This document shows, one piece after another, positions 1-64,000 of a stretch of DNA of 64,000 nt. How positions within the stretch are numbered: position 1 is the first letter of the stretch; the number at the start of each line of letters is the position of its first letter. Position numbers and translations under genes: made by a program. The notes beneath the pieces were generated by a model. That model was not told the DNA's origin. It was given only the letters and a program-made list of their open reading frames with translations, and ran no database searches. The stretch lies in sequence record LR756502.1; one strand, 5' to 3'.

Positions 1-63
1 AGGTTCTAGACTTCTGACCTAGCATTACAGACGTTCCCTCCATTTTATTTATATTTAAAGAAA

Positions 64-456
64 ATGACACAGAAAGAGAAAATAGAAAAAGACTACATTG
101 TTGCTTTCAAGGCAAAGAACACTGTAGCAAAAAACCTTTTATCAGTAGTAAAGGGAGAAATTCAAAATACAGAAAAGAATGTTGGACAAACATCACTTTC
201 AGATGAGGATGTAAATAAAATATTATCAAAGATATCTAAAAGTCTGAAAGAAACTAATGATGAAGAGTCTAAACAGCAATTAATAATTGTGGATGGATAT
301 CTTCCTACTCAAATGTCTAAAGAGGAAATTACAAAGAAAGTATCCGAAATTGTAAATTCTGGCATCACTAATATTGGTGGCATAATGAAGGAGTTTGCAT
401 CATTGCCAGCCGACAAGAAGATGGTGTCTGAGGCTATTAAAGAAATTGTAAAATAA
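64..456 (+). CDS. GatB/YqeY domain protein (stand-alone tRNA-binding)
   Basis: A.K.K...NLLSVVKGEIQN.EK, LSDEDV.KIL.K..K, YLPTQMS.EEI...V and MKEF pattern typical of YqeY. Confidence 0.8.
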   Translation: MTQKEKIEKDYIVAFKAKNTVAKNLLSVVKGEIQNTEKNVGQTSLSDEDVNKILSKISKSLKETNDEESKQQLIIVDGYLPTQMSKEEITKKVSEIVNSGITNIGGIMKEFASLPADKKMVSEAIKEIVK

Positions 457-470
457 AAAAGAAAAATAGA

Positions 471-689
471 ATGGAAAAAAAACCACTTAAGAATTTTGGA
501 ATGATTACCGAAAAGGATTTCCTTGGTAAGACACTAGAAGAAGCAACTGAAAAAGCAGTTAATGACGGATACTCAACAAGAGTAACGGAGAGAGATGGTG
601 ATTCATTTATATTAACAATGGATATTAGAGTGGATAGAATGAATTTCAGAATTAATAAAAATATAGTAATCGGTGTTTATGTTGGTTAA
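471..689 (+). CDS. Small protein resembling peptidase inhibitor I78 family
   Basis: C-terminal LTMDIRVDRMNFRI...GVYVG resembles the TMDYRPDRLN motif. Confidence 0.5.
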   Translation: MEKKPLKNFGMITEKDFLGKTLEEATEKAVNDGYSTRVTERDGDSFILTMDIRVDRMNFRINKNIVIGVYVG

Positions 690-913
690 TAATAAGATAC
701 CAAATTTCTGGAAAATATATCAATCATTAATAGATGAGTGGGTAGCTGATAATAGAGAAATCACTTGTAATGAGGACTATGAAGTAGCTATTTTATATAC
801 ATTGGAAAGAGTATATGAAATGACAAAAAAAGGAGAAATTTAAAATAAATTTGGTGGAATTAAAACTTTACCATATATTTGTACTAATAATAAAAAAAGG
901 GACTTAAAAAGTT

Positions 914-922
914 TAATATATA
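914..922 (+). promoter_or_regulatory. Putative phage promoter TAATATATA (representative copy)
   Basis: Same 9-mer a short distance before starts at 3096, 11492, 17625, 27987, 29141, 46450, 53018, and on the minus strand before 10995, 15899, 24258, 40486. Confidence 0.7.
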
Positions 923-929
923 AGAAATA

Positions 930-1087
930 ATGAGAACAATTAACAAACATAAACATTTTAGTAAATTGAATAAGTGGTTTAGTAACCATCGATTCGAAGC
1001 TAAAGCGTTTTGCTAAATTGTTAATAAACATAAAGGCATAAACTTACTTGAACTCTCGAATTGAAAAATTCGAGAGTTTTTTATTTT
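930..1087 (+). promoter_or_regulatory. Attenuator 1: leader MRTINKHKHFSKLNKWFSNHRFEAKAFC (930-1016) + terminator (1051-1087)
   Basis: His x3, Phe x4, Trp, Lys x5; CGATTCGA (990-997) can pair with terminator arm TCGAATTG (1056-1063); followed by His/Phe/Trp/Lys tRNAs and trpS. Confidence 0.8.
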
Positions 1088-1096
1088 AAATTATAT

Positions 1097-1170
1097 GGTG
1101 GTTATCGTCCAAAGGAAGGATGTGTCCCTGTGAAGGACAAGATGTGGTATCGAGATCCATTAACCACCCA
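1097..1170 (+). tRNA. tRNA-His(GUG), encoded G-1
   Basis: GGTGGTTA/TAACCACC acceptor, TGTCC-CTGTGAA-GGACA. Confidence 0.85.
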
Positions 1171-1173
1171 AAA

Positions 1174-1246
1174 GGATCCTAAGCTAACTTGGTAGAAGCG
1201 TATGCCTGAAGAGCATGAGGATTTGGTTCGAAACCAAAAGGATCCA
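1174..1246 (+). tRNA. tRNA-Phe(GAA)
   Basis: GGATCCT/AGGATCC, TATGC-CTGAAGA-GCATG. Confidence 0.85.
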
Positions 1247-1256
1247 CAAAAAATAT

Positions 1257-1333
1257 GGTGATTGTAGCTCAATTGGTAGAGCGCTTGACTGTGAGTCAAG
1301 AGGTAGTGGGATCGAATCCCACCTTTCACCCCA
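1257..1333 (+). tRNA. tRNA-His(GUG)
   Basis: CTTGA-CTGTGAG-TCAAG, encoded CCA. Confidence 0.85.
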
Positions 1334-1335
1334 AT

Positions 1336-1407
1336 GGAGGATTAGCTGAGATGGTTTAGCGTCTGGTTGAAGACCAGAAGACCTCGGTTCGATTCCGGGA
1401 TTCTCCA
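1336..1407 (+). tRNA. tRNA-Phe(GAA)
   Basis: TCTGG-TTGAAGA-CCAGA, GGAGGAT/ATTCTCC. Confidence 0.85.
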
Positions 1408-1416
1408 CAAAAATAT

Positions 1417-1497
1417 ACACTCGCTCATTGGCGTGACCAGTCGGTTCCCCGATAAAGCGTAAGCGTGGTTAAGAGTTCGAATCTCTTCGGGTGTTCA
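1417..1497 (+). ncRNA. tRNA-like RNA with no assignable anticodon
   Basis: ACACTCG/CGGGTGT acceptor and AAGAG-TTCGAAT-CTCTT T-arm, but middle arm GTCGG-TTCC-CCGAT has a 4-nt loop. Confidence 0.55.
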
Positions 1498-1500
1498 AAT

Positions 1501-1571
1501 ACGTGATACTGGCAAGGTGTCGGTCAGGTCTCCAAAACCTCGATGGGTGGGTTCAATTCCTACATCACGTG
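1501..1571 (+). tRNA. tRNA-Trp(CCA)
   Basis: ACGTGAT/ATCACGT, AGGT-CTCCAAA-ACCT. Confidence 0.85.
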
Positions 1572-1589
1572 CTAAAAGAAAGAAAAGAA

Positions 1590-1647
1590 ATGAAAACAAA
1601 ACGAAAATATAAAAGATAACTGCTCACTGGATTTTCCATGGGCAGTA
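1590..1647 (+). promoter_or_regulatory. Lys-rich mini-ORF MKTKRKYKR (1590-1619) + hairpin, directly before three tRNA-Lys
   Basis: AAA at codons 2,4,6,8; hairpin ACTGCTCA..TGGA-TTT-TCCA..TGGGCAGT, no U-tract. Confidence 0.45.
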
Positions 1648-1660
1648 TAATATAACACAA

Positions 1661-1746
1661 GTGTCCGTGAGTGAATGGTTGAAACTACCAGTCTTTTAAA
1701 CTGGCTACCGAAAGGTACAATGTGGGTTCGAATCCCACCGGGCACA
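1661..1746 (+). tRNA. tRNA with Lys(UUU) anticodon and long variable arm
   Basis: CCAGT-CTTTTAA-ACTGG; V-arm TACC-GAAA-GGTA; A73. Confidence 0.85.
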
Positions 1747-1758
1747 CAAACATACAAT

Positions 1759-1847
1759 GTTTCTGTCGCTCAGCGGTCGAGAGCATCGGTCTTTTAAACC
1801 GAAGGATTTATATCCCATCGTGAGTTCAAATCTCACCAGGAACACCA
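1759..1847 (+). tRNA. tRNA with Lys(UUU) anticodon and long variable arm
   Basis: TCGGT-CTTTTAA-ACCGA; V-arm GGAT-TTAT-ATCC; encoded CCA. Confidence 0.85.
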
Positions 1848-1848
1848 A

Positions 1849-1929
1849 GGATCTGTCGCTTAGCGGCTATAGCAACTGGCTCTTAACCAGTCGAGAAATC
1901 AACCGTGGGTTCGAGTCCCACCAGATCCA
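1849..1929 (+). tRNA. tRNA-Lys(CUU) with 13-nt variable region
   Basis: ACTGG-CTCTTAA-CCAGT; variable CGAGAAATCAACC. Confidence 0.85.
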
Positions 1930-1933
1930 CAAA

Positions 1934-2260
1934 ATGATACTATACAGACCAGTAAACGGAAAGGAATTGGATTTGATAATCGAAAGTGGATATACAAAAT
2001 TCCCACCAAGATTACCAGAGCAACCAATCTTTTATCCAGTATTAAATAAAGAATATGCAATACAAATAACTAAGGAGTGGAACATTCCAGCCTATGGAGT
2101 TGGATATGTAACTGAATTTGATGTAGATGATACTTATATCAGTCAGTTTACAACTAAAAATGTAGGTGGTGAAATTCATAATGAACTATGGATACCATCT
2201 GAAAGATTGGAGGAGTTTAATAATAAAATTATAGGAAAAATTAGAATTATACAGATATGA
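1934..2260 (+). CDS. Conserved protein of the LYRPV..FPPRLPEQPIFYPV family (often labelled ADP-ribosylation/crystallin J1)
   Basis: True start is ATG 1934, after the tRNAs; motif recognised from memory. Confidence 0.55.
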   Translation: MILYRPVNGKELDLIIESGYTKFPPRLPEQPIFYPVLNKEYAIQITKEWNIPAYGVGYVTEFDVDDTYISQFTTKNVGGEIHNELWIPSERLEEFNNKIIGKIRIIQI

Positions 2261-2976
2261 AATATCTCATAGGGATCCAGCCAACTGGAAGAATACATAT
2301 TGGTAACTATTTAGGTTGCTTAAAGAAAGGACTCGATTTACAGAATCAAGGACATGAAGTTACATTTTTAATTGCTAACTACCATTCACTAACAACTGAT
2401 AGTTATACTGATGAAACTGAAAAGGAATTAGTTAGACTTGGATGTAAGAACATTAAAAGACAGACTCCTGAATATACTGAGTTGTTTTTCAAACTATGTT
2501 GCAAGATAAATTTAGCAACATTACAGAAGATGCCTCAATTCAAGGATAAGAAAGGGACAGTTGATTTTGATATGGGTATTTTATTATATCCTGTTCTAAT
2601 GACAGCTGATATTATGATGAATGATCCAGATGTTGTTATAGTTGGTAAAGACCAAGTTCCACATTTAGATTTATGTAATGATATTTCTAAAAGAGTTGGT
2701 GGTAAAGAATATAAGTATGAATTTGGTGATGTTGATAAGATAATGTCACTTAGTGATCCTACTAAGAAAATGTCTAAATCATTAGGTGAGAAACATGTTC
2801 TTTATCTATTTGATGAGGATTATAAAAAGAAAATTAGAAGTGCCAATGCGAATGAAGAGGGTTTAGAAAATCTTAAGAAACTTGGAAGAAGTCTCGGAGT
2901 CGATATTGATAAGTGTGTATTGAATGTTGAGTTGAAAGATGCAATTGCTCAGAAGATGGAAGAAATTTTCATTTAG
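2257..2976 (+). CDS. trpS: Tryptophanyl-tRNA synthetase, shortened (239 aa)
   Basis: GIQPTG..HIGNY, YPVLMTADI, VGKDQ.PHL, KMSKS. Confidence 0.9.
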   Translation: MKYLIGIQPTGRIHIGNYLGCLKKGLDLQNQGHEVTFLIANYHSLTTDSYTDETEKELVRLGCKNIKRQTPEYTELFFKLCCKINLATLQKMPQFKDKKGTVDFDMGILLYPVLMTADIMMNDPDVVIVGKDQVPHLDLCNDISKRVGGKEYKYEFGDVDKIMSLSDPTKKMSKSLGEKHVLYLFDEDYKKKIRSANANEEGLENLKKLGRSLGVDIDKCVLNVELKDAIAQKMEEIFI

Positions 2977-3108
2977 AAACCTATTTATGATGGTAGAATA
3001 GAAGAGCATGAATTATCTGAGTGTTGGAAGAAAAAGAATGGTAGATGGAATTTTGAATGCAAGTACTAAAAATCAGAAAAAACAGATTTTAGACTTAATA
3101 TATAAGTT

Positions 3109-3369
3109 ATGAAAAACGTATTTAATTTTGCAGACTTTGTTAACGAGGAACTAAAAAAACTCCCAACTACTTATAACTTCAAGAGTGAATCTGAAGATAA
3201 AAAACATGATAAACTAGCTTCTAAAAAGAAGGAAGGTCATATCTGGAAAAAGACTGTTAGTAAACACGGTAAAGAATCTAAGACTGAGAATTTTTCTTGT
3301 GAGTGTGGATATAAGAAGAAGGTTGAAAATGATGAGAATAAGAATGTTACAATTACTTATTCAAAATAA
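3109..3369 (+). CDS. Hypothetical protein with N-terminal tag variant (MKNVFNFADFVNEE)
   Basis: ORF behind TAATATATA. Confidence 0.6.
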   Translation: MKNVFNFADFVNEELKKLPTTYNFKSESEDKKHDKLASKKKEGHIWKKTVSKHGKESKTENFSCECGYKKKVENDENKNVTITYSK

Positions 3370-3393
3370 TTAGGATAAAATAAAAACAATTAG

Positions 3394-3401
3394 TATATTT
3401 G
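3394..3401 (+). promoter_or_regulatory. Bacteroidota sigma-A -7 element TAnnTTTG (representative copy)
   Basis: Also at 5603, 16798, 20897, 36526, 49897, 54202, 58860, 61975 and others, often with TTTG about 20 nt upstream. Confidence 0.8.
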
Positions 3402-3419
3402 TAATATAAATAAGAAGAA

Positions 3420-3555
3420 ATGAAAACAACTATTAAAAATACAAGTTCACGTAGTCGCTCGAGTAAATCGGGTGAGGTTCGACTGTATTCATAATAGTTA
3501 GTATAAACATATTGTGTAAACCCTCGAACTTAACCGTTTGAGGGTTTTTTGTTTT
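3420..3555 (+). promoter_or_regulatory. Attenuator 2: leader MKTTIKNTSSRSRSSKSGEVRLYS (3420-3494) + terminator (3518-3555)
   Basis: Ser x7, Arg x3; GGTTCGA (3476-3482) pairs with TCGAACT (3524-3530); followed by Arg/Ser tRNAs. Confidence 0.8.
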
Positions 3556-3560
3556 AAAAT

Positions 3561-3632
3561 GGCTTCATCGTCCAATGGATAGGACACTCCGCTACGAACG
3601 GAGAAATTTGGGTTCGAGTCCCTATGAGACTA
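3561..3632 (+). tRNA. tRNA-Arg(ACG)
   Basis: CTCCG-CTACGAA-CGGAG. Confidence 0.85.
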
Positions 3633-3708
3633 CAAATGAATATCACAGGAGAGTGTATTAAGTTGCAACCCGCGTAAATTGTGAAGGACAATCTGTGATA
3701 TTCAAATT

Positions 3709-3792
3709 GGAAGAGTAATTAAGCTGGCGCTTGACCTAGTCTTGAAAACTAGCGGTACCTACGGGTATGGGGATCGATACCTCACTCTTCCA
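3709..3792 (+). tRNA. tRNA-Ser(UGA)
   Basis: CTAGT-CTTGAAA-ACTAG, V-arm. Confidence 0.85.
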
Positions 3793-3797
3793 CAAAT

Positions 3798-3884
3798 GGA
3801 AGGTTGGCAGAGTCCGGCTTATTGCACCAGTCTTGAAAACTGGAGGTCCTTCGGGATCCGTGAGTTCGAATCTCACATCTTCCT
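3798..3884 (+). tRNA. tRNA-Ser(UGA)
   Basis: CCAGT-CTTGAAA-ACTGG, V-arm. Confidence 0.9.
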
Positions 3885-3889
3885 CTAAT

Positions 3890-3975
3890 GGAGATCAATC
3901 TACTCTGGTGAGTAGCGGCGTTTGCTAAACGTTCGGCACGTTCAATCGTGTGGGGTTCAATTCCTCTGGTCTCCT
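3890..3975 (+). tRNA. tRNA-Ser(GCU)
   Basis: GGCGT-TTGCTAA-ACGTT, V-arm. Confidence 0.85.
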
Positions 3976-4030
3976 CAATCATTAGTGGGGAAAGGACATC
4001 TTTAAGGGGTGAGGTGGGTTCCCTTAAATT

Positions 4031-4115
4031 GGAAGATAAGCTAATCGGGTGATTAGCCACGCTTGGAAAGCGTTGGGTACGTTCAATCGTATGGGCTTCG
4101 ATGCTCTATCTTCCT
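4031..4115 (+). tRNA. tRNA-Ser(GGA)
   Basis: ACGC-TTGGAAA-GCGT, V-arm. Confidence 0.85.
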
Positions 4116-4120
4116 CATAA

Positions 4121-4192
4121 GGATCCATCGTATAATGGATATTACTACCGTCTTCGAAACGGTAAATCGCAGTCCGACTCTGCGTGGGTCCT
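4121..4192 (+). tRNA. tRNA-Arg(UCG)
   Basis: ACCGT-CTTCGAA-ACGGT. Confidence 0.85.
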
Positions 4193-4225
4193 CTTTTAAA
4201 TTATTTTTAGTATATTTGTATTTAA

Positions 4226-4528
4226 ATGGAAAATATTGTAATAGGCATATGTCCTATTTGTGAAAGAGAAATGTGGAAAGATAAGTTTGTCAATAGACAT
4301 CACTTTCTTCCAAAATCGAAAGGTGGGAGAGAAACAGAGTGGCTTCATAAAATTTGTCATAGGAAAATTCATTCTATTTTTACAAACACAGAGTTAGCAA
4401 AAGAGTATAATAACCCGGAGGTTGTAAGGGCTCATCCAGAGATTGATAGATTTATTAAATGGATATCTAAAAAGGATCCAGATTTCTATGATGGAAATAC
4501 AACACATAATAAAAAAGGAAGACTATGA
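4226..4528 (+). CDS. HNH endonuclease family protein
   Basis: CPIC..NRHHFLPKSKGG..LHKICHRKIH. Confidence 0.8.
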   Translation: MENIVIGICPICEREMWKDKFVNRHHFLPKSKGGRETEWLHKICHRKIHSIFTNTELAKEYNNPEVVRAHPEIDRFIKWISKKDPDFYDGNTTHNKKGRL

Positions 4529-4854
4529 TAGTTATACTAAAAATGAAAATTACATGGAATGGATGGTCACAGCCATATTTAGCATCAGAGTCATATGCTG
4601 TTGATGCTACTGAAGTTGTTTGGATATATGAGAATTTGGATGAGGCGAGTAAGGGAAATTTAGAGTTTATGAATAGATTATCAAAAGGACCAATGGAACA
4701 AAGAGGATATAAGAAAATGAGAAGGGGTAAAAACACTGAGCAATATGCTATTGACTTATCATTTAATGGTGTAAAGGACAACATCTATTTGATAATTGAG
4801 GAAAAAATTAGACCAATGGTTAGAGAAAATAGATTAAATAACATTTTAAAATAA
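4525..4854 (+). CDS. Hypothetical protein with C-terminal tag (VRENRLNNILK)
   Basis: ORF track; shared C-terminal motif. Confidence 0.6.
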   Translation: MIVILKMKITWNGWSQPYLASESYAVDATEVVWIYENLDEASKGNLEFMNRLSKGPMEQRGYKKMRRGKNTEQYAIDLSFNGVKDNIYLIIEEKIRPMVRENRLNNILK

Positions 4855-5259
4855 TAAAGACATGGAATCAATTTATGCAAGATATAGAACAGGTAACCAA
4901 TCATTTTCAATGACATTGGAGTTGATACAAGAATTAATATCAGCAAGAAGTTGTAGAAAAGTTTGGGTACAAGGGTGTAACTCAGGTAGATCTACACTAG
5001 TTTTCACTATATTTGGTGAGGGTCTATATACTTGGCCTTTACCAGACTATAGAATAGAGACTGTATCATTTGGTAGTTTTAGACAATATAGACCAATACC
5101 TGTAAGTGATAGACCAGAAGACACTGCTCTATATGAGACGGAGATTAGACTAATTGAAGAACTGATTGCGAGACTAGGCACAGGTCCACTAAGTGGAGTT
5201 ATTTCCTAATTTGGAAATTATCCTTATATTTGTTTTATACTAAAAAATAATTACTTACT

Positions 5260-5595
5260 ATGAGTATTAAAAAATTTGAAAATTTTGAAGATGAATTTGA
5301 TGGAGAAGGAGTTGATAAAAGTGAGATTACTATGAAGGTTGCTGATACATCTACTTCACAAGAAGAATGGCAACAATATATGGCTCAGGATGGAGTTACA
5401 CTTCTTGTCTCAGCTTGGTATACAAATGCACAATATATGGTTGATTCTGAATTGTCTTTTATTTATCCAGAGTTGGAAGAAATAGAAGGATTGTATGACC
5501 TACAAGAAGGGTGTATGGAATATTCAGGACCCTTAACTGCCCAACAAATGGTTGATGAATTAATTAGATTAGGATTTAATGCGGTAATTGAATAA
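5260..5595 (+). CDS. Acidic hypothetical protein with N-terminal tag (MSIKKFENFE)
   Basis: ORF track; shared N-terminal motif. Confidence 0.6.
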   Translation: MSIKKFENFEDEFDGEGVDKSEITMKVADTSTSQEEWQQYMAQDGVTLLVSAWYTNAQYMVDSELSFIYPELEEIEGLYDLQEGCMEYSGPLTAQQMVDELIRLGFNAVIE

Positions 5596-5657
5596 TTATC
5601 CGTATATTTGTAAAACAGAAATTAAACTATTTAATAATATAATATATAATAATCGAA

Positions 5658-5765
5658 ATGAAAACTTTGCACACATATAAAAACGTGATTGACTGGATGT
5701 AAATATCCCGGCTACATAATTATATGTATTCCCAGTCAATAAAAATTGACTGGGATTTTTATTTT
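5658..5765 (+). promoter_or_regulatory. Attenuator 3: leader MKTLHTYKNVIDWM (5658-5702) + terminator (5729-5765)
   Basis: ATTGACTGG (5688-5696) is the exact complement of terminator arm CCAGTCAAT (5732-5740); operon contains RNA ligases and HisRS core. Confidence 0.65.
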
Positions 5766-5789
5766 AAAAAAATATAAAAATGTAAAGTT

Positions 5790-5987
5790 ATGAAAACTAA
5801 AGATATAGCTTGGTATGACCAGAAGTTGGAGAGTATCAAGAAAAGAAAAAGAAAGGTCTACCTTATTGATGATTCTAAAACTAGAAAGAGAATTAAGGCA
5901 GATCTTAAAAGAGAACAGCGTGGTGCTAAGCGAAGCGTTCGTAACTCTCTAAAAGAGTGGATTAAAAAAGAAATTAATACAGATTAA
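5790..5987 (+). CDS. Small very basic hypothetical protein
   Basis: Lys/Arg-rich 65 aa ORF. Confidence 0.6.
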   Translation: MKTKDIAWYDQKLESIKKRKRKVYLIDDSKTRKRIKADLKREQRGAKRSVRNSLKEWIKKEINTD

Positions 5988-5988
5988 G

Positions 5989-6186
5989 ATGGCAACACAT
6001 ACAAATACACTAACCTCACATCATGGTGAGAGTAGAACATCTAGAGCAGATAAAATGTCTGGTTGGATATCAGAATATAAAAGAATATTTGGTAAATCGG
6101 GAACATCGATGAAAACTGCCAAGACAATAAGTAATAGGAAAAGAAGAATGTTCTTAAAGAACAAAAAAAATTGGACAAAATTATGA
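5989..6186 (+). CDS. Small basic hypothetical protein
   Basis: 65 aa ORF, overlaps next gene. Confidence 0.55.
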   Translation: MATHTNTLTSHHGESRTSRADKMSGWISEYKRIFGKSGTSMKTAKTISNRKRRMFLKNKKNWTKL

Positions 6187-6836
6187 AATCATACCCGAGT
6201 ATAGACTATTTTGATAAAGGACTGTTTGGTGATACTGTTTGGGTATTCGACAAATTGGATGGATCAAATCTTAGAATGGAGTGGAACCGTAAGAGAGGGT
6301 GGTATAAATTTGGAACAAAGTCTGTAATGATTGATGTTAGTAATCCAGATTTTGGAGAAGCTATTCCTATATTTATGGAGAAATATTCCGATGATTTAGA
6401 GAGAGTATTTAAGAAAGAATATTCCAATGTTGAAAGCATTGTTGTTTTCTGTGAGTTTGTTGGAGACAACTCATTCGCTGGTCAGCATCTTGCTTCAGAT
6501 AAGAAGGATGTAGTTCTTTTTGATGTTAATCTTTATAAGAAAGGATTTATACATCCAAAAGATTTCCTCGATAACTTCGGACATCTCCATATACCCAAGT
6601 TGGTATATAAAGGAGAATATAATGACGACCTTATCAAAGATGTTAGAGATAATATCTGGGGTCTAAAAGAAGGTGTAATATGTAAAGGAGTTAGAAAAAC
6701 AAAAGGTGACCACATAGTCTGGATGACTAAGATTAAAACCATCGAATGGTTAAATAAAGTAAAAGAAAAATATGGAGAGAAGGCTCTCCTTGAAGAATTA
6801 AACAATAATAAAAAACTATTAAATTATGGAAATTAA
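6171..6836 (+). CDS. RNA ligase-like nucleotidyltransferase (Rnl2-type core)
   Basis: Motif I KLDGSN, CEFVG, LFDV, EGVICK, KIK. Confidence 0.75.
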   Translation: MDKIMKSYPSIDYFDKGLFGDTVWVFDKLDGSNLRMEWNRKRGWYKFGTKSVMIDVSNPDFGEAIPIFMEKYSDDLERVFKKEYSNVESIVVFCEFVGDNSFAGQHLASDKKDVVLFDVNLYKKGFIHPKDFLDNFGHLHIPKLVYKGEYNDDLIKDVRDNIWGLKEGVICKGVRKTKGDHIVWMTKIKTIEWLNKVKEKYGEKALLEELNNNKKLLNYGN

Positions 6837-7458
6837 ATTAGAATCAACGTATAAAGGAACTCGAATATTATTCGCTGAATCAGCTAAAAGAAAAAGAGAT
6901 ATATTAAATAAGATGATTGAAGTTCTTGAGTCCTATGGGTATCAGGAAATTATGATTCCTATTATTCAAAAACAAGAAACATTCCAATCAAAGGTGGGTG
7001 CTGAAAATCAAAACATGATGTTTAACTTCAAAGATAGAGGTGATCGTGATTTATGTTTATCCCCAGAGTATACCGCAATCGTTCAACAACTTGCTAAAGA
7101 GAAATTCAAATTCACAAACAATGTGAAGATGTTTTATATCGGTGAGTGTTTTAGAGGAGAAAATACACAAGCTGGAAGATGGAGACAATTTACTCAGTTT
7201 GGTGTTGAGATTATAAACCCAACAAAGGACTATTCTGATGAGATGGTTGAAATTGCTGGAAAACTAATTGAGTTAGTTACAAAAAATTATGAGACAAACC
7301 TAGATGCAACTCGTGGACTTGACTACTATAAAGGTGGTAAAGGATTTGAAATAGCTTGTCCAGAATTAGGTTCATCAAAGCAAGTTTGTGGCGGTGGTAC
7401 TTATGAAGGTGGTTTGGGATTCGCAGTGGGTGTTGATAGACTACTATTATGCAAATAA
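6826..7458 (+). CDS. hisS: Histidyl-tRNA synthetase catalytic core only (210 aa)
   Basis: LSPEYTA, motif 2 FRGENTQAGRWRQFTQFGVE, GLDYY, motif 3 GFAVGVDRL; no anticodon-binding domain. Confidence 0.8.
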   Translation: MEIKLESTYKGTRILFAESAKRKRDILNKMIEVLESYGYQEIMIPIIQKQETFQSKVGAENQNMMFNFKDRGDRDLCLSPEYTAIVQQLAKEKFKFTNNVKMFYIGECFRGENTQAGRWRQFTQFGVEIINPTKDYSDEMVEIAGKLIELVTKNYETNLDATRGLDYYKGGKGFEIACPELGSSKQVCGGGTYEGGLGFAVGVDRLLLCK

Positions 7459-7721
7459 GAGAAATAAAAATATCACTCCAGCAAAAGGACGGATATCTCT
7501 ACTTCAGAACTGGATCAGATCCAGTTGAAGTTGAAGTGAAGATAGAATTTGGCACTGCTAAAAATCTGAGGGATTTTTTACATAGTGGTGAAAAACTATG
7601 CAGTGTAGATAAAAATCTTGTGAAGATAATAAAAATTAATAAAATGAGACATACCTCTGTTGAGGCAACAATACAAAAAATTACTCTAAGAGAGTATAAT
7701 TTAGAAAGGTTACTATTATGA
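7449..7721 (+). CDS. Hypothetical protein with C-terminal tag (LREYNLERLLL)
   Basis: ORF track. Confidence 0.55.
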   Translation: MQIREIKISLQQKDGYLYFRTGSDPVEVEVKIEFGTAKNLRDFLHSGEKLCSVDKNLVKIIKINKMRHTSVEATIQKITLREYNLERLLL

Positions 7722-8431
7722 ACACAAAGAAAAGATTAAAGAATTTAAGAAATATCGCACCTGACTATCCGAGGATACCTCATTTAGACAAGTCTATATC
7801 AAATATGACACATGATGATATTCAACTTGAGTTACCGATTCAATTCCCATTTACTTGTTGGGTACAGGAGAAGATAGATGGCGCAAACATTGGTGTCTCT
7901 TGGACAAGCGGTCCACTTATTAGAAATAGAAACAACATTCTTAAAAAGGGATATATTGAGAAGGAAACTCCAGCTAAACTTCAGTTTAGACCGGCTTGGA
8001 ATTGGATACATGAGCATGGAAAAGAGATTAGAGATATCTCCAAAGAGATTATGTCACCTATAACAATATATGGTGAGTGGATGATAGCTAAGCATTCAAT
8101 TGAATATAATAAGCTAAGTGATTGGTTTATTGCATATGATATTTATTCTGCTGAGGATGGAAGATTCTTCGCTCCTGATATTGTTGATAGTATCTTATCA
8201 AAAACAAGTATTAAATATATCAAACCAAGTAAAGTCACCTTTGATAATATTGACGAAATTGTTGAGTACTCTGAGAGAAAATCAGAATATAGAGATGGCG
8301 TTAGAGAGGGTATTGTTATTAAGGTATCAGATGGTAGATTCGTTGGTCAATCATTTAAGGTGGTAAATAGACACTTTGTTCGTAGAGAGGACTTCAATAC
8401 CATTGATATAATTAAGAATAAATTATCCTAG
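7718..8431 (+). CDS. Second RNA ligase-like protein
   Basis: YPRIPHL, QEKIDGANIG, IYGEW, FIAYDI, EGIVIK, FKVV. Confidence 0.75.
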   Translation: MNTKKRLKNLRNIAPDYPRIPHLDKSISNMTHDDIQLELPIQFPFTCWVQEKIDGANIGVSWTSGPLIRNRNNILKKGYIEKETPAKLQFRPAWNWIHEHGKEIRDISKEIMSPITIYGEWMIAKHSIEYNKLSDWFIAYDIYSAEDGRFFAPDIVDSILSKTSIKYIKPSKVTFDNIDEIVEYSERKSEYRDGVREGIVIKVSDGRFVGQSFKVVNRHFVRREDFNTIDIIKNKLS

Positions 8432-8463
8432 AAATTTGGTTTTAATACATTATTTTACTATAT

Positions 8464-8820
8464 TTGTGTATGATATTTGATAAAGACTTTAAGAAGAATT
8501 TTAAGATAGAAGGACGTTATCGTCCAGTTACATTCACTTCGGTTGTTGATGGTAGAAAATATGCGGTCTCTGGTAGTAGCTGGATTCACATACCAGATGA
8601 TATGACATATGAGGAGATATTGAATGGATATACTGAGATTACTATTAGTAAGAAAAACTCTGGTGATTTATATAAAGAAGTAATATCGTCAAAGGGTAAG
8701 ACCAAGTACAAAGTTGCTTTCAGATCCGGATCTTGGAGTTGTAGTTGTTCTGGTTTTTCTTTTAGAAGAAAGTGTACTCATATTGATGGAGTTAAAAACG
8801 ATTTAAAAAAATTATTCTAA
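8464..8820 (+). CDS. SWIM zinc-finger protein
   Basis: CSCSGFSFRRKCTH. Confidence 0.7.
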   Translation: MCMIFDKDFKKNFKIEGRYRPVTFTSVVDGRKYAVSGSSWIHIPDDMTYEEILNGYTEITISKKNSGDLYKEVISSKGKTKYKVAFRSGSWSCSCSGFSFRRKCTHIDGVKNDLKKLF

Positions 8821-9227
8821 TGGGACATTGTATAGATGTTTATCTGATTAATAAATCAGAGTTGAGAAATGGTAAAATTGACTCAGTTATATCAGTTAAT
8901 GATATCGCCGGAGATAATAATATTATTTGGACTGAGTTAAAAGAGGGAATTCTAGCTACCCCGTACATTAAAAATGTAAGAGAGTGGGGAAAGGGAAAGA
9001 CAATTGCTAAGATATCTACTGACTATTTTGGTGGTCCTGGTCACCAAACGGCTAAGCTATTCATTGATAATAATAAGGTGTATGATGCTAGTGATGAATT
9101 TGAATATAAAGAGGCTCCAATAAATGGTGTGTTGAAGATGATTGGTGTTATTGCTAAACCTGGTTCAGATGAATTTGATACAATTGGTCTCTCTAGATAT
9201 AGAAGTAATAATGATTTCAAAAAATGA
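8820..9227 (+). CDS. Hypothetical protein
   Basis: ORF track, coupled stop/start. Confidence 0.6.
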   Translation: MGHCIDVYLINKSELRNGKIDSVISVNDIAGDNNIIWTELKEGILATPYIKNVREWGKGKTIAKISTDYFGGPGHQTAKLFIDNNKVYDASDEFEYKEAPINGVLKMIGVIAKPGSDEFDTIGLSRYRSNNDFKK

Positions 9228-9763
9228 GAATTCCACCCGCAGCCGATATTGAGCCAATATTAACACTCGATGAAATTGATATAAAGCGTAATAAAGAAGT
9301 TACACTATCAAAAACCGATTGTTCTTTAGTTGCTAATAAAATAAGAGATCATCACGATAAGTATGATTTCTTTAACTCTGTTTTCCCTAAGTGTGCTGGT
9401 CAGCATTTCCTATATGAAAACTTTATTTATAGTCATGATGATGCAAATCACCTTAAAGTTAGCTATCCAAAACTTGGTATCTACCTAAATGCCTACCCTT
9501 GTGACCAAACTATTGAAGTTGAGTGGGTTGATCATCGAAGAACATGGGAATGGAATAGTAGATTCAGTGAGCACTGCTTTGTTGCTGAGCAAACATCTGA
9601 GTTAAAATATCTTCCACTTTGGAGTGACTCGATGATGATATATGGTGTTTGGGATAAAATGCCGGATTGGCGTCAATTAAAACAAGCATATGAGAGAACT
9701 TGGTGGTTTTGGAGAAGTCCGGAGGAGTTGAGAGATATGCAGATTAATAGACTATTAAGATGA
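9224..9763 (+). CDS. Hypothetical protein with C-terminal tag (LRDMQINRLLR)
   Basis: ORF track. Confidence 0.6.
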   Translation: MRIPPAADIEPILTLDEIDIKRNKEVTLSKTDCSLVANKIRDHHDKYDFFNSVFPKCAGQHFLYENFIYSHDDANHLKVSYPKLGIYLNAYPCDQTIEVEWVDHRRTWEWNSRFSEHCFVAEQTSELKYLPLWSDSMMIYGVWDKMPDWRQLKQAYERTWWFWRSPEELRDMQINRLLR

Positions 9764-10026
9764 TGGAAGAAGAAAAATATCACTTAATTATAAAAGAGTA
9801 TAAAAAATATGCTGTATCTATTCAGTCATATGAACTAGCCGCTCATCTAAGAGATATTGAGACAACATTTTTTAATGTATCATTACCAAATGTTCCGACA
9901 ACAATACATAACTATATCGGATTTAATAAGGATCTTTTAATTAATCACTTGAGTCTTTTACCACTAAAAGTAAAAGGATCAGAATTTATAATAAGAGATA
10001 TTAAACTAAGGGAGTTATTGGATTAG
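9760..10026 (+). CDS. Hypothetical protein with C-terminal tag (IRDIKLRELLD)
   Basis: ORF track. Confidence 0.6.
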   Translation: MMEEEKYHLIIKEYKKYAVSIQSYELAAHLRDIETTFFNVSLPNVPTTIHNYIGFNKDLLINHLSLLPLKVKGSEFIIRDIKLRELLD

Positions 10027-10394
10027 TCTTTAATCTGATTGGACCATGGTAGTTTTAAACCATCATCTTTATTTCTAGGAACAAGATGTATATGTAGGTG
10101 GAAGACAGATTGTGTTGCATTTTCTCCTTTACTTGTTATTAGATTAAATTCACCACCAATAGATTTGGCTAGCTCACTAGCTCTAAGCATCGCATTAGCA
10201 GTTATATCTGGGTTATCTGTAAAATCATCAACATGAGCTTTTGGAATGACAAGAATGTGTCCTGGTACAACAGGTCCTAGTGGTATTATTGCTATACAAT
10301 CATCCCATTCTTTTACTATTGTTGACTTTGCATTTCCATTAGCTATACTACAAAATATGCAGTTATTATTTTTACTTTCTGTAAATTTTCTCAT
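10023..10394 (-). CDS. HIT family nucleotide hydrolase
   Basis: CIFCSI, PGHILVIPK.H, QSVFHLHIHLVP. Confidence 0.92.
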   Translation of the reverse strand: MRKFTESKNNNCIFCSIANGNAKSTIVKEWDDCIAIIPLGPVVPGHILVIPKAHVDDFTDNPDITANAMLRASELAKSIGGEFNLITSKGENATQSVFHLHIHLVPRNKDDGLKLPWSNQIKD

Positions 10395-10767
10395 ATATTT
10401 TTAATATTTTAATATTTTGGTAACTTCATATCAGTAGTTATCTCAATTCTGAATCCAAATCCAGTCTCATCATCACTACCATATTTAATTTCTGTGTCAT
10501 ATTGACTACCATGAAATGTAATAGGTTTTGGACCATTCATTTGTTGTTGTCTCCTCAACTTCTCTTCTTTTTCTTTCGCCTCTTGTCTTAATACCATTTC
10601 TTCGAATGTCATCTCTGGTTGGATTGGTTGTTGTGGCTCTTGTCTTGTTGAGAATTGTTGATCAACCCCATACTTACGAAGAATTTCTTCAGCTTCGTAT
10701 CCAGTTACTTCTCTCTCTGATTCAACTTGTTGAGGTTGAACTATTCTAACTGTTGGTCTTTCCATAA

Positions 10768-10995
10768 TTATAGACTTTCTATTTTATCTTTTATCTTCTT
10801 AATTACTGAGAACATTTTACCAAAGTATTCAAATCTTTCCTCCTCAGTCATGTGTTCCCAATTGTCCCACTCATCACCAAAATATTCCTGTTCTGATATA
10901 TTCCATCTCATCTCAGGGAGACTAGATACTAAATCTTTTAACTCATCTATATCATTGCCTGATACGCCTTCATTGAATTTATTCAAATGTTTCAT
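10768..10995 (-). CDS. Hypothetical protein with N-terminal tag (MKHLNKFNE)
   Basis: Shared N-terminal motif; TAATATATA upstream. Confidence 0.65.
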   Translation of the reverse strand: MKHLNKFNEGVSGNDIDELKDLVSSLPEMRWNISEQEYFGDEWDNWEHMTEEERFEYFGKMFSVIKKIKDKIESL

Positions 10996-11005
10996 AATTT
11001 ATATA

Positions 11006-11488
11006 TTAATTTTTTACTATATTAATTCTATTACCACCATAGTAGTCTAGTCTATATCCCGGTATAGGATTTCTCTCCAAATATCTAACATACATACTTG
11101 TTCTCTGTGTTACATATTGCCTTTCTTTCTCCTTTGCTAAACCAACCATTGTTATTTTCTTAACAAATGGTTTTCTTTTAATAAAGTCATTTAGAATCTC
11201 TCCAAATATAGTTTTTAGAATCCTATATGGATTAACATTTACTACTTTAGAGACATCATAGTAATCTTTAGATTCATCATATACAAAGTAGCATACTTCA
11301 TACTCTGTAATTAATTCACCTTTTTTTGGTTTTAAATTCCTAATTCCTTTGAACTCAACGAGGTATTTATTACCTTCATTATCTAAAAATTCATATCTAA
11401 CTTTCTTATTATCATCATTGATCAATTCCCATTGATAGGAATCAACTGATTCAAATAATAAGTCGTATATCGAATTTAAATACTTCAT
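11006..11488 (-). CDS. Hypothetical protein with N-terminal tag variant (MKYLNSIYDLLFES)
   Basis: ORF track. Confidence 0.6.
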   Translation of the reverse strand: MKYLNSIYDLLFESVDSYQWELINDDNKKVRYEFLDNEGNKYLVEFKGIRNLKPKKGELITEYEVCYFVYDESKDYYDVSKVVNVNPYRILKTIFGEILNDFIKRKPFVKKITMVGLAKEKERQYVTQRTSMYVRYLERNPIPGYRLDYYGGNRINIVKN

Positions 11489-11505
11489 ATTTAATATATA
11501 TTAAA

Positions 11506-12339
11506 ATGATTAAACTTAAAACATACGAGGAGTTTAACTGGTCACCGGAAAGTAGCACCATAGCTGGATACGTATTTTCATTACTCGCTGCTAAAATAGG
11601 ATCAAAACTACTTCTAAAAAAGAAGGAAAGAGATAGTGTAAAGAAGATGATGAAAAATTCTATATACACAACATCCTCTAAATGGCTAATATCTGAAACC
11701 GGAGATTTGATAAACATATCTAATATAGATACAAAGAGGGTTTTTACTATTGATAAGAAAAATAGAACGATTGAATATAAGTCGGAAATTTATCCACTAA
11801 AAGCAAAATTAAATAAAAATGATATAACAGAAATAGTTGATAGTGTTTATTTTGCTAAAGATGTCTCTGAGTCAATAGATGATTGTTTCTATGATTTAGT
11901 CGATGAGGGATTTACTGTAACTCTTATATCCCTTAATTTTACTAAAAAAGCCTTTGCTATAAAAATAACACTGAAAGGTGATAGAGAAAGTTGGGGTAGA
12001 GATAGGACTATACCTATTCATCAAATAGGAGTTCAATTAAATGAGACTTTGCAAAAAATAATTGGACAGTATGATGTTGTTGTGGATGATTTACCTGGAG
12101 TAAATGATCTTACTCAGAGATATGGTGTAAGGTCTGTTCCTGATGATGGGTATATAGTTACTGAATATAAAGATGGGGTTATTAAAATTATCCCATTTAA
12201 TAGTGACCGAGATGTTGTTCCTGTATCATCATTAATATCTACTGACATTGATCTAATGGATATGCCTAATATATGGTCAAGTTTTGGTAAAGGTATACCA
12301 CAATTAAAGGCTCTTACAATACCATTTATAAAGAAATGA
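11506..12339 (+). CDS. Hypothetical protein with N-terminal tag (MIKLKTYEEF)
   Basis: ORF track. Confidence 0.65.
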   Translation: MIKLKTYEEFNWSPESSTIAGYVFSLLAAKIGSKLLLKKKERDSVKKMMKNSIYTTSSKWLISETGDLINISNIDTKRVFTIDKKNRTIEYKSEIYPLKAKLNKNDITEIVDSVYFAKDVSESIDDCFYDLVDEGFTVTLISLNFTKKAFAIKITLKGDRESWGRDRTIPIHQIGVQLNETLQKIIGQYDVVVDDLPGVNDLTQRYGVRSVPDDGYIVTEYKDGVIKIIPFNSDRDVVPVSSLISTDIDLMDMPNIWSSFGKGIPQLKALTIPFIKK

Positions 12340-12761
12340 AATATATAAAGACATTTGAAAATAATAAGCCCACGAAACAGTTGATTATAGATCAGTTGAA
12401 TTCTATAGTTGATGATGCTTTTGCTACTATAGAAGATGATGGATTTGAGATGGAACAAGGGCATAAGGGAACTAGAAATTGGGATATTGTTAGGGTATAT
12501 ACTAGACTTAATATAAAAGGTATTAATAGACTTCATTTTGTTGGCGAAGTTACTGGTGAGCATTGGAAAATGGCCACCTTTATTCCTTGTAAAATTAAAT
12601 ATGAAACATGTTTTAACTTAAACCCGGAGATGTATGATGATATTATAAAAGATGTTGAAAATGCTATGATTATGATATCTGGATTATCTGGGTTGAGTTT
12701 CAGCTTTAGCTTTACTAATTTCTATGGACAAGACAAAATTATATTTCAATTAAGAGTATGA
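12336..12761 (+). CDS. Hypothetical protein with N-terminal tag (MKYIKTFEN)
   Basis: ORF track. Confidence 0.65.
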   Translation: MKYIKTFENNKPTKQLIIDQLNSIVDDAFATIEDDGFEMEQGHKGTRNWDIVRVYTRLNIKGINRLHFVGEVTGEHWKMATFIPCKIKYETCFNLNPEMYDDIIKDVENAMIMISGLSGLSFSFSFTNFYGQDKIIFQLRV

Positions 12762-13222
12762 TGTATATAAAAACATATGAGAATTTCGATAATATTTTAT
12801 ATAGTATTGTTGGTGGATCAAAAGAGAACTTTGAGTTCTTGTCAAATTTTGATGCAATTCCTAGTATTGAATCATACCTAAGTAGCCCAAGAATTAAAAT
12901 TGTTGAAGCTAGATTAAATGATGAATTAATAGCATGTTCTATGTTTGTATTGAAGGAGAACTCAGTTCATCTTAATTATACCTTTGTTATTGATTCATAT
13001 AGAAACAAAGGAGTTAACCAAGGTCTAAAGAAAACTCTTGTGGATTGGTGTTCAAAAAACGGATATGCGAAAATTACTTGTAATGTAAGAGAGAGTAATA
13101 TACCATCTCTATCATCCTTGATTAAGTCTGGATTTAATATTAATACCAACTATAATGATTTGAAATACCCAGATGGAGAAAAGAAAATACCACTTTACTA
13201 TGAAGTATCTAAGAACATATGA
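12758..13222 (+). CDS. GNAT acetyltransferase with N-terminal tag (MMYIKTYENF)
   Basis: TFVIDSYRNKGVNQGL, NVRESNIPSLSSLIKSGF. Confidence 0.8.
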   Translation: MMYIKTYENFDNILYSIVGGSKENFEFLSNFDAIPSIESYLSSPRIKIVEARLNDELIACSMFVLKENSVHLNYTFVIDSYRNKGVNQGLKKTLVDWCSKNGYAKITCNVRESNIPSLSSLIKSGFNINTNYNDLKYPDGEKKIPLYYEVSKNI

Positions 13223-13769
13223 GGGATTTGATCACCTATCAGAGAGAGGTATTGATCCGAAGAGAACTTATTTTGTGCATGATGAAGAGTCTAATAATAC
13301 TTATTTCTTTCTATATAATCTAAGTGGTATTTGTGTTGGTTATCAGAAATATAATCCTGATAATGAGAAGGCTGGTGGTCTTGGTTGGATGGGTAGATAT
13401 TTTACAAAGGCTAATAAAGAAGCAACTGGTCATACTAAAATAGCTGTATATGGTCTGGAGACATATCAATTAGATAAAGACTATTTCTTTGTCGCAGAGG
13501 GTATATTTGATATAATTAAAGTTCATAATACTGGAGAGCCAGGAATTGCAAACCTTGGTTGCTCTCTATCTAATCAAGCTAAGAATTGGTATATGAGTCT
13601 GTCTCAAAAGAAAATTGTTATACAAGATAGAGATGATGCTGGTACCGAACTTGGATCAATTGGTGATTATATTTATACCGTTCCTGAACCATATAAGGAT
13701 CTTGGTGAAATGCCACAGTCTGAAGTAAATGAATTTATTAGAAATATTAAGAGTGAACTAGGAATTTAA
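13200..13769 (+). CDS. Toprim/primase-like protein with N-terminal tag (MKYLRTYEGF)
   Basis: FVAEGIFD, IQDRDDAG, YKDLGE; likely start ATG 13200. Confidence 0.65.
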   Translation: MKYLRTYEGFDHLSERGIDPKRTYFVHDEESNNTYFFLYNLSGICVGYQKYNPDNEKAGGLGWMGRYFTKANKEATGHTKIAVYGLETYQLDKDYFFVAEGIFDIIKVHNTGEPGIANLGCSLSNQAKNWYMSLSQKKIVIQDRDDAGTELGSIGDYIYTVPEPYKDLGEMPQSEVNEFIRNIKSELGI

Positions 13770-15899
13770 TTTCTTAAACTCTTCAAATCCTTTTAGATGT
13801 TCCAGCTTACTTATATCAATTTTGAACTTTTTTAATAATTTAGGTGGAAGTATAAGCTTAGCAGCAGCTACCGCTATATCAAAGTCATTATACTCTGTTG
13901 CTATGTACTCACAAAGTCCTTTGTTTAATGCACCTTTATTCAGAAGACCTATTAGTCTACTTTTATATTCCTGTTCTAAATTATTCTTCTGTATATAAGC
14001 GATTGAATCTTCTGCTAGAGCATTGGTGCTATGAATAAAGTCAAAGTCATTTTCTATTATCCATTTAACTATTCTATCATCTAGTAGTCCATGTTGCCAT
14101 GAAATTAATTTATAGTGTTTTGAAATATCTAATATTCCTTTAGATACTAGTAATTCTATAAATTCCTCTGCTGTCCCGCCTTTGCATTTAATGAAATCAT
14201 ATTTATTATCCAAGAAAAATTTAGATATTGATACGATAAAGTCATCCTCCGAGTCCGAATTGTTTGGTGAGATGTTTTTATCATCTAGTATATCAAATAG
14301 ATCAATACCGATCCAATCTTTATCAAATGAGCAAATATCTAACAATCTAAATCCGATAACATTTTCAATGTCTATTTTTAGTTTAATATTTTTTTCTTTG
14401 AGTATATTTTTAAAATATTTAAAGAATTCCTCATCCTTGAAACTTTCATAGGAAAAGGAGTAGTCCTCCTCATCATCGAAATTTTCCTGACATTCTATAA
14501 AATCTCCAAGTAACTTCGATAGAGAAGCTACTGGGTTTTTAAGAGATAGACATCTATTTACTTTCTCGGAATATAGCTCCTTAATTTTGAACTCTATACC
14601 CCAAAGGTCATTTTTATCATAATCATATAATGTGTAGAAAGCGTCTAGTATGTTTTTGAACTCTATTTTTAGAGATTCGGTTCCTACTTTTGTACTTTTC
14701 CTTCTATTACTAGGTCCAGTATAATGTGTTATTCCATTAATTATATCCTTCGCTGTATCTTGGCAGTCGTCATCATCTTCCCAGTGAGCGGCATGAATTT
14801 TTTTATCAACACCCATTGTAATACCCATTACTGACTGTTCATCTACTAATGGAGTTTTCCCTTTGACAAACAATACTAATTGTATTCTCTTCTCCTCTGT
14901 TACATAATCATTGAACGTATCTTCATCATCCACTATACACCAATAAGAACTTCCGAATTTTTTAATTCCCTCATAGTTAACTGCGATGATTAAATATCTC
15001 TCATCATCGTAGATGAATTTTATATATGGTGTTTCTATTACAGTTGGTCCTGATAGATAATGTCTATTATTTCCTGAATCTCGGTTTATTATAATTTTTG
15101 GGCTTGATAAAGATATCTTTTTAATATCTTCAATAGATGCCATATTTAGTAACTTGCTAATATCCTCAGTTAATCTATCACATGCGTCATCATCATAGTC
15201 GCTATATCTACCCGATTTCTTGGATAGAAAATCAATGATAATATCTTTCTTATCTTTATGTAAGGCTAAAAATGATGTGAATTTTGACCAAGGAGAATCA
15301 CCATCACCTCTACCAGTACCATCACACTTTCCACATTTTACTTGACCATCATCACAAGATGTACATTTATGTAATCCATTTCCATTACACTTTGTACACT
15401 CAATATCCTTTTTTTTGGCTTTATCCCATGTGTCGCCATTTCCATCACAAGCTTTACACTCAATTTCACCATCCCCAGTACATGTGATACACTCATCATT
15501 ACCTGATCCATAACATTGACTACATTCTTCTGATCCAGATTCTTTTAACTCTTCTCTAGTTCTTGATGGAATAGCACCAATCATTTGATTAACCGCCGCC
15601 TCGGAATCTCCTCTAATAATCGAGTCGATTATTTCCTCGGGAGATTTGTATTCATCTATTTGTTTTGGTAAGCTAGTTCCTTTAATTCTTTTAAATAGAT
15701 TTTCCAATTGTGTATATGGGACCTTATCTTTGAACATCCACTCAGTAAACTTACCAAGATATCCTGAATTTCTATTTAATAAAGCTCTTAATTTAACAAA
15801 ATCTTTATTGGTCTCAGGAATACTAAGTACCTTAAGAACACTTCTAGCCTTTTGTAGGTTCTCGTTTATTAGAGTGAAATTGGAATATTTTGGTATCAT
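13758..15899 (-). CDS. Large protein with DnaJ-like CxxCxGxG zinc-finger repeats
   Basis: CSQCYGSG, CITCTGDG, CKACDGNG, CTKCNGNG, CGKCDGTG; no J-domain HPD motif seen. Confidence 0.65.
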   Translation of the reverse strand: MIPKYSNFTLINENLQKARSVLKVLSIPETNKDFVKLRALLNRNSGYLGKFTEWMFKDKVPYTQLENLFKRIKGTSLPKQIDEYKSPEEIIDSIIRGDSEAAVNQMIGAIPSRTREELKESGSEECSQCYGSGNDECITCTGDGEIECKACDGNGDTWDKAKKKDIECTKCNGNGLHKCTSCDDGQVKCGKCDGTGRGDGDSPWSKFTSFLALHKDKKDIIIDFLSKKSGRYSDYDDDACDRLTEDISKLLNMASIEDIKKISLSSPKIIINRDSGNNRHYLSGPTVIETPYIKFIYDDERYLIIAVNYEGIKKFGSSYWCIVDDEDTFNDYVTEEKRIQLVLFVKGKTPLVDEQSVMGITMGVDKKIHAAHWEDDDDCQDTAKDIINGITHYTGPSNRRKSTKVGTESLKIEFKNILDAFYTLYDYDKNDLWGIEFKIKELYSEKVNRCLSLKNPVASLSKLLGDFIECQENFDDEEDYSFSYESFKDEEFFKYFKNILKEKNIKLKIDIENVIGFRLLDICSFDKDWIGIDLFDILDDKNISPNNSDSEDDFIVSISKFFLDNKYDFIKCKGGTAEEFIELLVSKGILDISKHYKLISWQHGLLDDRIVKWIIENDFDFIHSTNALAEDSIAYIQKNNLEQEYKSRLIGLLNKGALNKGLCEYIATEYNDFDIAVAAAKLILPPKLLKKFKIDISKLEHLKGFEEFKKLNS

Positions 15900-15932
15900 G
15901 ATAACTATATATTAAAGTTTAAGGATAAAAAA

Positions 15933-16487
15933 CTATATATGTTTCCATCTTCTTCTATTTACTATATTCGCTACTGTTTGCTTTGCTATTCCATATTTCT
16001 TTACCAGCTTTCCATATGAGTAACCGCTTTCTCTTAATGATCTTAGCTCTCTTACTTGATCTTCTGTAAGCTTTGATTTTCCGTTTTTTTCTCCCGGACA
16101 TTTTTGTATACCATTTCCTTCTTTTATTCTCTTGTACATTATCTCTCTTAGCTTAGCCTTGGTTTCCTCGCTGTGTTTTTTACCACTCCAACAATCTCCC
16201 CCTTCTCCACCATTTGTTCCATTATAAAGTTTAAATCCCCAAGATTTTATTTGTGATATCCAGAATTTTTCCCAATAGTCCTCTTCTCCTTTATTGACTA
16301 TATCTATAATGGAGATAGTGATATCTTCTCCATTGGATAGTATTTTATTTATTTTTTTTTCTTTATGTGTCCTTTTTAGTATGCACTCCTTTTTATGTTT
16401 ATTTAGTCTTGTAGATAGGCTTATTGTCTTACCTACATAGAATAGGGTGTTATTGTGCTCAAGTGTGTATATGTAATATTTTTCCAT
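15933..16487 (-). CDS. GIY-YIG homing endonuclease with NUMOD3 and C-terminal HTH
   Basis: YYIYTL..FYVGKT, GKKHSEETKAKL, GEKNGKSKLTEDQV. Confidence 0.85.
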   Translation of the reverse strand: MEKYYIYTLEHNNTLFYVGKTISLSTRLNKHKKECILKRTHKEKKINKILSNGEDITISIIDIVNKGEEDYWEKFWISQIKSWGFKLYNGTNGGEGGDCWSGKKHSEETKAKLREIMYKRIKEGNGIQKCPGEKNGKSKLTEDQVRELRSLRESGYSYGKLVKKYGIAKQTVANIVNRRRWKHI

Positions 16488-16570
16488 AGTTTATATATTA
16501 TTCTCACGAGCTTACCTTTTTTTCATGAAAAAGTAAAACAAAGAAGAATTTTATAATATATACTTTATAT

Positions 16571-16675
16571 TGCGGGGTAGGGAAGTGGTCATCCCGAGAC
16601 GCTCGTTTTTGATTCTTAAATGATGAAGAAGTGAGATAACGTTTAGATCGTTGGTTCGAATCCAACCCATCGCTA
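16571..16675 (+). tRNA. Initiator-Met-like tRNA interrupted by a 31-nt insert in the anticodon loop
   Basis: AGACG-CTC[31 nt]ATAA-CGTTT; intact D- and T-arms; U1:U72 mismatch. Confidence 0.65.
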
Positions 16676-16834
16676 CAAGAAGGAAGTATTGAAACCCATT
16701 AAAAAGAGAATATACAGACGGGGATCTTTTGAAATTCAGTACTTCTGAAGAATTATAAAAAGTTTACAAAAAATTTGGTGAGGTTAAAAAGTCACCTTAT
16801 CTTTGTAAAAGAAAATTAGAAATAAAAGATATAT

Positions 16835-16909
16835 TGCGGAGGGGTGAAACGGAATTCATGTAAGTCTCATAAACTTTTTCGATAATTGGTTCGACTCCAA
16901 TCTCCGCTA
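16835..16909 (+). tRNA. tRNA-Met(CAU), initiator-like (1:72 mismatch)
   Basis: AAGT-CTCATAA-ACTT, TGCGGAG/CTCCGCT. Confidence 0.8.
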
Positions 16910-16947
16910 CAAAAGAATAAAAACAAAATATTAATAAATTAGAAATA

Positions 16948-17100
16948 ATGAATAGATTTACTAACATAGAAACAATAGGGTACACAGGGTATGAGGGCGC
17001 GTATAGCGAACTTTTAGTCAGACCTTTGTCTATGTTATAATGTAAAATATTATACAATTTGATAAAATCCAGTCTGATTAATTTCAGACTGGATTTTTTG
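16948..17100 (+). promoter_or_regulatory. Attenuator 4: leader MNRFTNIETIGYTGYEGAYSELLVRPLSML (16948-17040) + terminator (17064-17100)
   Basis: Tyr x3, Glu x3; TAGTCAGAC (17015-17023) pairs with GTCTGATTA (17072-17080); followed by Glu/Tyr tRNAs. Confidence 0.8.
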
Positions 17101-17160
17101 TGTTTAAAGTTCTTTGAAGATTGAAATTTGGGAGTATAACGTTCCCACCAAAACCAATAT

Positions 17161-17245
17161 GCTACGGTATGCAAATTGGACTAAGCGCCCAGACTTTCAA
17201 TCTGGTCACGAAAGTGGATTGCGGGTTCGAATCCCGTCCGTAGTA
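17161..17245 (+). tRNA. tRNA with Glu(UUC) anticodon, Leu-like body and variable arm
   Basis: CCAGA-CTTTCAA-TCTGG; V-arm CAC-GAAA-GTG. Confidence 0.8.
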
Positions 17246-17259
17246 CAAATATAAAGCAC

Positions 17260-17343
17260 GGGAGTGCGCCAACGTTGGAGAGTTGGGCTAGTCTGTAAAA
17301 CTAGTGGCTTATGCCTGAGTGAGTTCGATTCTCACCACTCCCA
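17260..17343 (+). tRNA. tRNA-Tyr(GUA)
   Basis: CTAGT-CTGTAAA-ACTAG, V-arm. Confidence 0.85.
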
Positions 17344-17354
17344 CAAAGACAGAA

Positions 17355-17426
17355 GGTCCTGTCGACTAAAGGTTAGGTCAACACCCTTTCAAGGTGTAGA
17401 TACGGGTTCGATCCCCGTCAGGATCA
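17355..17426 (+). tRNA. tRNA-Glu(UUC)
   Basis: ACACC-CTTTCAA-GGTGT. Confidence 0.9.
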
Positions 17427-17431
17427 CAAAT

Positions 17432-17513
17432 GGGTCGTTAGCAAAGCGGCAAAGTCGAGGGACTGTAAATCCCTTCCCTTCGGGGTTCGTAGGTTCGAGT
17501 CCTACACGGCCCA
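17432..17513 (+). tRNA. tRNA-Tyr(GUA)
   Basis: AGGGA-CTGTAAA-TCCCT, V-arm. Confidence 0.9.
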
Positions 17514-17522
17514 CTAAAATAT

Positions 17523-17596
17523 GTTCCTATCGACTACGTTGGTTAGGTCACCTGCTTCTCAGGCAGGAGAACTCGGATCGTCACCGAGTGGGAATA
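17523..17596 (+). tRNA. tRNA-Glu(CUC)
   Basis: CCTGC-TTCTCAG-GCAGG. Confidence 0.85.
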
Positions 17597-17655
17597 CAAA
17601 AAATAAAAAGAGAGATTAAACTTTTAATATATACAATTATATAAAACAAGAAACT

Positions 17656-17797
17656 ATGAAAAATTTACATAACATATCAGTTGGAGTTATAGCGATAGGC
17701 GCGGGGAGCGTTTGTCTGTGGCTGAACTATGTTTCGTAAATAGTAAAATATTTATCATAAACTAACCCAGTCACAAAATGACTGGGTTTTTTATTTA
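17656..17797 (+). promoter_or_regulatory. Attenuator 5: leader MKNLHNISVGVIAIGAGSVCLWLNYVS (17656-17739) + terminator (17764-17797)
   Basis: Ile ATA x3, Gly x3, Ala x2; TGTGGCTG (17717-17724) pairs with CAGTCACA (17768-17775); followed by Ile(UAU)/Gly/Ala tRNAs. Confidence 0.8.
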
Positions 17798-17798
17798 T

Positions 17799-17871
17799 GG
17801 TCTATTAGCTCAATGGTCAGAGCAGGACGCTTATATCGTCAAGGTTACAGGTTCGAGTCCTGTATAGACTA
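17799..17871 (+). tRNA. tRNA-Ile(UAU)
   Basis: GACG-CTTATAT-CGTC. Confidence 0.85.
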
Positions 17872-17925
17872 CAAATGTCGGGTAAGGGAACTCACGGTGG
17901 GAGCACCGCCCCCTCGGCTCCAATA

Positions 17926-17947
17926 ATGAAGGAAAACATTAAACCCG
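17926..17947 (+). repeat. 22-bp direct repeat ATGAAGGAAAACATTAAACCCG (second copy 18801-18822)
   Basis: Exact copies bracket two tRNA-Gly and the GIY-YIG gene. Confidence 0.85.
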
Positions 17948-17966
17948 TCCAGCCAGACGTAAAATC

Positions 17967-18037
17967 GCAAAATGTAGCTTAGTGATAAAGCACCTCACTT
18001 CCAATGAGGGGATGGAGTTTGATTCTCACATTTTGCT
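17967..18037 (+). tRNA. tRNA-Gly(UCC)
   Basis: CCTCA-CTTCCAA-TGAGG. Confidence 0.8.
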
Positions 18038-18042
18038 CAATA

Positions 18043-18115
18043 GCAGTAGTGGTGTTAATGGTTAGCACAGGAGATTTCCACTCTTCTGGTGTCGGTTCGA
18101 ATCCGGTCTACTGCA
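18043..18115 (+). tRNA. tRNA-Gly(UCC)
   Basis: GGAGA-TTTCCAC-TCTTC. Confidence 0.85.
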
Positions 18116-18177
18116 CAAAAGAAAAAATTGTGGGTGATGGGACTTCAACTATTTTAATATATAAAAATAAAATAGTT

Positions 18178-18804
18178 ATGTATCATACAATTTATAAAAT
18201 AACAAATATACTAAATGATAAAATTTATATAGGCAAACACTCAACAGAAAATTTAGACGATAGTTATATGGGGTCTGGTTCTTATATTAGAAGATCCATA
18301 AAAAAATATGGAGTTGAGAATTTTAAGAAAGAGATTTTGTTTATATTTGATAGCTCAGAAGAGGCATATAAAAAAGAAATAGAAATTGTTAATGAAGACT
18401 TTGTATTAAGAACAGACACTTATAATATTATAACTGGAGGTGATTCATTTGAGGCAATTAACTCTAATGAAGAACTTAGAAAGGAAAAAAATAAAAGGGC
18501 AGCAGTATCAATGAATAGAATTAATTGGACAAATCCTGAGTTTATAAAAAGAAACCATGATAGAATGTCTGAACAAAATAAGAGATTATTTAATGAGGGA
18601 ATACTTAAAGCACCTGATTGGACAGGTAGAAAACACAAGGATGAAACCAAAATTAAACAAAGTATTTCAGCTAAAAAAAGAATTAGAGAGAAAAATAAAC
18701 ATTGTTGGGTATATCATTACGTAGATGGTAATAAAAAAATAAAAATATCCGAAATAGATACATATCTAATCAATGGATGGATAAAGGGAAGAATAATGAA
18801 ATGA
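18178..18804 (+). CDS. GIY-YIG (Seg-like) homing endonuclease inside the tRNA array
   Basis: IYKITN..KIYIGKHST..YMGSG; NUMOD3-like GRKHKDETK; true start ATG 18178. Confidence 0.9.
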   Translation: MYHTIYKITNILNDKIYIGKHSTENLDDSYMGSGSYIRRSIKKYGVENFKKEILFIFDSSEEAYKKEIEIVNEDFVLRTDTYNIITGGDSFEAINSNEELRKEKNKRAAVSMNRINWTNPEFIKRNHDRMSEQNKRLFNEGILKAPDWTGRKHKDETKIKQSISAKKRIREKNKHCWVYHYVDGNKKIKISEIDTYLINGWIKGRIMK

Positions 18805-18821
18805 AGGAAAACATTAAACCC

Positions 18822-18893
18822 GCGAAAGTAGCACAGCGGTAGTGCGATACCTTGCCAAGGTATAGGTCGTGGGTTCAATCCCCATCTTTCGCT
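18822..18893 (+). tRNA. tRNA-Gly(GCC)
   Basis: ATACC-TTGCCAA-GGTAT. Confidence 0.9.
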
Positions 18894-18898
18894 CAAAA

Positions 18899-18970
18899 GC
18901 AGTATTGGTGTTTAATGGTAGCATATCTGGTTCCATCCAGTAGGCGTCGGTTCGAATCCGGCACACTGCT
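18899..18970 (+). tRNA. tRNA-Gly-like with 6-nt anticodon loop
   Basis: CTGG-TTCCAT-CCAG; Gly-type GCAGTAT acceptor, U73. Confidence 0.6.
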
Positions 18971-18978
18971 CAAATTAT

Positions 18979-19058
18979 TGGCGAGTACCAGTGCATCCTT
19001 ATAAGATGCATACCTGTAGCGGTCGTTGAAAACGTGGGTTCAAATCCCACCTCGCCAA
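18979..19058 (+). tRNA. D-armless tRNA-like RNA, Ile(UAU) anticodon
   Basis: TGGCGAG/CTCGCCA; TGCATC-CTTATAA-GATGCA only 6 nt after the acceptor; long variable region; normal T-arm. Confidence 0.7.
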
Positions 19059-19068
19059 CAAAATTAAT

Positions 19069-19143
19069 GGGGGCGCATGTTCCAAGGCTTAGGCGAATGA
19101 CACTTGCAATGTCGTTGGGGGATTTCGATTATCCTCGCTTCCA
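19069..19143 (+). tRNA. tRNA-Ala(UGC)
   Basis: G3:U70, GACA-CTTGCAA-TGTC. Confidence 0.85.
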
Positions 19144-19152
19144 CTAAAATAT

Positions 19153-19226
19153 GGGGCTATGGTGACAACTGGCTAACACGCGGCATTTGCAATGCTGAGA
19201 TCTCGGATCATTCCCGGGTAGCTCCA
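19153..19226 (+). tRNA. tRNA-Ala(UGC)
   Basis: G3:U70, CGGCA-TTTGCAA-TGCTG. Confidence 0.85.
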
Positions 19227-19544
19227 CAAAAAATAATAAACACTATGAAAGTAGATAAAAAGAGGAGAAAGTTACAAGAAAGACTTGAGTTTTTGGAGAA
19301 TGAAATGATTGTAAATTTAACAAAGAAAACTTCTAATACGAAGGAAATCGATGTTCCTACTTACAACAGAAAGATCCAAGAACTTAGAGTAGAACTTTCA
19401 AAACTAAAATAAGAAAGAAAGAGGAAAACAGGCTATGGACGCAGGTCAGTAAAACAAAAAATTGAAAGAATCGAAAGTAGAAAAATCGAAATTGGTTCTA
19501 AACACAGAAGAAAATTAAAAAGATATTCGGATAATTTTAATCGA

Positions 19545-20015
19545 ATGTTCCTATTCTTCTTTAGCTCCAATAGAAGAGGAGTTATAACCTTTTGTGGGAC
19601 ACATACAGATGTTATATTTGATCCGAATGGACCAGATTGTAAAGAGTGTTTTAGATTATTTGAGGATGGGTTTTATAAAAATAAGCCAATAACATCGAGG
19701 CATCCGAATATTGTAAAATCTGTGTTGATTGGTAAGAAGGGTTGGGGTCTTTGGGTACAGGAATGGACAGATGGGATAGTTGATTGGACGTTCACTAAAG
19801 AGGAGATACTTGGTAATTTTGAAAATAATAAAATTGAAATACCTGACTCATTCTTAAAGGAATTTGAGAATGTGTTGGATAAGAAGAAAAGAAAAAGAAA
19901 TTTAAGAGATTGGGGATTTGAAAACTTTACTCCTATTAATTACGTAGAAGTAAAGGAGGTCATAATTGACCCAAAAGAAATAGAAATGTTACATTCAGGA
20001 GGAATGTGGGTATGA
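19545..20015 (+). CDS. Hypothetical protein
   Basis: ORF track. Confidence 0.55.
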   Translation: MFLFFFSSNRRGVITFCGTHTDVIFDPNGPDCKECFRLFEDGFYKNKPITSRHPNIVKSVLIGKKGWGLWVQEWTDGIVDWTFTKEEILGNFENNKIEIPDSFLKEFENVLDKKKRKRNLRDWGFENFTPINYVEVKEVIIDPKEIEMLHSGGMWV

Positions 20016-20221
20016 TAGGTATGACGATATTTAAGAACATAAAAGATGGTAAGCTATATACACTTTACAACGCAAGTAAGGATGTAAACTTGTATATCGC
20101 AATGCCTTATAGACATAAAGGTGTGCCAATAATGTGTTGTGTTGTATCTGAATTTATTCCAATATCAATGTCTGATATAAAAACCTCTGGGTTTATGTAA
20201 ATTAACTAATAGAAGTCAAAA

Positions 20222-20593
20222 TCATTCCCACCTCTCTAATTTTTTTATTATTCTAATTTTAATCGAATATACTCGATCGAAATTAGAATAGTTTGATTCT
20301 GGGTAGAAATTTATCTTCATTCCTATAAATCTTTCCAGACTATCCTTTATTCCTTTTAAGTAATCATGTATATCCCTTTGTTCTGACCAAGTAAGGTTTT
20401 CGATATTTATACCACAATATTTTTGAAGAATTGCGTATTCCGCCCAGTATTTATATTGTGGTTTCTCATTCGTTAATCCTTTATATCTTACTATATCATA
20501 CTTATCAAAAATGTCTTGGATATAGTCAATCATATTATCAAGTGAATTTGAATCTAATATCTCAAATAATTTAAATTCTTTAAGATATTTCAT
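20222..20593 (-). CDS. Hypothetical protein with N-terminal tag (MKYLKEFKLFE)
   Basis: Shared N-terminal motif. Confidence 0.6.
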   Translation of the reverse strand: MKYLKEFKLFEILDSNSLDNMIDYIQDIFDKYDIVRYKGLTNEKPQYKYWAEYAILQKYCGINIENLTWSEQRDIHDYLKGIKDSLERFIGMKINFYPESNYSNFDRVYSIKIRIIKKLERWE

Positions 20594-20886
20594 TATTCTG
20601 AAAAGAAATTTGTTATGACTTTAGCTCCTACTCCTAAAACGTTTAATGAAAAAATAATCCAAATTGTATAATTATCTGGTATAGGTGCTCCCATCATAAT
20701 AGCTGATAATCCACTTGTTCCAACGAGTACGGAGTCCCCTATCTTCCTCCATTTTATTGGAGTGGGTGCTGTGTATTTCTCAGTTAGAGTTTTTACTTTC
20801 AAAGGCTTATTACCTCCGGGGAGTAGTGGATTTGGTGACATAAAGGTTATAATTTGTTTCTGTATATATTTTTTCCATAAAGTCAA
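20593..20886 (-). CDS. Small membrane protein (holin-like topology, unassigned)
   Basis: Two hydrophobic segments near the C-terminus. Confidence 0.4.
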   Translation of the reverse strand: MTLWKKYIQKQIITFMSPNPLLPGGNKPLKVKTLTEKYTAPTPIKWRKIGDSVLVGTSGLSAIMMGAPIPDNYTIWIIFSLNVLGVGAKVITNFFSE

Positions 20887-20908
20887 TTTATTTTTCTATA
20901 TTTGTAAA

Positions 20909-21316
20909 ATGTTAACAAAAAGCGTTGAGTATGCAATAAAGTCTCTAATACTTATTAAGTGTCAGGATTCCCATATTAGTGTTGATCAAATCAGTAAAAA
21001 ACTGAGTACTCCGAAAAACTTCACATCTAAAATTTTACAACTTTTAGTAAAAAGAGAATATATTATATCCCAAAAAGGACCAGGTGGTGGATTTATTCCT
21101 AATGACTATACTCGCACTATAAAAGATCTTATAACTGACGTTGATGGTGAGTTTAAATATGATAGATGTGTTTTGGGTTTATCTGCTTGTTCTGACTCAA
21201 ACCCTTGTCCACTACACGATTACTTTAAGCCAATAAAATCAAAAATACTTGATGAATTTATGGAAGTATCAATCGAAGAAATTTGCAAAAATCCAAATAA
21301 AGTACTTAAACTTTAA
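20909..21316 (+). CDS. Rrf2 family transcriptional regulator
   Basis: YAIKSL..KILQLLVK..SQKGPGGGF, CVLGL..CSDSNPCPLH; start ATG 20909 after TAnnTTTG. Confidence 0.88.
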   Translation: MLTKSVEYAIKSLILIKCQDSHISVDQISKKLSTPKNFTSKILQLLVKREYIISQKGPGGGFIPNDYTRTIKDLITDVDGEFKYDRCVLGLSACSDSNPCPLHDYFKPIKSKILDEFMEVSIEEICKNPNKVLKL

Positions 21317-21385
21317 TATTTTTTATTATATATAAAAAGGGATATAGACATCGTTTTATATCTTAAAAAAATATAATAAAAATTT

Positions 21386-23899
21386 ATGATAGATGAGAAA
21401 ATTTCTAATTTTAAAATTGACACAAAGTTTGTAGATGAGTTCAGTAAAGAGATATATGAGCAAACATACAGATACGGACTAGAAGACATAAATCAAACAC
21501 AATTAAGAGTAGCTAAAGACTTAGCTTCTATCGAAAAAGACCCAGATTATTGGACCCAGGAATTTCTTTGGGCCTTGGAAGATTTCAAATTCTCACCTGG
21601 AGGTCGAATAACATCAAATGCTGGTACTGGATTAAAAGGAACAACCTACATAAACTGCTTTGTTGATGGTTTTATGGGGGAAGATCAAGACTCAATGGAG
21701 GGAATCCTTGATGCTCTTAGAAGACAGGCTCTTATTTTAAAATCAGAAGGTGGTTATGGATTTTGTGCTGATGTGATGAGGCCTAGAGGATCATTTATTA
21801 ATGGCATTGGGAATGAGTCACCAGGATCTGTTAGAATGTTGGATATGTGGGACACTCAATCTGGTGTAATAACAGAGGGAAGTGGTAATAAGACTAAGAA
21901 GGAAAAGGGAAAGATAAAGATACGCAAAGGTGCTCAAATGGTAACAATGTCTTGTTGGCATCCTGATATCGAAGAGTATATAACCGCAAAACAAACACCT
22001 GGCCGCTTAACAAAATTTAATATGTCTGTTCTTATAACTGATGAGTTAATGGATGCTGTTAAAAATAATAAACCATGGGTATTGGAGTTTCCTGACTATG
22101 ACTTACATCCATCAGAGTATAAATCTAACTGGGATGGTAATATTAAAAAATGGAAAGCTCTCGGATATGCAACATCAATATTTAAGACATATGATAATGC
22201 AAATCAGTTATGGGATATAATAATGACATCAACATACAATAGAAATGAACCAGGAGTTCTTTTTGTTGATACGATGAATAGGCTAAACAACCTTTACTAT
22301 ACCGAATATATTACTGCGACAAACCCATGTGGTGAACAAATACTTCCAATTGGTGGGGTTTGCTTACTTGGGTCTATTAACCTTACACAATTTGTTGATT
22401 TTGAAAATAGAAATTGGGATTATGATAAACTAAAGAAGCTTATACCGATAGCTATAAGATTTATGGACAATGTAAATGATAAGACAAATGTGCCTTTGCC
22501 ATCACAGAAGGAATCTCTAGTTAATAAAAGGAGAATTGGTCTTGGTTTACTTGGATATGGGTCTGCTCTAATGATGATGAAGATGAGATATGGATCTAAA
22601 GAGGCTCTTGATCTTACAGAAACACTTATGGAGTTTTTGGCAAACCAGTCCTACCAGTCGTCTGCACTTCTAGCTTCTGAGAAGGGGTCATTTAAACTAT
22701 TTGATAAGGATAAATACCTGGATAGTAAATTTATAGAACAAGCTTTGACCGAAGAAACTAAAAGTATGATTAGAAAGTATGGTCTAAGAAACTCACACTT
22801 ATTATCTATACAACCAACTGGTAATTCATCCGTATTTGCTAATAATGTTAGTGGTGGATTAGAACCTCTATTTATGCCAAAATATATTAGAACTACAATT
22901 ATGCCATATGCTCCTGATGGATTGGATAAACCAAGAAATATTGATTGGGATAATAAAACATTTGAATCCGACTCAATCTGGACCTGGATAAAAGAAGGTG
23001 ATGAGAATTTGATGAGAACTGAGTTTGGTGGATATGTTTGGAAGTTTGATAAATCTAGGGGTTTATTAAGAGAGAATGTTGTTATGGACTATGCTGTTAG
23101 ATTTTTGGAATCAAAGGATCAATGGGATCCAAAGGCTGACTGGGCAGCTACAACAACCGAATTGAGTATTGATGAGCATATTAATACTATGGCAATTATG
23201 TCAAAGTATATTGATTCTGCTATGTCAAAGACTGTTAATTTACCAAACGATTACCCATACGAAGACTTCAAAAAACTATACATCGATATGTATAACACTG
23301 GAACTATAAAGGGTGGCACAACATATAGATCTGGAACAATGACTGTTGTTCTTTCGGAGAAGTCAAGTGATGCTGATGATGTGAAGATAGTTAAGACAAA
23401 TGCTCCAAAGAGACCAAAGTCTTTGAGTTGTGATATTAATCACTTGACCGTACAAGGTGATAGATGGATAGTTATTGTTGGATTACTTGGTAAGGACCCT
23501 TATGAGATATTTGCATTTAGAAAGAAAAACATTAATCTATCTGATAAGATAAAGGATGGTAAGCTAACAAAGGTAAAGAGTGGAAAGTATAACCTTGAGC
23601 TTGATGGGTTTACATTGGAGGATTTGAAGGAACATTTTGAATCTGATGAGCAAGAAGCATTGACAAGAATGATATCAACTTCTCTTAGACACGGTGCTGA
23701 TATTAATTTCATATATGATCAATTGCAAAAGTCAGAAGGAACAATAGTTTCGTTCTCAAAGGCTATATCTAGAACTCTTAAGATATATCTGAAAGAGGGA
23801 TCTGTTGGTTCTTGTGACAACTGTGGTTCACCTGACGGGTTGGTGATGCAAGAAGGATGTTTTAAGTGTAAGGATTGCGGGTACTCAAAATGTTCTTAG
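21386..23899 (+). CDS. nrdJ: Class II (B12-dependent) ribonucleotide reductase
   Basis: PGGRI, INCFV, TNPCGEQ, CLLGSINL, QPTGNSS, SKTVN; C-terminal CxxC..CxxC; no beta subunit nearby. Confidence 0.88.
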   Translation: MIDEKISNFKIDTKFVDEFSKEIYEQTYRYGLEDINQTQLRVAKDLASIEKDPDYWTQEFLWALEDFKFSPGGRITSNAGTGLKGTTYINCFVDGFMGEDQDSMEGILDALRRQALILKSEGGYGFCADVMRPRGSFINGIGNESPGSVRMLDMWDTQSGVITEGSGNKTKKEKGKIKIRKGAQMVTMSCWHPDIEEYITAKQTPGRLTKFNMSVLITDELMDAVKNNKPWVLEFPDYDLHPSEYKSNWDGNIKKWKALGYATSIFKTYDNANQLWDIIMTSTYNRNEPGVLFVDTMNRLNNLYYTEYITATNPCGEQILPIGGVCLLGSINLTQFVDFENRNWDYDKLKKLIPIAIRFMDNVNDKTNVPLPSQKESLVNKRRIGLGLLGYGSALMMMKMRYGSKEALDLTETLMEFLANQSYQSSALLASEKGSFKLFDKDKYLDSKFIEQALTEETKSMIRKYGLRNSHLLSIQPTGNSSVFANNVSGGLEPLFMPKYIRTTIMPYAPDGLDKPRNIDWDNKTFESDSIWTWIKEGDENLMRTEFGGYVWKFDKSRGLLRENVVMDYAVRFLESKDQWDPKADWAATTTELSIDEHINTMAIMSKYIDSAMSKTVNLPNDYPYEDFKKLYIDMYNTGTIKGGTTYRSGTMTVVLSEKSSDADDVKIVKTNAPKRPKSLSCDINHLTVQGDRWIVIVGLLGKDPYEIFAFRKKNINLSDKIKDGKLTKVKSGKYNLELDGFTLEDLKEHFESDEQEALTRMISTSLRHGADINFIYDQLQKSEGTIVSFSKAISRTLKIYLKEGSVGSCDNCGSPDGLVMQEGCFKCKDCGYSKCS

Positions 23900-24258
23900 A
23901 AAACAATATTGTACTTTATATCAAATGATCTATCTCTTAGATGTACATTTAGCTTTAGATTTTTAATAAAATCGGGCTTTACAATAAATGTATTCTTCTT
24001 AGTTAGCTTTAGGTAGTTGTTAATAAACATATCTGGATTATCAACCTTTTTTGATAAGTCCATTTTTAACACATCAATACCTTTTGGATCTTTATTATAG
24101 TTAGCAATGGTATCAACTATTGCTAACTTTTTTTGATCATCTTTTATTTCCTGTGCCTGAACCTTACTTATACCCAGACCTAGTAAGGCTGAAAGAAGTA
24201 GTGTTTTAATATATCCCACTTCTTCATTTACGAAGTCATTATATTTTTTTATTATCAT
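23896..24258 (-). CDS. Hypothetical protein with N-terminal tag (MIIKKYNDFVNEE) and hydrophobic segment
   Basis: ORF track. Confidence 0.55.
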   Translation of the reverse strand: MIIKKYNDFVNEEVGYIKTLLLSALLGLGISKVQAQEIKDDQKKLAIVDTIANYNKDPKGIDVLKMDLSKKVDNPDMFINNYLKLTKKNTFIVKPDFIKNLKLNVHLRDRSFDIKYNIVF

Positions 24259-24288
24259 AATGTATATATTAATTTTTTTTGTATATTT

Positions 24289-24885
24289 GTGAATATGATG
24301 ATTAGAGTTTTAGATAAGATTCCTAAAGGTGATTTTGGATTGGCTTGTTCAGGTGGTGTGGACTCAATGGCTATTCTTGACTTCCTGCTAAAGGGTGGAT
24401 ATAACCCACAAGTTATTTATTTTAACCACAATACAAAGCATGGTGATGAAGCTGAAAAGTTTATCACCGATTATTGTTTGCATAATAGATTAAAACTAAC
24501 TATTGGTCGTACTGACCTTAAACCTACTTCAAATAAAGAAAAGATTTGGAGTGATGCTCGATATGAGTTTTTTTCTAAATTTGAATTTCCTATTATCACT
24601 TGTCATCACTTAGATGATTGTGTTGAAACATATATATTTACTATGTTGCGTGGGTTTCAATCAGTTATTCCATACACAAAGGGGAATGTAATTAGACCAT
24701 TCTTATTGAATGAGAAACATGTATTTTCTAGTTGGTGTAATGATAAGGGAGTTCCATTCATTGAGGATGAGTCCAATTCAAGTGTAGATTATTCAAGAAA
24801 TAGAATCAGACATAATATTGTCCCGGAAGCTTTGAAGGTTAATCCAGGATTAAAGACGGTTGTTAAAAAAATGCTTATGAAATGA
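24289..24885 (+). CDS. tilS: tRNA(Ile)-lysidine synthetase, catalytic domain only
   Basis: ACSGGVDSM, HHLDDCVET, IRPFL, YSRNRIRH. Confidence 0.88.
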   Translation: MNMMIRVLDKIPKGDFGLACSGGVDSMAILDFLLKGGYNPQVIYFNHNTKHGDEAEKFITDYCLHNRLKLTIGRTDLKPTSNKEKIWSDARYEFFSKFEFPIITCHHLDDCVETYIFTMLRGFQSVIPYTKGNVIRPFLLNEKHVFSSWCNDKGVPFIEDESNSSVDYSRNRIRHNIVPEALKVNPGLKTVVKKMLMK

Positions 24886-25268
24886 GAATCTATAGAATTA
24901 CTTGTCCCGTGCTCCGACACGGGTCACCACATTCATTTGATTCTGATGATGATATTGAGTACGAATACTTGACTGATAAACTAGATTTGAATCTTATAAA
25001 TATAAAATTGAGGCTTAAATATCACGGAACTTTGCAATGTCGCTCTTCCGATATAAAAAGGATTAATATGGTTGGTGGTTCGGTTATTTATCATGCACCG
25101 TCAATATACTTTGATAAATTTGTCTATATTATTGACTCTGATTATGATAGTAATAGTAAAAGTTCAAATGATTATGTTGATAGAGTTGGTAATAGGAATG
25201 ATATTGAGTTATATGAAAGTCTTAGAATAAGACTAAGAGATGTAAAAATTAATGAAGTATTAAAATGA
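24882..25268 (+). CDS. Hypothetical protein with C-terminal tag (LRDVKINEVLK)
   Basis: ORF track. Confidence 0.6.
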   Translation: MRIYRITCPVLRHGSPHSFDSDDDIEYEYLTDKLDLNLINIKLRLKYHGTLQCRSSDIKRINMVGGSVIYHAPSIYFDKFVYIIDSDYDSNSKSSNDYVDRVGNRNDIELYESLRIRLRDVKINEVLK

Positions 25269-25861
25269 GTAGTTATTACGAAAAGTTTTTGAAACCCTGT
25301 CCTGTTTGTGATGGCTCTATTACGGATGATTCCTATGATAGGGGAATTAGATTTGGTTGTAAGTCTTGTGGATATACTAAGTCATATCCTGGATTGATTC
25401 AAAGTAAAGTAAGTTCAGTTCCTATGCCGATGGTTGATGGTGATGGAATGCCGATAGATCCAAAAGATGTTAAGCATCAGGAATACTATCACCAAAATGC
25501 TAATGATTTTGCTGTTGCTGAATTTAACAAGTGGGTTGATGATAGAAATTCTTGTATAGCTAGAAATTCTAAGATAGAGGATGTATTGAAAAAATCATAT
25601 GTTCTAAACGTTATTATTAATGGATTGACTATTTCAGTTGTTGGTATTTTCGATAATATGGAAGACCTTAATAAGGCTATCGATAAATGGGAATCTGTTA
25701 AAGAGATTAACTTTGAATTCTATTTCAATGAGTTGGAGTTTAACAAGGATGACTTATCTATGAATCCGGAAAGACACTTCACAAGATCGGAAATGGAAGA
25801 CATTCCCAAGGATATTATAAGAGATACTAAATTGAACAATATACTAAGTGAGAAAATTTAA
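25265..25861 (+). CDS. Zn-ribbon protein with internal and C-terminal tags (ARNSKIEDVLK; IRDTKLNNIL)
   Basis: CPVC..CKSC; probable fusion of two tagged modules. Confidence 0.6.
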   Translation: MSSYYEKFLKPCPVCDGSITDDSYDRGIRFGCKSCGYTKSYPGLIQSKVSSVPMPMVDGDGMPIDPKDVKHQEYYHQNANDFAVAEFNKWVDDRNSCIARNSKIEDVLKKSYVLNVIINGLTISVVGIFDNMEDLNKAIDKWESVKEINFEFYFNELEFNKDDLSMNPERHFTRSEMEDIPKDIIRDTKLNNILSEKI

Positions 25862-26246
25862 AACAATTTGTCATAATAATCAATATAAGGATTGTGGTGT
25901 AACTCCTGAACAAAGGGATAGGGAAAGCGGAGGATTTTTAATAGCTGATTCTCGACCAACAAACTCCGGTACATTGATGCAGTTTAAAATGGGTAGAACA
26001 GCTACAACAATCGGAATATCATCAGAAAAAATACCACTTGAAGTTGGAAAAGAATATGACGTTGCTTATGATGGTAGTGGGTACTCAATAGTTGACACTG
26101 AAGGATCTCTTATCTATTTAATGACGGAAGATGAAAAAATGATTTCACTTTATAGTGAGGAAAGTATTATGGGTATTAGATTTAGTGACTTTTTTTATAC
26201 AGAGGAACAACTAAGGGATAATAAAATTAATAAAATATTGGATTAA
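25848..26246 (+). CDS. Hypothetical protein with C-terminal tag (LRDNKINKILD)
   Basis: ORF track. Confidence 0.6.
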   Translation: MRKFKTICHNNQYKDCGVTPEQRDRESGGFLIADSRPTNSGTLMQFKMGRTATTIGISSEKIPLEVGKEYDVAYDGSGYSIVDTEGSLIYLMTEDEKMISLYSEESIMGIRFSDFFYTEEQLRDNKINKILD

Positions 26247-26474
26247 TCAAATCGAAATGAATTATAAAGAAGTACCACATGAAAGAATAATCACTGAGAG
26301 GTCTAGTGATGAATTACGTAAGATGATAGAATACGGACACTTAAGAGAGAAGAAGATTGCAGAAGATATTATTCCGGAATTAGATCAAGTTACTGATATA
26401 CTCTCGGTTATGTCTGATGGTGATCTATCACATGTACTAAACCATATATCTAGGGAGGTTAGACGCAAAAGAAA

Positions 26475-26699
26475 ATGATAGTTGTGTGTATTAACAATCA
26501 TAATGATGGTAACTATCTAACCGTTGGTCGTAAATATGATGCTTCTTTAACTGCACATCCAAGCGCGAAACTTAATTCTGATAAATTATATTATCTTTTG
26601 GTAAATGATCATGGAAGGAAATCATTTTATGATATAAATGATTTTAAGTCAATTGATTTGATTAGAGATGAGTATATTAATAGTATTTTAGTAGATTGA
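26475..26699 (+). CDS. Hypothetical protein with C-terminal tag (IRDEYINSIL)
   Basis: ORF track. Confidence 0.55.
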   Translation: MIVVCINNHNDGNYLTVGRKYDASLTAHPSAKLNSDKLYYLLVNDHGRKSFYDINDFKSIDLIRDEYINSILVD

Positions 26700-27133
26700 A
26701 AGAAATACCTTAGTTTTAAATCTAATTAGTCTTAGTAATAATACGATTGATATTCTTCCTCTTCTTTCTTTTCTCCACTTTCTATATTTTCTAAACTTTC
26801 TCTCCTTAAAGGCCTGGACAACCTCATATTCTTCGTGTTTAATTAGATTACTCATAAATACATTTAGAAGTCTAGTTCTTCCAGCATAATTGAAATTACC
26901 GTCATGAACTCTCTTATCATATAATAGGAATAGAGCCTCTATCTTCTTATTTATTGCCTCGTCTTTGTGAAACCTCTTACTTTTATATTTTGTTATACTA
27001 AACATAGGCTATTTTATTTTATTTATACGTTATATAATCCAAACAAGTTATCACCTATTATTATGCGGTAGATTTTAGATATAAGCGGTATAAACCTCGT
27101 ATTATATATTAAAAATATAATATATAAATCATT

Positions 27134-27784
27134 ATGAGAAGAGTTAAATCATTTAGAAGTTTCAAGCATAGAAAGTCCCCTAAGGGTAAAGACCTTTCAA
27201 TATTTGTTAGATTTGGTGGACTTGATCTCAAAACACAAAGAGGATATGGTAGTGATACTTTCCATGCTCCTCCAGCTCCACGTGGGTTCTATGCATTTCC
27301 AAAAGTTGCTCAAGAGATGTTTTTAGTTGGATCACTTGATAAATTTCAACCCGGTATTATATCAAAATCTCCTGAGTATCCAAAACACAAAGAAGTTATA
27401 AATGATAAAGGTAAAAAAACACTTTCTCCGGAAGATATGGAGAAGTGGGAGAAGGAGAGAGATGCATTTGATTGGGATAAGTATAGTGAAGATAGAAAGA
27501 AAAGATATACAGAGATAAGAAAAGAGTTTAGGAAAACCACTGGGAATATATGGCATCACCTCGGTGAGTTTTGTAAAACTACCGATGTAATTGATAGACA
27601 TGGTAGTTGGGTAAAAACATCAATTGCTGATTGGCAGAAAGCATTTTCAAAATCATCTTTAACTAATAGATATGGTGAGGATTGGGGTGGTGGTAGAGGT
27701 GAAAAATCAATAAACTCAACTAGGGGAATAAGTGGATGTTACTCAAAGGACCACTATGAGGTATTTTTTGATGAGAAGGTTTAG
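27134..27784 (+). CDS. Hypothetical protein
   Basis: ORF behind TAATATATA. Confidence 0.6.
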   Translation: MRRVKSFRSFKHRKSPKGKDLSIFVRFGGLDLKTQRGYGSDTFHAPPAPRGFYAFPKVAQEMFLVGSLDKFQPGIISKSPEYPKHKEVINDKGKKTLSPEDMEKWEKERDAFDWDKYSEDRKKRYTEIRKEFRKTTGNIWHHLGEFCKTTDVIDRHGSWVKTSIADWQKAFSKSSLTNRYGEDWGGGRGEKSINSTRGISGCYSKDHYEVFFDEKV

Positions 27785-27818
27785 TGATAATATATACAAA
27801 TAAATAAATGTATATACA

Positions 27819-27989
27819 ATGGCAAAAGACAAAATGTTCTCACTTAGAGTACCTGAAAAGCTTTTAGAAGATTATAGAAAGTTCTGTGAGGAGCATTCAA
27901 TTAATATATCCAAAAGACTAAGAAGATTTATGGAGAAGGATATAGAGAAATGGAATGAAGCTAAACAAAAAAACCCTAACAGGAATTAA
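27819..27989 (+). CDS. Ribbon-helix-helix DNA-binding protein (56 aa, not in ORF track)
   Basis: MAKDKMFSLRVPEKLLEDYRKFCEEHSINISKRLRRFMEKDI, CopG/Arc-like pattern. Confidence 0.65.
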   Translation: MAKDKMFSLRVPEKLLEDYRKFCEEHSINISKRLRRFMEKDIEKWNEAKQKNPNRN

Positions 27990-27999
27990 TATATAAACT

Positions 28000-28521
28000 A
28001 TGAAACATATAAAGAAATTTGATAGCTATTCAATAAATGAGGAGTTTGATAGATATGATCTTGGTAAGTTAGTGATGACCTCTAAAAGTATATTTTCTGT
28101 TGCTATTGATTTGTTTTTACTTAAGTGGAGTAAAATACCAGGTACACTTAGAAAGGTTGGTAAATTTAATAAACTTATGAATGTGCTTAGACACATAATA
28201 AATTTGTCTAACTTGGGTGCAAATAGTTTATCTAAAAAAGAATTGATAGATTTGCTTAAATCAAAGGTTGGTCATGGTGTTGTTAATTACTCTCATATAA
28301 CAAGTGGTCCGGATGTTAATGATTTAAGCATGGCATATACTATACTATCTTATGATGGTGATTTGGGTAAAGACATTAAAGATTCAATTGAATTTATAGA
28401 AAGTTTAGACCCTGATAAAAAGATTAAGTTAAAAGACGTTGGTGAGATTTTGAATATCTTTAACAAGATGATAGATAATAGAAGGTATTATCAGTCTGTT
28501 ATGTTGATTGAAGACTTATAA
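28000..28521 (+). CDS. Hypothetical protein with N-terminal tag (MKHIKKFDSYSINEE)
   Basis: ORF track. Confidence 0.6.
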   Translation: MKHIKKFDSYSINEEFDRYDLGKLVMTSKSIFSVAIDLFLLKWSKIPGTLRKVGKFNKLMNVLRHIINLSNLGANSLSKKELIDLLKSKVGHGVVNYSHITSGPDVNDLSMAYTILSYDGDLGKDIKDSIEFIESLDPDKKIKLKDVGEILNIFNKMIDNRRYYQSVMLIEDL

Positions 28522-28583
28522 GATATGGAAAAAAACCACTATAAAAAGTTAATATATAACTTATAAAAAAATATTACATTTAA

Positions 28584-29066
28584 ATGAAAAAACTTAGATT
28601 TATAAAAGAATATCAACAATTCAGAGAAAACTTTGGAGAAGAAGGTATGAATGATGTATTCAATGATGATCAAGTATCTGACGTAGAACAAGGTGAATCA
28701 CCTGAGTCTCAAGAAGAAGTGACTGAATCGGGTTGCCAAGATGCATTATCTGATGCTATTGATAATTTAGACGCTGCATTACAAGGTTGTATGGGTGTTG
28801 AATCAGAAGAATCAGAAGAAGAATATTCCGAGATGGAAAACGAATCTCTTGAAGAAGAAACTGAAACTGAAGAGAATGAATCTCCAGAAGGTCATGATGA
28901 ACGCGAAATGGAAATTTATGGTCGCATGAAGGAACTTTCTGACGAATTAAAAGGATTGATGGCTGAACTAAGAGGTGAAGAATCTCATGAAGAGCATGAA
29001 GAAGGTCAAGGTGAAGTTCAAGAAGAAGGTCAAGATGATGACGAGTTTGAAGATAAAGATGAATAA
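28584..29066 (+). CDS. Extremely Glu-rich protein with N-terminal tag variant
   Basis: Long E-rich low-complexity tracts. Confidence 0.65.
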   Translation: MKKLRFIKEYQQFRENFGEEGMNDVFNDDQVSDVEQGESPESQEEVTESGCQDALSDAIDNLDAALQGCMGVESEESEEEYSEMENESLEEETETEENESPEGHDEREMEIYGRMKELSDELKGLMAELRGEESHEEHEEGQGEVQEEGQDDDEFEDKDE

Positions 29067-29157
29067 TTTTACAAAAATTTGGTAGATATAAAACTTTATC
29101 ATATATTTGTATACAAGATTAAAGAAGAATAACAAAATTTTAATATATAATACTATA

Positions 29158-29327
29158 ATGAAAACAATGAATTTAAATATGAATCTAAACACACTGACAG
29201 TGGTGAATAATACGTTATGTATTAGACCTTGTGAGGGTTTTGATCTATTTAATGATTTGTAGTATGGCATAAACATTAATAAAGGATAATCAAAACCCTC
29301 AGTCAAAAACTGAGGGTTTTTTGTTTT
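29158..29327 (+). promoter_or_regulatory. Attenuator 6: leader MKTMNLNMNLNTLTVVNNTLCIRPCEGFDLFNDL (29158-29262) + terminator (29292-29327)
   Basis: Asn x7, Leu x6, Thr x4, Val x2; TGAGGGTTTTGAT (29232-29244) is the exact complement of ATCAAAACCCTCA (29289-29301). Confidence 0.85.
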
Positions 29328-29344
29328 AAATAAAATTTAATAAA

Positions 29345-29548
29345 ATGGAACCGGAATTAGAAGAATTAATTATAAGAGAAGAAATGATTGAAGAAATGAA
29401 AAAACTTTTTACAAAGGGACAAACAAACCCAAGTGCAATAACCTCTTTGATGTATATGAAAGGATTCAAGGGTAGATTTATGGAGATTAGAAAAATTGCA
29501 GAATACCAGTATAAGGTTTATACTATGGAAATAAAAAGAAAACAGTAA
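29345..29548 (+). CDS. Hypothetical protein, first gene after attenuator 6
   Basis: ORF track. Confidence 0.55.
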   Translation: MEPELEELIIREEMIEEMKKLFTKGQTNPSAITSLMYMKGFKGRFMEIRKIAEYQYKVYTMEIKRKQ

Positions 29549-29554
29549 AAATAC

Positions 29555-29633
29555 GGATAAGTAGCTATTAACTGGATAGAGCTACTCGTTGTTAGCGAGA
29601 GGGTTGTGGGTTCGAATCCTACCTTATCCGCCA
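29555..29633 (+). tRNA. tRNA-Asn(GUU)
   Basis: CTCG-TTGTTAG-CGAG, G73, encoded CCA. Confidence 0.85.
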
Positions 29634-29643
29634 GAAAGAATAA

Positions 29644-29715
29644 GGGGTAATAGCTCAGCGGGAGAGCAAGTGACTGTTAATCACTAGGTCGTAGGTTCAA
29701 TCCCTACTTACCCCT
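29644..29715 (+). tRNA. tRNA-Asn(GUU)
   Basis: AGTGA-CTGTTAA-TCACT. Confidence 0.9.
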
Positions 29716-29724
29716 CAAATAAAA

Positions 29725-29803
29725 CGGTACATACCGAGCCACACTGATAATGTGGATATTCGTAGCGGTGTTGTAAACGTGGGTTCAAATCCCTCTGTAC
29801 CGA
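29725..29803 (+). tRNA. D-armless tRNA-like RNA, Ile(GAU) anticodon
   Basis: CGGTACA/TGTACCG; CCACA-CTGATAA-TGTGG; variable region CGTAGCGGTGTTGTAAAC. Confidence 0.7.
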
Positions 29804-29808
29804 CAAAT

Positions 29809-29887
29809 GCCCTTGTAGTCGAGTCAGTTTTCTAAACTGTTAATCGTAATGGAAAGGAAGATGCAGGTTCGAATCCTGTCTAGGGTA
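29809..29887 (+). tRNA. D-armless tRNA-like RNA, Arg(UCU) anticodon
   Basis: CAGT-TTTCTAA-ACTG; variable region with CGTAATGG; normal T-arm. Confidence 0.6.
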
Positions 29888-29894
29888 CATAAAT

Positions 29895-29977
29895 GCTCCC
29901 GTGGTGGAACGGCAGACACGCCAGATTTAGGATCTGGTATCCGAAAGGATGTGAGAGTTCGAGTCTCTCCGGGAGTA
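29895..29977 (+). tRNA. tRNA-Leu(UAG)
   Basis: CCAGA-TTTAGGA-TCTGG, V-arm. Confidence 0.9.
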
Positions 29978-29985
29978 CAAAATAT

Positions 29986-30025
29986 TACTGAGTTGCCGTA
30001 GTGGCCTAACGGTCCATCAGTAGCA
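29986..30025 (+). pseudogene. tRNA fragment: acceptor stem + D-arm only
   Basis: TACTGA/TCAGTA encloses GCCG-TAGTGGCCTAA-CGGT; no anticodon or T-arm. Confidence 0.5.
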
Positions 30026-30030
30026 AAAAT

Positions 30031-30103
30031 GCCCCTGTAGCTTAATCGGGAAAGCGCTGTTTTTACATGACAGATAGAGTCGGATCGTAACCGGCCAGGG
30101 GTA
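30031..30103 (+). tRNA. tRNA-Val(UAC)
   Basis: CTGTT-TTTACAT-GACAG. Confidence 0.85.
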
Positions 30104-30110
30104 CAAAAAT

Positions 30111-30184
30111 TGTCACTTAGCTCAAATGGTCAGAGCGCGAACCTGATAAGTTCGAGGTACTGGGATCGTTACCCAGAGTGACAA
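30111..30184 (+). tRNA. tRNA-Ile(GAU)
   Basis: CGAAC-CTGATAA-GTTCG. Confidence 0.9.
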
Positions 30185-30191
30185 CATAAAT

Positions 30192-30274
30192 GGTACCGTG
30201 GCCGAGCGGAGTCGTAAGACGAGAGGCAGTGATCTGCAAAATCACTCACACTGGTTCAATCCCAGTCGGTACCT
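30192..30274 (+). tRNA. tRNA-Cys(GCA) with extra hairpin in the D-loop
   Basis: GTGAT-CTGCAAA-ATCAC, U73; GTC-GTAA-GAC inside the D-loop. Confidence 0.8.
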
Positions 30275-30292
30275 CAAGTGTTTAAATAAAAC

Positions 30293-30364
30293 GCTTCTTA
30301 AGCATTAATGGTGATGCACTAGTCTTGTAAACTAGAGAAATCGGATCGTTACCGGTAAGAAGCT
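30293..30364 (+). tRNA. tRNA-Thr(UGU)
   Basis: CTAGT-CTTGTAA-ACTAG. Confidence 0.9.
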
Positions 30365-30370
30365 CAAAAT

Positions 30371-30442
30371 TGGAGATTAGCTTAATGGGAAAGCGTTACC
30401 TTGACATGGTAGAGAGAGTGGGATCGTTACCCACATTTCCAA
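30371..30442 (+). tRNA. tRNA-Val(GAC)
   Basis: TTACC-TTGACAT-GGTAG. Confidence 0.85.
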
Positions 30443-30462
30443 CAAATAATGGATGGTGACTG

Positions 30463-30536
30463 AGAGAGTTACTTCGTGATTGGTACACAATTTGACTCAA
30501 AATCAAACTTACGGGGTTCAAATCCCCACACTCTTT
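30463..30536 (+). pseudogene. Degenerate Leu(CAA) tRNA-like gene, no V-arm
   Basis: TTTGA-CTCAAAA-TCAAA and T-arm present; acceptor and D-arm imperfect. Confidence 0.5.
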
Positions 30537-30557
30537 CGAAACTTTCCTCCATTACTT

Positions 30558-30637
30558 GCCAATGTGGCTCAGCGGCGACAGCACCGCTTTTGTAAAGCGG
30601 AACACAAACAGCGGGGGTTCGAGTCCCTCCATTGGCT
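30558..30637 (+). tRNA. tRNA-Thr(UGU) with 12-nt unpaired variable loop
   Basis: CCGCT-TTTGTAA-AGCGG. Confidence 0.85.
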
Positions 30638-30642
30638 CAAAT

Positions 30643-30715
30643 GCCTTTATGACGTAATTGGTAGTCGTATGCGCCTTAGAAGCGTAGTGTCTCGGTTCGA
30701 GTCCGAGTAGAGGTA
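30643..30715 (+). tRNA. tRNA-Leu(UAG) lacking the variable arm
   Basis: TGCGC-CTTAGAA-GCGTA then only GTGT before the T-arm. Confidence 0.8.
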
Positions 30716-30725
30716 CAAAATTAAT

Positions 30726-30800
30726 GCCCCGGTGACGTAATAGAGTTAGTCGTATCCGGCTTAAAATCGGAGTGCATGGGTTCGAGTCCCATCTGGGGTA
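30726..30800 (+). tRNA. tRNA-Leu(UAA) lacking the variable arm
   Basis: TCCGG-CTTAAAA-TCGGA then only GTGC before the T-arm. Confidence 0.8.
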
Positions 30801-30815
30801 CAAATGGTGTTAATT

Positions 30816-30899
30816 GCATCAGTGGCGGAATGGTATACGCGAGGGTCTTAAAAACCCTTGGTCATTATGATCGTGTGGGTTCGAGTCCCATCTGGTGTA
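30816..30899 (+). tRNA. tRNA-Leu(UAA)
   Basis: AGGGT-CTTAAAA-ACCCT, V-arm. Confidence 0.9.
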
Positions 30900-30959
30900 C
30901 AAAATGATAGACGTTTTGGAAATTACTCTTTTTTGTTTTCCATAATTTATATATAGATT

Positions 30960-31394
30960 ATGGTAAAATATGACAAAGAGGAATTTATAAGTGTTTGTGA
31001 GGACAGTCCTACAATGGCTAGAGCGGCTTCTAAATTAGGTATTCATTTTAATACCTTTAGAAGGATAGCTGTTAAGTTGAATTGTTATAGAACAAATCAG
31101 TCCGGAAAGGGTTTAACTAAAAAGAGCGATAGAGGAACACCTTTGTCAGAAATTCTTGAGGGAAAACATCCACAATTTCAATCATTTAAATTGAAAAATA
31201 AATTGATAAAGGAAGGAATAAAAGAGAATAGATGTGAGGTTTGTAATATAAGTGAATGGAATGGGAAAGTGATAAATTGTGAACTAGACCATATAGATGG
31301 TAATAGCAGAAATCACAGATTGGAAAATCTAAGAATACTGTGTCCAAATTGTCACTCACAAACTGATACATTTAGAGCAAAGAATATAAAATAA
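30960..31394 (+). CDS. HNH endonuclease inside the tRNA array
   Basis: CEVC..ELDHIDGNSRNHRLENLRILCPNCH. Confidence 0.9.
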   Translation: MVKYDKEEFISVCEDSPTMARAASKLGIHFNTFRRIAVKLNCYRTNQSGKGLTKKSDRGTPLSEILEGKHPQFQSFKLKNKLIKEGIKENRCEVCNISEWNGKVINCELDHIDGNSRNHRLENLRILCPNCHSQTDTFRAKNIK

Positions 31395-31610
31395 ATGGAG
31401 TATCTATGTGATAATGCAAGACATCTAGTTTGTAAACCTTATTCAATTGAGAATCTACATAAGATGGCCGAGGAACTAAACATTAAGAGATGTTGGTTTC
31501 ATAAGAATCATTATGATATTCCAAAAAGAAGAATAGATGAAATTACAATTAAGTGTAAACTAATTTCATCTAAAGAGATAGTAGATATTATAAATATTGA
31601 TATAGCTTAA
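31395..31610 (+). CDS. Small conserved protein (DUF4031-like)
   Basis: HLV..SIENLHKMAEEL.IKR.WF..HYDIP. Confidence 0.55.
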   Translation: MEYLCDNARHLVCKPYSIENLHKMAEELNIKRCWFHKNHYDIPKRRIDEITIKCKLISSKEIVDIINIDIA

Positions 31611-31667
31611 TGATAGAGCGGCGGCCTTATATGCCGTTAGTCCAGTGTTTGATTCCTGGTATCGATA
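31596..31667 (+). tRNA. tRNA-Ile(UAU)
   Basis: GCGGC-CTTATAT-GCCGT; overlaps the end of the upstream ORF. Confidence 0.75.
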
Positions 31668-31672
31668 CAAAA

Positions 31673-31745
31673 GCAGTAGTCGTATAAGCGGTTATTACAC
31701 GCCCTTGGTAAGGGTGAGACTCCAGTTCGATTCTGGACTTCTGCT
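31673..31745 (+). tRNA. tRNA-Thr(GGU)
   Basis: CGCCC-TTGGTAA-GGGTG. Confidence 0.9.
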
Positions 31746-31750
31746 CAAAT

Positions 31751-31832
31751 GCACAGATGGCGTAACAGGTAGCCGCGCTGGTCTAAGAAGCCAGTATTGA
31801 GAAATGTAGGGGTTCGATTCCCCTTCTGTGTA
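31751..31832 (+). tRNA. tRNA-Leu(AAG)
   Basis: CTGGT-CTAAGAA-GCCAG, V-arm; A34. Confidence 0.8.
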
Positions 31833-31843
31833 CTAAAATAAAT

Positions 31844-31913
31844 GCCGTGGCTTAGTGGAAAAGATCCAGCTCTCATAAGGCCGGTTAAGTGAGTTCGAAC
31901 CTCATACACGGTA
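31844..31913 (+). tRNA. CAU-anticodon tRNA (Met or lysidine-Ile), partly degenerate
   Basis: CTCATAA loop, T-arm intact, acceptor/D junction short. Confidence 0.55.
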
Positions 31914-31933
31914 CTAAGGCAGGGAAGATACTG

Positions 31934-32016
31934 GCTGGAATGGTGGAATGGTATACACACTGAGCTCAAACCTCAGTATCTAATAGATGATGAGGGTTCG
32001 AGTCCCTCTTTCAGTA
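31934..32016 (+). tRNA. tRNA-Leu(CAA)
   Basis: CTGAG-CTCAAAC-CTCAG, V-arm. Confidence 0.9.
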
Positions 32017-32081
32017 CTAAATATTTGTATATGTTAGAATTAAAAACTAATCCTTATATTTGTAAAATAAAATTTAATAAA

Positions 32082-32426
32082 ATGGAAAAGAACGAAGTAA
32101 AGAAGTATTTATATAGAAACAAAGAGTTGATGGCTAAGTTTAGTCACTATGTCTCAGGTAATTTATACTACACCGTGCAATTAGAAGATGGTGTTTATCA
32201 ATTCCCTATTTCGACAGTCGATAAAGTAAATACTCCACTTTTTAGATTAGATGGAAAGACACAAGCAAGTCCAAGTATCTCTATGTCTTATACAAGAGTA
32301 ATTGAGGAATATTCAACTCTTTCATCTGACTTGGGTACAACCGATTTTAGTGCTGAAATTAAAGCCAGCTTCTTAAATAGGTGGATCGATAAGGCAATTG
32401 ATAAGGGAGAGTTTATCAAGTTATAA
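32082..32426 (+). CDS. Hypothetical protein
   Basis: Start ATG 32082 after TAnnTTTG promoter. Confidence 0.55.
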   Translation: MEKNEVKKYLYRNKELMAKFSHYVSGNLYYTVQLEDGVYQFPISTVDKVNTPLFRLDGKTQASPSISMSYTRVIEEYSTLSSDLGTTDFSAEIKASFLNRWIDKAIDKGEFIKL

Positions 32427-32431
32427 AAAAT

Positions 32432-32504
32432 GACACCGTAGTTAAACTGAACATAACAAATTCCTCCTAAGAATTAGTTCCGGGTTTGAGTCCCAGCGGA
32501 GTCA
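32432..32504 (+). tRNA. tRNA-Arg(CCU)
   Basis: AATTC-CTCCTAA-GAATT. Confidence 0.8.
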
Positions 32505-33070
32505 CAAAATAAATTAGGCAGATTGAAAAATTATGCAAAATGAATCAGTTTTTAATGAACACTTTAATCTTATTTAATATGAGTTATCTTACAAAGCAAG
32601 AGAAACAGATGGTCGAACAAATGAAACAGACCACTAAGAGTGAGTATTATTATGATAATCCTTCTGCTGCTATTGATGATATTGAATATCTTTTAAGTAT
32701 CGTTAGACGACTTGATGATAAACTAACTGACTTAACTGAGGAATTATAATGACAGATTCACAAAAGAAACTAATTGAAGACTATATTGATAAGTATGGTG
32801 GGGTAAATCTTATAGAACTTGAAAAGACCAATATGGTTCAACTTCAACTTGACTTTAATATGGTTAGAATGGAAGGAATATCCTTCTACTGGTTAGAAAA
32901 GTTCTCAAAGGAATTTTTTGAAATCAGTGTTGGTGTAGCTGATAAGACTAATGAAAAGTATGGAGCTTTTATTACAATGTTTACAATTGATATTTATGAT
33001 AGTAATTAAAATTATATTAACCTTTATAGTAATATTCTCCTTATATTTATAGGATTAAAGATAACCCTAT

Positions 33071-33433
33071 ATGATATACGAATTCTTTACAGATAAGACG
33101 AGTGCTCCACTTACTAACTACTTCAGTAAGTTTATGCCTACAGTGAAATTACTTGACTACACCATCTTAGACTATCACACACTTGATCATAAAGAGTGTA
33201 ATGTGAAGAGATTCATTTTTGGGTTTGAGGGAAACTCATTCAAACTTTACCTGTCACCAAGTGACACTATGTGTATATCATCTGATAATAAGATGCCATT
33301 AAGTGGTGAATTCCATTTATTTTGTAATGTTGAGCATTCTGCAGGAACATCAAGTAATAACAAGAAAATGATGGATATGAAATCATATCTAGTATCATTT
33401 ATAAGAGAACAAAAAATAAATCAAATTTTATGA
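33071..33433 (+). CDS. Hypothetical protein with C-terminal tag (IREQKINQIL)
   Basis: ORF track. Confidence 0.6.
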   Translation: MIYEFFTDKTSAPLTNYFSKFMPTVKLLDYTILDYHTLDHKECNVKRFIFGFEGNSFKLYLSPSDTMCISSDNKMPLSGEFHLFCNVEHSAGTSSNNKKMMDMKSYLVSFIREQKINQIL

Positions 33434-33639
33434 CACCAACCGAAATATTAGGATATGCTTCAATGGCATTGGTACTTATATCAATGCTTATGAAGAATAT
33501 GAAAACTCTAAGAATATTAAATAGTATTTCCTGTGCTATGTTTGTTGTGTATGGGTTTGCTCTTAATGCCTATCCTATTATAATAATGAATATTTTAGTT
33601 ATATTTATTAATGTTTATCGACTAAGAAAAGGAGAATAG
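33430..33639 (+). CDS. Small inner-membrane protein (YgjV-like, common in Bacteroidota)
   Basis: Three hydrophobic helices, LRILNSI.CAMFVVYG..NAYPII.MN. Confidence 0.6.
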   Translation: MTPTEILGYASMALVLISMLMKNMKTLRILNSISCAMFVVYGFALNAYPIIIMNILVIFINVYRLRKGE

Positions 33640-33640
33640 A

Positions 33641-34111
33641 TTAGTTTGGGTTATAATCATCACTCTTATCAAGGAACTTGAAGTCACTAACACTTAGTTT
33701 CATACCATTAAATTTGTTTAGAAAGTTTACAAATTCGGATAGTGACTTATTATCTAAAGCGAATACTGTATTACTTGGATCAAATTTTGAGTGATATGAT
33801 GTATATTGACCAACCGTTACTTTATTTGGGGATTCTATACTAAACTCAGATGCTACCAAATCACCATATGTTATATCAATATCTAGTTTAATTGATCCGT
33901 TGTTTGAGAAATATATATCGAACTCTAATGTGTTTGGATATCCAACTTCTTTATTAGAGTAAGTTATTTGGACCATATCCGCGTTTATCATAATATTGCC
34001 CTTCTTAAAAATATGTTCCCCATCTTTTATTAATGTTATCTCTTCAGGTAGAAAGCTTTCCCAGCTTTTATCATAAATACTACTTTCATTGAATTTTCTT
34101 AGATACTTCAT
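33641..34111 (-). CDS. Hypothetical protein with N-terminal tag (MKYLRKFNES)
   Basis: Shared N-terminal motif. Confidence 0.65.
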   Translation of the reverse strand: MKYLRKFNESSIYDKSWESFLPEEITLIKDGEHIFKKGNIMINADMVQITYSNKEVGYPNTLEFDIYFSNNGSIKLDIDITYGDLVASEFSIESPNKVTVGQYTSYHSKFDPSNTVFALDNKSLSEFVNFLNKFNGMKLSVSDFKFLDKSDDYNPN

Positions 34112-34163
34112 ACTCTATATATTATATTTTTTATTTTCAATATTTTTTTATATATTTGTAAGA

Positions 34164-34499
34164 ATGTATGAAAAGGACACTAATGAATTGGAGAATATTA
34201 GAACAGATGAGTTGATTGGTTCTAATCCAAGTATAGATGGTATATACGACTTTGAATTTAATCTTGTGTGTTCTGATGTGGAAAGATCCGATTATGTCAA
34301 AAGATTTGCCAATTGGATGTTTGCATGTGATGAGTGTAAGAAGAATTTCAGAAAAGAACATCAATTATCCTATCATAACGAATTCATTTCTGGTACATCT
34401 TGGGACACCACCAAATCCCGTATCAGTTGGTTAGATTACTACAAAGAAGCTTTATTAAGAGATATAAGAGATATTAGATTAAAAAAATTAATAAAATAA
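34164..34499 (+). CDS. Hypothetical protein with C-terminal tag (IRDIRLKKLIK)
   Basis: Start ATG 34164 after TAnnTTTG. Confidence 0.55.
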   Translation: MYEKDTNELENIRTDELIGSNPSIDGIYDFEFNLVCSDVERSDYVKRFANWMFACDECKKNFRKEHQLSYHNEFISGTSWDTTKSRISWLDYYKEALLRDIRDIRLKKLIK

Positions 34500-35215
34500 T
34501 GTATTTATTTGGATCAAGTCTTATTAAGAAATTGTTTTCTGATTTCAGAGAACCAAAAGATATTGATTGGATTACAAATGATCCAAATCAAATGAAGAAG
34601 TCTATTATTGGTAAGGAAGAATTCTACTGTATTCCATTTACACCAAGTAGAGAAATGACACCAGATGAGATCTATACTGTTAAGGTATCACATGCAATCT
34701 ATGATATTCATTGGAGGAAAACGATGAGTGATATTAGATTTTTACAAATTAAAGGATGTAAAGTGATACCATCATTCTTATCTGAGTTAAGGGAACACTG
34801 GATTAAGATACATGGTCAGCAAAAGAGAACTAACTTTGAGGTTGATCCAGGAGAATTTTTTGATGATAGAGTTGAAAGAAGATTTCATCATGATGATTTA
34901 CATAAGATGATTAATCCTAATCCAACATATTTAAATATGGTTGATGGTGTTACTCCTAATCCTGATAAATTTAGTAGTTTATCAGATGATGATAGAAAGG
35001 AAGTTTTATTTGAGGAGGCCTTTGTTATTTCTATTGAGAGGTTTCAATCTACTCCTAATAGACTATCTTATCAAATGGCTCAGCAGTTATTGGTCACTAA
35101 ACTACATCCTGTTTGGATATCAGATATAATAATTAAAAACTGGAATAAATATTACTGGAACTGTTCAAATTCAAAATTTTATAATAACTATAATAACTAT
35201 AATAACCTAAAATAA
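34499..35215 (+). CDS. Nucleotidyltransferase-like phage protein
   Basis: N-terminal FGS...DIDW (Pol beta-type GS..DxD); HHDDLH. Confidence 0.55.
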   Translation: MYLFGSSLIKKLFSDFREPKDIDWITNDPNQMKKSIIGKEEFYCIPFTPSREMTPDEIYTVKVSHAIYDIHWRKTMSDIRFLQIKGCKVIPSFLSELREHWIKIHGQQKRTNFEVDPGEFFDDRVERRFHHDDLHKMINPNPTYLNMVDGVTPNPDKFSSLSDDDRKEVLFEEAFVISIERFQSTPNRLSYQMAQQLLVTKLHPVWISDIIIKNWNKYYWNCSNSKFYNNYNNYNNLK

Positions 35216-35571
35216 TGGAATTTACAAGAGACGAATTGTTAGAGAGAGTTAGATTAAATGACTGTAAATATTTCTATGATATTTATAATGATAATTGGAG
35301 CTCCAGCAGAAAAAATGCCAATGATGTTAAATCTATTTATAGCCAAAATCTTGGTGATGGTAATGAATATACTATTTGTCTAAGCTTCATGAAGCTAGAC
35401 TTACTTGTTCTTCTAGAGGGAACTTACTCATCTTGGGACTCACCGGAGTGGGATAGTGTTTCATTTGCCGAACCATTTGAGTTTAAGGAGATAAGATATA
35501 AACCAGTTACTTTAGAGTACTTGCGTGATAAAAAGATAGAAACTGTTCTTAAACCAGATACCAAATTATAA
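35215..35571 (+). CDS. Hypothetical protein with C-terminal tag (LRDKKIETVL)
   Basis: ORF track. Confidence 0.6.
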   Translation: MEFTRDELLERVRLNDCKYFYDIYNDNWSSSRKNANDVKSIYSQNLGDGNEYTICLSFMKLDLLVLLEGTYSSWDSPEWDSVSFAEPFEFKEIRYKPVTLEYLRDKKIETVLKPDTKL

Positions 35572-35575
35572 AGAA

Positions 35576-36013
35576 ATGTATATAGTTGAGAGACCTATTG
35601 AATTAATATTAATTTTGGTAATGATTAGTCTTTGTGTATTTATGTTTTTGCGCACTAAGGTAATAAAGTCCAATCTTAAGAAGATGCTTAGCTTTTATGA
35701 AATAAAGCCTGGTAATAAGGCAATACTGCCAAATTACTCACTTACATATACGGATAATGCTGGTAAAAAAATCAATTTTTGTGTAACTTACGAATTGGAA
35801 GTAGTAGAAATATCTGATGATAGAGTTAAGGTTAAAGTTCTTGATATATCATCACAATCTGCACATGGTAATGATCCATCACAAAGGGCATCCATAATAG
35901 ATATTGTACATAATAACTGGATAAAAAAAGTCAATATTGAACTTATAACTACTATGAGCCTAAATGAGATTAGAGATAAGAAACTTGATGCGATTTTGGA
36001 TGAAAGATTCTAG
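35576..36013 (+). CDS. Membrane-anchored protein with C-terminal tag (IRDKKLDAIL)
   Basis: N-terminal TM helix. Confidence 0.6.
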   Translation: MYIVERPIELILILVMISLCVFMFLRTKVIKSNLKKMLSFYEIKPGNKAILPNYSLTYTDNAGKKINFCVTYELEVVEISDDRVKVKVLDISSQSAHGNDPSQRASIIDIVHNNWIKKVNIELITTMSLNEIRDKKLDAILDERF

Positions 36014-36141
36014 AAAAATAACAGTGGATTTTTTACTTGGATACTATATGTGATACAGATCCACCTCATCCTTGTAGGGGTCAGGTCCTTCAACTCTATC
36101 CAGGTTTTCTAAAGTAAAAGAAAAAATAGAAGATATAATAA

Positions 36142-36501
36142 ATGAACCCCCAACTAAATAATATTGTAAATACTCCTCCTACTGGATTGGCTACTGGATC
36201 ATTAAGCTTTTCATCAACCCCGGTTGGTAAGATAGGTTGGAAGGAAATGGGTTGGAAGATAGGTGATGAGATTACCTGTCTACACAACATTCAAAGAGAT
36301 AGACCAAGTGAGGATTTCTGGGTAGATAGATTAACAATTGGTAAGAAGTATAAGATAGATGATCTTGAATGGAGATTTTTTGATAGAGTTTGTGTAGTTT
36401 CTGACTATAATAATCGAGCAGAGTTTGTCCCGGTAGAATTTTTCTTCGATACTATTGCTGAGAAGAGAGAAAAGACGATAGAAGATATACTTAAAAAATA
36501 G
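36142..36501 (+). CDS. Hypothetical protein with C-terminal tag (KREKTIEDIL)
   Basis: ORF track. Confidence 0.55.
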   Translation: MNPQLNNIVNTPPTGLATGSLSFSSTPVGKIGWKEMGWKIGDEITCLHNIQRDRPSEDFWVDRLTIGKKYKIDDLEWRFFDRVCVVSDYNNRAEFVPVEFFFDTIAEKREKTIEDILKK

Positions 36502-36565
36502 TTTGTAAAACTGATATATTCTCCGTATATTTGTATTTCTAATAACCACTAAAAATCAAAAAAAT

Positions 36566-38038
36566 ATGAATATCGTAACAAGAATAGCGCCTTCACCGAC
36601 AGGATCCTTCGCCCATATTGGGAACGTAAGAACTCTATTGTATAATTACTTTCTAGCTAAGCGTCACGGAGGTAAATTCCTTGTGCGTCTAGAAGATACT
36701 GACCGTGATCGATATACACCTTCGTTCCTTAACTATTTTAAGGACATGTGTGATTGGTTAGGAATAGTTCCTGATGCTTCTTACTGGAGCCCAGATACAT
36801 CTATTGGAACCTTTGTTCAATCAACAACTGACTATTCTACTAAGATTAATTTCTTACTTGATAATGGGTTTGCTTATTATGCTTTCGATTCTAAAGACGA
36901 TTTGGATAAGGCACATAAGTCAATTGCTAATTTCAAATATGATTCCACTACTCGTTTGAGTATGAAGAACTCTCTAACTATGTCTAAGGACGATGTTGCT
37001 AACGCAATTGTAACAACTCCTTATGTTATTCGTTTTATGGTGTCTCCAAATATCGATATAACTGTTAATGATGCAATCCTTGGTGATATCAAAATCAGTT
37101 CAAATACTATCGATGATAAAGTTTTAATGAAGTCCAACGGGGTTCCATCATATACATTGGCTAATGTTTGTGACGATCACGATATGGGGATTACTCACGT
37201 GCTTCGTGGTAACGAGTGGGTACCTTCCACACCTTGTCATATTCTACTTTACAAGGCGTTTGGTTGGGATGTTCCTACATTTGCTCACTTACCATTGATT
37301 ATGAATCCAGATGGTAAAGGCAAACTATCTAAGAGAACTGCTGCTAAGTATGGTATTCCAATTGCCCCATTAGGTTATACTGATGGTGATGGTATCTATG
37401 TAAATGGTTGGAAAGACCTTGGGTACGATCCAAAAGCTTTCATAAACGCTTTATCCTTAATTGGTTGGAATCCTGGACATGATGTTGAAATTATGTCAAT
37501 GGGTGATATGATTAAAAACTTCTCACTTGACCGTGTTCATAAGGCCGGTGCTCGTTTTGATATGGATAAGGCTAAATGGATTAACTCTCAATATATTAAG
37601 AATACACCAAACTCTTGTTTGCTTCCTTATATTGATGTTAAAGATGATAGGTACTCTGATGATAAGTTAGATATGATTATATCTTTAGCTAAAGATAGAT
37701 CTGACTTCAAATACGATTTGAATAAAATTGTAGATTTATTCTTCAATGATCCAATCATTAAAGACTATTCAAAGATTGATGATAACTATACAAGAGTTAT
37801 GTCAACATTCAACTATAAGATTGACTCAGTTGACTTTAGTGATGTTAATTTAATTAAAGATAGTATATCAAAAATCTGTGACGATTTAGGTGTTAAGATG
37901 GGTAAAGTAATGCCTGGATTAAGAATGGCTTTGGTTGGTGGAATTGCTGGTCCTGACTTAATGACAACAATGTTAATTCTTGGTAAAGACCAAGTTAAAG
38001 ATAGAATTATCAAATCTGGTAAAAGAGTAACTGTGTAA
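36566..38038 (+). CDS. gltX: Glutamyl-tRNA synthetase
   Basis: RIAPSPTG..HIGN, RLEDTD, DDHDM.ITHVLRG.EW, KLSKR, anticodon-binding helical domain. Confidence 0.95.
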   Translation: MNIVTRIAPSPTGSFAHIGNVRTLLYNYFLAKRHGGKFLVRLEDTDRDRYTPSFLNYFKDMCDWLGIVPDASYWSPDTSIGTFVQSTTDYSTKINFLLDNGFAYYAFDSKDDLDKAHKSIANFKYDSTTRLSMKNSLTMSKDDVANAIVTTPYVIRFMVSPNIDITVNDAILGDIKISSNTIDDKVLMKSNGVPSYTLANVCDDHDMGITHVLRGNEWVPSTPCHILLYKAFGWDVPTFAHLPLIMNPDGKGKLSKRTAAKYGIPIAPLGYTDGDGIYVNGWKDLGYDPKAFINALSLIGWNPGHDVEIMSMGDMIKNFSLDRVHKAGARFDMDKAKWINSQYIKNTPNSCLLPYIDVKDDRYSDDKLDMIISLAKDRSDFKYDLNKIVDLFFNDPIIKDYSKIDDNYTRVMSTFNYKIDSVDFSDVNLIKDSISKICDDLGVKMGKVMPGLRMALVGGIAGPDLMTTMLILGKDQVKDRIIKSGKRVTV

Positions 38039-38046
38039 ATGTTTAA

Positions 38047-38082
38047 CTAAAAGAAGACCTCTTAATTGAGGTCTTCTTTTTT
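38047..38082. terminator. Bidirectional intrinsic terminator
   Basis: AAAAGAAGACCTC-TTAATT-GAGGTCTTCTTTT between convergent genes. Confidence 0.85.
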
Positions 38083-38215
38083 CTTATGATATGGGCAATG
38101 TTTGCAGTCACAAATACAGCAGAATCCCCTTTCTAATAGGTATTTTTCAGTCCAAACCCTGAACTTTCTTCCATCTTTTTCCGTCCAATAGAAATCTTCT
38201 CCTTCTTTTAATTCT

Positions 38216-40486
38216 TTATTCATTTCCTAGTGGGATATTCGGTAAATAAATTCTTGTAGTAGCATTGTCAGCAAATACCATATATTTGGAATCATCTCTA
38301 ATTATATACTGATTTAGTATCTTATTATGATTGTCCTTAGGTATGATGTCAATAAATAGTCTAACATTTGTTAGTTTCATATCTGATCCTAATATCTCAC
38401 CATAGATATTTTCTAATTCAAATTCAATTGGTTCCATATCTTGTTCATTCTCATAAACAGACCTTAGTATAGTTGATGTTAAACTTGCAGCATCATCTTC
38501 AAAGTCAACATCTCTTTTGTAGATATATTGGTTTATTTTTCTTTGTCTTTGGTCTATATTAACTACATAACAATACCATGTCTCTTCTTCCAATCCAATT
38601 GTATTTGATATTGTAGCTCCTGTTAAATTGAAGTTATATGTTGTTGAGTTTAGATCAATTGATATATTATCATTTGATAGATTTATTTTCCATCCTAGAT
38701 TATTAACTGTGTCATAGTAATTAAAGAAGTTATAAGACTCATCAACTACATAATTGTTCATATTAAACCAAATAGTGAATCCAATATTATCTGATACCTT
38801 AATAACTGAGTCAAGATTTTTATACTTTACCGCTGATGTTTGATAATCAACTGATGATAAGTCATAGTATGACTTAGATATAACAGTAGAACTATTTTCA
38901 AGTAGAAACTTTTCTATTGAAGACTTGTACTCCAGTCTTATTGGATCTTTTGTTAATGGTTTGAATTGGTCTTTATTAGCAACTGCCGCTTTATCTTGAG
39001 CATTTTCAATTCCAAATAACTCATCAATTGTTGAGTTGCTTGTAAGTTGCTTGATTTTGTCTTGTATCTGTTGACTTCCAGCTTGAACATTTGCTTTCTG
39101 AGTGTATTTTTTCAATATCAATTTATAATAAATTGCTGTATTGTTAAATCCTCTGAACTGTTGAGTATGATCAACTTGATACATTCTATTAACATCACAG
39201 AACCAAAGAAAGTCTTCCTTACCAGGTCTTCTGTGTGGTCCAAATACTTGTTTGAAATTATCTTTTGTTATGTGTACTTCCATTGTTTCAAATAGATTTA
39301 GATCAAACTGATTCATCGTTATCTGACTATCTGGAAAGTTATTTCCTTCAACAGATACCTTTATTTCTTCCGAACAAACCACATTGAATAGTTGAAACTC
39401 ATGTAATGTTGAGTCTTGTCCTTTCCTATCAGGATCTGTTAGGAAGTATTCAACTTTAAATCCAAATACCTGTTGAGCATCACTACTTAGTTTATTTAAA
39501 AGATTAATTGCTGCAGTTTGTTGGTATGGGTTAAATAACTTAGACTTCTCATCCGCGGTCATTGGTCCAGTCCTATTAGTTGTATCACAACCAATTCCAC
39601 CAACACTGCCATTTGTATTTACTGCTGGTACCGGATTTCCGTTTTTATCTAAAATTGGATTCCCATTAGAATCAATAGCATTTCCTCCACTTCCAACCAA
39701 ATTTGATTTACAGCACTCTCTAATACCAAATAAGTTAGTTTTATAGTAATCTAATGTTACATTTTGAAAATCTCCAATTAAATTAACATCATATATTTTA
39801 ACTGATGATGATGCATTATTTGTTATTGAATACTCTATTTGAAAGAACCTAATTGGATTTATTCTTACAGTCGTAATGTTTTCCTTAGTAAATGGCTCCC
39901 AGTTAGACCAGCTTCTACCAGTATCCTGTGAAAATCTGTACTTTATATCAACATCACTTATGTCTACTTTAGATATAACCTCAATATCAGATATACTGAA
40001 GACTTTATATATGTATGGTGCCTTAAGTATTATACTCTGTCCAGGGTTTAGATTTATTGTAGACTCACCATCGGTCTCATTTCTTTCGATAGATCCATCC
40101 AAACTATATTCAAGTATTCGAATTGATCCAATTGGTGATGATCCAGCCCTTACCCACTTAACATCTATGAAAAGAGGGTCTTTTGTATTTATTAATGGGA
40201 AGTCTGTTATGTTTGTATTTAAGTCTAACCAAGAGGTCCATGCGTGTGTGTCTCTTGATATTCTGTAATATGTCTTTAGATATCTATTATCTGTTGTGCC
40301 AAGTGTATCATACGTAAATTTATTAAATGAGCTAATATCATTTAGATTGGTGAAACTCAATATAAACTCTTCATCTATTGTATATAAATAGGGTGTTTGG
40401 TCTGATGATGCTGTTGCTGCGTTTATATCATACTTATCTGATATCTGGACAGTTCCATTAGATTTGTTATAAATAGTATCATACAT
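38216..40486 (-). CDS. Large probable virion protein (neck/head-completion-like central part)
   Basis: Behind TAATATATA; central QVFGFKVEYF..F..VFG..RPGKEDFLWF..MYQV recalls T4 gp14-like proteins; beta-rich C-terminus. Confidence 0.4.
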   Translation of the reverse strand: MYDTIYNKSNGTVQISDKYDINAATASSDQTPYLYTIDEEFILSFTNLNDISSFNKFTYDTLGTTDNRYLKTYYRISRDTHAWTSWLDLNTNITDFPLINTKDPLFIDVKWVRAGSSPIGSIRILEYSLDGSIERNETDGESTINLNPGQSIILKAPYIYKVFSISDIEVISKVDISDVDIKYRFSQDTGRSWSNWEPFTKENITTVRINPIRFFQIEYSITNNASSSVKIYDVNLIGDFQNVTLDYYKTNLFGIRECCKSNLVGSGGNAIDSNGNPILDKNGNPVPAVNTNGSVGGIGCDTTNRTGPMTADEKSKLFNPYQQTAAINLLNKLSSDAQQVFGFKVEYFLTDPDRKGQDSTLHEFQLFNVVCSEEIKVSVEGNNFPDSQITMNQFDLNLFETMEVHITKDNFKQVFGPHRRPGKEDFLWFCDVNRMYQVDHTQQFRGFNNTAIYYKLILKKYTQKANVQAGSQQIQDKIKQLTSNSTIDELFGIENAQDKAAVANKDQFKPLTKDPIRLEYKSSIEKFLLENSSTVISKSYYDLSSVDYQTSAVKYKNLDSVIKVSDNIGFTIWFNMNNYVVDESYNFFNYYDTVNNLGWKINLSNDNISIDLNSTTYNFNLTGATISNTIGLEEETWYCYVVNIDQRQRKINQYIYKRDVDFEDDAASLTSTILRSVYENEQDMEPIEFELENIYGEILGSDMKLTNVRLFIDIIPKDNHNKILNQYIIRDDSKYMVFADNATTRIYLPNIPLGNE

Positions 40487-40579
40487 AATAGTTATATATT
40501 AATTTATTCATTGCTTAATTTATCTTAAATAATTTGTTTTTCGTCAAAAAAGGCGTATATTTGTTTAAATACCCTCAAA

Positions 40580-41782
40580 ATGAACATAAAAGACAGATTT
40601 ATTCAACTTACAAGTAGGACTTATCCACATGGGGTTGAGAAAGAACTATTTCACCTATTACCTAGTGAACTCCAAGCTGATGAATTTGGTAACTTATTCA
40701 TTCAGATAGGGGAGAGTGACGTTATGTTTACTTCTCACTTGGATACAGCAACATCTGTATTAACTCACATTAATCATGAGTTTGATGGAGATATTATTAA
40801 AACAGATGGTACCACAATTTTGGGTGCTGATGATAAGGCTGGTGTGGCTGTAATGATTCATATGATTGAACATAACATACCAGGATTATACTATTTCTTC
40901 TTGGGTGAAGAAGTTGGTTGTGTTGGGTCTAAGAAATTAAGAGATAAACATACAACTGAGAAAATTGAAGGAATAAATAAGGTTATCTCATTTGATCGTA
41001 GAGGTACTAACTCTGTTATTACATTTCAAGCAAGTTCTCGTTGTTGCTCTGATAAGTTCGGAGATGCCTTATCTGCTGAATTAAACAAACACGAAGCAAC
41101 ATTTACATATAAAAATGACCCTACTGGTATTTATACTGACTCTGCTCAATTTACTAAGATATATGCAGAGTGTACTAATATCTCTGTAGGATATCAAAAT
41201 GAACATACATTTACTGAACTTCAAGATATTGAGCACTTAGATAAGTTGGCACAAGCTTGTTTGAAGGTTGATTGGAATAGCCTTCCTGTCGAAAGAGATA
41301 TGACTAAGACTGAGTATAGTAGTTATGGTGGTTGTGGATATGGAAGTTGGGACTGGGATGATGAGTGGGCTTATAGTGGATATGGTGTTGGTGGTGGTTA
41401 TAAGAGAACATACAGTACTCCTATTATAACAACTGATAAAGAGTGGTTTCATGATAATAAATATAACTATGTTTCTCACTTTGAAGTAGAAAGATCAACA
41501 AAGAAGATTCTTTCGGTTGATATATGTGAAAGTAGAATTTTATTTGAACAACAAATTATCTCTGACTTATTAAGCACATTAGAAATAAACTTTGAATCAA
41601 TTAAATGGGATGGATTTAAATTACTGGTTACATATGATAGTAATGTACATGGTAATGGACATATCACAAACTGTGACCGTAATGATCTTATAGAATATCT
41701 TCCAGAGTTAGATTATCAAGGACTTGAAGATATTGGTGGTATTAAAGAAGAAGAATTTTTAGATAAAGATATCTATGACTAA
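40580..41782 (+). CDS. M28/M20-family metallopeptidase
   Basis: SHLDT, LGADDKAG, GEEVG, SFDR, EH. Confidence 0.8.
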   Translation: MNIKDRFIQLTSRTYPHGVEKELFHLLPSELQADEFGNLFIQIGESDVMFTSHLDTATSVLTHINHEFDGDIIKTDGTTILGADDKAGVAVMIHMIEHNIPGLYYFFLGEEVGCVGSKKLRDKHTTEKIEGINKVISFDRRGTNSVITFQASSRCCSDKFGDALSAELNKHEATFTYKNDPTGIYTDSAQFTKIYAECTNISVGYQNEHTFTELQDIEHLDKLAQACLKVDWNSLPVERDMTKTEYSSYGGCGYGSWDWDDEWAYSGYGVGGGYKRTYSTPIITTDKEWFHDNKYNYVSHFEVERSTKKILSVDICESRILFEQQIISDLLSTLEINFESIKWDGFKLLVTYDSNVHGNGHITNCDRNDLIEYLPELDYQGLEDIGGIKEEEFLDKDIYD

Positions 41783-42299
41783 AATAAATAAAGTATTGGT
41801 ACCTAAGAGTGGTACTTATAAGTGTGTTGTATTAAGTGATGGTGTGAACTATGTATTCCGTGCTGATAATGGTGGCTTTCATTTTGAGGTCACTAAGGCA
41901 GTTAAAACCAAAGAACCATTACTTGAGAACTATCATGTTTGTGGTGGTGGTAGAGTTAGTATAAACTCTACTAGTATAAGAGTATATGGTTACTCTGTAG
42001 ACTTTGGTAATATGGATAAGGGAGTTGTTGAAACTCTTCTATCAGAATATGCGAAGGATAATAATGTATCATTTATAAATGATACTGGTAAAGGATATTA
42101 GATAATATGGGAGCTAAATTCACAGAACAAGACTTGATTGATGCTTGTAAATACGGGTACGATTACCATAAAACTTCTCAGTTTCCTGAAAAAGAATTTG
42201 AAGAGGAAGCTATAAACAACTTCAAACAGGTTTTGGCAGGTAAAGAGGCTGACAAGATGTTAAAAGCTCTTAAATCGAAGAAAAACAAAATATAAAGAT

Positions 42300-42779
42300 A
42301 TGAAAACAATCGTGTTATATCCAGGATCTTTTAGTCCATTTCATATTGGTCATCTTAACATTGTTAGGAAGGCTGAGAAAATATTTGGCAAAGGTAGTGT
42401 AATTGTTGCTATTGGTATAAACCCTGATAAAATAGATTATGATAAAAGGGACCAATATGTTGATAAAATGGAAATAGAGGCTATTAGATTATCAAGATCA
42501 ATTGGTATTGATGTTATTGTGTATCCTACTTTCTTGCATCAATTGGTTGAGAAGTATGAATCAACTGATAACAATGTTGTTGTTATAAGAGGTCTTAGAA
42601 ATGGTACTGATCTTGATTATGAAGTCAATCAGTTGAGGTTTGTTACTGATTTTAAGAAAGATGTAAATGTTGTTTATATAACTTGTGACCAAGAATTTGA
42701 ACACATATCATCTTCAGCTATTCGTAAGATTCAAGATTTTGGTGGGTATGATAGTGTTAAAAATTATATAGTTGAATAA
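42300..42779 (+). CDS. coaD: Phosphopantetheine adenylyltransferase-like
   Basis: YPGSF.PFHIGH, IRGLRN.TDLDYE, ISSSAIR. Confidence 0.8.
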   Translation: MKTIVLYPGSFSPFHIGHLNIVRKAEKIFGKGSVIVAIGINPDKIDYDKRDQYVDKMEIEAIRLSRSIGIDVIVYPTFLHQLVEKYESTDNNVVVIRGLRNGTDLDYEVNQLRFVTDFKKDVNVVYITCDQEFEHISSSAIRKIQDFGGYDSVKNYIVE

Positions 42780-43254
42780 CGAGGAAGTACATATTATAAA
42801 AATTGGGGAAATAAATGTTGAACCATTCCACTATATAATGGTCGATGAAGATACAGATATTAGAAAGTATTATGTGGATATTTTAAGAGATCACTTACAT
42901 AATAATCTTAGAGATGATCAACTGAAAATTTGGCTACAACATAAGTTTAATGGGGATCGACATACGATTAGATTAGATAGAGATGTTAAAATAATGAAAA
43001 CATCGGGTATAATTAGACAACCTACTTTATCAAGGTATAATACATTTATTGGAATTAGTCAAGAACCTCTTATAGGAATACCTGATGATGTTCCTATTGT
43101 TGGTAGTAAATTTACAATTAACAATTTTTCTTGGGGAACATCAATAGTAAACTATAATATCGATAACATTATTATAATAACAAAAAACTCCGTTTATGCA
43201 ATACATAATAAATCACATTTCAGAGATACACAATTGAAATTGATAGGGATATAA
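42772..43254 (+). CDS. Hypothetical protein with C-terminal tag (FRDTQLKLIGI)
   Basis: ORF track. Confidence 0.55.
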   Translation: MNNEEVHIIKIGEINVEPFHYIMVDEDTDIRKYYVDILRDHLHNNLRDDQLKIWLQHKFNGDRHTIRLDRDVKIMKTSGIIRQPTLSRYNTFIGISQEPLIGIPDDVPIVGSKFTINNFSWGTSIVNYNIDNIIIITKNSVYAIHNKSHFRDTQLKLIGI

Positions 43255-43346
43255 AGAAATTAAATAAATAATACAACTTTATGAAAGTCATGAAGTATAA
43301 CAATTGGCGATAATGCCGAAATAAAAATAAATAAATAAAGAATACA

Positions 43347-43571
43347 ATGAAAACAGGAACAGTAAAATTTTACAACGAAGCAAAAGGATTTGGTTTTATC
43401 ACTGATGAAACAGGAACAGACATTTTTGTACATGTAACAGGATTAATCGATGAAATTCGTGAGCACGATTCAGTTACATTTGAAGTAACAGAAGGAAAAA
43501 AAGGACCTAACGCAACTAACGTAAAAGTTAGCTCTTTAATGTTTTTGTTGGCGAAGACCAAACTTGGGTAA
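43347..43571 (+). CDS. Cold-shock domain protein
   Basis: GTVKFYNEAKGFGFI, DIFVH, GKKGPNATNV. Confidence 0.92.
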   Translation: MKTGTVKFYNEAKGFGFITDETGTDIFVHVTGLIDEIREHDSVTFEVTEGKKGPNATNVKVSSLMFLLAKTKLG

Positions 43572-43687
43572 ATATAAAGTTAAGACTATTAAATAAATCC
43601 CTTGGTTTAATGCCAAGGGATTTTTTTTAGCCGAAATTATAAATTTTAAAATGATATATAAAATAAGTAAAAATAAAATTAAATAAA

Positions 43688-46384
43688 ATGTTAAAAAGAA
43701 TATTTCTAAGTTGTGCAATCCTCCTCTTGTCTTTGTATACAAAGGCTCAAATGGTAGGAACCGACGCATATATACAAGGTACTAGCGTTGAAATTGGTAT
43801 TAATGGATTAGGTGGATATGAGGGAGTTAACCAAACTACATCACCACCTCCAGCGGGATATCATGCTCGTGGTACATTTCTACCATTTGGATTTATTGCA
43901 AATCCCCAGGTAAATTCTTGGGCTACTTATGATGGTGACTTTTTTACTCCTGGTAGTCCAGAGAATGGTTGGGGATTCCAAATTGGGTCAACAACCGGAT
44001 CCGCTAACTCTAGAGGTAATAATTGTGCTGGTTTGCAACAAATTAATGGTAGTTTTACAAACTGGTCTCATAACTTCAACTGTTATAATGCTACATGGGA
44101 AGGAGATTACACTTCGGCAACAGACATTCACTTTACTATAAGTTATGATCTTGTTCAGACTGATTTATTTTACACAACAACTGTTTCTATAACAAATAAT
44201 ACTACTGCTACTATTCCAGATTTATATTACTATAGAAATGTTGACCCTGATAATAATGAGGAGATAAGTGGTACCTTTACAACAACACAAACAATAGTAA
44301 GTCAACCAGCTTCTGGTTGTAACCTAGCACACGTTCAGGCCACATCACCAACACCTTGGAACTCGTATCTTGGGTTTGCTGCTATTGGTGCTAATTGGAG
44401 AGCAGACTATGGTGGATTTAGTAATAGAGCCGCTGCTGATTTATGGACTGGTCTTGGATTTACACAAACTGTTGGTGCCACAAATACCGCAGATGAGGGA
44501 ATATCACTAGCATATAGAATACAAAATCTTGCTCCAGGTGCTACAGAAACATTTAAATTTGTGGTTATTTTAGACCCATCATCAGCTACGGCAGCAATTA
44601 ACAACCTACTTTACTTATCATATCCAGGTTCATTAACAGCTCCGCCATCTGTTTGTACACCTTATGCCGATACAATTAGAACATGTGGTGGACCAGTTCC
44701 TATTAACATTGCCGGACCTATTGTTGGTGATTTTAGCTGGACGTGGACACCAACTACTGGTTTAACACCAATTACTGGACCATCTGTTAGTGCTAACCCT
44801 AGTGTAACAACAACATATACCGCAGTTGGTACACCTTTAAGCGCTTGTGTAACACCGGTTTCACTAACATTTGTTGTTTTAATAACTCCGGGTGGTGGAA
44901 CCGCACCTTATATAACACCAGTTGCTCCAGTATGTATCACGACACCACCTTTTAATTTTGTGGCTGATACTCTTGGTGGAGTATGGAGTGGAACAGGAAT
45001 TAGTCCTACAGGAACCTTTAATCCCGCAACTGCTGGAGCTGGTACGTATTTAATAACATATACGACAACCAATACTTGTAATCCTATAGATACAACATAT
45101 ATTACAGTAAGTGGTTCAGACCCTACAATAACTACACATATTCCTGTTTGTGCAGGTTCCTCACCTTATACTTTAACTGCCGCATCTACTGGTGGTGTAT
45201 GGAGTGGTGGTGGAATTAGTCCTACAGGAGTTTTTACACCTAGTACTGCCGGTACTTTTGTTATAACATACACACTTTCAGGGTTGTGTGCAGCAACAGA
45301 TACCGTAACATTAGTTGTAAACCCAACCGTACCACCGATAACAGGTATTTCATACATCACACCTGTATGTATAAGTGGTACTAACCCAACACCAATACCT
45401 GTATCAGGATTCACTGTCGGTGGTGTATATAGTTCAACACCAGGATTATCTTTGAATACTGGAACTGGAGTTGTAAATTTAGCGGGTAGTACACCTGGTA
45501 CATATACAATAACATATTCTTATGCAGCAACTGTTTGTGGACCGGCAGGTTCAAGTAGTACAACTTTAGTTATAACTCCACTAATAGTGCCAGTTTTAGG
45601 ATTCTCATATAATAGTGTTTGTGTTGATGGTGTTGATCCATCCCCTATCACAGTTGCTGGATTTACAACCGGTGGTGTTTACTCATGTCCTGGTTTATCA
45701 ATAAACCCAGCAACTGGAGTAATAGACTTATCATCTAGTTCACCTGGTACATATACTGTTACATATACTGTTACAGGATCATCTGTTCTATGTACCTCTG
45801 GTGGTACTAGTACATCTACTATAACTATTAAACCACTTCCGGTTATAATTATATCTTCTGATCAAACAATATTTCTTGGTCAAAGTACGCTTATATTTGC
45901 TAGTGGTGGAACAATATATAATTGGAGTCCCTCACAAGGGTTGAATACAACTACTAATGATAGTGCTATTGCTTCACCAGTTGTAACAACAACATATTGT
46001 GTTGGTGTTTCTAGTTTAGGTTGTATTGATACAATGTGTGTTAAAGTTAATGTTGAAATTCCTTGTCCAAGTAATAGAAATATGGGAGTACCAAATGCAT
46101 TTACTCCAAATGGTGATGGTAATAATGATCAACTATGTTTAGATGGTTGGGATGATTGTATCTCAAACTTTGAAATAAGAATATTTGACCGTTGGGGTGA
46201 GAAAGTATTTGAATCTAAAAATCCTGGCTTTTGTTGGGATGGTGTGTATAAGGGTAAGCCTTTAGATCCAGCTGTCTTTGTTTACTACATTACTGCATCA
46301 TATAATGTTGATGGTGTTTTACCAACATCACAGACAAGTACTACTAAGGTTAATAAAACAGGAAATATCTCATTGATTAGATAA
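43688..46384 (+). CDS. Secreted Thr/Gly/Pro-rich surface protein with T9SS type B (gliding-motility-associated) C-terminal domain
   Basis: Signal peptide; repeated Ig/PKD-like units (GGVWSG.GI...G.F.P); VPNAFTPNGDG.ND..IFDRWGEKVFES..WDG.YKG. Confidence 0.88.
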   Translation: MLKRIFLSCAILLLSLYTKAQMVGTDAYIQGTSVEIGINGLGGYEGVNQTTSPPPAGYHARGTFLPFGFIANPQVNSWATYDGDFFTPGSPENGWGFQIGSTTGSANSRGNNCAGLQQINGSFTNWSHNFNCYNATWEGDYTSATDIHFTISYDLVQTDLFYTTTVSITNNTTATIPDLYYYRNVDPDNNEEISGTFTTTQTIVSQPASGCNLAHVQATSPTPWNSYLGFAAIGANWRADYGGFSNRAAADLWTGLGFTQTVGATNTADEGISLAYRIQNLAPGATETFKFVVILDPSSATAAINNLLYLSYPGSLTAPPSVCTPYADTIRTCGGPVPINIAGPIVGDFSWTWTPTTGLTPITGPSVSANPSVTTTYTAVGTPLSACVTPVSLTFVVLITPGGGTAPYITPVAPVCITTPPFNFVADTLGGVWSGTGISPTGTFNPATAGAGTYLITYTTTNTCNPIDTTYITVSGSDPTITTHIPVCAGSSPYTLTAASTGGVWSGGGISPTGVFTPSTAGTFVITYTLSGLCAATDTVTLVVNPTVPPITGISYITPVCISGTNPTPIPVSGFTVGGVYSSTPGLSLNTGTGVVNLAGSTPGTYTITYSYAATVCGPAGSSSTTLVITPLIVPVLGFSYNSVCVDGVDPSPITVAGFTTGGVYSCPGLSINPATGVIDLSSSSPGTYTVTYTVTGSSVLCTSGGTSTSTITIKPLPVIIISSDQTIFLGQSTLIFASGGTIYNWSPSQGLNTTTNDSAIASPVVTTTYCVGVSSLGCIDTMCVKVNVEIPCPSNRNMGVPNAFTPNGDGNNDQLCLDGWDDCISNFEIRIFDRWGEKVFESKNPGFCWDGVYKGKPLDPAVFVYYITASYNVDGVLPTSQTSTTKVNKTGNISLIR

Positions 46385-46410
46385 ATCTACTAATTTTACT
46401 TATATTTAAA

Positions 46411-46564
46411 CCCTCGGATAAAAATTCGAGGGTTTTTGTTTAAAAGAATTAATATATAACCTATGAGACACATGAAAAAATTTAATGCCCTCGGATAAAA
46501 ATTCGAGGGTTTTTGTTTAAAAGAATTAATATATAACCTATGAGACACATGAAAAAATTTAATG
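46411..46564 (+). repeat. Perfect 77-bp tandem duplication (terminator + TAATATATA + MRHMKKFN start)
   Basis: 46411-46487 identical to 46488-46564. Confidence 0.9.
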
Positions 46565-47028
46565 AAAATGAAGTGAACTTTAGTGGGTATGAGCCGACTG
46601 TAGTTTATTATGGTTTTTTTAATGGTGGTGATGGGTCAGTTTTTCTTAGATGGTATTTAGATCCTGATATGGCTTCTGATGAAGAGGAATCACAATCTGA
46701 AGGTTGGGGAGAGGATTGTACTGGATCAGTGGAGACATTTGTTGGATCTGATATACATAAAGATGCCGTTAAGAATGACTTAAAGATTAAGAATGATCCT
46801 AGTAGAGCTATCATTGAAGAGATGTCAAACATTACTGATGTTCAAGAGATTGAAGATTGGGTAGATAAATATGTAGAATCTTCCTATGATAAGAATAAGG
46901 ATGGTGTTAATCAAATAAGAAATAAAAGGATAGAGTCTAAATATAATTTATCTAGATTAATAGATAAAATTAAATCTCCTAGTGTAAAGGGTAACTGGAG
47001 AACAGTAATTAGAAATACAAGTAACTAA
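46540..47028 (+). CDS. N-terminal-tag protein (MRHMKKFNE)
   Basis: First gene of tagged array. Confidence 0.65.
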   Translation: MRHMKKFNENEVNFSGYEPTVVYYGFFNGGDGSVFLRWYLDPDMASDEEESQSEGWGEDCTGSVETFVGSDIHKDAVKNDLKIKNDPSRAIIEEMSNITDVQEIEDWVDKYVESSYDKNKDGVNQIRNKRIESKYNLSRLIDKIKSPSVKGNWRTVIRNTSN

Positions 47029-47460
47029 ATGAAACACTTAAAGAAATATAACGAATCAACAAGCCATCCAGCACCATATACTTGGGATGAGCTTATTTAT
47101 AGAATAGACTCAGGTGAATGTAAATTACCACCAAGTAAATATAGTCCAATGGATGAAGTTAAATCTGATGTAATTGAATCTATTAAGGAATATCTAAAGA
47201 TGAATTCAAAAAGATTTCCGGATATGAATACTGAGCCAATTGAGGATCCAAAAAGAATTATAGATGGTATAGCTGAAGTTGGTGGAAATTTTGTTGCAGT
47301 ATTTGATGATGATTTAGCACCGATTGCACTAATAACTGAATATGATATGATGAACCCTTTCGTGTTTGGTACTGTTGTTATTGTACCAGGTCGTGATTCA
47401 ATTACTTGTTATGATAAATCAACAGGTGAATTTAAAAGAGAACGTAGAAAAAGAGTATAG
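47029..47460 (+). CDS. N-terminal-tag protein (MKHLKKYNES)
   Basis: Shared motif. Confidence 0.65.
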   Translation: MKHLKKYNESTSHPAPYTWDELIYRIDSGECKLPPSKYSPMDEVKSDVIESIKEYLKMNSKRFPDMNTEPIEDPKRIIDGIAEVGGNFVAVFDDDLAPIALITEYDMMNPFVFGTVVIVPGRDSITCYDKSTGEFKRERRKRV

Positions 47461-47467
47461 ATAAATT

Positions 47468-47953
47468 ATGAAACACTTAAAAAAATATAACGAGTCTGTA
47501 TCTGGTTCTAGAGAAGAATTAGTTAGGGATATAAATGCTATGTTTAAGTTTCATAGCAACTATATCTGTGGAATAGAATTCGATCTAAATAATATCGATG
47601 AGATAAATGATGAAATAGATGAGAATTTAATACCATCTAAATTTAGAGATGCTGCTGGATTCACAGCAGAAGAGAACTGTGAGAGAAGAAAGCAAGAAAT
47701 TAAAAGTCTATTCCTTAAATATAAAGGATGGATATTTGATAATAAAGAATCCTTGGGTGATAGTAAACACGATGGTGATTGGCATGAGTTCACGATTGAG
47801 ATAACTGACCCAGAAGGTAATATCTATATTGGTAGAGGTGATACTTGTCCAGCTGAGTCTCCACAAATCAATGAGATATCTGATAATGATGAAGAGAGAG
47901 ATAAAGCATATAAGAAGTATCTTAAGCTAAAAAAGAAATGGAATTTCAACTAA
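47468..47953 (+). CDS. N-terminal-tag protein (MKHLKKYNES)
   Basis: Shared motif. Confidence 0.65.
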   Translation: MKHLKKYNESVSGSREELVRDINAMFKFHSNYICGIEFDLNNIDEINDEIDENLIPSKFRDAAGFTAEENCERRKQEIKSLFLKYKGWIFDNKESLGDSKHDGDWHEFTIEITDPEGNIYIGRGDTCPAESPQINEISDNDEERDKAYKKYLKLKKKWNFN

Positions 47954-47954
47954 T

Positions 47955-48308
47955 ATGAAACACTTAAAGAAATTTAACGAAAATAAAATGGATGGACTGC
48001 AATTTACAATTGATGACTTTGAAGATGTGATGCAACTTCAATGGGAGAAATACAAAGGACTTGAAAAGTTATACAAAATAGTTGATATTGAAGTAGAAGA
48101 TACTGATATAGGTAAAGGCATAATAAATGCTAATGCTATTATAGAAAGACTATCTGATGGTAGATTTTTCAAATTTGAATACTCTCATGATGAGGGAAGA
48201 AATCCATTGAGTATAGGAGGATTGGCAAATCCAAGAACTATGATAGGAGTAGAAGTATATCCACATACAGTTACAAAGGTTGTATATAAAACAAAACCAA
48301 AAAGGTAA
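47955..48308 (+). CDS. N-terminal-tag protein (MKHLKKFNE)
   Basis: Shared motif. Confidence 0.65.
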   Translation: MKHLKKFNENKMDGLQFTIDDFEDVMQLQWEKYKGLEKLYKIVDIEVEDTDIGKGIINANAIIERLSDGRFFKFEYSHDEGRNPLSIGGLANPRTMIGVEVYPHTVTKVVYKTKPKR

Positions 48309-48310
48309 AT

Positions 48311-48487
48311 ATGAAATACTTAAAGAAAATTAACGAAGGTAATGATACTTACTTTGAGTATGATGTAAATGATACATCTACTTATAAAGGTCGAGATGTT
48401 GGTAAAATGATAAAAGACGTCTTAGATGCACTGAACATTGACTATACTAAGGATGATAATGAAGTCTTATTTTGGGTATCTTGGTAA
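48311..48487 (+). CDS. N-terminal-tag protein (MKYLKKINEG, 58 aa, not in ORF track)
   Basis: Read manually; shared motif. Confidence 0.6.
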   Translation: MKYLKKINEGNDTYFEYDVNDTSTYKGRDVGKMIKDVLDALNIDYTKDDNEVLFWVSW

Positions 48488-48526
48488 AATTGCTTAAATA
48501 TGTAAATCGATAAAAAATAAAATATT

Positions 48527-48874
48527 ATGAAACACTTAAAGAAAATTAACGAATCTAGTAATTATAAAAAACAAAATGACCTATTTATAAATACTAGAGT
48601 TATTGATGTTAGTAATATTAGAGATACTAATATCAGAGATATTATTTATAAATATGCTGAGAATAGAGTTCGTTCAAATAATTCATACTTTAAATACTAT
48701 GTTTGTGATACCGCTAAACACATATCCGAGGTTAAGGATATTAACAATATAATAAGATTTCCTAACCATAATCCTGATTATGTTTATGAAAGAGGAGATG
48801 ATCCTATAAGTGATTTCCTACTGGATAATGGTGCTAAACTATCAGAATCACTTATATTCTTAATAAATTGGTAA
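48527..48874 (+). CDS. N-terminal-tag protein (MKHLKKINES)
   Basis: Shared motif. Confidence 0.65.
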   Translation: MKHLKKINESSNYKKQNDLFINTRVIDVSNIRDTNIRDIIYKYAENRVRSNNSYFKYYVCDTAKHISEVKDINNIIRFPNHNPDYVYERGDDPISDFLLDNGAKLSESLIFLINW

Positions 48875-48876
48875 CT

Positions 48877-49437
48877 ATGAAACATCTAAAATCATATAAC
48901 GAGTCCGTTCAAGATGAAGAAGATGAGAAAGGTGACCGTATAGAAGTGCATCTTACCGTTCCTGTTTTCTCTGGTACTCCACTTAATCGTAAATGGACGA
49001 CATTTTTTTCATGCAGAAGGTCTAAGACTAATGATAGAGGACAATATGAAACAGTTGGTGGTTATGATGAACTCGAATTAAGATATTTTGATATTGTTTG
49101 GGAGAAATATGAAGGCAAAGAGATGCCTAATCGAGATATGAAGGGTGGTAGATTTAGTGGACTACTTGGTTATAAGGGTCCATGTAGACCAGAGTTTGAA
49201 GTATATCCTAAAGAGTTAATAGATGCTTTGTCTTATTTTGAAAATAGTTCATTTGTTACTGAATTTGAAAAAGGATTAAAGAAGAGATACTTTTCAAAAA
49301 GTAGTGGTGAGATAGACCCATTTCCTGATAAAGAAGAAATATCTAAAATGTCTCTGGAGTTTCAAAGTGAAGAAGATGCTTTTGATTGGTTAAATGATTT
49401 AGAATATCTTATTATTACCAACAAAATAGACTCATAA
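48877..49437 (+). CDS. N-terminal-tag protein (MKHLKSYNES)
   Basis: Start moved to the tagged Met. Confidence 0.65.
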   Translation: MKHLKSYNESVQDEEDEKGDRIEVHLTVPVFSGTPLNRKWTTFFSCRRSKTNDRGQYETVGGYDELELRYFDIVWEKYEGKEMPNRDMKGGRFSGLLGYKGPCRPEFEVYPKELIDALSYFENSSFVTEFEKGLKKRYFSKSSGEIDPFPDKEEISKMSLEFQSEEDAFDWLNDLEYLIITNKIDS

Positions 49438-49440
49438 AAT

Positions 49441-49860
49441 ATGAAACACTTAAGAAGATTTAATGAAAGTCTAGAAGGTAATCTAGAAGAGATAAATGAT
49501 ATATTTACAGTTGAAGTTGCTGATCATTTTAATTTAGTTAGAATATCATATGACGAATATAATGGTCAGGCTGAGGGTGGTGGACCACTTGAAAGAAATA
49601 AATCAACAGATCCATCAATTTATTACATTGAAGACTACTTTAGTCGGCCTGAACTAGATCCGGTAGGATTTGTAAGAATAGAAATGGCTATAAGTAATGA
49701 CAATGCTGAATTATTTAAATTAAAATATTTATCACTATTTGAGGAAAGATTATCAAAAATAGGATTTAAAATGAGTGTAAAGTATTATTACGGTAAGGTA
49801 AGTGGTAGAATATTCAGACGAAATTTTACCGAGGTAACTATGATAATAGAAGCACTATAA
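49441..49860 (+). CDS. N-terminal-tag protein (MKHLRRFNES)
   Basis: Shared motif. Confidence 0.65.
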   Translation: MKHLRRFNESLEGNLEEINDIFTVEVADHFNLVRISYDEYNGQAEGGGPLERNKSTDPSIYYIEDYFSRPELDPVGFVRIEMAISNDNAELFKLKYLSLFEERLSKIGFKMSVKYYYGKVSGRIFRRNFTEVTMIIEAL

Positions 49861-49957
49861 AATTAAAATTAATTTGGTAAATTGAAAACTTCTTCCTATA
49901 TTTGTAATAGAATTAAAAATAACAAAAACACGCTTTAAAAAGCTGATATATACTAAA

Positions 49958-50119
49958 ATGAAAAACTTAATCTTAAATATCGCAATTCAAGTACAACGTC
50001 AAGTTGTTGTCGATCAGGATCAACCGGATACGACTGAGGCTAATTGCGATTTTATAAGAGAGTAAAATAATACTTGAATTATACAAACCCAGTTAGTCTA
50101 TGATTAACTGGGTTTTTTT
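49958..50119 (+). promoter_or_regulatory. Attenuator 7: leader MKNLILNIAIQVQRQVVVDQDQPDTTEANCDL (49958-50056) + terminator (50085-50119)
   Basis: Asp x4, Gln x5, Pro; GGCTAATTG (50038-50046) pairs with CAGTTAGTC (50090-50098); followed by Pro/Asp tRNAs. Confidence 0.75.
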
Positions 50120-50130
50120 ATTGCTTAAAA

Positions 50131-50203
50131 CGCGAAGTGACTGAGGTTTAAGCGAGAGTGGTCTGGAGCCATTTTTTAGTCAGTTCGATTCTGACCTTCG
50201 CGA
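50131..50203 (+). tRNA. Atypical tRNA-Pro(UGG), C33/A37
   Basis: C1:G72, A73; AGTGG-TCTGGAG-CCATT. Confidence 0.65.
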
Positions 50204-50211
50204 CAAAATTA

Positions 50212-50286
50212 CGGAAATTGGGCTAATTGGTAAGCCGCTTCATTTGGGATGAAGACATCGTGTGGGTTCAAGTCCCGCATTTCCGA
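50212..50286 (+). tRNA. tRNA-Pro(UGG)
   Basis: CTTCA-TTTGGGA-TGAAG. Confidence 0.9.
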
Positions 50287-50291
50287 CAAAT

Positions 50292-50366
50292 GGCTCGTGG
50301 TACTGCACGGTGTGGTAACCTGTTTGTCAAACAGGATACAGATGGGATCATTACCCATACGAGTCA
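50292..50366 (+). tRNA. tRNA-Asp(GUC)
   Basis: CCTGT-TTGTCAA-ACAGG; unusual D-arm, A73. Confidence 0.8.
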
Positions 50367-50371
50367 CAAAA

Positions 50372-50443
50372 GGTCTATTAGTGAAATGGCTATCATCCCA
50401 CACTGTCACTGTGGAGTAGACGGATCGAAACCGTCATAGACCG
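50372..50443 (+). tRNA. tRNA-Asp(GUC)
   Basis: CCACA-CTGTCAC-TGTGG, G73. Confidence 0.9.
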
Positions 50444-50508
50444 CAAGAGATTAATTTGGAATCTTAAACCTTGCAAAAGCGAGGACTGGTAATATTTTAA
50501 TCTCATAT

Positions 50509-50583
50509 GGTTCGTGGAACTGCACGGTGTGGTTACTTGATTGTCAATCAGGACACAGACGGGATCGTTACCCGTACGAATCA
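50509..50583 (+). tRNA. tRNA-Asp(GUC), paralogue of 50292
   Basis: CTTGA-TTGTCAA-TCAGG. Confidence 0.8.
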
Positions 50584-50588
50584 CAAAA

Positions 50589-50662
50589 CGAGAAGTGACT
50601 AAGGCTTTAAGCACGGGTGATCAGGAGTCATCTGTTAGTGGGTTCAATTCCAACCTTCTCGA
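50589..50662 (+). tRNA. Atypical tRNA-Pro(AGG), C33/A37
   Basis: C1:G72, A73; GGTGA-TCAGGAG-TCATC. Confidence 0.65.
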
Positions 50663-50670
50663 CAAATATA

Positions 50671-50744
50671 AAGATGTTGATCGTCTAATGAAAGGTTCCC
50701 CTACGGAGGGGAGGGTTTGGGTTTGATTCCCAAGAGACGTTTTT
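50671..50744 (+). pseudogene. Degenerate tRNA-Arg(ACG)
   Basis: TCCC-CTACGGA-GGGA and T-arm; weak acceptor. Confidence 0.5.
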
Positions 50745-50752
50745 ATGTTAAC

Positions 50753-50822
50753 GGTGCTGTCGTCTAATGATAGGATGCTCCCATTGGAGGGAGTGATGTA
50801 GGTTTGATTCCTAACTGTACCG
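50753..50822 (+). pseudogene. tRNA-like gene with 6-nt anticodon loop (ATTGGA)
   Basis: CTCCC-ATTGGA-GGGAG; D- and T-arms present. Confidence 0.5.
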
Positions 50823-50833
50823 CAAAAATAATA

Positions 50834-50902
50834 CGAGATGTAGCCTATTGGCATGAGGCACTAGTTTTGTGAACTAGACGAAGCAGGTTCCTGTCATCTC
50901 GA
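50834..50902 (+). pseudogene. Pro-type body with UGU anticodon and deleted T-loop
   Basis: CGAGATG/CATCTCG; CTAGT-TTTGTGA-ACTAG; GCAGG-TT-CCTGT. Confidence 0.55.
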
Positions 50903-50936
50903 CAAGAGAGAAACAAAATATTAATAAATAGAAATT

Positions 50937-51052
50937 ATGACAACTTCATTTCAGCAACAACAGCAACAACAAATTAATCGAACAGATTGATGTGGAATGA
51001 TATTGTTTAAATATTACACCCGTTAGTCTGAGGAGATTAACGGGTTTTTTAT
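50937..51052 (+). promoter_or_regulatory. Attenuator 8: poly-Gln leader MTTSFQQQQQQQINRTD (50937-50990) + terminator (51018-51052)
   Basis: 7 consecutive CAG/CAA codons; CAGATTGATG (50983-50992) pairs with CGTTAGTCTG (51021-51030); followed by 4 tRNA-Gln and glnS. Confidence 0.9.
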
Positions 51053-51123
51053 TGTCCGATAGTGTAGAGGTAACACAAGGGTCTTTGGTCCCCTTATCAC
51101 TGGTTCGATCCCAGTTCGGATAA
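51053..51123 (+). tRNA. tRNA-Gln(UUG)
   Basis: U1:A72; CTTTGGT loop. Confidence 0.85.
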
Positions 51124-51130
51124 CAAATAT

Positions 51131-51214
51131 TGCGGAATCCCATAATGGCATTGGTCCTGACTTTGAATCAGGTGGAATGAAAATTCTGTGTAGGTTCGAA
51201 TCCTACTTCCGCAT
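51131..51214 (+). tRNA. tRNA-Gln(UUG) with long variable arm
   Basis: CCTGA-CTTTGAA-TCAGG; V-arm GGAAT-GAAA-ATTCT. Confidence 0.85.
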
Positions 51215-51219
51215 CAAAT

Positions 51220-51292
51220 TCCTCTTTGGTCTAATGGCTAATGACGTGTCCCTTTGACGGATAAGGTGGTGGTTCGATTCCATCAAGAGGAA
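51220..51292 (+). tRNA. tRNA-Gln(UUG)
   Basis: TGTCC-CTTTGAC-GGATA. Confidence 0.85.
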
Positions 51293-51297
51293 CAAAA

Positions 51298-51369
51298 TGT
51301 CTTATAATATAATGGTTAGTATAACCGCCTCTGAAGCGGTTTGTCTTGGTTCGAGTCCAGGTGAGACAA
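51298..51369 (+). tRNA. tRNA-Gln(CUG)
   Basis: ACCGC-CTCTGAA-GCGGT. Confidence 0.9.
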
Positions 51370-51397
51370 CTAAAAATTAATTTAAACTAAAACAATT

Positions 51398-52999
51398 ATG
51401 AATTTCATTGAAGATAAAATAATAGAGAAAAATAACTTAGATAAACTAAAGTTAAGATTTCCACCAGAAAACTCAGGTTATATCCACCTGGGTCATGCCA
51501 AATCTATCTGTCTTAATTTTGGACTAGCATTAAAATATAACAGACCTTGTAATTTAAGGTTTGATGATACTAACCCATCCAATGAATCTGACGATTTCAC
51601 AAGATCAATAATTGAAGATATCAAATGGTTAGGATTCACACCATCTGAGACTCTATATACCTCTGATTATTTCTCTGAACTATACAACTATGCAATCATC
51701 CTAATTAGAAAAGGATTAGCTTACGTTGATGATTCAACATCAGAAGAAATTGCCTTATTAAAAGGAACACCAACATCTGTTGGTAAAGATTCTCCATATA
51801 AATCAAGAACTATCGAAGAGAACTTAGACTTATTCAATAGAATGAAATTAGGTGAATTCACAGAGGGTTCTAAAACACTTAGAGCAAACATTGATATGAC
51901 TTCATCTAATATGATATTGAGAGATCCTATCATATATAGAATGATTAATAAGACACACCACAATGTTGGTGATGCTTGGAAGATATATCCAATGTATGAT
52001 TTTGCACATCCATTGTCTGACTATATTGAAGGTATAACTGACTCTTTGTGTACTATGGAATTTGAGGTACATTTGCCTTTATATATGTGGGTATTGAAAA
52101 ATTGTGATTTAAAAAATTCTTTACCGGAAGAAACTGAGTTTGCTCGATTGAACATTGATTTTACAATAATGAGTAAGAGAAAACTAAAGAGATTAGTTGA
52201 AGAAGGATTTGTTTCTGGATGGGATGATCCAAGAATGCCTACTATCTCTGGATTAAGAAGAAGAGGATTTACACCAAAAAGTATTAGAGATTTTTGTGAA
52301 GAAATTTCTGTAACAAGAAGTAACTCTATAATTAGTCATAAAGTATTAGAAGAGTGTTTAAGAACAGATTTGAATAAGTCAGCTAATAGAATGATGGGTG
52401 TTATTGACCCTGTTAAATTGACTATTACTAATTGGGTTGGTGGTACTGAATGGGTTGAAATAGAGAATAACCCAGAAGATCCAAACGCTGGAACTAGATT
52501 GGTTCCTTTTACTGGAGTGTTGTGGATTGAGATAGAAGACTTTAGATTAGAAGCTGATAAGAAATTTCACAGATTAAAGTTGAATGAAGAAGTTAGATTA
52601 AAAGGTGGATACGTTGTTAAAGCAACCGATGTTGTTATGAATGGTGATGTTATATCTGAGATAAAATGTACATTCGATCCTAACTCTAAATCTGGAATGG
52701 TTTTAGATAGAAAGGTAAAAGGAGTAATTCACTGGGTATCTGTTGAACACGCTGTTAACTTAGATGTTAATGAGTATGATACTTTATTTACTGAATCTAA
52801 TCCTGATGATTTAGAAGATTTTACAACTTGTATTAATCCTAATTCTTTAATTGTGAATACAAAGGCTATGTTTGAACCACATATAATGGCACTTGAAGTT
52901 GGTGTTCCGGTTCAAATGATGAGAAAAGGATATTATTGTCTTGACAAGGATGGTGTTTTTAACAAGACCGTTTCATTGAAAGAAGGTTGGAAAGGATAA
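51398..52999 (+). CDS. glnS: Glutaminyl-tRNA synthetase
   Basis: RFPPENSGYIHLGHAK, LRFDDTNP, YPMYDFAH, SKRKL, GWDDPRMPTI.GLRRRG, VKGVIHWVS. Confidence 0.95.
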   Translation: MNFIEDKIIEKNNLDKLKLRFPPENSGYIHLGHAKSICLNFGLALKYNRPCNLRFDDTNPSNESDDFTRSIIEDIKWLGFTPSETLYTSDYFSELYNYAIILIRKGLAYVDDSTSEEIALLKGTPTSVGKDSPYKSRTIEENLDLFNRMKLGEFTEGSKTLRANIDMTSSNMILRDPIIYRMINKTHHNVGDAWKIYPMYDFAHPLSDYIEGITDSLCTMEFEVHLPLYMWVLKNCDLKNSLPEETEFARLNIDFTIMSKRKLKRLVEEGFVSGWDDPRMPTISGLRRRGFTPKSIRDFCEEISVTRSNSIISHKVLEECLRTDLNKSANRMMGVIDPVKLTITNWVGGTEWVEIENNPEDPNAGTRLVPFTGVLWIEIEDFRLEADKKFHRLKLNEEVRLKGGYVVKATDVVMNGDVISEIKCTFDPNSKSGMVLDRKVKGVIHWVSVEHAVNLDVNEYDTLFTESNPDDLEDFTTCINPNSLIVNTKAMFEPHIMALEVGVPVQMMRKGYYCLDKDGVFNKTVSLKEGWKG

Positions 53000-53030
53000 T
53001 TTTCCAACCTTTCTTTTTAATATATAACCT

Positions 53031-53552
53031 ATGAAACATTTAAAAATATTTGAAGATTTTGAATATAAATCAATAACACCTGATGAGTTAAAAGGCTTGG
53101 TTGTTAAAAGAATATATCATAGTAGTAACGGATCATCTATTGTTGAGACAGATAAAGGTATATTTGATGTTGGTTGCATGGGTGGTGCTATGATATCATT
53201 TGAAGGCAGTTTAAGTATTGAAGAGGTTGTAAATAGAACAATAATTGACGTTTTGATGGAAGAAGGATCGATAACTCTAGTATTTAGTGATGGTGAAATT
53301 TCTTTTGTAGATGATACTGGTGGTGAAGGAGTTTCAGCTGATTGGGTAAATGAATCTAATGATTCAAAAATTGAGGACATTGAATTAAAAATTAAAGATG
53401 CTGCTTATAGTTTGAAGACATTTGGGACTATGAATAAACAAGGAGCTTTTATAAATGGTGCTAAATGGGCTATTCACAATTTAACAGATGAAGAGATAAA
53501 ATATATGAGAGAGAGCTCAGATTCGGAAGATCATAGTTTCTTTGGACTTTAG
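53031..53552 (+). CDS. N-terminal-tag protein (MKHLKIFEDF)
   Basis: Behind TAATATATA. Confidence 0.65.
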   Translation: MKHLKIFEDFEYKSITPDELKGLVVKRIYHSSNGSSIVETDKGIFDVGCMGGAMISFEGSLSIEEVVNRTIIDVLMEEGSITLVFSDGEISFVDDTGGEGVSADWVNESNDSKIEDIELKIKDAAYSLKTFGTMNKQGAFINGAKWAIHNLTDEEIKYMRESSDSEDHSFFGL

Positions 53553-53567
53553 AAAATAAATTAGTAT

Positions 53568-53885
53568 ATGAAACATTTAAAAAAATTTAATGAGTCTGAA
53601 ACTTGGTCAAGTGGTATTTCACTTGATGATGTAATTGAGTTTATTCATCCTTCAAATCCTATGGATTCACAAGAGTACTATTATTATATATGGGCTGATG
53701 ATGAGGTTTACTATGAATTTGCAAAATTGAAGGTACGTGATTATATGGATGTGATTAATCGTACAGTTTTCAAAGAAGAATCAAATACAGCTAAAAAGTT
53801 TGGTTATGATTTTATTATGACTAATCAAGAAGAGATATTAGATAAGTGTGAGGAATATTTAATATCTGATGGAGTTAGAAAATAA
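53568..53885 (+). CDS. N-terminal-tag protein (MKHLKKFNES)
   Basis: Shared motif. Confidence 0.65.
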   Translation: MKHLKKFNESETWSSGISLDDVIEFIHPSNPMDSQEYYYYIWADDEVYYEFAKLKVRDYMDVINRTVFKEESNTAKKFGYDFIMTNQEEILDKCEEYLISDGVRK

Positions 53886-53894
53886 AATTAGTAT

Positions 53895-54161
53895 ATGAAA
53901 AATATTAAAACATTTGAATTATTTAGTGATTGGTTTAAGTCTAAGGAACAAAATGCTCGTGAGGAGATGTTTGGTACAAAAAACTTAGAAAAAAAATCAG
54001 AAGATGTTCAGAAACTAATAGATGAGATAATACTAAACCAAGGTACTAGTTTAGATCACAGAAATGATAGATTTAAAGTGTATAGTGACGTAGAGTTATC
54101 AAATATGTCCGATGATGAAATTACTAGTATTTGGCAGCAAATAACTGGGAATAGGTATTAG
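53895..54161 (+). CDS. N-terminal-tag protein (MKNIKTFELF)
   Basis: Shared motif. Confidence 0.6.
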   Translation: MKNIKTFELFSDWFKSKEQNAREEMFGTKNLEKKSEDVQKLIDEIILNQGTSLDHRNDRFKVYSDVELSNMSDDEITSIWQQITGNRY

Positions 54162-54213
54162 AAAAAAAATAAATAAATTAGAACAAATCAAAAAATTTAT
54201 ATATATTTGTAGA

Positions 54214-54338
54214 ATGAGAAAGATAATTAAATTAAAAGATGATCGTTATTTATGGACTGACTGCCTCGCAGATTAGTGATAGATAACTATTACCTATAAT
54301 CTTCAAACCCAGTCAGAAATGACTGGGTTTTTTATTTT
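54214..54338 (+). promoter_or_regulatory. Attenuator 9: leader MRKIIKLKDDRYLWTDCLAD (54214-54276) + terminator (54305-54338)
   Basis: Asp x4; CTGACTG (54257-54263) pairs with CAGTCAG (54310-54316); directly before aspS. Confidence 0.8.
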
Positions 54339-54362
54339 AAACAAAAATTAAAAAAATATATT

Positions 54363-55640
54363 ATGAAAAGAATAAACGTAAATCAATTAGAAAACTTTAT
54401 CGGTCAAACTGTACTGGTAAAAGGATGGGTATCTCAATTTAGAGAACTTAAAAAAATGTCTTTCCTTATTTTAAGAGAAAGAACTGGATATTGTCAAATC
54501 ATTATCCCAAAAGAAATTAGTGAATCACTTTCACCTGAGTCTGTTGTCGAGGTTATCGGAACAGTTAAAGTAGAAAGTCAATCTCGTTATGGTGGTTATG
54601 AAATTGTAGCTGAGTCAGTTAAAGTAACATCAGTTGCCCAACTACTTCCTTTTCCTATAAACAGAGAAGAAGGTATTCCCGCTTTCAACACATTAAACAT
54701 ATTTAGACCTTTAACATTAAGAAAGGAAAAAGAAAGATGTATATTCAAAATTCAATCTGAGATTATCTGGGCTTATAGAGAATATTTAAGAAGTCAAGGG
54801 TTTACTGAAATACAATCTACTAAAATGTCTGCAGCTGGATTAGAAGGTGGATCAGAAATGTTTGAGATAGAATACTTTGGTCAAAAAATGTATTTAACTC
54901 AATCACCACAGTTTTATAAACAAATGATGGTTGGTGTTTATGAAAGAGTATTTGAAGTTGGTAAAGTTTACCGTGCTGAAGGTTCTAACTCCAACAAACA
55001 CTTAACCGAGTTTGTTGGTTTTGAATTCGAAATGGGATTCATTGAATCTGTTGAAGAAGTTATGCAAATGGAAGAAAATGTATTTGAGTATATCTTTACT
55101 CACTTAACATCTGTTTGTGAGAAAGAATTGGGATATTTAGAAGTAGAACTTAAATTTAATCCTATTCCAAGAGTAACTTACGCTGAGGTGATTGAGATTA
55201 TAAAAAATGAATATGGAATTACTTATGAGAAAGTAGGATTAAATACTGAAGCTGAAAGATTAATTTCTGAGTATATCTTTAGTAAGACTGGTTCTGAATT
55301 TGTTTTCATTACAAAATATCCACTTTCAGAAAGACCGTTCTATGCAATGCCTTCTGTTGAAGAAGGATGTTCAGAGACATTTGAATTGTTATATAAGGGA
55401 ATGGAGATTACTTCTGGTGGTCAACGTATTCATAACTATGAAGAATTAGTAAAATCAATTGAGTCTAAGGGATTAAACCCAGAAGCTTTTGAAAGTTACT
55501 TAATGGCTTTTAAGTTTGGAATGCCAACACATGGTGGTATGGGTATTGGATTAGAAAGAGTTGTTAAACAGATGTTAAATTTATCATCAGCTGAAGAAGC
55601 TTCTTTAATTCCAAGAACAAAAGAGAAGTGGATACACTAA
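54363..55640 (+). CDS. aspS: Aspartyl-tRNA synthetase, short archaeal/non-discriminating type
   Basis: OB-fold N-terminus, LTQSPQFYKQ, YRAE..HLTEF, EITSGGQRIH, PTHGGMGIGLER; no GAD insertion. AsnRS not fully excluded. Confidence 0.85.
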   Translation: MKRINVNQLENFIGQTVLVKGWVSQFRELKKMSFLILRERTGYCQIIIPKEISESLSPESVVEVIGTVKVESQSRYGGYEIVAESVKVTSVAQLLPFPINREEGIPAFNTLNIFRPLTLRKEKERCIFKIQSEIIWAYREYLRSQGFTEIQSTKMSAAGLEGGSEMFEIEYFGQKMYLTQSPQFYKQMMVGVYERVFEVGKVYRAEGSNSNKHLTEFVGFEFEMGFIESVEEVMQMEENVFEYIFTHLTSVCEKELGYLEVELKFNPIPRVTYAEVIEIIKNEYGITYEKVGLNTEAERLISEYIFSKTGSEFVFITKYPLSERPFYAMPSVEEGCSETFELLYKGMEITSGGQRIHNYEELVKSIESKGLNPEAFESYLMAFKFGMPTHGGMGIGLERVVKQMLNLSSAEEASLIPRTKEKWIH

Positions 55641-55878
55641 TAATATATAAAAGTAAAATACTTATGAATAAAATTATGAAGGTCGCTAGTATTTCGTTTG
55701 CTTGGAGTATACTAATCGGTATATTACTCTTGTGTTTTAATAGTTACATATTTGAAAGAACAGATATTGCAATTATTGTTGGAGTTGGTAGTGTTTTTAT
55801 TGGTATGTTATCTTATGTGCTTGGATTTCTATCATTGTATTTGTATAGGATATCAAAGATAAGGTCAAGGAAAATTGA

Positions 55879-56259
55879 TTAGTGTTGATGATCCAGTACT
55901 TCTATTAGTGTTGATTCACGCCTTTCGTCTAGAGTTTTAATGTTCTCAATGAAGATGTAATTAAACTCAATTATATCATTAAACTCAGTTCTTATTGTGC
56001 TAAAGTATTCAAATGATTCCGCCATCTTGACGTTATCAAAATGAAGACCACTTAATATCATAAAGTTTATTGATTTATAGTTTCCGGTGCCATTGACTTT
56101 ATCATCTGATTGACTAACAAATAATTCTGATGAGTATGTAATTTTAATAGTATTTCCTTGTGTAATATGTACATGTAAAATTTTGCTAAATTTTGGACAT
56201 CTTAATGTTGTTAATCCATAGTAGTTAATGGGTATTGATGATGTATTTATGTAGCTCAT
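55879..56259 (-). CDS. Hypothetical protein with C-terminal tag variant (RRESTLIEVLD)
   Basis: ORF track. Confidence 0.5.
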   Translation of the reverse strand: MSYINTSSIPINYYGLTTLRCPKFSKILHVHITQGNTIKITYSSELFVSQSDDKVNGTGNYKSINFMILSGLHFDNVKMAESFEYFSTIRTEFNDIIEFNYIFIENIKTLDERRESTLIEVLDHQH

Positions 56260-56904
56260 TCAGAAAATATGTATTTATATTTATTATATATATCTTTATA
56301 TAGATAAGTTTAGGTATAATATATCTTGTGAAAATATTTTTTATAAAAATATCCCTTTGTTTATATGATACTTGAGTGGTGGTGAGGATGTCAAATTGGA
56401 TATTTTTTGTTATATTTGTAAAAATAGTTATATTTGTATGTTAAATTGTTTATATAGAATAAAATTTGGTAAACTATCCTCTGAGTTAAACGAAGAGTAT
56501 GATAGACTCTCTGATTATGAAAAGGAAAAAATATCAGATATTGATGCTGAAAGTTTCTTCGATTGTGATGATGAGAGTTCTGGTAGTTACTTTTGTTATA
56601 TAATTACTGATCCTATGGAGATGAAATCTTACTTATCTATATTAGATTCCAATTTAATAAGAGTTAAGTGTGATAACTTATCAAATGACATAATTAGCAA
56701 TAGAATAAATTTAGAAAAAGAATTAAAATCTCAGGTTAGTGCATTAAATTCAGTGAAGTATAGTTTCTTCATTGATGATGTAAAGGACTGGATATATAGA
56801 AACCTATCAATTGATACTGTTCTTGATAGGATATCAGAATCCGGTATGGATTCACTAACAGATGTAGAACTATTATTTTTAACCAATCTTAATAATTAAA
56901 ACCA

Positions 56905-57330
56905 ATGAATATTTACTTAGACGACTTGAGAGTTCCAAGTATGTCTCATAATAAGGACAAGGGACTTGGATATGCTTACTCATTTGAGTCTAAGTGGGTA
57001 ATTGTACGCGACTACTTTGAATTTGTTGAATTGATTAATAGTGATTTTGATAAAATAAATTTGATATCATTTGATCATGATTTAGCTTGCTTCAAAAAGT
57101 CACACGGTATTCGTGAGGAGTTTACTGGTAAAAGTGCGGTAGATTATTTAATAAACTTTTGTTTAGATAATAATAAAAAGTTTCCAGACTGGTATGTTCA
57201 TACTGATAATACCTCTGGAAGAGGAAATATTATTGGAGCAATACTTAACTATATGAAAGTTATAGAAGGGTATGATACTACCAATTTTAGATATTATAAT
57301 AGTGGTATATTTAATAATAAAATAATATAA
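56905..57330 (+). CDS. Cyclic-phosphate-processing receiver-like protein
   Basis: IYLDDLR.P, WVIVR, ISFDHDL, TG..A..L, VHTDN. Confidence 0.7.
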   Translation: MNIYLDDLRVPSMSHNKDKGLGYAYSFESKWVIVRDYFEFVELINSDFDKINLISFDHDLACFKKSHGIREEFTGKSAVDYLINFCLDNNKKFPDWYVHTDNTSGRGNIIGAILNYMKVIEGYDTTNFRYYNSGIFNNKII

Positions 57331-57652
57331 TGGCTAATTTTATAACATTACATATGGTTGGTAAAATATTTGATACCGTTAGGGTTAAGCAAAGAGCTCT
57401 AGGTCATGATGGATTCCTATATTTTAATGAGGTAATTGGTGCTGGTAAAATAAGAATTAATCGAATAAACTCTTATTTTCCTTATGAAAAAGAACAGATA
57501 GTGCCAACAAGTCTTAACTCTCTTAGAGGAGATGCCTTGATGGAGATATATGATAAGTTAAACTCTAATGAGTTTTATGTATATAAGAAGATAGATGGTA
57601 GGGATTGTAAAATGAGATTGAAATTTATACCAAGAATACCAAAATAATAATT

Positions 57653-58402
57653 ATGTTTGAGTTGGGTGATGTTGATTTTAAATATTCTGGTGTTGAGTAT
57701 GACTACCGGACCGAAAACTCTTGCGTTGAAAGTGGGTGTGATTCTATTTGTAGGTGTGGTGTTATAGTTGATGAGTGTGTTATTGGTGTAGATGTTTCTA
57801 TTCTATCTAATGAGATATATAATATGTATTTTGATAATTCAAAGTTAACTAAGAGAAATAATACAATAAATTCAATTCTTTATGGGACTGGTGAGGAGTT
57901 AGACAGATACTGTATTGATCGTATACTTAGAAGTCACAAGGTTTGGTTATCACATAATTGGGATATAGTGGTTGAAGGTGGTTATTATGGTCAGGAAATT
58001 GGTCATGTGAGACTTGAATCCAGAGTATCTAGTAAAATACAGGATGATATCAACGAAGTAATATCAATAAATACAAATGCTGGTAAAGTTGAGTTTGTTC
58101 TTAACCTTGAGTATGGATACATACTTCCTGAACTAGATGGATGTAATTATGAAATAGTTGATATTGATGTTAATAGTATTATCTTTGGTAGTATTGGTCA
58201 ATATAAAAAGGTACAAAGTGAGAAACTTGAACATTATATTGATATAAAATATAGTGGGCCAAGAGGTGTTGTGAAGAAAGACGGTGATAAATATAAGATA
58301 ATAGATGGGTATCACAGAATATATGCTGCTGGATTGACTAATAAAAATAAAGTTGGTGTAAATTTGATTAGAGTAATACTTGTTAAAGATGAAATTTTAT
58401 AG
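57653..58402 (+). CDS. Protein with C-terminal ParB/Srx-like motif
   Basis: YKIIDGYHRIYAA. Confidence 0.55.
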   Translation: MFELGDVDFKYSGVEYDYRTENSCVESGCDSICRCGVIVDECVIGVDVSILSNEIYNMYFDNSKLTKRNNTINSILYGTGEELDRYCIDRILRSHKVWLSHNWDIVVEGGYYGQEIGHVRLESRVSSKIQDDINEVISINTNAGKVEFVLNLEYGYILPELDGCNYEIVDIDVNSIIFGSIGQYKKVQSEKLEHYIDIKYSGPRGVVKKDGDKYKIIDGYHRIYAAGLTNKNKVGVNLIRVILVKDEIL

Positions 58403-58853
58403 CCACGGAAGTACAATTGGAGTTACCCTTTCTGGTTGGTTAGGTGTTCTAATATTGGTATATATAACTCTTGAGTGTTTGAGTATATTTATCTCTCACA
58501 CAACATTATTTCGTAGGACTTATCTATATTTTAAGCTAAGGAAGAAAGTTTCTAAAATTTTACCAGTTTGGTGGGAATTAGAATATGTTAGTTTTATTGC
58601 AATATCTAGAGCGAGCAGTCACACTGATAGGTATGTAGTTTATTTAAAAATTGTATCTAAAATATCACCATGTTGGATGGATAAAAAATCTTGGACAAAT
58701 GCCTTTATTTTTGTTGATAAAAATGGAAATATTGTAAACAAGTATGAGTTATTAAGAAGAACTGAGTTAGGTGACAGGGTAAATCAGGTAACTGATGAAA
58801 TGATAAATCAGTATGTTAGAGATAAATCACTAACTGATTTAGGAATCAAATAA
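58389..58853 (+). CDS. Membrane protein with C-terminal tag (VRDKSLTDLGIK)
   Basis: N-terminal TM helix. Confidence 0.55.
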   Translation: MKFYSHGSTIGVTLSGWLGVLILVYITLECLSIFISHTTLFRRTYLYFKLRKKVSKILPVWWELEYVSFIAISRASSHTDRYVVYLKIVSKISPCWMDKKSWTNAFIFVDKNGNIVNKYELLRRTELGDRVNQVTDEMINQYVRDKSLTDLGIK

Positions 58854-58894
58854 ATTCCGTATCTTTGTAAAGATTGTAATTTAATAAATACAAT

Positions 58895-59491
58895 ATGAAA
58901 ATAAAAAAATTTAATCAATTTAATTCATCTGAATGGATAGGACCTCTTGAGATTCTTGATATAAAAGATGATATGGTTTATACCAACTTTGGTACATTTA
59001 CCAATAAATCAGGTTCTAGATTAACTAAGGGGTATTCATACTTATTAAGGATTATCGATGATGAAGTTGTTGAAACTGGAATGAGTTGTGTTGACTTAGT
59101 TATCCTTGTTAGAAATGGTAGTGGATATAAAATACTATCTATCAAGAGAGGTCATCCACCATTCGTGGGTATGTGGGCCAACCCAGGTGGTAACATTGAT
59201 GAGGGTGAAAAGCCGGTTGATGCTGCTGTGAGAGAACTAGTAGAAGAAACTGGACTGAAACTTGATAAAAGTGAGTTACATTATGTTGGTATGTTTGATA
59301 AACCATTCAGAGATCCACGAAATAAAAATTGCGTATCCTATGCTTTTAGAGTTATATTGGATGATTATCCAGATGTAACGGCTGGTGATGATGCTACAGA
59401 ATGTACTTGGAATGATGTTGATTCAGATGGAAGTATTAAAGTAGAAATGGCATTTGATCACGCTGAAATAATAAAAAAATCAATTCAATGA
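58895..59491 (+). CDS. Nudix hydrolase with N-terminal tag (MKIKKFNQF)
   Basis: GGNIDEGEKPVDAAVRELVEETGL; RDPR; AGDDA; MAFDH. Confidence 0.9.
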   Translation: MKIKKFNQFNSSEWIGPLEILDIKDDMVYTNFGTFTNKSGSRLTKGYSYLLRIIDDEVVETGMSCVDLVILVRNGSGYKILSIKRGHPPFVGMWANPGGNIDEGEKPVDAAVRELVEETGLKLDKSELHYVGMFDKPFRDPRNKNCVSYAFRVILDDYPDVTAGDDATECTWNDVDSDGSIKVEMAFDHAEIIKKSIQ

Positions 59492-59719
59492 AGAAAGGGT
59501 TAGATGAGTTTTTTATGAAACTATCTAGGAAAAAACTACTTCAGTTAGACAAAGAGTTTACTCAGAATAAGTTAGATGGTGCTATTAAAATTATAAGTCA
59601 GGTTATATCTAGTAGATATGGGGTTGATCAAGAATATGCTTTGTATCTAATACAAACTAATCTTCAAAGAATATTAAGCATTAAGCTTAAACCAAAATTA
59701 AAATTAAAAAAGAATAAAA

Positions 59720-60211
59720 ATGAACTTAAAGAATCTTAAAGAGCCATTTGTTATTGTGTTAATTGGTCCACCTCTTAGTGGTAAAACAACATGGATAAGA
59801 AAGAACTTTGCTGAAGGAGATGTTGAACTTATTAGTAGGGATCAAATAGTACTTGATGTCTATGGTAGTGATAACTATGATGAGGCATTCAGTCGAGTTA
59901 ATCAAAAGCAAGTTGATAGAGAACTACAAAGTGCTCTTGTTGATGCTTCAAAGAATAAAAAGAATACAATAATTGATATGACACACATGACTTCTAAAAG
60001 AAGATCACATAATCTATCCTATTTTGGTGAAGAATATTATAAACTAGCTGTTATATTTCCTATTTTATCTGATGATGAATATTCAAAAAGAAATAATAAG
60101 AGAGCTGCTGAGGAGAATAAAAATTTACCAATGCATATTATAAAGAGGATGATATCACAATATCAGACTATAAGACCAGAAGAAGGATTTAATAAAGTAA
60201 TATCACTATAA
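59720..60211 (+). CDS. P-loop kinase (AAA_33 / polynucleotide kinase-like)
   Basis: GPPLSGKTTW, ISRDQI, IIDMT. Confidence 0.75.
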   Translation: MNLKNLKEPFVIVLIGPPLSGKTTWIRKNFAEGDVELISRDQIVLDVYGSDNYDEAFSRVNQKQVDRELQSALVDASKNKKNTIIDMTHMTSKRRSHNLSYFGEEYYKLAVIFPILSDDEYSKRNNKRAAEENKNLPMHIIKRMISQYQTIRPEEGFNKVISL

Positions 60212-61039
60212 CTAAACATGAACGATAAAATAATGGCAACAATATCAAAATTTAACAATCAAAAAATGCCCAGTGCGGCTCGTATAGATATGAATAAAGA
60301 AGAAAGAACAGTTTTAATAAACAGTATTAGAGATGCTATCACTGCGTCCGGTAAGAAATTTGAAGAGATTGGTAAGGATTCATTTTACCAATTTTTTGAA
60401 AAACAAAAAGTACAACCGAAAATGTGGGACTCAATCTATAGTGAGCTCTCCTCGTTATACAAAAGTAACAGTAAACTAATGAGTGGGTCAGTTAGTATGG
60501 ATGACACTATGAGTAAAATAATGGATCAGCCTCCAGTTGACTATTACTCATCATCACAAAATGATGTAAAACAAAGAACTCCTAGAAAAAACATATTTGG
60601 ATCAATATCAAAAATTGGTTAATATGAGCATCTACTTATATTTGGTTTTTTGATAAAAAAGGCTTATATTTGTGTATATGAAAGACTATACATCAACATA
60701 TCTTATTGGAAGTGACTCTTTAATCGTAATTGATAAAAGCGACTTTTTTAAGTCAACTTGGTGGAATGAATGCGTTCGTGAGAAAGGTGGATCATTTGCT
60801 GAGTTTGATCAGTGTATGACATTTTTATCCAATGGATTTGAGATAGTTGTTGAATTTGAATTTGTAGTTAGTGCTGATTATATCTATGATAGTGGTGATT
60901 ACTTTACACCACCATCATCAAGTTTAGATATAATTGATGTTGATATTGAAATCAATTGTATTACAATTGATGGTTATGATGTTGAGTTGGGCGCTGATGT
61001 TGTTAGTATGTTTACGAAATTGGTAGATATTAATCTATA

Positions 61040-61828
61040 ATGGATATAAAGGATAAAGTTTTTGTAATAACTGGATCTACACAGGGTATTGGTCGTGAGT
61101 TAGGTAGACAGGTATTACTGAGAGGTGGTAAGGTTGTATTCAATAGTAGAAGTGAGAATAAGAAACTATTGATATCCGAACTAGGAAATATTGATAACAC
61201 TTTATTTGTCGCATCTGATGTCACTAAGAGTAATGAGGCTAGTGAGTTAATATCAAAGTCAATTGATAAATTTGGTCGCATTGATGTTCTTGTTACTAAT
61301 GCTGGTATGTCAAGTTTTGGTGAACTTTCGGAGAGCTCACCATCTGTAATACAAGATATAATTAATAGTAATATAATTGGTACTTTGTTACCAACTCATT
61401 TCTCTATACCACATTTAATTAAGTCTAATGGTAAAGTTTTATTTATTTCATCACTTGCCGCATTTCATGGACTACCAAACTATTCTTTGTATTCTTGTTC
61501 GAAGATGGCATTGACTGGAGTTCAACAAAGTCTATCTAAAGAATTAAAATCAAAGGTATTTGTTGGTATAGCTTATGTTGGTTTTACAAAGAATGATGAT
61601 TCTAAAAAGACATATGCTCCTGATGGCACTCTTGAATCAGTACCAAGTAGAGATAAGTTTAATGTAGTAACTCAAGAGGAAACTGCGTTACTTCTACTTA
61701 AACAAATAGTGGATTGTAAAAAGTCAGTTGTTCATTCTCCAATAGGTAAACTTACATCTTTTATGAGTAGGTTATTCCCATCACTGGTTCATAGACTAAT
61801 ATCAAACAACTATAAAAAAAATAGTTAG
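61040..61828 (+). CDS. Short-chain dehydrogenase/reductase
   Basis: TGSTQGIG, NAG, YSCSK. Confidence 0.92.
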   Translation: MDIKDKVFVITGSTQGIGRELGRQVLLRGGKVVFNSRSENKKLLISELGNIDNTLFVASDVTKSNEASELISKSIDKFGRIDVLVTNAGMSSFGELSESSPSVIQDIINSNIIGTLLPTHFSIPHLIKSNGKVLFISSLAAFHGLPNYSLYSCSKMALTGVQQSLSKELKSKVFVGIAYVGFTKNDDSKKTYAPDGTLESVPSRDKFNVVTQEETALLLLKQIVDCKKSVVHSPIGKLTSFMSRLFPSLVHRLISNNYKKNS

Positions 61829-62038
61829 AATCAACTGTTTGGACAATTTAATATTATTTTTAAATAATTTTTGGCATTTCAATAAACTTTACTATCTTTG
61901 TGTATATAAATAATCTGTTAACGAAGTCAGATAAAAAACTTCAACAAAAATTTGGTAGATTGAAATATCTTTCTTATCTTTGTAAAAGAAATCAGAAATG
62001 ATTTTACATTTTACATTATTTTTATTAAAATAATACAT

Positions 62039-62154
62039 GGCCTTTTCGTCTAGTGGTTCTTCCTTGTGAAGATACATTGATAGTCTTTGACTTCCAGTGT
62101 AAGGACGGGTGTCTTTTCAGACACAGAACAGCGGTTCGACCCCGTTAAAGGCTA
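62039..62154 (+). tRNA. tRNA-Glu-type gene with 43-nt D-loop insert and 8-nt anticodon loop
   Basis: Same body as 63101; insert 62059-62101; GTGT-CTTTTCAG-ACAC. Confidence 0.7.
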
Positions 62155-62159
62155 CAATT

Positions 62160-63098
62160 AAAAAGTCTACCCCTTCGTCCTCGATGGGTAATATCCAAAT
62201 AAAGACGCAAATAGGATGTTTCAGACTTTGTACCAAGCTTCGACTTCGGTTGTTGTGTAGGTAGGGCGGCTTATAGTCCTTAAATAAACCTCGAAAGGGG
62301 GATAAAGTGAGTATCATTGCTAAATGATATTTGCGGTTTGAACTGAAAGGTTTGAGCTCGAGTAAGCAAGCGAAATACCACAAAATCTGTAGTAATGAGG
62401 GTAACTCCGTAGTGAAACGATTTTGTGATTGGGTGAACGTAGGTCACTTGATTGACTTCGGAAGAAGAACAGGAATAATTCGTAGGAATTTTGTGAGAAA
62501 TATCGGCTTAACCGGCTAGTATGATTGCGAGTTCTAATTCAAGAGATGTCTTAAAGTTGAAAGACAATTCTTCTACCAGGTGGTGCTGTTGAAGAACATT
62601 AATCTGACTACCAAGTTGGTAGGTATCATCGCAAGGTGGTATCGTGATGAAGAAATCTTAAAGAATTGTGATGGAGGCATCACACAGAGTAGTTCAGTAT
62701 TTTGTCTGTCAAAAACGGATGAAGCTGAGAGGAGACCACTACTTTGACTTAATCTACAAGCACAAAAAATTTACTTATGATGTAAAAACTATAACTAAAT
62801 CAAAAGTGTTTCCTAGTTATCAATGAAAATTGACTACTTAGCCGTGAGTTGTTCACGGTCACATTAAGCCCGAAAGGCGGATGTGATTTCAGAGAAAAGC
62901 TTATAGAGGGTCGAACCTCTAATCAGTTCGCAAGACTGAATAAGTGGAGTAAATGGAGAATAGTTGATAACTTAAGGAGTGGTTGGTCTAACTAACCGTC
63001 ATTGACAAGTTACTACTCAAAAGGTAGTGGATAGATTTGGGAATAAATAATCCAAACAGAGGCTTGTTGTTTTAGGATGTAATCTCAGTCCTTTTTTT
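62160..63098 (+). ncRNA. Large (~0.9 kb) structured ncRNA, GOLLD/ROOL-class candidate
   Basis: No credible ORF, higher GC, many hairpins (CCTC-GAAA-GGGG, GAG-GGTAA-CTC, TATCATC-GCAA-GGTGGTA, GTGATG/CATCAC, CCGTGA/TCACGG, AGAGG/CCTCT), flanked by tRNAs, ends in U-tract. Family not verified. Confidence 0.7.
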
Positions 63099-63100
63099 AT

Positions 63101-63173
63101 GGCCTTTTCGTCTAGTGGTTAGGACGAATATCTTTTCAGATATTAAACAGCGGTTCGAATCCGTTAAAGGCTA
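63101..63173 (+). tRNA. tRNA-Glu-type gene with 8-nt anticodon loop
   Basis: GGCCTTT/AAAGGCT; AATAT-CTTTTCAG-ATATT. Confidence 0.75.
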
Positions 63174-63177
63174 CAAC

Positions 63178-63208
63178 AACCCACCGATCTGGTGGGTTTT
63201 TTTATTTT
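63178..63208 (+). terminator. Intrinsic terminator
   Basis: AACCCACC-GATCT-GGTGGGTT followed by T-tract. Confidence 0.85.
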
Positions 63209-63265
63209 TAAATAAATCCAATAAAGTCTAAACTTTTATTTATATTTGTATATTAATTTCATAAA

Positions 63266-63733
63266 ATGACAGATATAATTACATCATCAAAGGAGATGGA
63301 AATTCTTCTATTCTCTCTTCCAAAAGTTATAATAGCTACTATCTGTGGTGCTATAATTGGTTATGATCGTGAGATGAAAAATAAGGTAGCTGGTATAAGA
63401 ACAAATATTTTAATTTGTGTTGGTGCTACTATATTTACTATTGTATCTGTTGTGTTAGCACAACTTAACCATTCAGACCCAACACGAATACTATCAACTA
63501 TTGTTACTGGAATAGGATTTCTTGGAGGTGGTGCTATAATGAAAACAGATGATAAGATTGTAGGTATGACTACCGCCGCGTTTATTTGGGTAGTTAGTGC
63601 AATTGGTATACTTTGTGGTATTGGATCTACAATAACCCCTATTCTATTGACCATTGGATTAATAGTGGTTTCGAAGATATTTGAAAGAGTTGAAAAGCAA
63701 ATGAAAGAAAATAACAATCTAAAAAAAGACTAA
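63266..63733 (+). CDS. MgtC/SapB family membrane protein
   Basis: GAIIGYDRE..KVAGIRT, DPTRI...IVTGIGFLGGG, GMTTAA.IW. Confidence 0.92.
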   Translation: MTDIITSSKEMEILLFSLPKVIIATICGAIIGYDREMKNKVAGIRTNILICVGATIFTIVSVVLAQLNHSDPTRILSTIVTGIGFLGGGAIMKTDDKIVGMTTAAFIWVVSAIGILCGIGSTITPILLTIGLIVVSKIFERVEKQMKENNNLKKD

Positions 63734-63736
63734 AAT

Positions 63737-64000
63737 ATGCATCTTGAAATTGAGAGAAAGTTCCTTTTGAAGGCAATGCCTGATAATCATCCTGATGAAA
63801 TAGTTCAAATTGAGCAGTGGTATTGGAAAAACAAAGATGGTATCTGGGAAAGAGCTAGAACTTGGTTCTCTGATGTTAATGGTGATAAATGGATACATAC
63901 AATTAAAAAAAGTGTATCAAAGGGTGTGAATATTGAGGATGAACGTGACTTGACTAAAGAGGAATTTGATAAATTTGTTAAGATATGTCAGTCTCCGAAA
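63737..64000 (+). CDS. CYTH-domain protein (partial, runs off window)
   Basis: MHLEIERKFLLK (ExExK motif), IEQWY. Confidence 0.75.
   Translation, partial: MHLEIERKFLLKAMPDNHPDEIVQIEQWYWKNKDGIWERARTWFSDVNGDKWIHTIKKSVSKGVNIEDERDLTKEEFDKFVKICQSPK

What the first reader, a model, noticed from the sequence alone, without database searches (positions are those of the whole stretch)
3109..59491. About 25 unrelated proteins share an N-terminal MK(H/Y)(L/I)K(K/T)(F/Y)(N/E)E tag resembling the T4 capsid-targeting sequence
Examples: MKHLKKFNES, MKYIKTFEN, MIKLKTYEEF, MKYLRTYEGF. The sequences diverge completely after residue ~10, and most lie behind TAATATATA. Established: T4 internal proteins use a 10-aa CTS (MKTYQEFIAE) that is cleaved after Glu by the prohead protease. 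Inference: a large packaged and injected effector set, including a GNAT, a Toprim protein and a Nudix hydrolase.
Basis: partly seen in the sequence, partly recalled or inferred. Interest (0 to 1): 0.72.

Follow-up and report, generated by a model that had tools for sequence, protein, structure and literature searches.

The report
Shared N-terminal tag on late phage proteins
In a 642-kb uncultured phage of Bacteroidota, about one gene in six starts with the same 9-12-residue peptide (MKHLKKFNES and variants). The peptide is selected as protein, occurs only in late operons, and most likely directs the proteins into the T4-like prohead, but no virion data exist to prove this.

Summary
The window is positions 372001-436000 of LR756502.1, a 642-kb "Mahaphage" with a predicted Bacteroidota host.

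- **Extent:** 22 window ORFs carry the tag, plus 4 degenerate cases. Genome-wide it is 165 of about 965 genes, against 0.5-1.2 expected by chance.
- **Unrelated bodies:** one 43-member family aside, the tagged proteins fall into more than 100 unrelated groups.
- **Selected as protein:** in orthologues, synonymous change in the tag equals the rest of the gene, while amino-acid change is 7-fold lower.
- **Virus-specific:** a 27-nt degenerate pattern gave no hit at an ORF start in 596 Gb of cellular genomes, against 80 in IMG/VR.
- **Detachable:** the tag is disordered in an AlphaFold model. One orthologue group has it behind the late promoter and lacks exactly it behind a host-type promoter.
- **Late operons:** tags lie almost only in operons driven by (T/A)AATATATA, which also precedes the portal, protease, capsid, terminase and sheath genes (odds ratio 26, p=4e-20). 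Those core proteins and the housekeeping enzymes are untagged.
- **T4-like context:** the phage has gp20, gp21 and gp23 homologues. The tag matches the T4 capsid-targeting sequence in layout (hydrophobic at 4, aromatic at 7, hydrophobic-x-Glu cleavage motif) but not in sequence.

The capsid-targeting reading is the best explanation (about 0.5) but is unproven.

The parts
5260..5595 (+). Tagged ORF, 111 aa, MSIKKFENFEDEF (shortened variant); host-type TATATTTG promoter upstream
   Evidence: PSSM 11.7; one of only 3 tagged genes in host-type units
10768..10995 (-). Tagged ORF, 75 aa, MKHLNKFNEGVSG; TAATATATA 4 nt before the ATG
   Evidence: PSSM 20.5; upstream sequence; no Pfam hit
11489..11505 (.). 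17-nt spacer ATTTAATATATATTAAA between two divergent start codons; overlapping TAATATATA motifs serve both strands, 5-6 nt from each ATG
   Evidence: Sequence read; implies leaderless or nearly leaderless mRNAs
11506..12339 (+). Tagged ORF, 277 aa, MIKLKTYEEFNWS; first gene of a four-gene tagged operon
   Evidence: PSSM 14.4; TAATATATA 5 nt upstream
12336..12761 (+). Tagged ORF, 141 aa, MKYIKTFENNKPT; operon-internal
   Evidence: PSSM 12.6; no Pfam hit
12758..13222 (+). Tagged GNAT acetyltransferase, 154/153 aa, M(M)YIKTYENFDNI
   Evidence: PF00583 9.4e-8, domain from residue 43; homologue P0002 also starts MKYIKKLNEN
13200..13769 (+). Tagged ORF, 189 aa, MKYLRTYEGFDHL; weak Toprim_2 match
   Evidence: PSSM 19.7; PF13155 6.5e-4, below cut-off
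20222..20593 (-). Tagged ORF, 123 aa, MKYLKEFKLFEIL
   Evidence: PSSM 21.0; no Pfam hit
23896..24258 (-). Tagged ORF, 120 aa, MIIKKYNDFVNEEVGYIKTLLLSALLGLGI; tag followed by a signal/TM-like segment; TAATATATA 4 nt upstream
   Evidence: PSSM 14.4
28000..28521 (+). Tagged ORF, 173 aa, MKHIKKFDSYSINEE; TAATATATA 4 nt upstream
   Evidence: PSSM 16.9
33641..34111 (-). Tagged ORF, 156 aa, MKYLRKFNESSIY; TAATATATA 4 nt upstream
   Evidence: PSSM 20.6
46488..46539 (+). Intrinsic terminator (CCCTCG-N10-CGAGGG-TTTTT, 46488-46514), then TAATATATA (46527-46535) 4 nt before the ATG at 46540
   Evidence: Sequence read
46540..47028 (+). Tagged ORF 1 of an eight-gene array, 162 aa, MRHMKKFNENEVN
   Evidence: PSSM 17.7
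47029..47460 (+). Tagged ORF 2 of the array, 143 aa, MKHLKKYNESTSH
   Evidence: PSSM 25.8; no Pfam hit
47468..47953 (+). Tagged ORF 3 of the array, 161 aa, MKHLKKYNESVSG
   Evidence: PSSM 26.3
47955..48308 (+). Tagged ORF 4 of the array, 117 aa, MKHLKKFNENKMD
   Evidence: PSSM 21.6
48311..48487 (+). Tagged ORF 5 of the array, 58 aa, MKYLKKINEGNDT
   Evidence: PSSM 16.3
48527..48874 (+). Tagged ORF 6 of the array, 115 aa, MKHLKKINESSNY
   Evidence: PSSM 20.7
48877..49437 (+). Tagged ORF 7 of the array, 186 aa, MKHLKSYNESVQD (ATG start; the longer TTG ORF from 48868 is not used)
   Evidence: PSSM 22.8
49441..49860 (+). Tagged ORF 8 of the array, 139 aa, MKHLRRFNESLEG
   Evidence: PSSM 23.7
53031..53552 (+). 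Tagged ORF, 173 aa, MKHLKIFEDFEYK; TAATATATA 4 nt upstream; heads a three-gene tagged operon
   Evidence: PSSM 22.5
53568..53885 (+). Tagged ORF, 105 aa, MKHLKKFNESETW
   Evidence: PSSM 26.7
53895..54161 (+). Tagged ORF, 88 aa, MKNIKTFELFSDW
   Evidence: PSSM 18.4
58895..59491 (+). Nudix hydrolase, 198 aa, MKIKKFNQFNSSE (one-residue-shorter tag); host-type TATCTTTG upstream and TAATAAATA 5 nt before the ATG
   Evidence: PF00293 3.5e-17, domain 69-176; PSSM 20.3; promoter class
3109..3369 (+). Degenerate tag, 86 aa, MKNVFNFADFVNEE; TAATATATA 4 nt upstream
   Evidence: below the PSSM threshold
11006..11488 (-). Degenerate tag, 160 aa, MKYLNSIYDLLFE; shares the bidirectional promoter at 11489-11505

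Best explanation
**What it is.** The peptide M-[KR]-[HY]-[LI]-[KR]-x-[FY]-[NEK]-... ends in a hydrophobic-x-Glu motif within residues 8-12. I read it as a detachable N-terminal address label for cargo of the T4-type prohead, a functional analogue of the T4 capsid-targeting sequence (CTS).

**How it would work.**
- The genes are transcribed late, from the same (T/A)AATATATA promoter as the head and tail genes. Often the promoter sits 4-7 nt from the ATG, so the mRNA has essentially no leader.
- The label, mainly the hydrophobic residue 4 and the aromatic residue 7, would bind the scaffolding core. Here that core is the repeat-rich C-terminal part of the gp21-like protease-scaffold fusion.
- The protein is enclosed as the gp23-like shell forms.
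- The gp21-like protease would then cut after the Glu, freeing the mature protein inside the head.
- The protein would be injected with the DNA at the next infection.
- The cargo would be a very large arsenal of small, mostly unknown proteins plus enzymes: GNAT, SET, methyltransferase, HNH, Rnl1-type RNA ligase, lysozyme, Nudix.

**Shown.** The motif and its statistics; protein-level selection; modularity; restriction to viruses; restriction to late operons; absence from core structural and housekeeping proteins; the T4-type head genes.

**Inferred.** Binding to the core, cleavage, packaging and injection.
For: 1. **Motif.** It is real and composite: 165 of about 965 genes with a bimodal score distribution.
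2. **Selection on protein, not RNA.** Synonymous codons in the tag follow genome codon usage. In 21 tagged orthologues of gene B, the share of codon pairs with a synonymous difference is 0.184 in the tag and 0.156 in the body. The share with an amino-acid difference is 0.068 against 0.461.
3. **Virus-specific.** There are 80 exact matches to a 27-nt degenerate pattern in IMG/VR. There are 2 in 596 Gb of cellular genomes, neither at an ORF start.
4. **Modular.** More than 100 unrelated bodies carry it. The linker to the first conserved element of the big family varies from 5 to 50 aa. In the AF2 model, residues 1-7 have pLDDT below 50 while the body scores 90 and starts at residue 12. Fifteen distinct gene-B orthologue sequences start exactly where the tag ends.
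5. **Late class.** The motif (T/A)ATATATA precedes the portal, protease, capsid, terminase, sheath and baseplate-hub genes. Tags occur in 145 of 491 genes in late units and 3 of 192 in host-type TAnnTTTG units (odds ratio 26, p=3.7e-20).
6. **Expected absences.** Portal, protease, capsid protein, sheath, hub, terminase, four aaRS, RNR, Rnl2 and others are untagged.
7. **T4-type machinery.** gp17 4e-48, gp20 2e-27; gp21-like protease phrog_207 6e-28 with GEFDHP and VSSRAAG; gp23-like phrog_138 2e-23.
8. **Layout matches T4 CTS genetics.** In T4, targeting depends on residues 4 and 7 and processing on 8 and 10 (PMC9026906). Here positions 4, 5 and 7 are the most conserved after the start Met. 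Glu occurs within residues 8-12 in 92% of tagged proteins against 28% of untagged. P3 is hydrophobic in 127 of 160, and P1' is mostly S, E, N, D, G or A.
9. **Same kind of site elsewhere in the head.** The capsid protein's N-terminal domain ends in an invariant ...H[SQ]INE|NAY. This is the last Glu before the conserved core, and the site is kept as hydrophobic-x-E|N/D in distant relatives. The scaffold part has about 13 repeats ...YSEY[IL]AE|N, compared with T4 ...EFIAE|A.
10. **Natural swap.** Gene B is either late promoter plus tag (25 loci) or host-type promoter without tag (20 loci) in the same place next to the portal gene. Made late and injected, or transcribed early, are two equivalent ways of having a protein present at the start of infection.
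11. **Scale is not absurd.** Heads of giant phages hold about 50 (SPN3US, 240 kb) to 89 (201phi2-1 virion) protein species.
Against: - There is no virion proteome, no N-terminal mapping, and no cultured phage with the tag.
- The T4 CTS scores -12 and -11 on the tag model, so the link is by layout only.
- PTm1, the closest cultured relative with the same protease-scaffold and capsid genes, has no tag in the 50 kb examined. The tag is therefore not a necessary part of this head type.
- 165 cargo species, a third of the late genes, is an order of magnitude beyond T4.
- Tagged proteins are mostly acidic (median pI 5.4), unlike T4's internal proteins, which are described as basic (PMC9026906).
- A few have a signal- or TM-like segment after the tag. 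Some are 400-800 aa. One is an Rnl1-type RNA ligase and one is a lysozyme that could be the lysis enzyme.
- In about a fifth of tags the first Glu lacks a hydrophobic P3.
- The gene-B swap is probably a single evolutionary event.
- 'Late' rests on shared promoters, not on expression data. A gp55-like sigma factor was not found by phmmer.
Confidence: 0.5

Rival explanations
1. The tag is a protein-level signal of late proteins with a destination or partner other than the capsid interior. Examples are recognition by a phage chaperone or modifying enzyme, timed degradation (an N-terminal degron), or recruitment to an assembly site, the tail, or a membrane.
For: Everything that shows a selected, modular, virus-specific, late-class peptide fits this equally. 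The very large number and mixed nature of the tagged proteins are easier to accept if they are not all squeezed into a head. They are acidic, some are membrane-anchored, and they include an RNA ligase, a lysozyme and proteins of up to 797 aa. A second peptidase gene lies in the head module (phrog_4191).
Against: No candidate receptor is identified. The layout (residues 4 and 7, hydrophobic-x-Glu) and the similarity of the tag's end to the capsid protein's predicted maturation site point specifically to the gp21-type system. The absence of the tag from sheath and hub argues against general virion or tail targeting. A degron would not explain why early-promoter orthologues drop it.
Confidence: 0.27
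2. The tag is the footprint of a mobile 5' cassette consisting of late promoter, ATG and about 9 codons. New genes are captured or shuffled through it. It is comparable to the promoter-stem-loop cassettes that flank novel ORFs in T4-type phages (my recollection, not checked here). The peptide itself has little or no function.
For: Promoter and tag are gained or lost together in gene B. Of genes with the promoter 4-10 nt from the ATG, 53% are tagged. Tagged genes cluster in arrays of fast-evolving small ORFs.
Against: About half of the tagged genes are operon-internal and have no promoter of their own: 72 of the 79 with no motif within 32 nt. In orthologues the tag has diverged at synonymous sites as much as the gene body, yet is 7-fold more conserved in amino acids. 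That is selection on the peptide, not recent copying. Nucleotide identity between tags is too low to drive homologous recombination.
Confidence: 0.1
3. The motif reflects constraints on translation initiation in a host without Shine-Dalgarno pairing. These could be an A/U-rich unstructured 5' coding region, leaderless mRNAs, or a favourable nascent peptide.
For: The genes have no Shine-Dalgarno sequence. The tag is built from amino acids with A/T-rich codons. Many tagged genes have the promoter 4-7 nt from the ATG, so their mRNAs are leaderless.
Against: The order of residues matters, not only composition (shuffle test 1.2 against 67). Synonymous sites are free. Substitutions are conservative in amino-acid terms (K/R, L/I, F/Y). 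Operon-internal genes carry the tag too. The proteins expected to be most highly expressed among late proteins (capsid, sheath, portal, scaffold) lack it. No hit at an ORF start in 596 Gb of cellular genomes, which include Bacteroidota, matched the pattern.
Confidence: 0.04
4. All tagged proteins are diverged members of one gene family, and the tag is simply its best-conserved segment.
For: One real family exists: 43 tagged members plus 7 with a degenerate tag or none. They share IKDILLDLxDDGF after the tag.
Against: None of the window's tagged proteins belongs to it. The other ~122 fall into more than 100 groups and include unrelated Pfam folds: GNAT, Nudix, SET, HNH, methyltransferase, lysozyme and RNA ligase. 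The spacing between the tag and the family motif varies from 5 to 50 aa.
Confidence: 0.03

Closest known systems
Capsid-targeting sequence (CTS) of T4 internal proteins IPI, IPII, IPIII (MKTYQEFIAE, cut by gp21)
   Same: Both are about 10 residues at the extreme N-terminus of otherwise unrelated proteins. Both start M-K, have a hydrophobic or aromatic residue at 4 and an aromatic at 7, and end in hydrophobic-x-Glu followed by a small residue. The phage has homologous portal, gp21-type protease and gp23-type capsid protein. The bodies are fast-evolving and variable between related phages.
   Different: There is no sequence match (PSSM -12). The basic residues at 5-6 contrast with Q-E in T4. There are three length variants, with Glu at position 8, 9 or 11. 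The set is 165 proteins per genome against 3 in T4. The cargo is mostly acidic. Many genes are leaderless behind a different late promoter motif. Function is untested.
Propeptides of head, inner-body and ejection proteins of giant phages phiKZ, 201phi2-1 and SPN3US
   Same: Large heads carry tens of different internal proteins, many in paralogous families. A gp21-related protease cuts after Glu (PMC9026906, PMC7411985).
   Different: To my knowledge those propeptides share little beyond the short cleavage motif. Here one short, fixed, N-terminal consensus is reused on more than 100 unrelated proteins.
N-terminal packaging determinants of phage P1 Dar and other head-internal proteins
   Same: Anti-defence proteins are packaged into the head and injected. 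The P1 virion paper (PMC9024508) uses the term capsid targeting sequence.
   Different: From my knowledge, not checked here, the P1 determinants are individual and depend on an ordered assembly pathway. They are not a common consensus tag.
Mobile promoter cassettes (PeSL) that flank novel ORFs in T4-type phages (recalled, not checked here)
   Same: A standard 5' regulatory module is associated with hypervariable small ORFs. Here promoter and tag are exchanged together in gene B.
   Different: PeSLs are early promoters plus stem-loops and work at the DNA level. Here the conserved part extends into the protein and is selected as protein.

Membership tests
T4-type capsid-targeting sequence (CTS) | Short peptide at the extreme N-terminus shared by proteins that are otherwise unrelated | tested here: met
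   165 genes. After trimming 13 aa, 120 clusters by phmmer, of which 109 are singletons. Pfam folds differ.
T4-type capsid-targeting sequence (CTS) | Targeting determinants at residues 4 and 7 (hydrophobic or aromatic), as shown by T4 IPIII mutagenesis | tested here: met
   Position 4 is L/I in 93% and position 7 is F/Y in 89% in non-circular tests. These are the most informative positions. T4 data come from PMC9026906. This is a match of pattern only, not of function.
T4-type capsid-targeting sequence (CTS) | Ends in a prohead-protease site, hydrophobic-x-Glu followed by a small residue | tested here: inconclusive
   Glu occurs within residues 8-12 in 92% of tagged against 28% of untagged proteins. 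P3 is hydrophobic in 127 of 160. P1' is S, E, N, D, G or A. The site resembles the capsid protein's predicted site INE|N. Cleavage itself is not shown, and a fifth of the tags lack a hydrophobic P3.
T4-type capsid-targeting sequence (CTS) | Phage builds a T4-type prohead: gp20 portal, gp21 protease, scaffold core, gp23 shell | tested here: met
   phmmer gp20 1.6e-27 and gp17 4.4e-48. Protease phrog_207 6e-28 with GEFDHP and VSSRAAG, fused to a repeat scaffold. Capsid protein phrog_138 2.4e-23.
T4-type capsid-targeting sequence (CTS) | Sequence similarity to MKTYQEFIAE | tested here: not met
   T4 IPII and IPIII score -12.0 and -10.8 on the tag matrix (threshold 7.6). Only M1, K2, F7 and the general pattern are shared.
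T4-type capsid-targeting sequence (CTS) | Made when proheads assemble (late expression) | tested here: inconclusive
   The same promoter motif precedes the portal, protease, capsid, terminase, sheath and hub genes. 145 of 165 tags are in such units and 3 are in host-type units. Timing is inferred from promoters; there are no expression data.
T4-type capsid-targeting sequence (CTS) | Tagged proteins are present in the head, processed, and injected; the tag is sufficient to package a foreign protein | not testable with these tools
   There is no cultured member and no proteome. See next steps.
Sec, lipoprotein or T9SS export signals | Hydrophobic core of about 10-20 residues after a basic N-region (Sec/lipoprotein), or a C-terminal sorting domain (T9SS) | tested here: not met
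   The tag is followed by polar or acidic residues. Only 3 of 165 have a strict hydrophobic segment within residues 11-80. A genuine signal peptide plus CHU_C protein in the window (43688-46384) has no tag.
Single paralogous gene family | Detectable similarity beyond the shared N-terminus | tested here: not met
   This is true for one family of 43-50 members, none of them in the window. It is not true for the other ~122.

The most novel reading that the evidence does not exclude
The tag marks the packaged-and-injected proteome of the largest known phages. More than 150 different proteins per genome, a third of all late genes, would be made late, loaded into a T4-type prohead through one 9-12-residue address label, trimmed by the prohead protease, and delivered with the DNA. 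Much of the 'early programme' of these phages would then arrive as ready-made protein. Genes would move between the two modes, transcribed early or made late and injected, by swapping a promoter-plus-tag cassette, as seen for the gene next to the portal gene. The injected proteome would then be readable from sequence alone in hundreds of uncultured genomes.
Probability: 0.4. Interest if true: 0.9.

Novelty: new variant of a known kind. Interest (0 to 1): 0.78.

Why it matters
**Why it matters if the tag is a capsid address.**
- It gives a sequence-only way to list the proteins that huge uncultured phages inject. These are a very large, fast-evolving set of likely host-takeover and anti-defence factors that nobody can reach by culture at present.
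- It would extend the T4 CTS principle from three proteins to a proteome-scale system.
- It offers a ready-made packaging tag for engineering protein delivery in phages of Bacteroidota.
- It would explain part of what the extra coding capacity of 0.6-Mb phages is for.

**What stands even if the destination is different.**
- A selected, virus-restricted N-terminal label on 17% of a proteome is unusual.
- It is tightly tied to one promoter class and to leaderless transcripts.
- I found no paper that describes it.
- It turns the question 'what do the hypothetical proteins of huge phages do?' into one that simple experiments can address.

Tried and rejected
- **Chance or composition.** Rejected by the internal-rate, internal-Met and shuffled-N-terminus controls and by the half-motif cross-prediction.
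- **Nucleotide-level signal.** Rejected by codon usage in the tag, by the synonymous against non-synonymous comparison in orthologues, and by the absence from cellular genomes.
- **One gene family.** Rejected for all but 43-50 proteins.
- **Cultured relative with proteomics.** tblastn of a conserved tagged family found only another MAG. The capsid protein search led to PTm1, PAU, MA9V and others. PTm1's last 50 kb has no tag and only one TAATATATA, so no proteome could be used.
- **Other huge-phage MAGs.** The 50-kb head regions of LR756501, LR756500 and LR756504 hold only 1-2 tags each, and the one Lak-A2 hit is doubtful. Whole genomes were not scanned.
- **Literature.** No paper contains the strings MKHLKKF and related forms. 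The paper that reports the 642-kb genome, a 2026 jumbo-phage review, and searches on megaphages mention no such tag.
- **Function of tagged proteins.** Most have no Pfam or PHROG hit. Three had no PDB sequence match. The AF2 model of gene B had no PDB match, and in BFVD it matched only uncharacterised phage proteins.
- **GNAT homologues.** The search gave only 4 sequences, too few for a model.
- **T4 late sigma factor.** gp55 and the clamp gp45 were not found by phmmer; gp44, gp46 and gp47 were. This is no evidence either way for a T4-type late transcription system.
- **Two cellular-genome hits.** The hits in an archaeal MAG and a Carnobacteriaceae genome are not at ORF starts.

Full report
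**Provenance.** The window is identical to positions 372001-436000 of LR756502.1, an unannotated 642,428-bp 'uncultured phage' record. Its length matches the 642-kb genome of Al-Shayeb et al. 2020, one of their four largest complete genomes. The genomes above 634 kb in that study belong to the Mahaphage clade and are predicted to infect Bacteroidetes (PMC7162821). The window agrees with this. It has 31-37% G+C, no Shine-Dalgarno sequences, 44 tRNA genes, four aminoacyl-tRNA synthetase genes, and a protein with a signal peptide and a CHU_C type IX secretion domain. I fetched the rest of the record in pieces so that the motif could be judged against the whole genome.

**The observation.**
- A position matrix built from the clearest cases, with its threshold set at a 0.2% false-positive rate on internal-Met decoys, marks 165 of about 965 genes.
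- The scores are bimodal, with one peak near -14 and another near +18.
- Twenty-one of these genes lie in the window. The GNAT at 12758-13222 is a one-residue-shorter variant, and four more are degenerate.
- Three length variants recur: MKHLKKFNES, MKHLKxYKIFES and MKYIKTFE.F.
- The strict pattern occurs at 67 gene starts. The expectation is 0.5 from its internal frequency and 1.2 after shuffling residues 2-12 within each N-terminus. Only 2 of 3686 internal Met residues carry it.
- Genes chosen by residues 2-5 alone have F/Y at position 7 in 89%. Genes chosen by residues 7-9 alone have K/R at position 2 in 89% and L/I at position 4 in 93%.

**Are the bodies unrelated?** After removing 13-14 residues, BLASTP and phmmer leave 109 singletons among the 165 proteins.
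- There is one true family of 43 tagged members, plus 7 with a degenerate tag or none. It is defined by IKDILLDLxDDGF, which lies 5 to 50 residues after the tag.
- None of this family's members is in the window.
- The tagged set includes unrelated Pfam folds: GNAT (two), Nudix, SET, SAM methyltransferase, HNH, phage lysozyme and T4 Rnl1-type RNA ligase.
- The 'Toprim' claim rests on a sub-threshold match.

**Protein or nucleotide?** Synonymous codons at tag positions follow the genome's usage.
- The best test uses orthologues. A scan with the protease N-domain found 369 close relatives in IMG/VR.
- In 21 tagged orthologues of the gene just upstream of the portal gene ('gene B', rec 222007-222480), the share of codon pairs with a synonymous difference is 0.184 in the tag and 0.156 in the rest of the gene. 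The share with an amino-acid difference is 0.068 against 0.461.
- The peptide is therefore under strong purifying selection, and the RNA sequence is not.
- A 27-nt degenerate pattern for MKH-L-KK-[FY]-NE gave 80 matches in IMG/VR, typically with several other tagged ORFs in the same stretch.
- The same pattern gave only two matches in 596 Gb of bacterial and archaeal genomes, neither at an ORF start.
- The tag is therefore not a general optimum for translation in the host phylum.

**Modularity.**
- Fifteen distinct gene-B orthologue sequences lack the tag and begin exactly at the residue where it ends: M[KN]YSTY... against MKHLRKFEEL[ND]YSTY....
- All 25 tagged copies lie behind (T/A)AATATATA. 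All 20 untagged copies lie behind a Bacteroidota-type TAnnTTTG promoter. The gene occupies the same place next to the portal gene in both.
- The two untagged loci examined in full still use ATATATA before their portal and protease genes, and several such loci have other tagged genes.
- An AlphaFold2 model built on 36 orthologues is confident (pLDDT 90, pTM 0.81). Residues 1-7 fall below 50, and the fold begins at residue 12.

**Promoter class.**
- TAATATATA or a one-base variant lies 20-30 nt upstream of the portal, protease, capsid, terminase and sheath genes and of a peptidase gene. It lies 8 nt upstream of the baseplate-hub gene. I therefore take it as the late promoter.
- Other genes have host-type TAnnTTTG motifs.
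- I assigned each gene to the nearest promoter of its same-strand run. Tags then occur in 35% and 24% of genes in late units (own or inherited promoter), against 3% and 1% in host-type units. The odds ratio is 26 and p is 3.7e-20.
- When the motif is 4-10 nt from the ATG, 53% of genes are tagged.
- In the window, a 17-nt spacer (11489-11505) between two divergent start codons carries overlapping motifs for both strands. These mRNAs can have at most a few nucleotides of leader.
- An intrinsic terminator, the promoter, and then eight tagged genes in a row form the unit 46488-49860.
- Seventy-two of the 79 tagged genes with no motif within 32 nt are operon-internal. The tag is therefore not a property of leaderless messages only.

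**The head genes.**
- T4 proteins read from AF158101 find a gp17-like terminase (4e-48), a gp18-like sheath, a gp20-like portal (2e-27) and a gp21-like protease.
- The protease (rec 225272-227371, phrog_207 6e-28) keeps the GEFDHP and VSSRAAG motifs that align with T4 GELNHP and VSSRGLG.
- It is fused to a long region with about 13 repeats NLDKNI.YSEY[IL]AE.
- The next gene is a gp23-like capsid protein (phrog_138, 2e-23).
- Its N-terminal domain ends in ...AE[FY]H[SQ]INE|NAYVNASNVAGMG, invariant in 71 orthologues. This is the last Glu before the conserved core.
- Distant relatives keep hydrophobic-x-E|N/D at this position: HQMNE|N, HELYE|N, HQIHE|N, Lak KLNE|D, PTm1 TINE|N.
- None of these core proteins carries the tag. 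Neither do the aaRS, RNR, Rnl2, M28 peptidase, cytidylyltransferase or SDR proteins of the window.

**Comparison with the T4 CTS.**
- T4 IPII and IPIII start MKTYQEFIAE|A.
- The first 10 residues suffice for packaging. Residues 4 and 7 matter for targeting, and residues 8 and 10 for processing (PMC9026906; PMC3012670).
- The Mahaphage tag has its most conserved residues at 4 (L/I), 5 (K/R) and 7 (F/Y).
- It has a Glu within residues 8-12 in 92% of cases, against 28% of untagged proteins. P3 is hydrophobic in 127 of 160, and P1' is small or polar.
- The common ending [FY]-N-E|[SN] resembles the capsid protein's I-N-E|N.
- The layout therefore matches in register, but the sequence does not. The T4 CTS scores -12 on the tag matrix.

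**Interpretation.** The most economical reading is a CTS-like address label for prohead cargo, probably removed by the gp21-like protease.
- The gene-B swap fits this reading. A protein needed at the start of infection can either be transcribed early from a host-type promoter, or be made late, packaged and injected.
- The large number of tagged proteins is the main difficulty.
- Heads of giant phages are known to hold tens of protein species: about 50 in SPN3US, and 89 in the whole 201phi2-1 virion.

**Points against.**
- There is no proteome.
- The tagged proteins are acidic.
- A few are membrane-anchored.
- Some are large.
- An RNA ligase and a lysozyme have obvious cytoplasmic or lytic roles.
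- PTm1, with the same head genes, has no tag in the 50 kb examined.

I therefore put the capsid-targeting explanation at about 0.5. A different protein-level function for a late-protein label is at about 0.27. A functionless promoter-start cassette is at about 0.1. The nucleotide-level and single-family explanations are at a few percent each.

**Novelty.** Full-text searches for the peptide strings and for related terms, the paper that reports the 642-kb genome, and a 2026 review of jumbo phages turned up no description of this tag. I file it as a new variant of a known kind, the CTS principle. It has a new consensus, a proteome-wide scale, and a tight link to a late, often leaderless, promoter. 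It is not a member of the T4 CTS family by sequence.

Noticed in passing
window 11489-11505 (also rec 25109-25134 and 79801-79817 of LR756502.1): A 17-nt spacer ATTTAATATATATTAAA between two divergent start codons carries overlapping TAATATATA motifs for both strands, 5-6 nt from each ATG. Both transcripts must therefore be leaderless or nearly so. This is a bidirectional palindromic late promoter.
   Followed up: partly
window 46488-49860: An intrinsic terminator (CCCTCG-N10-CGAGGG-TTTTT) is followed by TAATATATA 4 nt before the ATG and then by eight tagged genes packed head to tail, whose bodies are mutually unrelated. It looks like a dedicated 'cargo operon'.
   Followed up: partly
window 1174-1930, 3561-4193, 17161-19227, 29555-32505, 50131-51370, 63101-63174: There are 44 tRNA genes in five clusters, grouped by amino acid. 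Several are 85-89 nt long (Lys, Glu, Tyr, Gln), which suggests introns or long arms. One call at 63101-63174 has a 2-nt 'anticodon'.
   Followed up: no
window 2257-2976, 36566-38038, 51398-52999, 54363-55640: There are four aminoacyl-tRNA synthetase genes: a Trp/Tyr-type of only 239 aa, GluRS, GlnRS and an Asn/Asp-type. None is tagged. The short Trp/Tyr-type enzyme lacks the C-terminal part of the Pfam model.
   Followed up: partly
window 43688-46384: An 898-aa protein has a Bacteroidota-style signal peptide and a C-terminal CHU_C type IX secretion sorting domain. This phage protein is presumably exported to the host surface by the host's T9SS.
   Followed up: partly
window 4226, 40580, 63266, 58895, 5260 (upstream regions): A second promoter class, the host-type TAnnTTTG (-7 element of Bacteroidota), precedes other genes. 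Genome-wide its operons are almost free of tagged genes (3 of 192).
   Followed up: yes
window 15933-16487 (-) ; rec 543467-544270: GIY-YIG (plus HTH_7/NUMOD3) homing-endonuclease-like genes sit directly behind TAATATATA without a tag.
   Followed up: no
LR756502.1 225272-227371 (outside the window): The prohead protease is fused to a scaffold-like region with about 13 tandem repeats NLDKNI.YSEY[IL]AE. Each repeat ends in a T4-like [IL]-A-E site. PTm1 has a different repeat (..KELSEGIEKWI..) at the same place.
   Followed up: partly
LR756502.1 10-80 kb (outside the window): About 50 paralogues share tag, variable linker, then IKDILLDLxDDGF. They fill much of the first 80 kb almost wall to wall. 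They have no Pfam or PDB match.
   Followed up: partly
window 7718-8431 and LR756502.1 491690-492961: The phage has two RNA ligases. An Rnl2-type (PF09414) in the window is untagged. A T4 Rnl1-type (PF09511) elsewhere is tagged.
   Followed up: no
L116, L132, L135, L146, L148 and 10 other IMG/VR loci: A sub-lineage of close relatives has replaced the late promoter plus tag of the gene next to the portal gene with a host-type promoter and a plain ATG. The rest of the head module is unchanged.
   Followed up: yes

Follow-up and report, generated by a model that had tools for sequence, protein, structure and literature searches.

Why would a giant phage place a tiny Ser/Arg-rich reading frame and a transcription stop signal directly in front of its Ser and Arg tRNA genes? 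The question is raised by a stretch of 64,000 nucleotides from record LR756502.1 (hereafter the window, meaning this whole stretch), in which a 24-codon ORF is followed by a strong intrinsic terminator and, five bases after its T-run, by the tRNA cluster Arg(ACG), Ser(UGA) x2, Ser(GCU), Ser(GGA), Arg(UCG). An earlier note had observed that the leader samples many synonymous Ser and Arg codons matching this Arg-Ser4-Arg cluster, several of them GC-rich codons unexpected in AT-rich DNA, and had suggested sensing at the level of isoacceptors. We find that the observation itself is correct. The interpretation is partly supported: the evidence favours a sensing leader for the downstream tRNAs, whereas the narrower claim, sensing of each isoacceptor, is only partly supported. 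By examining the composition of the leader, its predicted RNA structures, its homologues and the parallel modules in the window, we propose that these tRNAs are probably made only when ribosomes stall for lack of them, by a classical ribosome-mediated attenuator that controls tRNA genes instead of biosynthetic genes (we put this reading at roughly 0.75, from sequence and comparison alone).

The leader ORF and its tRNA cluster

All features of the unit lie on the plus strand. A promoter-like region (3390-3413) holds TATATTTG (3394-3401), fused to TAATATAAATA, a variant of the TTT(T/G)TAATATATA motif that precedes every leader ORF. The Bacteroidota -7 box has the consensus TAnnTTTG, which TATATTTG fits. 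A Bacteroidetes host has been predicted for the >634 kb phages (Al-Shayeb 2020). The motif is conserved in an alignment of six homologous sequences, and TTTAATATATA occurs 29 times in the window against 13.9 expected, lying ahead of leaders at 912, 17623 and 29139.

The leader ORF (3420-3494, MKTTIKNTSSRSRSSKSGEVRLYS) starts with an ATG 19 nt after the TAnnTTTG-type box, is preceded by an A-rich stretch that is a plausible initiation region, and ends at TAA 3492-3494, followed by TAG. Its codons are ATG AAA ACA ACT ATT AAA AAT ACA AGT TCA CGT AGT CGC TCG AGT AAA TCG GGT GAG GTT CGA CTG TAT TCA TAA; those listed in the earlier note are exactly present (AGT x3, TCA x2, TCG x2, CGT, CGC and a later CGA). 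As that note had proposed, codon usage was compared with the background. Ser and Arg make up 10 of the 23 post-start codons, against 12% in long ORFs (P=1.6e-4), and codons readable by the cluster's anticodons are 10 of 23 against 8.5% (P=7.9e-6). Of 381 short ORFs (15-40 codons) in the window only 2 reach 40% Ser plus Arg, and this is one of them. The three Arg codons are all CGN, which is 14.6% of Arg codons in long ORFs (P=0.003), in a genome that uses AGA for 76% of Arg; TCG is 2 of 7 Ser codons against 2.9% (P=0.016). The GC content of 3444-3482 is 51%, against 32.7% for the whole window.

The terminator (3518-3555) consists of a 12-bp stem (AAACCCTCGAAC / GTTTGAGGGTTT, 3518-3547) with a 6-nt loop and the T-run TTTTTTGTTTT (3545-3555). 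It is the second-ranked terminator-like site in the first 20 kb, with 12 pairs and a hairpin energy of -16.9 kcal/mol, and it is present in all homologues. tRNA-Arg(ACG) (3561-3633) starts 5 nt after the T-run, leaving no room for a promoter of its own. It is followed by a tRNA-Ser(UGA) of unusual shape (3709-3793; 8-bp acceptor stem, 6-bp D stem, 4-bp T stem), a canonical class II tRNA-Ser(UGA) (3798-3885), a tRNA-Ser(GCU) with a long D stem (3889-3975), a tRNA-Ser(GGA) with a 7-bp D stem (4030-4116) and tRNA-Arg(UCG) (4121-4193), the last gene of the unit. The next gene (ATG at 4226) has its own TATATTTG box at 4211-4218. ARAGORN with default settings calls only 3561-3633, 3798-3885 and 4121-4193, missing three of the four Ser tRNAs; relaxed thresholds add Ser(UGA) 3709-3793, Ser(GCU) 3892-3974 and Ser(GGA) 4030-4116, but also produce many false calls inside coding regions, which were ignored. 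Rfam scores 3709-3791 and 3889-3975 on the tRNA-Sec model, at 46 and 48 bits, and all six fold as cloverleaves. The Arg-Ser4-Arg order given in the earlier note is therefore correct, and the end of its interval (4192) is the end of the last tRNA.

Conservation of the leader

Homologous Ser/Arg leaders, each with a terminator and an Arg(ACG)/Ser cluster, occur in LR745206 and in IMG/VR and metagenome contigs, giving 13 distinct sequences (individual sequences are cited below by handles such as L018). The frame, the length (21-25 codons) and the Ser/Arg run are kept in these sequences, which show coding-type evolution: the alignment gaps placed inside the ORF are 3 nt long, while the spacer after the stop has 1-3-nt gaps, and Ser is kept at homologous positions through AGY<->TCN switches that need at least two base changes. 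The peptide sequence outside the cognate residues and the antiterminator strand is poorly conserved. A tblastn search with the GlnRS adjacent to the Gln cluster found no further megaphage in the phage collection beyond LR745206.

Predicted alternative RNA structures

Two mutually exclusive folds are predicted for the leader RNA. When the 3' arm of the terminator is left out, the six close homologues first examined all fold into a hairpin inside the ORF (P1) plus a long helix joining a segment of the ORF (r2) to the terminator's 5' arm (-13 to -19 kcal/mol), whereas the full-length RNAs fold into the terminator; among the 13 sequences, L020, L019, L018 and L025 do not adopt the antiterminator fold. 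P1 (3455-3475) pairs TCGCTCGA (3455-3462) with TCGGGTGA (3468-3475) across the loop GTAAA, and is built from the codons CGC TCG ... TCG GGT GA. It is predicted in all six close homologues both with and without the terminator, and a G-C pair becomes A-U in LR745206, but it is not conserved in L018 or L025; it may act as a pause hairpin. A further helix, P0 (3429-3498), appears only in the full-length fold and pairs 3429-3443 (ACTATTAAAAATACA) with 3484-3498 (TGTATTCATAATAGT, which includes the stop codons), sequestering the inner antiterminator strands. It has 13 pairs in the RNAalifold consensus of six homologues, 2 of them with changes on both sides, and is present in most of the single-sequence MFE structures.

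The 5' strand of the antiterminator outer helix, r2 (3475-3482, AGGTTCGA, codons GAG GTT CGA), lies 10-17 nt upstream of the stop codon, a place that is fixed among homologues. Its partner r3 (3524-3531, TCGAACTT) is the inner part of the terminator's 5' arm plus two loop bases, such that pairing of r2 with r3 excludes the terminator. On 10 distinct r2/r3 variants from homologues on megaphage contigs, 92.5% of cells are paired and 4 of 8 pairs change on both sides (9 cells), as in AGGTTCGA/TCGAACTT, AGATTCGA/TCGAATCT, TAATCCGA/TCGGATTA and GAAAATTCGA/TTGAATTTTC; the covariation score exceeds all 500 shuffles and collapses when the partner is slid by one column. We chose the r2/r3 registers by hand, which favours the structure. 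This gap-free alignment replaced MAFFT/RNAalifold covariation counts, which are blurred by misaligned indels in the terminator arm of LR745206 and L004. Taken alone, the best duplex between the window's leader and the terminator arm is no better than dinucleotide shuffles give (z=-1.0, 48 of 300; -2.0 in LR745206 and -1.4 in L004), and the case for it accordingly rests on position and covariation. By contrast, the Asn and Gln leaders have 9-11-bp antiterminators with z = -3.5 to -5.3, and the same tracking of the two strands is seen in the His/Phe leader (ATTCGA/TCGAAT, GTTCGG/CCGAAC, ACTTGG/CCAAGT).

Parallel modules in the window and in relatives

The same order of promoter, short ORF, terminator and tRNAs recurs at least seven times in the window. 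Besides the Ser/Arg module, an HKHF..KWF leader precedes His/Phe/Trp/Lys tRNAs, an E/Y leader precedes Glu/Tyr, an I/G/A leader precedes Ile/Gly/Ala, an N/L/T/V leader precedes Asn/Leu/Thr/Val/Ile, a D/Q/P leader precedes Pro/Asp, and a QQQQQQQ leader precedes four Gln tRNAs (P=1.5e-8). The true pairing of seven leaders with seven clusters scores 72 of 188 codons against a permutation mean of 27, and is the single best of 5040 permutations. Two of the seven leaders are, however, only weakly enriched for their own cluster (Glu/Tyr P=0.11 and Pro/Asp P=0.30), and in the Asn/Leu unit a 67-codon ORF lies between the terminator and the tRNAs. More distant relatives have different leader/cluster combinations that still match: the F/D/E/A leader MRTFANIFDFAFEFAAEADCAPARSTIVKS precedes Phe Phe Glu Asp Glu Glu Asp Asp .. 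Ala (P=1e-4), and an L/V/F leader precedes Phe/Leu/Val tRNAs. As an internal control, the tRNA-Met genes sit directly behind promoters with no ORF and no terminator; the leader module is therefore not simply how this phage starts every tRNA transcript.

A model of demand-driven tRNA supply

We hypothesize that region 3390-4193 is one transcription unit controlled by leader-peptide transcription attenuation. Sequence and comparison establish the order of the parts, the absence of space for a second promoter, the enrichment of the leader in codons read by the downstream tRNAs, and the two mutually exclusive (predicted) folds; translation of the leader, the geometry of the ribosome footprint, and read-through in response to tRNA shortage are inferred, and presuppose that transcription and translation are coupled in the presumed Bacteroidota host or for a phage polymerase. 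In this model, when aminoacyl-tRNA-Ser and -Arg(CGN) are plentiful, the ribosome would run to the stop codon at 3492 and cover r2 and the inner antiterminator strands; the terminator would then form and RNA polymerase would stop at the T-run, so that no tRNA is made. When supply is short, a ribosome stalled at roughly 3444-3462 within the Ser/Arg run (3444-3470; AGT TCA CGT AGT CGC TCG AGT AAA TCG), the proposed stall zone, would disrupt P0 and P1 while leaving r2 free to pair with r3, and polymerase would read into the tRNA genes. Without translation, P0 (as an anti-antiterminator) and P1 would form and the terminator would win, giving default termination. The output would be the very tRNAs whose shortage caused the stall, a demand-driven feedback on decoding capacity, although such an attenuator would also respond to amino-acid starvation, where making more tRNA does not help. 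The unit would be one member of a paralogous set, each tuned to its own tRNA cluster, with more in related megaphages.

Sensing of individual isoacceptors is only partly supported. Arg codons in the Ser/Arg run are always CGY and never the genome-preferred AGA; across leader families the Arg codon follows the downstream tRNA-Arg (CGY or CGC where Arg(ACG) follows, AGA where Arg(UCU) follows); and the Ile/Gly/Ala leader uses ATA x3 before tRNA-Ile(UAU), while the Asn/Leu leader uses ATT before tRNA-Ile(GAU). On the other hand, CGC, both TCG codons and CGA lie inside conserved helices (P1 and the antiterminator strand), so their GC-richness has a structural explanation; CGA (3480) and the last TCA (3489) lie too far 3' to act as stall codons in an attenuation geometry; the window's leader has no TCC or TCT codon for Ser(GGA); and Ser uses only 3 codon types, about what genome usage predicts. 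The idea in the earlier note that the later CGA is a sensing codon was rejected as unlikely, because CGA is the core of the antiterminator strand in every homologue.

Alternative explanations

The alternative that stays closest to the model, though we consider it doubtful, is an attenuator that senses Ser/Arg charging at the amino-acid level only, as classical attenuators do, with CGC, TCG and CGA present because they build P1 and the antiterminator strand. CGC and TCG (3456-3461) do form the 5' strand of P1, TCG GGT GA (3468-3475) its 3' strand, and CGA (3480-3482) the core of r2, and leaders in general carry more CGN than the genome does, including leaders with no Arg tRNA downstream (CGA in the His/Phe and Gln leaders, CGT in the Pro/Asp leader). 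However, in L018 and L025 the P1 hairpin is different, yet the Arg codon in the run is still CGT or CGC, and Arg codon choice follows the downstream tRNA-Arg in three independent leader families (CGY with Arg-ACG, CGC in leader L040 with Arg-ACG, and AGA with Arg-UCU), as Ile ATA against ATT follows tRNA-Ile UAU against GAU. In the window, all 72 codons that match at the amino-acid level are also decodable by the anticodons actually present, for which genome codon usage gives a probability of about 0.146^3 x 0.437^3 x 0.85, roughly 2e-4.

Readings without a link between leader translation and the tRNAs fare worse. The ORF and hairpin might be an independent small gene or a dead-end transcript, with the tRNAs transcribed by read-through from far upstream or by a phage polymerase that ignores intrinsic terminators; huge phages can encode their own transcription factors or polymerases (sigma factors are mentioned in the paper that released this genome), and all genes here lie on one strand, such that long read-through transcripts are conceivable. 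This improbable view explains neither why leader composition tracks the downstream tRNAs in 7 of 7 window modules and changes with them in distant relatives, nor why a segment of the ORF co-varies with the terminator arm. An RNA-only switch, T-box-like or another riboswitch with an incidental ORF, would be consistent with the conserved alternative structures (P0, P1, antiterminator and terminator) but is very unlikely: Rfam scans of the window and, permissively, of 3380-4230 found only tRNAs, GOLLD and sub-threshold hits whose aligned parts are essentially the terminator (rnk_leader 26.9 bits against a gathering score of 50, the trpB motif 25.2 against 59, the L10 leader 20.1 against 44). No Rfam family reaches threshold in 3380-3560. 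No T-box hit was found at the gathering threshold over the window or at E<=1 in 3380-4230, the leader is only about 135 nt long with no specifier-loop or T-box sequence, and its evolution is coding-like. Least likely is that the peptides are themselves the functional products, for example small Ser/Arg-rich effectors whose gene the terminator simply ends. The conserved ORF with its promoter and plausible initiation region would allow this, but the peptides are low-complexity, they differ between paralogues precisely in the residues that match the downstream tRNAs, and the tRNAs have no other promoter.

Implications

tRNA genes are controlled by promoter strength, growth rate and the stringent response, and are not known to be controlled by a sensor of their own decoding performance. 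A leader peptide whose codons are read by the tRNAs encoded just downstream would be a direct feedback from ribosome stalling at codon X to synthesis of the tRNA for X. It would also explain how phages with 40-70 tRNA genes decide when to express them, would give a compact, portable part for sensing the supply of a specific tRNA, and would allow tests of whether phage tRNAs respond to tRNA depletion or to anticodon-nuclease defences. The comparative signal (seven matched leader/cluster pairs in one window, different matched pairs in relatives, and compensatory antiterminators) is already strong enough to design decisive reporter experiments. More tentatively, megaphages of this clade may run a codon-resolved, demand-driven tRNA supply network of at least 7-8 paralogous attenuators per genome, each measuring stalling at exactly the codons served by its own downstream isoacceptors and switching on those tRNA genes only when that decoding capacity fails. 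The trigger could be decay of host tRNAs during infection or cleavage of tRNAs by host anticodon nucleases, which would make the network both a new regulatory logic for tRNA genes and a built-in counter-defence sensor. Full-text literature searches, which did not cover subscription-only papers, found no description of leader-peptide control of tRNA genes, and the paper that released this genome mentions neither attenuators, leaders nor terminators.

Comparison with known systems

The unit most closely resembles the leader-peptide attenuators of enterobacterial amino-acid operons (trpL, hisL, pheL, leuL, thrL, ilvL), which have a short ORF with a run of regulatory codons, a pause-type hairpin inside or next to the ORF, an antiterminator whose 5' strand a terminating ribosome masks, an intrinsic terminator directly ahead of the regulated genes, and default termination when the leader is not translated; multi-amino-acid leaders such as thrL and ilvL parallel the Ser+Arg leader. 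What is new is that the regulated genes are six tRNAs rather than genes for amino-acid biosynthesis, transport or synthetase proteins, to which the described attenuators known to us are confined; this does not affect the mechanism. In addition, the element lies in a phage of about 642 kb and probably works in Bacteroidota, it occurs as a paralogous series of at least 7 modules in 64 kb, its output would directly replenish the sensed molecule, and its Arg and Ile codon choice matches the anticodons encoded downstream. The pheM leader controlling pheST (phenylalanyl-tRNA synthetase) in E. coli likewise applies leader-peptide attenuation to a component of the translation apparatus and senses the supply of the cognate charged tRNA, but its product is a synthetase protein rather than the tRNA, with one amino acid and one operon in a cellular genome. 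T-box riboswitches share conditional read-through of a terminator ahead of translation-related genes in response to the state of tRNA, but bind uncharged tRNA directly and need no translation, whereas the element here behaves as a translated ORF. Finally, the idea that the choice of synonymous codon in a leader sets what the attenuator senses is that of isoacceptor-selective codon choice (Elf and Ehrenberg 2005, PMC1183508), and rare codons (CGY, TCG) are used here; that work concerns sensitivity to amino-acid limitation in biosynthetic operons, while here the codons coincide with the anticodons encoded immediately downstream.

Genomic context and the Ser/Arg leader

The window is identical to positions 372001-436000 of LR756502.1, an uncultured phage genome of 642,428 bp and one of the freshwater megaphages released with Al-Shayeb et al. 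2020, a study that predicts Bacteroidetes hosts for its genomes larger than 634 kb. The window has a GC content of 32.7%. ARAGORN with default settings finds 44 tRNA genes in it, and Rfam and ARAGORN with relaxed thresholds find more; several ORFs resembling aminoacyl-tRNA synthetases are also present. A GOLLD RNA (62685-63091; Rfam score 275 bits) is followed immediately by a tRNA-like gene and a terminator (63101-63205), and the structured region upstream of it (about 62300-62685) may be the 5' part of GOLLD.

An ORF of 24 codons runs from an ATG at 3420 to a TAA at 3492-3494 and encodes MKTTIKNTSSRSRSSKSGEVRLYS, using the codons listed in the earlier note. It is followed by a 12-bp GC-rich hairpin (3518-3547) with a T-run (3545-3555), the second-ranked terminator-like site in the first 20 kb, and the first tRNA gene begins five bases after the T-run. 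The cluster consists of Arg(ACG) (3561-3633), Ser(UGA) (3709-3793), Ser(UGA) (3798-3885), Ser(GCU) (3889-3975), Ser(GGA) (4030-4116) and Arg(UCG) (4121-4193). Three of the Ser genes are missed by default ARAGORN and are recovered at relaxed thresholds, by Rfam on the tRNA-Sec model, and by folding. Compared with codon usage in 64 long plus-strand ORFs, the leader is enriched in codons that the cluster can read (10 of 23, against 8.5%; P=7.9e-6); its three Arg codons are all CGN, which make up 14.6% of Arg codons (P=0.003) where AGA alone makes up 76%; and TCG accounts for 2 of its 7 Ser codons, against 2.9% (P=0.016). Only 2 of 381 short ORFs in the window are this rich in Ser and Arg. The observation made in the earlier note is real and is not a product of chance.

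Parallel leader modules in the window

The same layout recurs at least seven times in the window: a motif TTT(T/G)TAATATATA, about 10 nt, an ATG, a short ORF, a strong terminator, and then tRNAs within a few bases. Besides the leader MKTTIKNTSSRSRSSKSGEVRLYS, which precedes Arg, four Ser and Arg tRNAs, MRTINKHKHFSKLNKWFSNHRFEAKAFC precedes His, Phe, His, Phe, Trp and three Lys tRNAs; MNRFTNIETIGYTGYEGAYSELLVRPLSML precedes Glu, Tyr, Glu, Tyr and Glu; MKNLHNISVGVIAIGAGSVCLWLNYVS precedes Ile(UAU), three Gly and two Ala; MKTMNLNMNLNTLTVVNNTLCIRPCEGFDLFNDL precedes two Asn, Leu, Val, Ile, Thr and further tRNAs; MKNLILNIAIQVQRQVVVDQDQPDTTEANCDFIRE precedes two Pro and three Asp; and MTTSFQQQQQQQINRTD precedes four Gln tRNAs. 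These six further modules of leader ORF, terminator and tRNA cluster lie at 930-1016, 16948-17040, 17656-17739, 29158-29262, 49958-50065 and 50937-50990, each enriched in the amino acids of its own tRNAs, and the clearest of them is MTTSFQQQQQQQINRTD before the four tRNA-Gln genes. When the leader codons decodable by the leader's own cluster were counted, the true pairing gave 72 of 188, whereas the mean over all 5040 re-pairings is 27 and no re-pairing does as well. The four strongest plus-strand terminator-like sites in the first 20 kb include all four that follow leaders there. In the Asn/Leu unit of this phage a 67-codon ORF (29346-29548) sits between the leader's terminator and the first tRNA, while in the related phage LR745206 the tRNA follows the terminator directly.

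By contrast, tRNA-Met genes (16572-16674 and 16838-16910, and 26871-26943 in the related sequence L002) lie directly behind promoter motifs, with no leader ORF and no terminator; the gene at 16572-16674 carries an intron-like insertion of about 30 nt. A module of the leader type also occurs ahead of protein genes (5658-5760): its ORF encodes MKTLHTYKNVIDWM, and its segment ATTGACTGG equals the 3' arm of the terminator at 5730-5755. The ORFs downstream of this module include two RNA-ligase-like proteins (6171-6836 and 7718-8431) and a HisRS-like protein (6826-7458), which may be a regulated tRNA-repair or translation operon. Within the His/Phe/Trp/Lys unit, a mini-ORF encoding MKTKRKYKR (1590-1660; MKTKLKYKR in the relative, L001 3547-3610) lies directly before the three or four Lys tRNAs and is followed by a hairpin with no T-run, and it may be a second, different kind of Lys-codon sensor.

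Unusual tRNAs and insertions within the clusters

Three of the Ser tRNAs (3709-3793, 3889-3975 and 4030-4116) have an 8-bp acceptor stem, a 6-7-bp D stem with a 4-nt loop, and a 4-bp T stem, a shape resembling tRNA-Sec or allo-tRNA, yet they carry ordinary Ser anticodons, and standard tRNA finders miss them. tRNAs for Lys, Glu, Asn, Thr and Gln (1661-1747, 1759-1847, 1849-1930, 17161-17246, 29555-29633, 30558-30638 and 51131-51215) are 79-89 nt long and usually lie next to a normal-length copy with the same anticodon, although bacterial tRNAs for these amino acids are normally short; the one that was folded, 1661-1747, shows a long variable-arm hairpin. For three tRNA-like genes (18899-18971, 50753-50823 and 63101-63174) ARAGORN reports a two-base anticodon, consistent with a 6-nt anticodon loop.

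Between tRNA-Arg(ACG) and the first tRNA-Ser lies a conserved 75-nt hairpin RNA (3634-3708; also at 1968-2040 in the related sequence L008), whose 12-bp stem shows compensatory changes in L008 and whose folding gives z=-3.4, and which is absent from LR745206; a further spacer spans 3976-4030. Homing-endonuclease-like ORFs (GIY-YIG, HNH) are inserted between tRNA genes inside the clusters, at 18179-18805 and 30970-31395 in the window and at L007 1136-1840 and L008 2721-3530 in related sequences, each with its own TTTAATATATA-type motif.

Conservation in related phages

The 634,780-bp phage LR745206.1 (about 78-80% identity) has a homologue of every one of the seven leaders, each with the same cognate enrichment. 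A search with the small HNH-like protein encoded just downstream of the Ser/Arg unit (4226-4525) gave 6 IMG/VR loci and 45 metagenome loci. Across these there are 13 distinct Ser/Arg leader sequences, for example MKTINNTSKSSSRSSSMSEIRLYS, MRTILNILVSSSRSSSGHVIRLCL, MKMVNTNTSSSRSSNSSKIRS and MKNINTNTSSSRSSENSSKIRS, each followed by a terminator and an Arg(ACG)/Ser cluster. They evolve like coding sequence: the frame and the double stop are kept, the alignment gaps placed inside the ORF are 3 nt long while the spacer after the stop has gaps of 1-3 nt, and Ser is retained through switches between AGY and TCN codons. More distant contigs carry other combinations of leader and cluster that still match: MRTFANIFDFAFEFAAEADCAPARSTIVKS precedes Phe Phe Glu Asp Glu Glu Asp Asp Ser Ala Gly Ala (16 of 29 codons cognate, P=1e-4), an L/V/F leader precedes Phe/Leu/Val tRNAs, and an L/V/C leader precedes Cys/Val/Phe tRNAs. 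Leader composition therefore tracks tRNA content as both change.

Predicted RNA structures

The full-length leaders are predicted to fold into the terminator, a hairpin inside the ORF termed P1 (3455-3462 with 3468-3475), and an AU-rich helix termed P0 that joins codons 4-8 (3429-3443) to the stop-codon region (3484-3498). When the 3' arm of the terminator is left out, the six close homologues first examined all refold such that P1 stays and a long antiterminator forms, with energies of -13 to -19 kcal/mol. The outer helix of this antiterminator pairs r2 (3475-3482, AGGTTCGA), a segment inside the ORF and 10-17 nt before the stop, with r3, in the 5' arm of the terminator (3524-3531, TCGAACTT). 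Among the 13 distinct leader sequences folded subsequently, however, four (L020, L019, L018 and L025) do not adopt this fold when the 3' arm is absent.

On its own, the r2:r3 duplex of the window is no better than shuffled sequence gives (z=-1.0). Across homologues, however, it stays at the same place and changes on both strands together, as in the pairs AGGTTCGA / TCGAACTT, AGATTCGA / TCGAATCT, TAATCCGA / TCGGATTA and GAAAATTCGA / TTGAATTTTC. On a gap-free alignment of 10 variants, for which the registers were chosen by us, a choice that favors the structure, 92.5% of cells pair and 4 of 8 pairs change on both sides; the covariation exceeds all 500 shuffles and collapses when partners are slid by one column. 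The His/Phe leader shows the same tracking with three unrelated terminator stems, and the Asn and Gln leaders have antiterminators of 9-11 bp with z = -3.5 to -5.3.

Inferred mechanism of control

By analogy with the trp and his attenuators, we infer that a ribosome reaching the stop at 3492 would cover r2 and the inner antiterminator strands, such that the terminator forms and the tRNAs are not transcribed. A ribosome stalled in the Ser/Arg run (about 3444-3462) would keep P0 and P1 open but leave r2 free; r2 would then capture the 5' arm of the terminator as it emerges, and polymerase would read through into the tRNA genes. Without translation, P0 and P1 would form and the terminator would win. 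In this view the logic is that of trp and his with a different output, the product being the set of tRNAs whose shortage caused the stall. The parts, their order, the codon enrichment, the alternative folds and their covariation are shown by the present sequence analysis, whereas translation of the leader, termination at the T-run and any response to tRNA supply are inferred.

Possible isoacceptor specificity

The earlier note proposed that the variety of synonymous Ser and Arg codons in the leader, several of them GC-rich, reflects sensing at the level of individual isoacceptors, and this interpretation is only partly supported. In its favor, the Arg codon in the run is CGY in all 13 variants, including L018 and L025, in which P1 is different, and across independent leader families the Arg codon follows the tRNA-Arg encoded downstream (CGY/CGC with Arg-ACG, AGA with Arg-UCU). 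Similarly, Ile is encoded by ATA before tRNA-Ile(UAU) and by ATT before tRNA-Ile(GAU), and in the window every one of the 72 codons that match at the amino-acid level is also readable by an anticodon actually present, which has a probability of about 2e-4 as calculated from genome codon usage. On the other hand, CGC, both TCG codons and CGA lie in P1 or r2, so that structure alone could explain their GC-richness; CGA and the last TCA are too far 3' to act as stall codons; no codon specific to Ser(GGA) is present in the leader of the window; and other leaders also carry some CGN. We consider tuning at the isoacceptor level plausible but unproven.

Comparison with known systems

The feature is real, conserved and statistically solid, and it is best explained as a leader-peptide attenuator of a tRNA operon, one of a paralogous family in megaphages. 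Full-text literature searches, which did not extend to subscription-only papers, and a search of the paper that released the genome found no description of leader-peptide attenuation of tRNA genes. The element is not a T-box, and it matches no curated Rfam leader. It meets the sequence-level criteria of a leader-peptide attenuator, with the exception of the kind of gene regulated, which here is a set of tRNA genes. The nearest logic known to us is that of pheM-pheST, in which a leader peptide controls a synthetase.

Follow-up and report, generated by a model that had tools for sequence, protein, structure and literature searches.

Why should some sixteen small proteins encoded in one stretch of a huge phage genome, most of them without resemblance to each other, end in nearly the same few residues? 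The initial annotation raised this question for a window of 64,000 nucleotides (bases 372001-436000 of LR756502.1, a 642-kb uncultured "Mahaphage" predicted to infect Bacteroidetes), and suggested that the shared ending is an amphipathic docking helix for one common partner, such as a scaffold, chaperone, protease adaptor or compartment importer. The observation holds, and it extends well beyond the window. The interpretation is only partly supported, since the properties of the tail fit such a helix but we did not identify a partner.

A C-terminal tail on about one in ten proteins

All sixteen carriers are present between positions 4525 and 58853 of the window (Table 1). The consensus of the tail is phi-R-[DE]-x-K-[LI]-[ND]-x-[IL]-[LG]-x; fourteen carriers match the tail profile at 5 bits or more and two are degenerate. 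The claim that ORF 25265-25861 carries the motif twice, as the scar of a fusion, is correct, the internal copy being degenerate. Three window carriers have an N-terminal membrane segment, not two as first proposed, and, as claimed, none has the N-terminal tag discussed below.

Table 1. Tails in the window (window positions), with the ORFs that carry them
Position	Strand	Tail	ORF	Length	Remarks
4819..4848	+	VRENRLNNIL	4525-4854	109 aa	1 residue before the stop; 11.0 bits
7686..7715	+	LREYNLERLL	7449-7721	90 aa	Kept in the LR745206.1 orthologue
9728..9757	+	LRDMQINRLL	9224-9763	179 aa	
9991..10020	+	IRDIKLRELL	9760-10026	88 aa	
25233..25262	+	LRDVKINEVL	24882-25268	128 aa	
25559..25588	+	ARNSKIEDVL	25265-25861	198 aa	Internal, degenerate (aa 99-108), at the end of the zinc-ribbon-like N-terminal module; fusion junction
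25817..25846	+	IRDTKLNNIL	25265-25861	198 aa	Terminal tail; 16.3 bits
26211..26240	+	LRDNKINKIL	25848-26246	132 aa	
26661..26690	+	IRDEYINSIL	26475-26699	74 aa	
33401..33430	+	IREQKINQIL	33071-33433	120 aa	The very last residues
34464..34493	+	IRDIRLKKLI	34089-34499	136 aa	N-terminal membrane segment
35521..35550	+	LRDKKIETVL	35215-35571	118 aa	Followed by 6 more residues
35969..35998	+	IRDKKLDAIL	35576-36013	145 aa	Membrane-anchored
36463..36492	+	KREKTIEDIL	36142-36501	119 aa	Degenerate, below the profile threshold; ORF ends KREKTIEDILKK
43219..43251	+	FRDTQLKLIGI	42772-43254		LGI-type; homologues in IMG/VR end in LRDKKINDLGI
55894..55923	-	RRESTLIEVL	55879-56259	126 aa	Degenerate; ORF ends RRESTLIEVLDHQH; the LR745206.1 orthologue has the canonical LRDDRISEII
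58815..58847	+	VRDKSLTDLGI	58380-58853		LGI-type; membrane-anchored

It had been stated in advance that the proposal would fail if the motif were no more frequent at C-termini than in composition-matched shuffles. Among the 994 non-overlapping ORFs of 45 aa or more in the whole record, the strict pattern [ILVFM]R[DE]..[ILVM]..[ILVM][LIG] matches 67 times, and 58 of these matches end within 8 residues of the C-terminus, whereas 300 per-protein shuffles give a mean of 0.24 C-terminal matches and a maximum of 2. A genome-wide profile of the C-termini, also called for beforehand, was built with 15 columns and finds 108 C-terminal tails at 5 bits or more (99-112 at 6-4 bits), against 0-1 in shuffled proteomes. 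The tail usually ends 0-2 residues before the stop, and 153 of 208 tails leave 0-2 residues after position 9. About 15% of profile matches, however, are internal or lie 11-25 residues from the end, so a free C-terminus is preferred but not obligatory.

Could the signal reside in the DNA, as an embedded promoter, coupling signal or recombination site at gene 3' ends, or be a chance product of an AT-rich genome? Carrier genes do overlap the next gene somewhat more often than other genes (57% against 36%). However, codons at motif positions mirror genome usage (Arg, for example, is coded by AGA, AGG, CGT, CGA and CGC), exchanges among I, L and V and between D and E need multiple base changes, and other AT-rich huge phages of similar G+C have no tails. 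Together with the shuffles, these results refute both ideas for practical purposes, and selection acts on the protein.

Conservation, shape and bodies of the carriers

The tail is under purifying selection. It is better conserved than the rest of the protein (65% identity against 36% for the bodies in 26 orthologue pairs), and 26 of 32 orthologues keep it, with the ...ILx and ...LGI endings interchanging between orthologues. It is kept in a 634-kb relative and in IMG/VR relatives; the relative LR745206.1 has 55 strict tails. Two deep families keep it down to 33-40% identity. For the 179-aa ORF, all but two (apparently truncated) of 120 homologues, among the 129 found in metagenomes, end in ELRD[IL]QL[ND]RLLK-like tails, with R170 invariant in a 70-sequence alignment. 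For the 132-aa ORF, 10 homologues down to 33% identity keep the tail. In contrast, no tail was found in 874 ORFs of more distant huge phages whose ClpC is 58-64% identical, nor in 91 ORFs of the T4 early region.

The conservation has alpha-helical periodicity, with a moment of 0.39-0.40 at 90-100 degrees per residue against 0.02-0.21 at other periods, and the conserved positions (R1, K4, L5, I8 and L9, with D2 at the edge) fall on one face of a helix. AlphaFold2 predicts a terminal helix in both carrier families, at residues 166-178 of the 179-aa protein (pLDDT about 90) and at residues 119-131 of the 132-aa protein, the latter with low confidence and without a confident placement.

The carriers are small, fast-evolving and mostly unrelated in sequence. 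Only three weak blastp pairs were found among 58 carriers, and Pfam and PHROGs gave only hits below the curated cut-offs. The bodies range from 65 to 622 aa and include zinc-ribbon-like, SH3-like, beta-rich and membrane-anchored types. An N-terminal membrane segment is present in 10 of the 108 profile-defined carriers; in those inspected it is followed by K/R, which places the tail in the cytoplasm.

An alternative is that there is no common partner, and that the carriers are one very old, explosively diverged paralogue family (or a few such families) in which the tail is simply the best-conserved element, a closing helix packed on each protein's own core. The high pLDDT in the 179-aa family suggests such packing there, so that part of the conservation could be structural. 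Carriers also occur in tandem arrays, which is typical of duplication, 9 of 208 carriers form a sub-family with a shared LxxGKxYxV beta-rich body, and the three weak body similarities lie just upstream of the tail. On the other hand, no similarity is detectable among the different body types, the invariant polar residues R1, D2 and K4 would not be needed to pack on different cores, and the two-module fusion protein keeps a tail at the end of each module. We consider this alternative unlikely. Less likely still is a membrane-targeting helix like the C-terminal helices of MinD or FtsA. The tail is a terminal amphipathic helix with K/R beside a hydrophobic face, but it has only 3-4 aliphatic residues, no aromatics, a conserved acidic residue and a near-neutral net charge; sequence-specific invariance of R and D is not expected for lipid binding, and about 9% of carriers already have a transmembrane anchor. 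Membrane binding itself was not assayed, and membership in this class is left undecided by these mixed features.

Promoter class and the N-terminal tag

Genome-wide, tail carriers almost never carry the N-terminal MKHLKxYNE-type tag (1 overlap against 11.2 expected). The claim that most carriers lie behind host-type promoters is only partly borne out. Genome-wide, operons with the C-terminal tail only score host-type in 14 cases (about half of the 31 assignable carrier operons), TAATATATA-type in 2-4 and none in 15, and in the window a TATATTT[GA]-type element could be assigned to the operon leader of only 2-3 carriers. Operons with the N-terminal tag only score TAATATATA-type in 36 of 40. The TAATATATA element, a putative late promoter, precedes the tail-sheath gene and the large-ORF block, and no carrier lies in the 160-200 kb part of that block. 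These timing classes rest on sequence motifs only, without expression data.

This distribution bears on whether the tail might be a virion-loading signal, a C-terminal analogue of the T4 capsid targeting sequence or of encapsulin cargo-loading peptides that binds the scaffold or the inner capsid surface. The concept is established, as diverse T-even internal proteins share only a capsid targeting sequence (PMC3012670), and like the tail this is a short terminal peptide on small, fast-evolving phage proteins, where it acts as an address tag. The capsid targeting sequence is N-terminal, however, is removed by the prohead protease and sits on late, packaged proteins, whereas the tail is C-terminal and on genes outside the putative late class; it is the N-terminal tag, nearly absent from tail carriers, that resembles the capsid targeting sequence, and the N-tagged genes are the better candidates for packaged proteins. 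Encapsulin cargo-loading and microcompartment encapsulation peptides are also terminal peptides or amphipathic helices of about 10-20 residues that load unrelated cargo onto one shell protein, and the ...DLGI endings recall some encapsulin peptides. Yet the tail lacks the GSL or LxxGSL-type consensus, no shell gene is linked to the carriers, and no HK97-type Phage_capsid match was found in the record. Three motif-bearing ORFs do lie about 3-4 kb upstream of the ClpP-like head-maturation protease, in the same gap-free plus-strand gene run. With ten carriers membrane-anchored and the promoter class against it, virion loading appears very unlikely.

A more far-reaching possibility, which we regard as doubtful although not excluded, is that the largest known phages run a two-label protein-sorting code. 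The N-terminal tag would mark about 10% of the proteome, behind the putative late promoter and probably virion-bound, and the C-terminal helix would mark another 10%, non-late accessory proteins delivered to one cytoplasmic hub, possibly the phage's own N-domain-less ClpC-ClpP machine. This would be a phage-encoded addressing system with no described counterpart.

Candidate receptors

Taken together, we propose, with moderate confidence, that the tail is a portable peptide of about 11-14 residues forming a short capped alpha-helix, which most likely acts as a common address or docking tag bringing non-late, cytoplasm-facing accessory proteins to one receptor. The analysis itself establishes selection at the protein level, modularity, helical periodicity, restriction to a clade, and exclusion from N-tagged proteins and from the putative late-promoter class; that a single receptor exists is our inference, and we have not identified it. 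The partner types first suggested were not narrowed with certainty, although promoter class argues against virion or scaffold loading.

Several known readers of short peptides were considered. The tail does not fit the bacterial beta-clamp-binding motif (QL[SD]LF or QLxLxL), since its consensus has no Gln or aromatic residue, and no DNA_pol3_beta_3 match was found in either phage. Nor was a PDZ_2 or TPR_12 match found in either phage for a PDZ- or TPR-read C-terminal peptide; host receptors were not examined. By analogy only, and without homology, the tail resembles eukaryotic and viral helical short linear motifs (LxxLL boxes, the MIM1 of ESCRT-III that binds MIT domains, and poxvirus PRANC/F-box tails), which are two- to three-turn amphipathic helices with a phi-x-x-phi-phi core flanked by charged residues, often at the extreme C-terminus, that dock many proteins onto one hub.

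The leading candidate is the phage's own Clp machinery. Both phages encode two full-length ClpP (260 and 233 bits), a ClpC-like unfoldase with D1, an M-domain (UVR motif), D2 and a VGF loop but no Clp_N, and ClpS. The tail might be a degradation tag by which ClpC-ClpP1P2 clears early proteins, or an SspB-like docking tail by which the carriers act as adaptors that deliver host targets to the protease. The SspB XB peptide, the ssrA tag and the MuA tail are likewise short C-terminal peptides on unrelated proteins, and are read by one unfoldase, but their sequences (LRVVK, LAA and RRKKAI) differ from the tail, which is a capped helix and often ends in D, K or N rather than in a non-polar, unstructured end. 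Only co-occurrence supports a specific Clp signal, neither binding to ClpC nor tail-dependent degradation having been measured here, and we consider that specific reading unlikely. Even the co-occurrence points both ways: all tail-bearing phages sampled have the ClpC, but 46 loci with ClpC at 58-64% identity have no tails, and N-domain-less ClpC homologues are far more widespread (more than 570 IMG/VR stretches) than the tail. ClpC therefore cannot be sufficient. The extreme C-terminal position on unrelated, small, non-late carriers, the cytoplasmic orientation and the presence of an unfoldase and peptidase do fit a degron or adaptor tail, and one tail-bearing ORF (111651-112091, ending IRNNKIDEVLGK) sits directly beside one clpP.

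A conserved C-terminal tail on about one protein in ten

The observation made in the initial annotation, that 16 proteins of the window end in a common motif, holds: all 16 carriers are present, although two of them (36142-36501 and 55879-56259) are degenerate. The motif was judged against whole proteomes, using the complete record and a 634,780-bp relative, LR745206.1. In a non-overlapping set of 994 ORFs of the whole genome, the pattern [ILVFM]R[DE]..[ILVM]..[ILVM][LIG] occurs 67 times and 58 of those matches end within 8 residues of the C-terminus, whereas shuffling each protein 300 times gives 0.24 C-terminal matches on average, with a maximum of 2. Several mechanical ORFs that overlap tRNA gene clusters are almost certainly not genes, and slightly inflate the ORF denominators used in these statistics. 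A 15-column profile built from the strict matches finds 108 C-terminal tails at 5 bits or more (99-112 at thresholds of 6 to 4 bits), with 0-1 C-terminal matches in shuffled proteomes. About one protein in ten therefore ends this way. The consensus is phi-R-[DE]-x-K-[LI]-[ND]-x-[IL]-[LG]-x and, in 153 of 208 tails from the two genomes, only 0-2 residues follow position 9. There are two endings, ...IL[DNK] and ...LGI, which replace each other between orthologs.

Selection acts on the protein and not on the DNA. Codons at the conserved positions follow genome-wide usage, with Arg coded by AGA, AGG, CGT, CGA and CGC, and with Leu and Ile spread over five or more codons. An embedded promoter, coupling signal or recombination site is therefore not the explanation, and a nucleic-acid signal or chance can be excluded for practical purposes.

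The tail is also modular. With the tail removed, the 58 strict carriers give only three weak blastp pairs, and searches of 16 window carriers and 10 longer carriers against Pfam and PHROGs gave nothing above the curated cut-offs, only a few weak sub-threshold hits. Carriers range from 65 to 622 aa, with a median of about 115 aa, and include a zinc-ribbon-like module, ten proteins with an N-terminal membrane segment (followed, in those inspected, by Lys/Arg, which places the tail in the cytoplasm), and a sub-family that shares a small beta-rich body with the signature LxxGKxYxV ... F/Y. In most members of this sub-family, which accounts for 9 of 208 carriers and is nine-fold enriched over other proteins, the signature lies 46-58 residues upstream of the tail. 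The fusion scar proposed in the initial annotation is confirmed, as ORF 25265-25861 is a fusion of two modules, each ending in a tail, the first being the degenerate ARNSKIEDVL at aa 99-108. Roughly 15% of profile matches are internal or 11-25 residues from the end, such that the C-terminus is strongly preferred but not obligatory.

Coordinates of features in the window and in record LR756502.1
Reference	Coordinates	Strand	Feature
LR756502.1	372001-436000		Bases to which the window is 100% identical
Window	36142-36501		Carrier with degenerate tail
Window	55879-56259		Carrier with degenerate tail
Window	25265-25861		Two-module fusion carrier
Window	9224-9763		179-aa carrier with 129-member family
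Window	25848-26246		Carrier of the second family
Window	25848-26246, 26475-26699, 36142-36501		Sub-family with LxxGKxYxV beta-rich body
LR756502.1	345860, 630763, 638078		Sub-family with LxxGKxYxV beta-rich body
Window	46540-49860, 53031-54161, 11506-13769, 58895-59491 and others		N-terminal tag (also genome-wide in LR756502.1)
LR756502.1	192321-196172		Tail-sheath gene (PF04984)
LR756502.1	157-199 kb		Block of very large ORFs
LR756502.1	363663-364265		Sigma-factor-like ORF (PHROG 1740)
LR756502.1	58607-59281, 112095-112817, 364437-365003, 440544-442667, 205085-205279	-, -, +, +, - respectively	Clp toolkit: two full-length ClpP, ClpP-like head-maturation protease, ClpC-like unfoldase, ClpS homolog
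Window	63101-63174		tRNA-like gene
Window	43688-46384		898-aa protein with CHU_C domain
Window	6171-7458		RNA-ligase-like ORF and following 210-aa ORF
Window	1184-1420, 1572-1757, 3554-3691, 17264-17644, 30552-30803, 50227-50614		Mechanical ORFs overlapping tRNA gene clusters

Conservation and predicted shape of the tail

The tail is conserved and specific to this clade. LR745206.1 has 55 strict tails and about 100 profile tails. In 26 ortholog pairs the tail is 65% identical and the body 36%, and 26 of 32 orthologs keep the tail. Relatives in IMG/VR have tails as well. The family of the 179-aa carrier has 129 members in metagenomes, on contigs up to 630 kb; every full-length member listed ends in ELRD[IL]QL[ND]RLLK-like tails, and the Arg is invariant. 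The second family (25848-26246) keeps the tail down to 33% identity; a search for loci related to this carrier found no relatives in IMG/VR and tblastn against phages found the record itself only. Around homologs of the phage ClpC, loci with 65% or higher ClpC identity carry tails (31-40 in 918 ORFs at thresholds of 4 and 2 bits), while loci with 58-64% identity carry none (0 in 874 ORFs at 2 bits or more). The expectation that T4-like phages have ...LGI endings was not supported, as no tail was found among 91 ORFs of the T4 early region (bases 1-50000).

The information content of positions 0-10 has an alpha-helical period, the moment being 0.39-0.40 at 90-100 degrees and 0.02-0.21 at other periods. 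R1, K4, L5, I8 and L9 lie on one face and D2 at its edge, while x3, x7 and x10 are variable on the other face. AlphaFold2 on the deep family of the 179-aa carrier gives a confident model (pLDDT 91.8) with the tail predicted as helix 166-178; a Foldseek search of this model against PDB returned no match at E <= 0.001. Whether the conserved face is buried in this model was not examined, which is the principal gap in the analysis, and the main alternative, that the tail is a structural closing helix of hugely diverged paralogs, is less likely than a docking role but is kept as a possibility. Membrane targeting is less likely still. In the shallower second family the tail is again predicted as a helix (119-131), but at pLDDT below 50 and after a low-confidence linker.

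Wider searches with the tail itself gave little. The ESM Atlas returned only scores of 0.83 to unnamed clusters, which is not informative, and the tail profile searched against 1.84 billion representatives gave two hits, both repeat proteins that sum many weak matches and are therefore spurious; a motif this short cannot reach significance in that library. Among sequence look-alikes, the SAP, HeH, Rho_N and UVR motifs fail on register, being off by one residue in hydrophobic spacing as judged by eye, and the ClpP C-terminal helix ...GxVDEIL looks similar but is a general feature of ClpP.

Genomic context, promoter classes and candidate receptor

A second, N-terminal tag (MKHLKxYNES-like; MKHLKKYNES / MKYLKTYKIFE-like) marks 103 of the 994 ORFs, and only one protein carries both tags, against 11.2 expected. 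Two upstream elements are enriched: TAATATATA, 20-40 bases before start codons, and TATATTT[GA], the Bacteroidota -7 type. The first precedes the tail-sheath gene and the block of very large ORFs, so we take it as the late promoter, although this is an inference. Of 40 assignable operons with only N-tagged genes, 36 are of the TAATATATA type and 4 of the host type (3 of these also being TAATATATA-type), whereas of 31 assignable operons with only tail carriers, 2-4 are of the TAATATATA type and 14 of the host type, the remaining carrier operons having neither element. A sigma-factor-like ORF just upstream of the head-maturation protease is a possible regulator of the TAATATATA promoter class. 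Tails are densest at 585-642 kb and 0-90 kb, which are contiguous on the circular genome, with 33 of 85 ORFs at 600-640 kb, and they are absent at 160-200 kb. Tail carriers therefore look like non-late accessory genes, while N-tagged proteins look like late ones. The sequence of the N-tag resembles the T4 capsid targeting sequence, so the N-tagged proteins may be packaged; the concept of such a targeting sequence is described in PMC3012670. For the C-terminal tail itself, virion loading is an unlikely role. The capsid gene was not found: PF05065 and Terminase_6C gave no hit, and PHROGs on the 158-185 kb block gave only a head-decoration match.

Both phages encode a set of Clp proteins consisting of two full-length ClpP, a ClpP-like head-maturation protease, a ClpS homolog and a 707-aa ClpC-like unfoldase that starts at the D1 linker. 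No Clp_N is found anywhere in the genome, but the unfoldase retains the M-domain (UVR motif) and a VGF loop. In known systems ClpS docks on the N-domain that this ClpC lacks. A tail-bearing ORF lies directly beside one clpP. This makes an adaptor-docking or degron role attractive, but the evidence is co-occurrence only, and, as binding of a tail to the phage ClpC was not examined, there is no binding evidence either way. The same type of ClpC is present in many huge phages without tails, and more than 570 related N-domain-less ClpC stretches exist in IMG/VR. No PDZ_2, TPR_12 or bacterial beta-clamp domain is encoded.

Interpretation and further features of the window

The finding is real and statistically overwhelming. 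Literature searches on huge-phage C-terminal motifs, Mahaphage, and docking or early genes found no description of the motif, and the Nature 2020 paper (PMC7162821) mentions neither Clp nor a protease. The proposal in the initial annotation of a docking helix for one common partner is partly supported. We favor, with no more than even confidence, a portable docking or address helix for one receptor, carried by non-late, cytoplasm-facing accessory proteins; within this reading the phage Clp system is the leading candidate for the receptor, but only tentatively. The recurrence of the tail, its selection at the protein level and its helical periodicity come directly from the sequences, whereas a single receptor and the late promoter class are inferred. 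Short terminal sorting or docking peptides are already known, and the tail falls among them, but its sequence and its scale are new and its reader is unknown.

Huge phages carry hundreds of small ORFans with no assigned function, and a single short peptide shared by a tenth of them gives a handle on all of them at once, since one pull-down with the tail could name the hub, and therefore the pathway, that about 100 proteins per genome converge on. If the hub is the phage's Clp protease, this would show that a phage schedules its own proteome, or destroys host proteins, through a private tag; if it is something else, it defines a new viral sorting signal. Together with the mutually exclusive N-terminal tag and the two promoter classes, the tail also gives a first temporal and spatial map of an uncultured 642-kb genome, and the tag may be usable as a portable targeting peptide.

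The unannotated 642,428-bp "uncultured phage" record is one of the four largest circularized genomes of the Mahaphage clade, which is predicted to replicate in Bacteroidetes (PMC7162821). The window is a translation-related region that holds 44 tRNA genes, Glu/Gln/Asn-type aminoacyl-tRNA synthetases, ribonucleotide reductase and an M28 peptidase. Several tRNA isoacceptors are duplicated, and for one of the 44 genes ARAGORN reports a tRNA-like gene with an undetermined identity (two-base anticodon "tt"). An RNA-ligase-like ORF (221 aa) is followed by a 210-aa ORF that matches only the first third of the histidyl-tRNA synthetase profile, a truncated or split class II synthetase-like protein. Finally, an 898-aa protein has a CHU_C type IX secretion signal domain and an Ig-like surface domain, which fits a Bacteroidota host and a phage protein exported by the host's T9SS.
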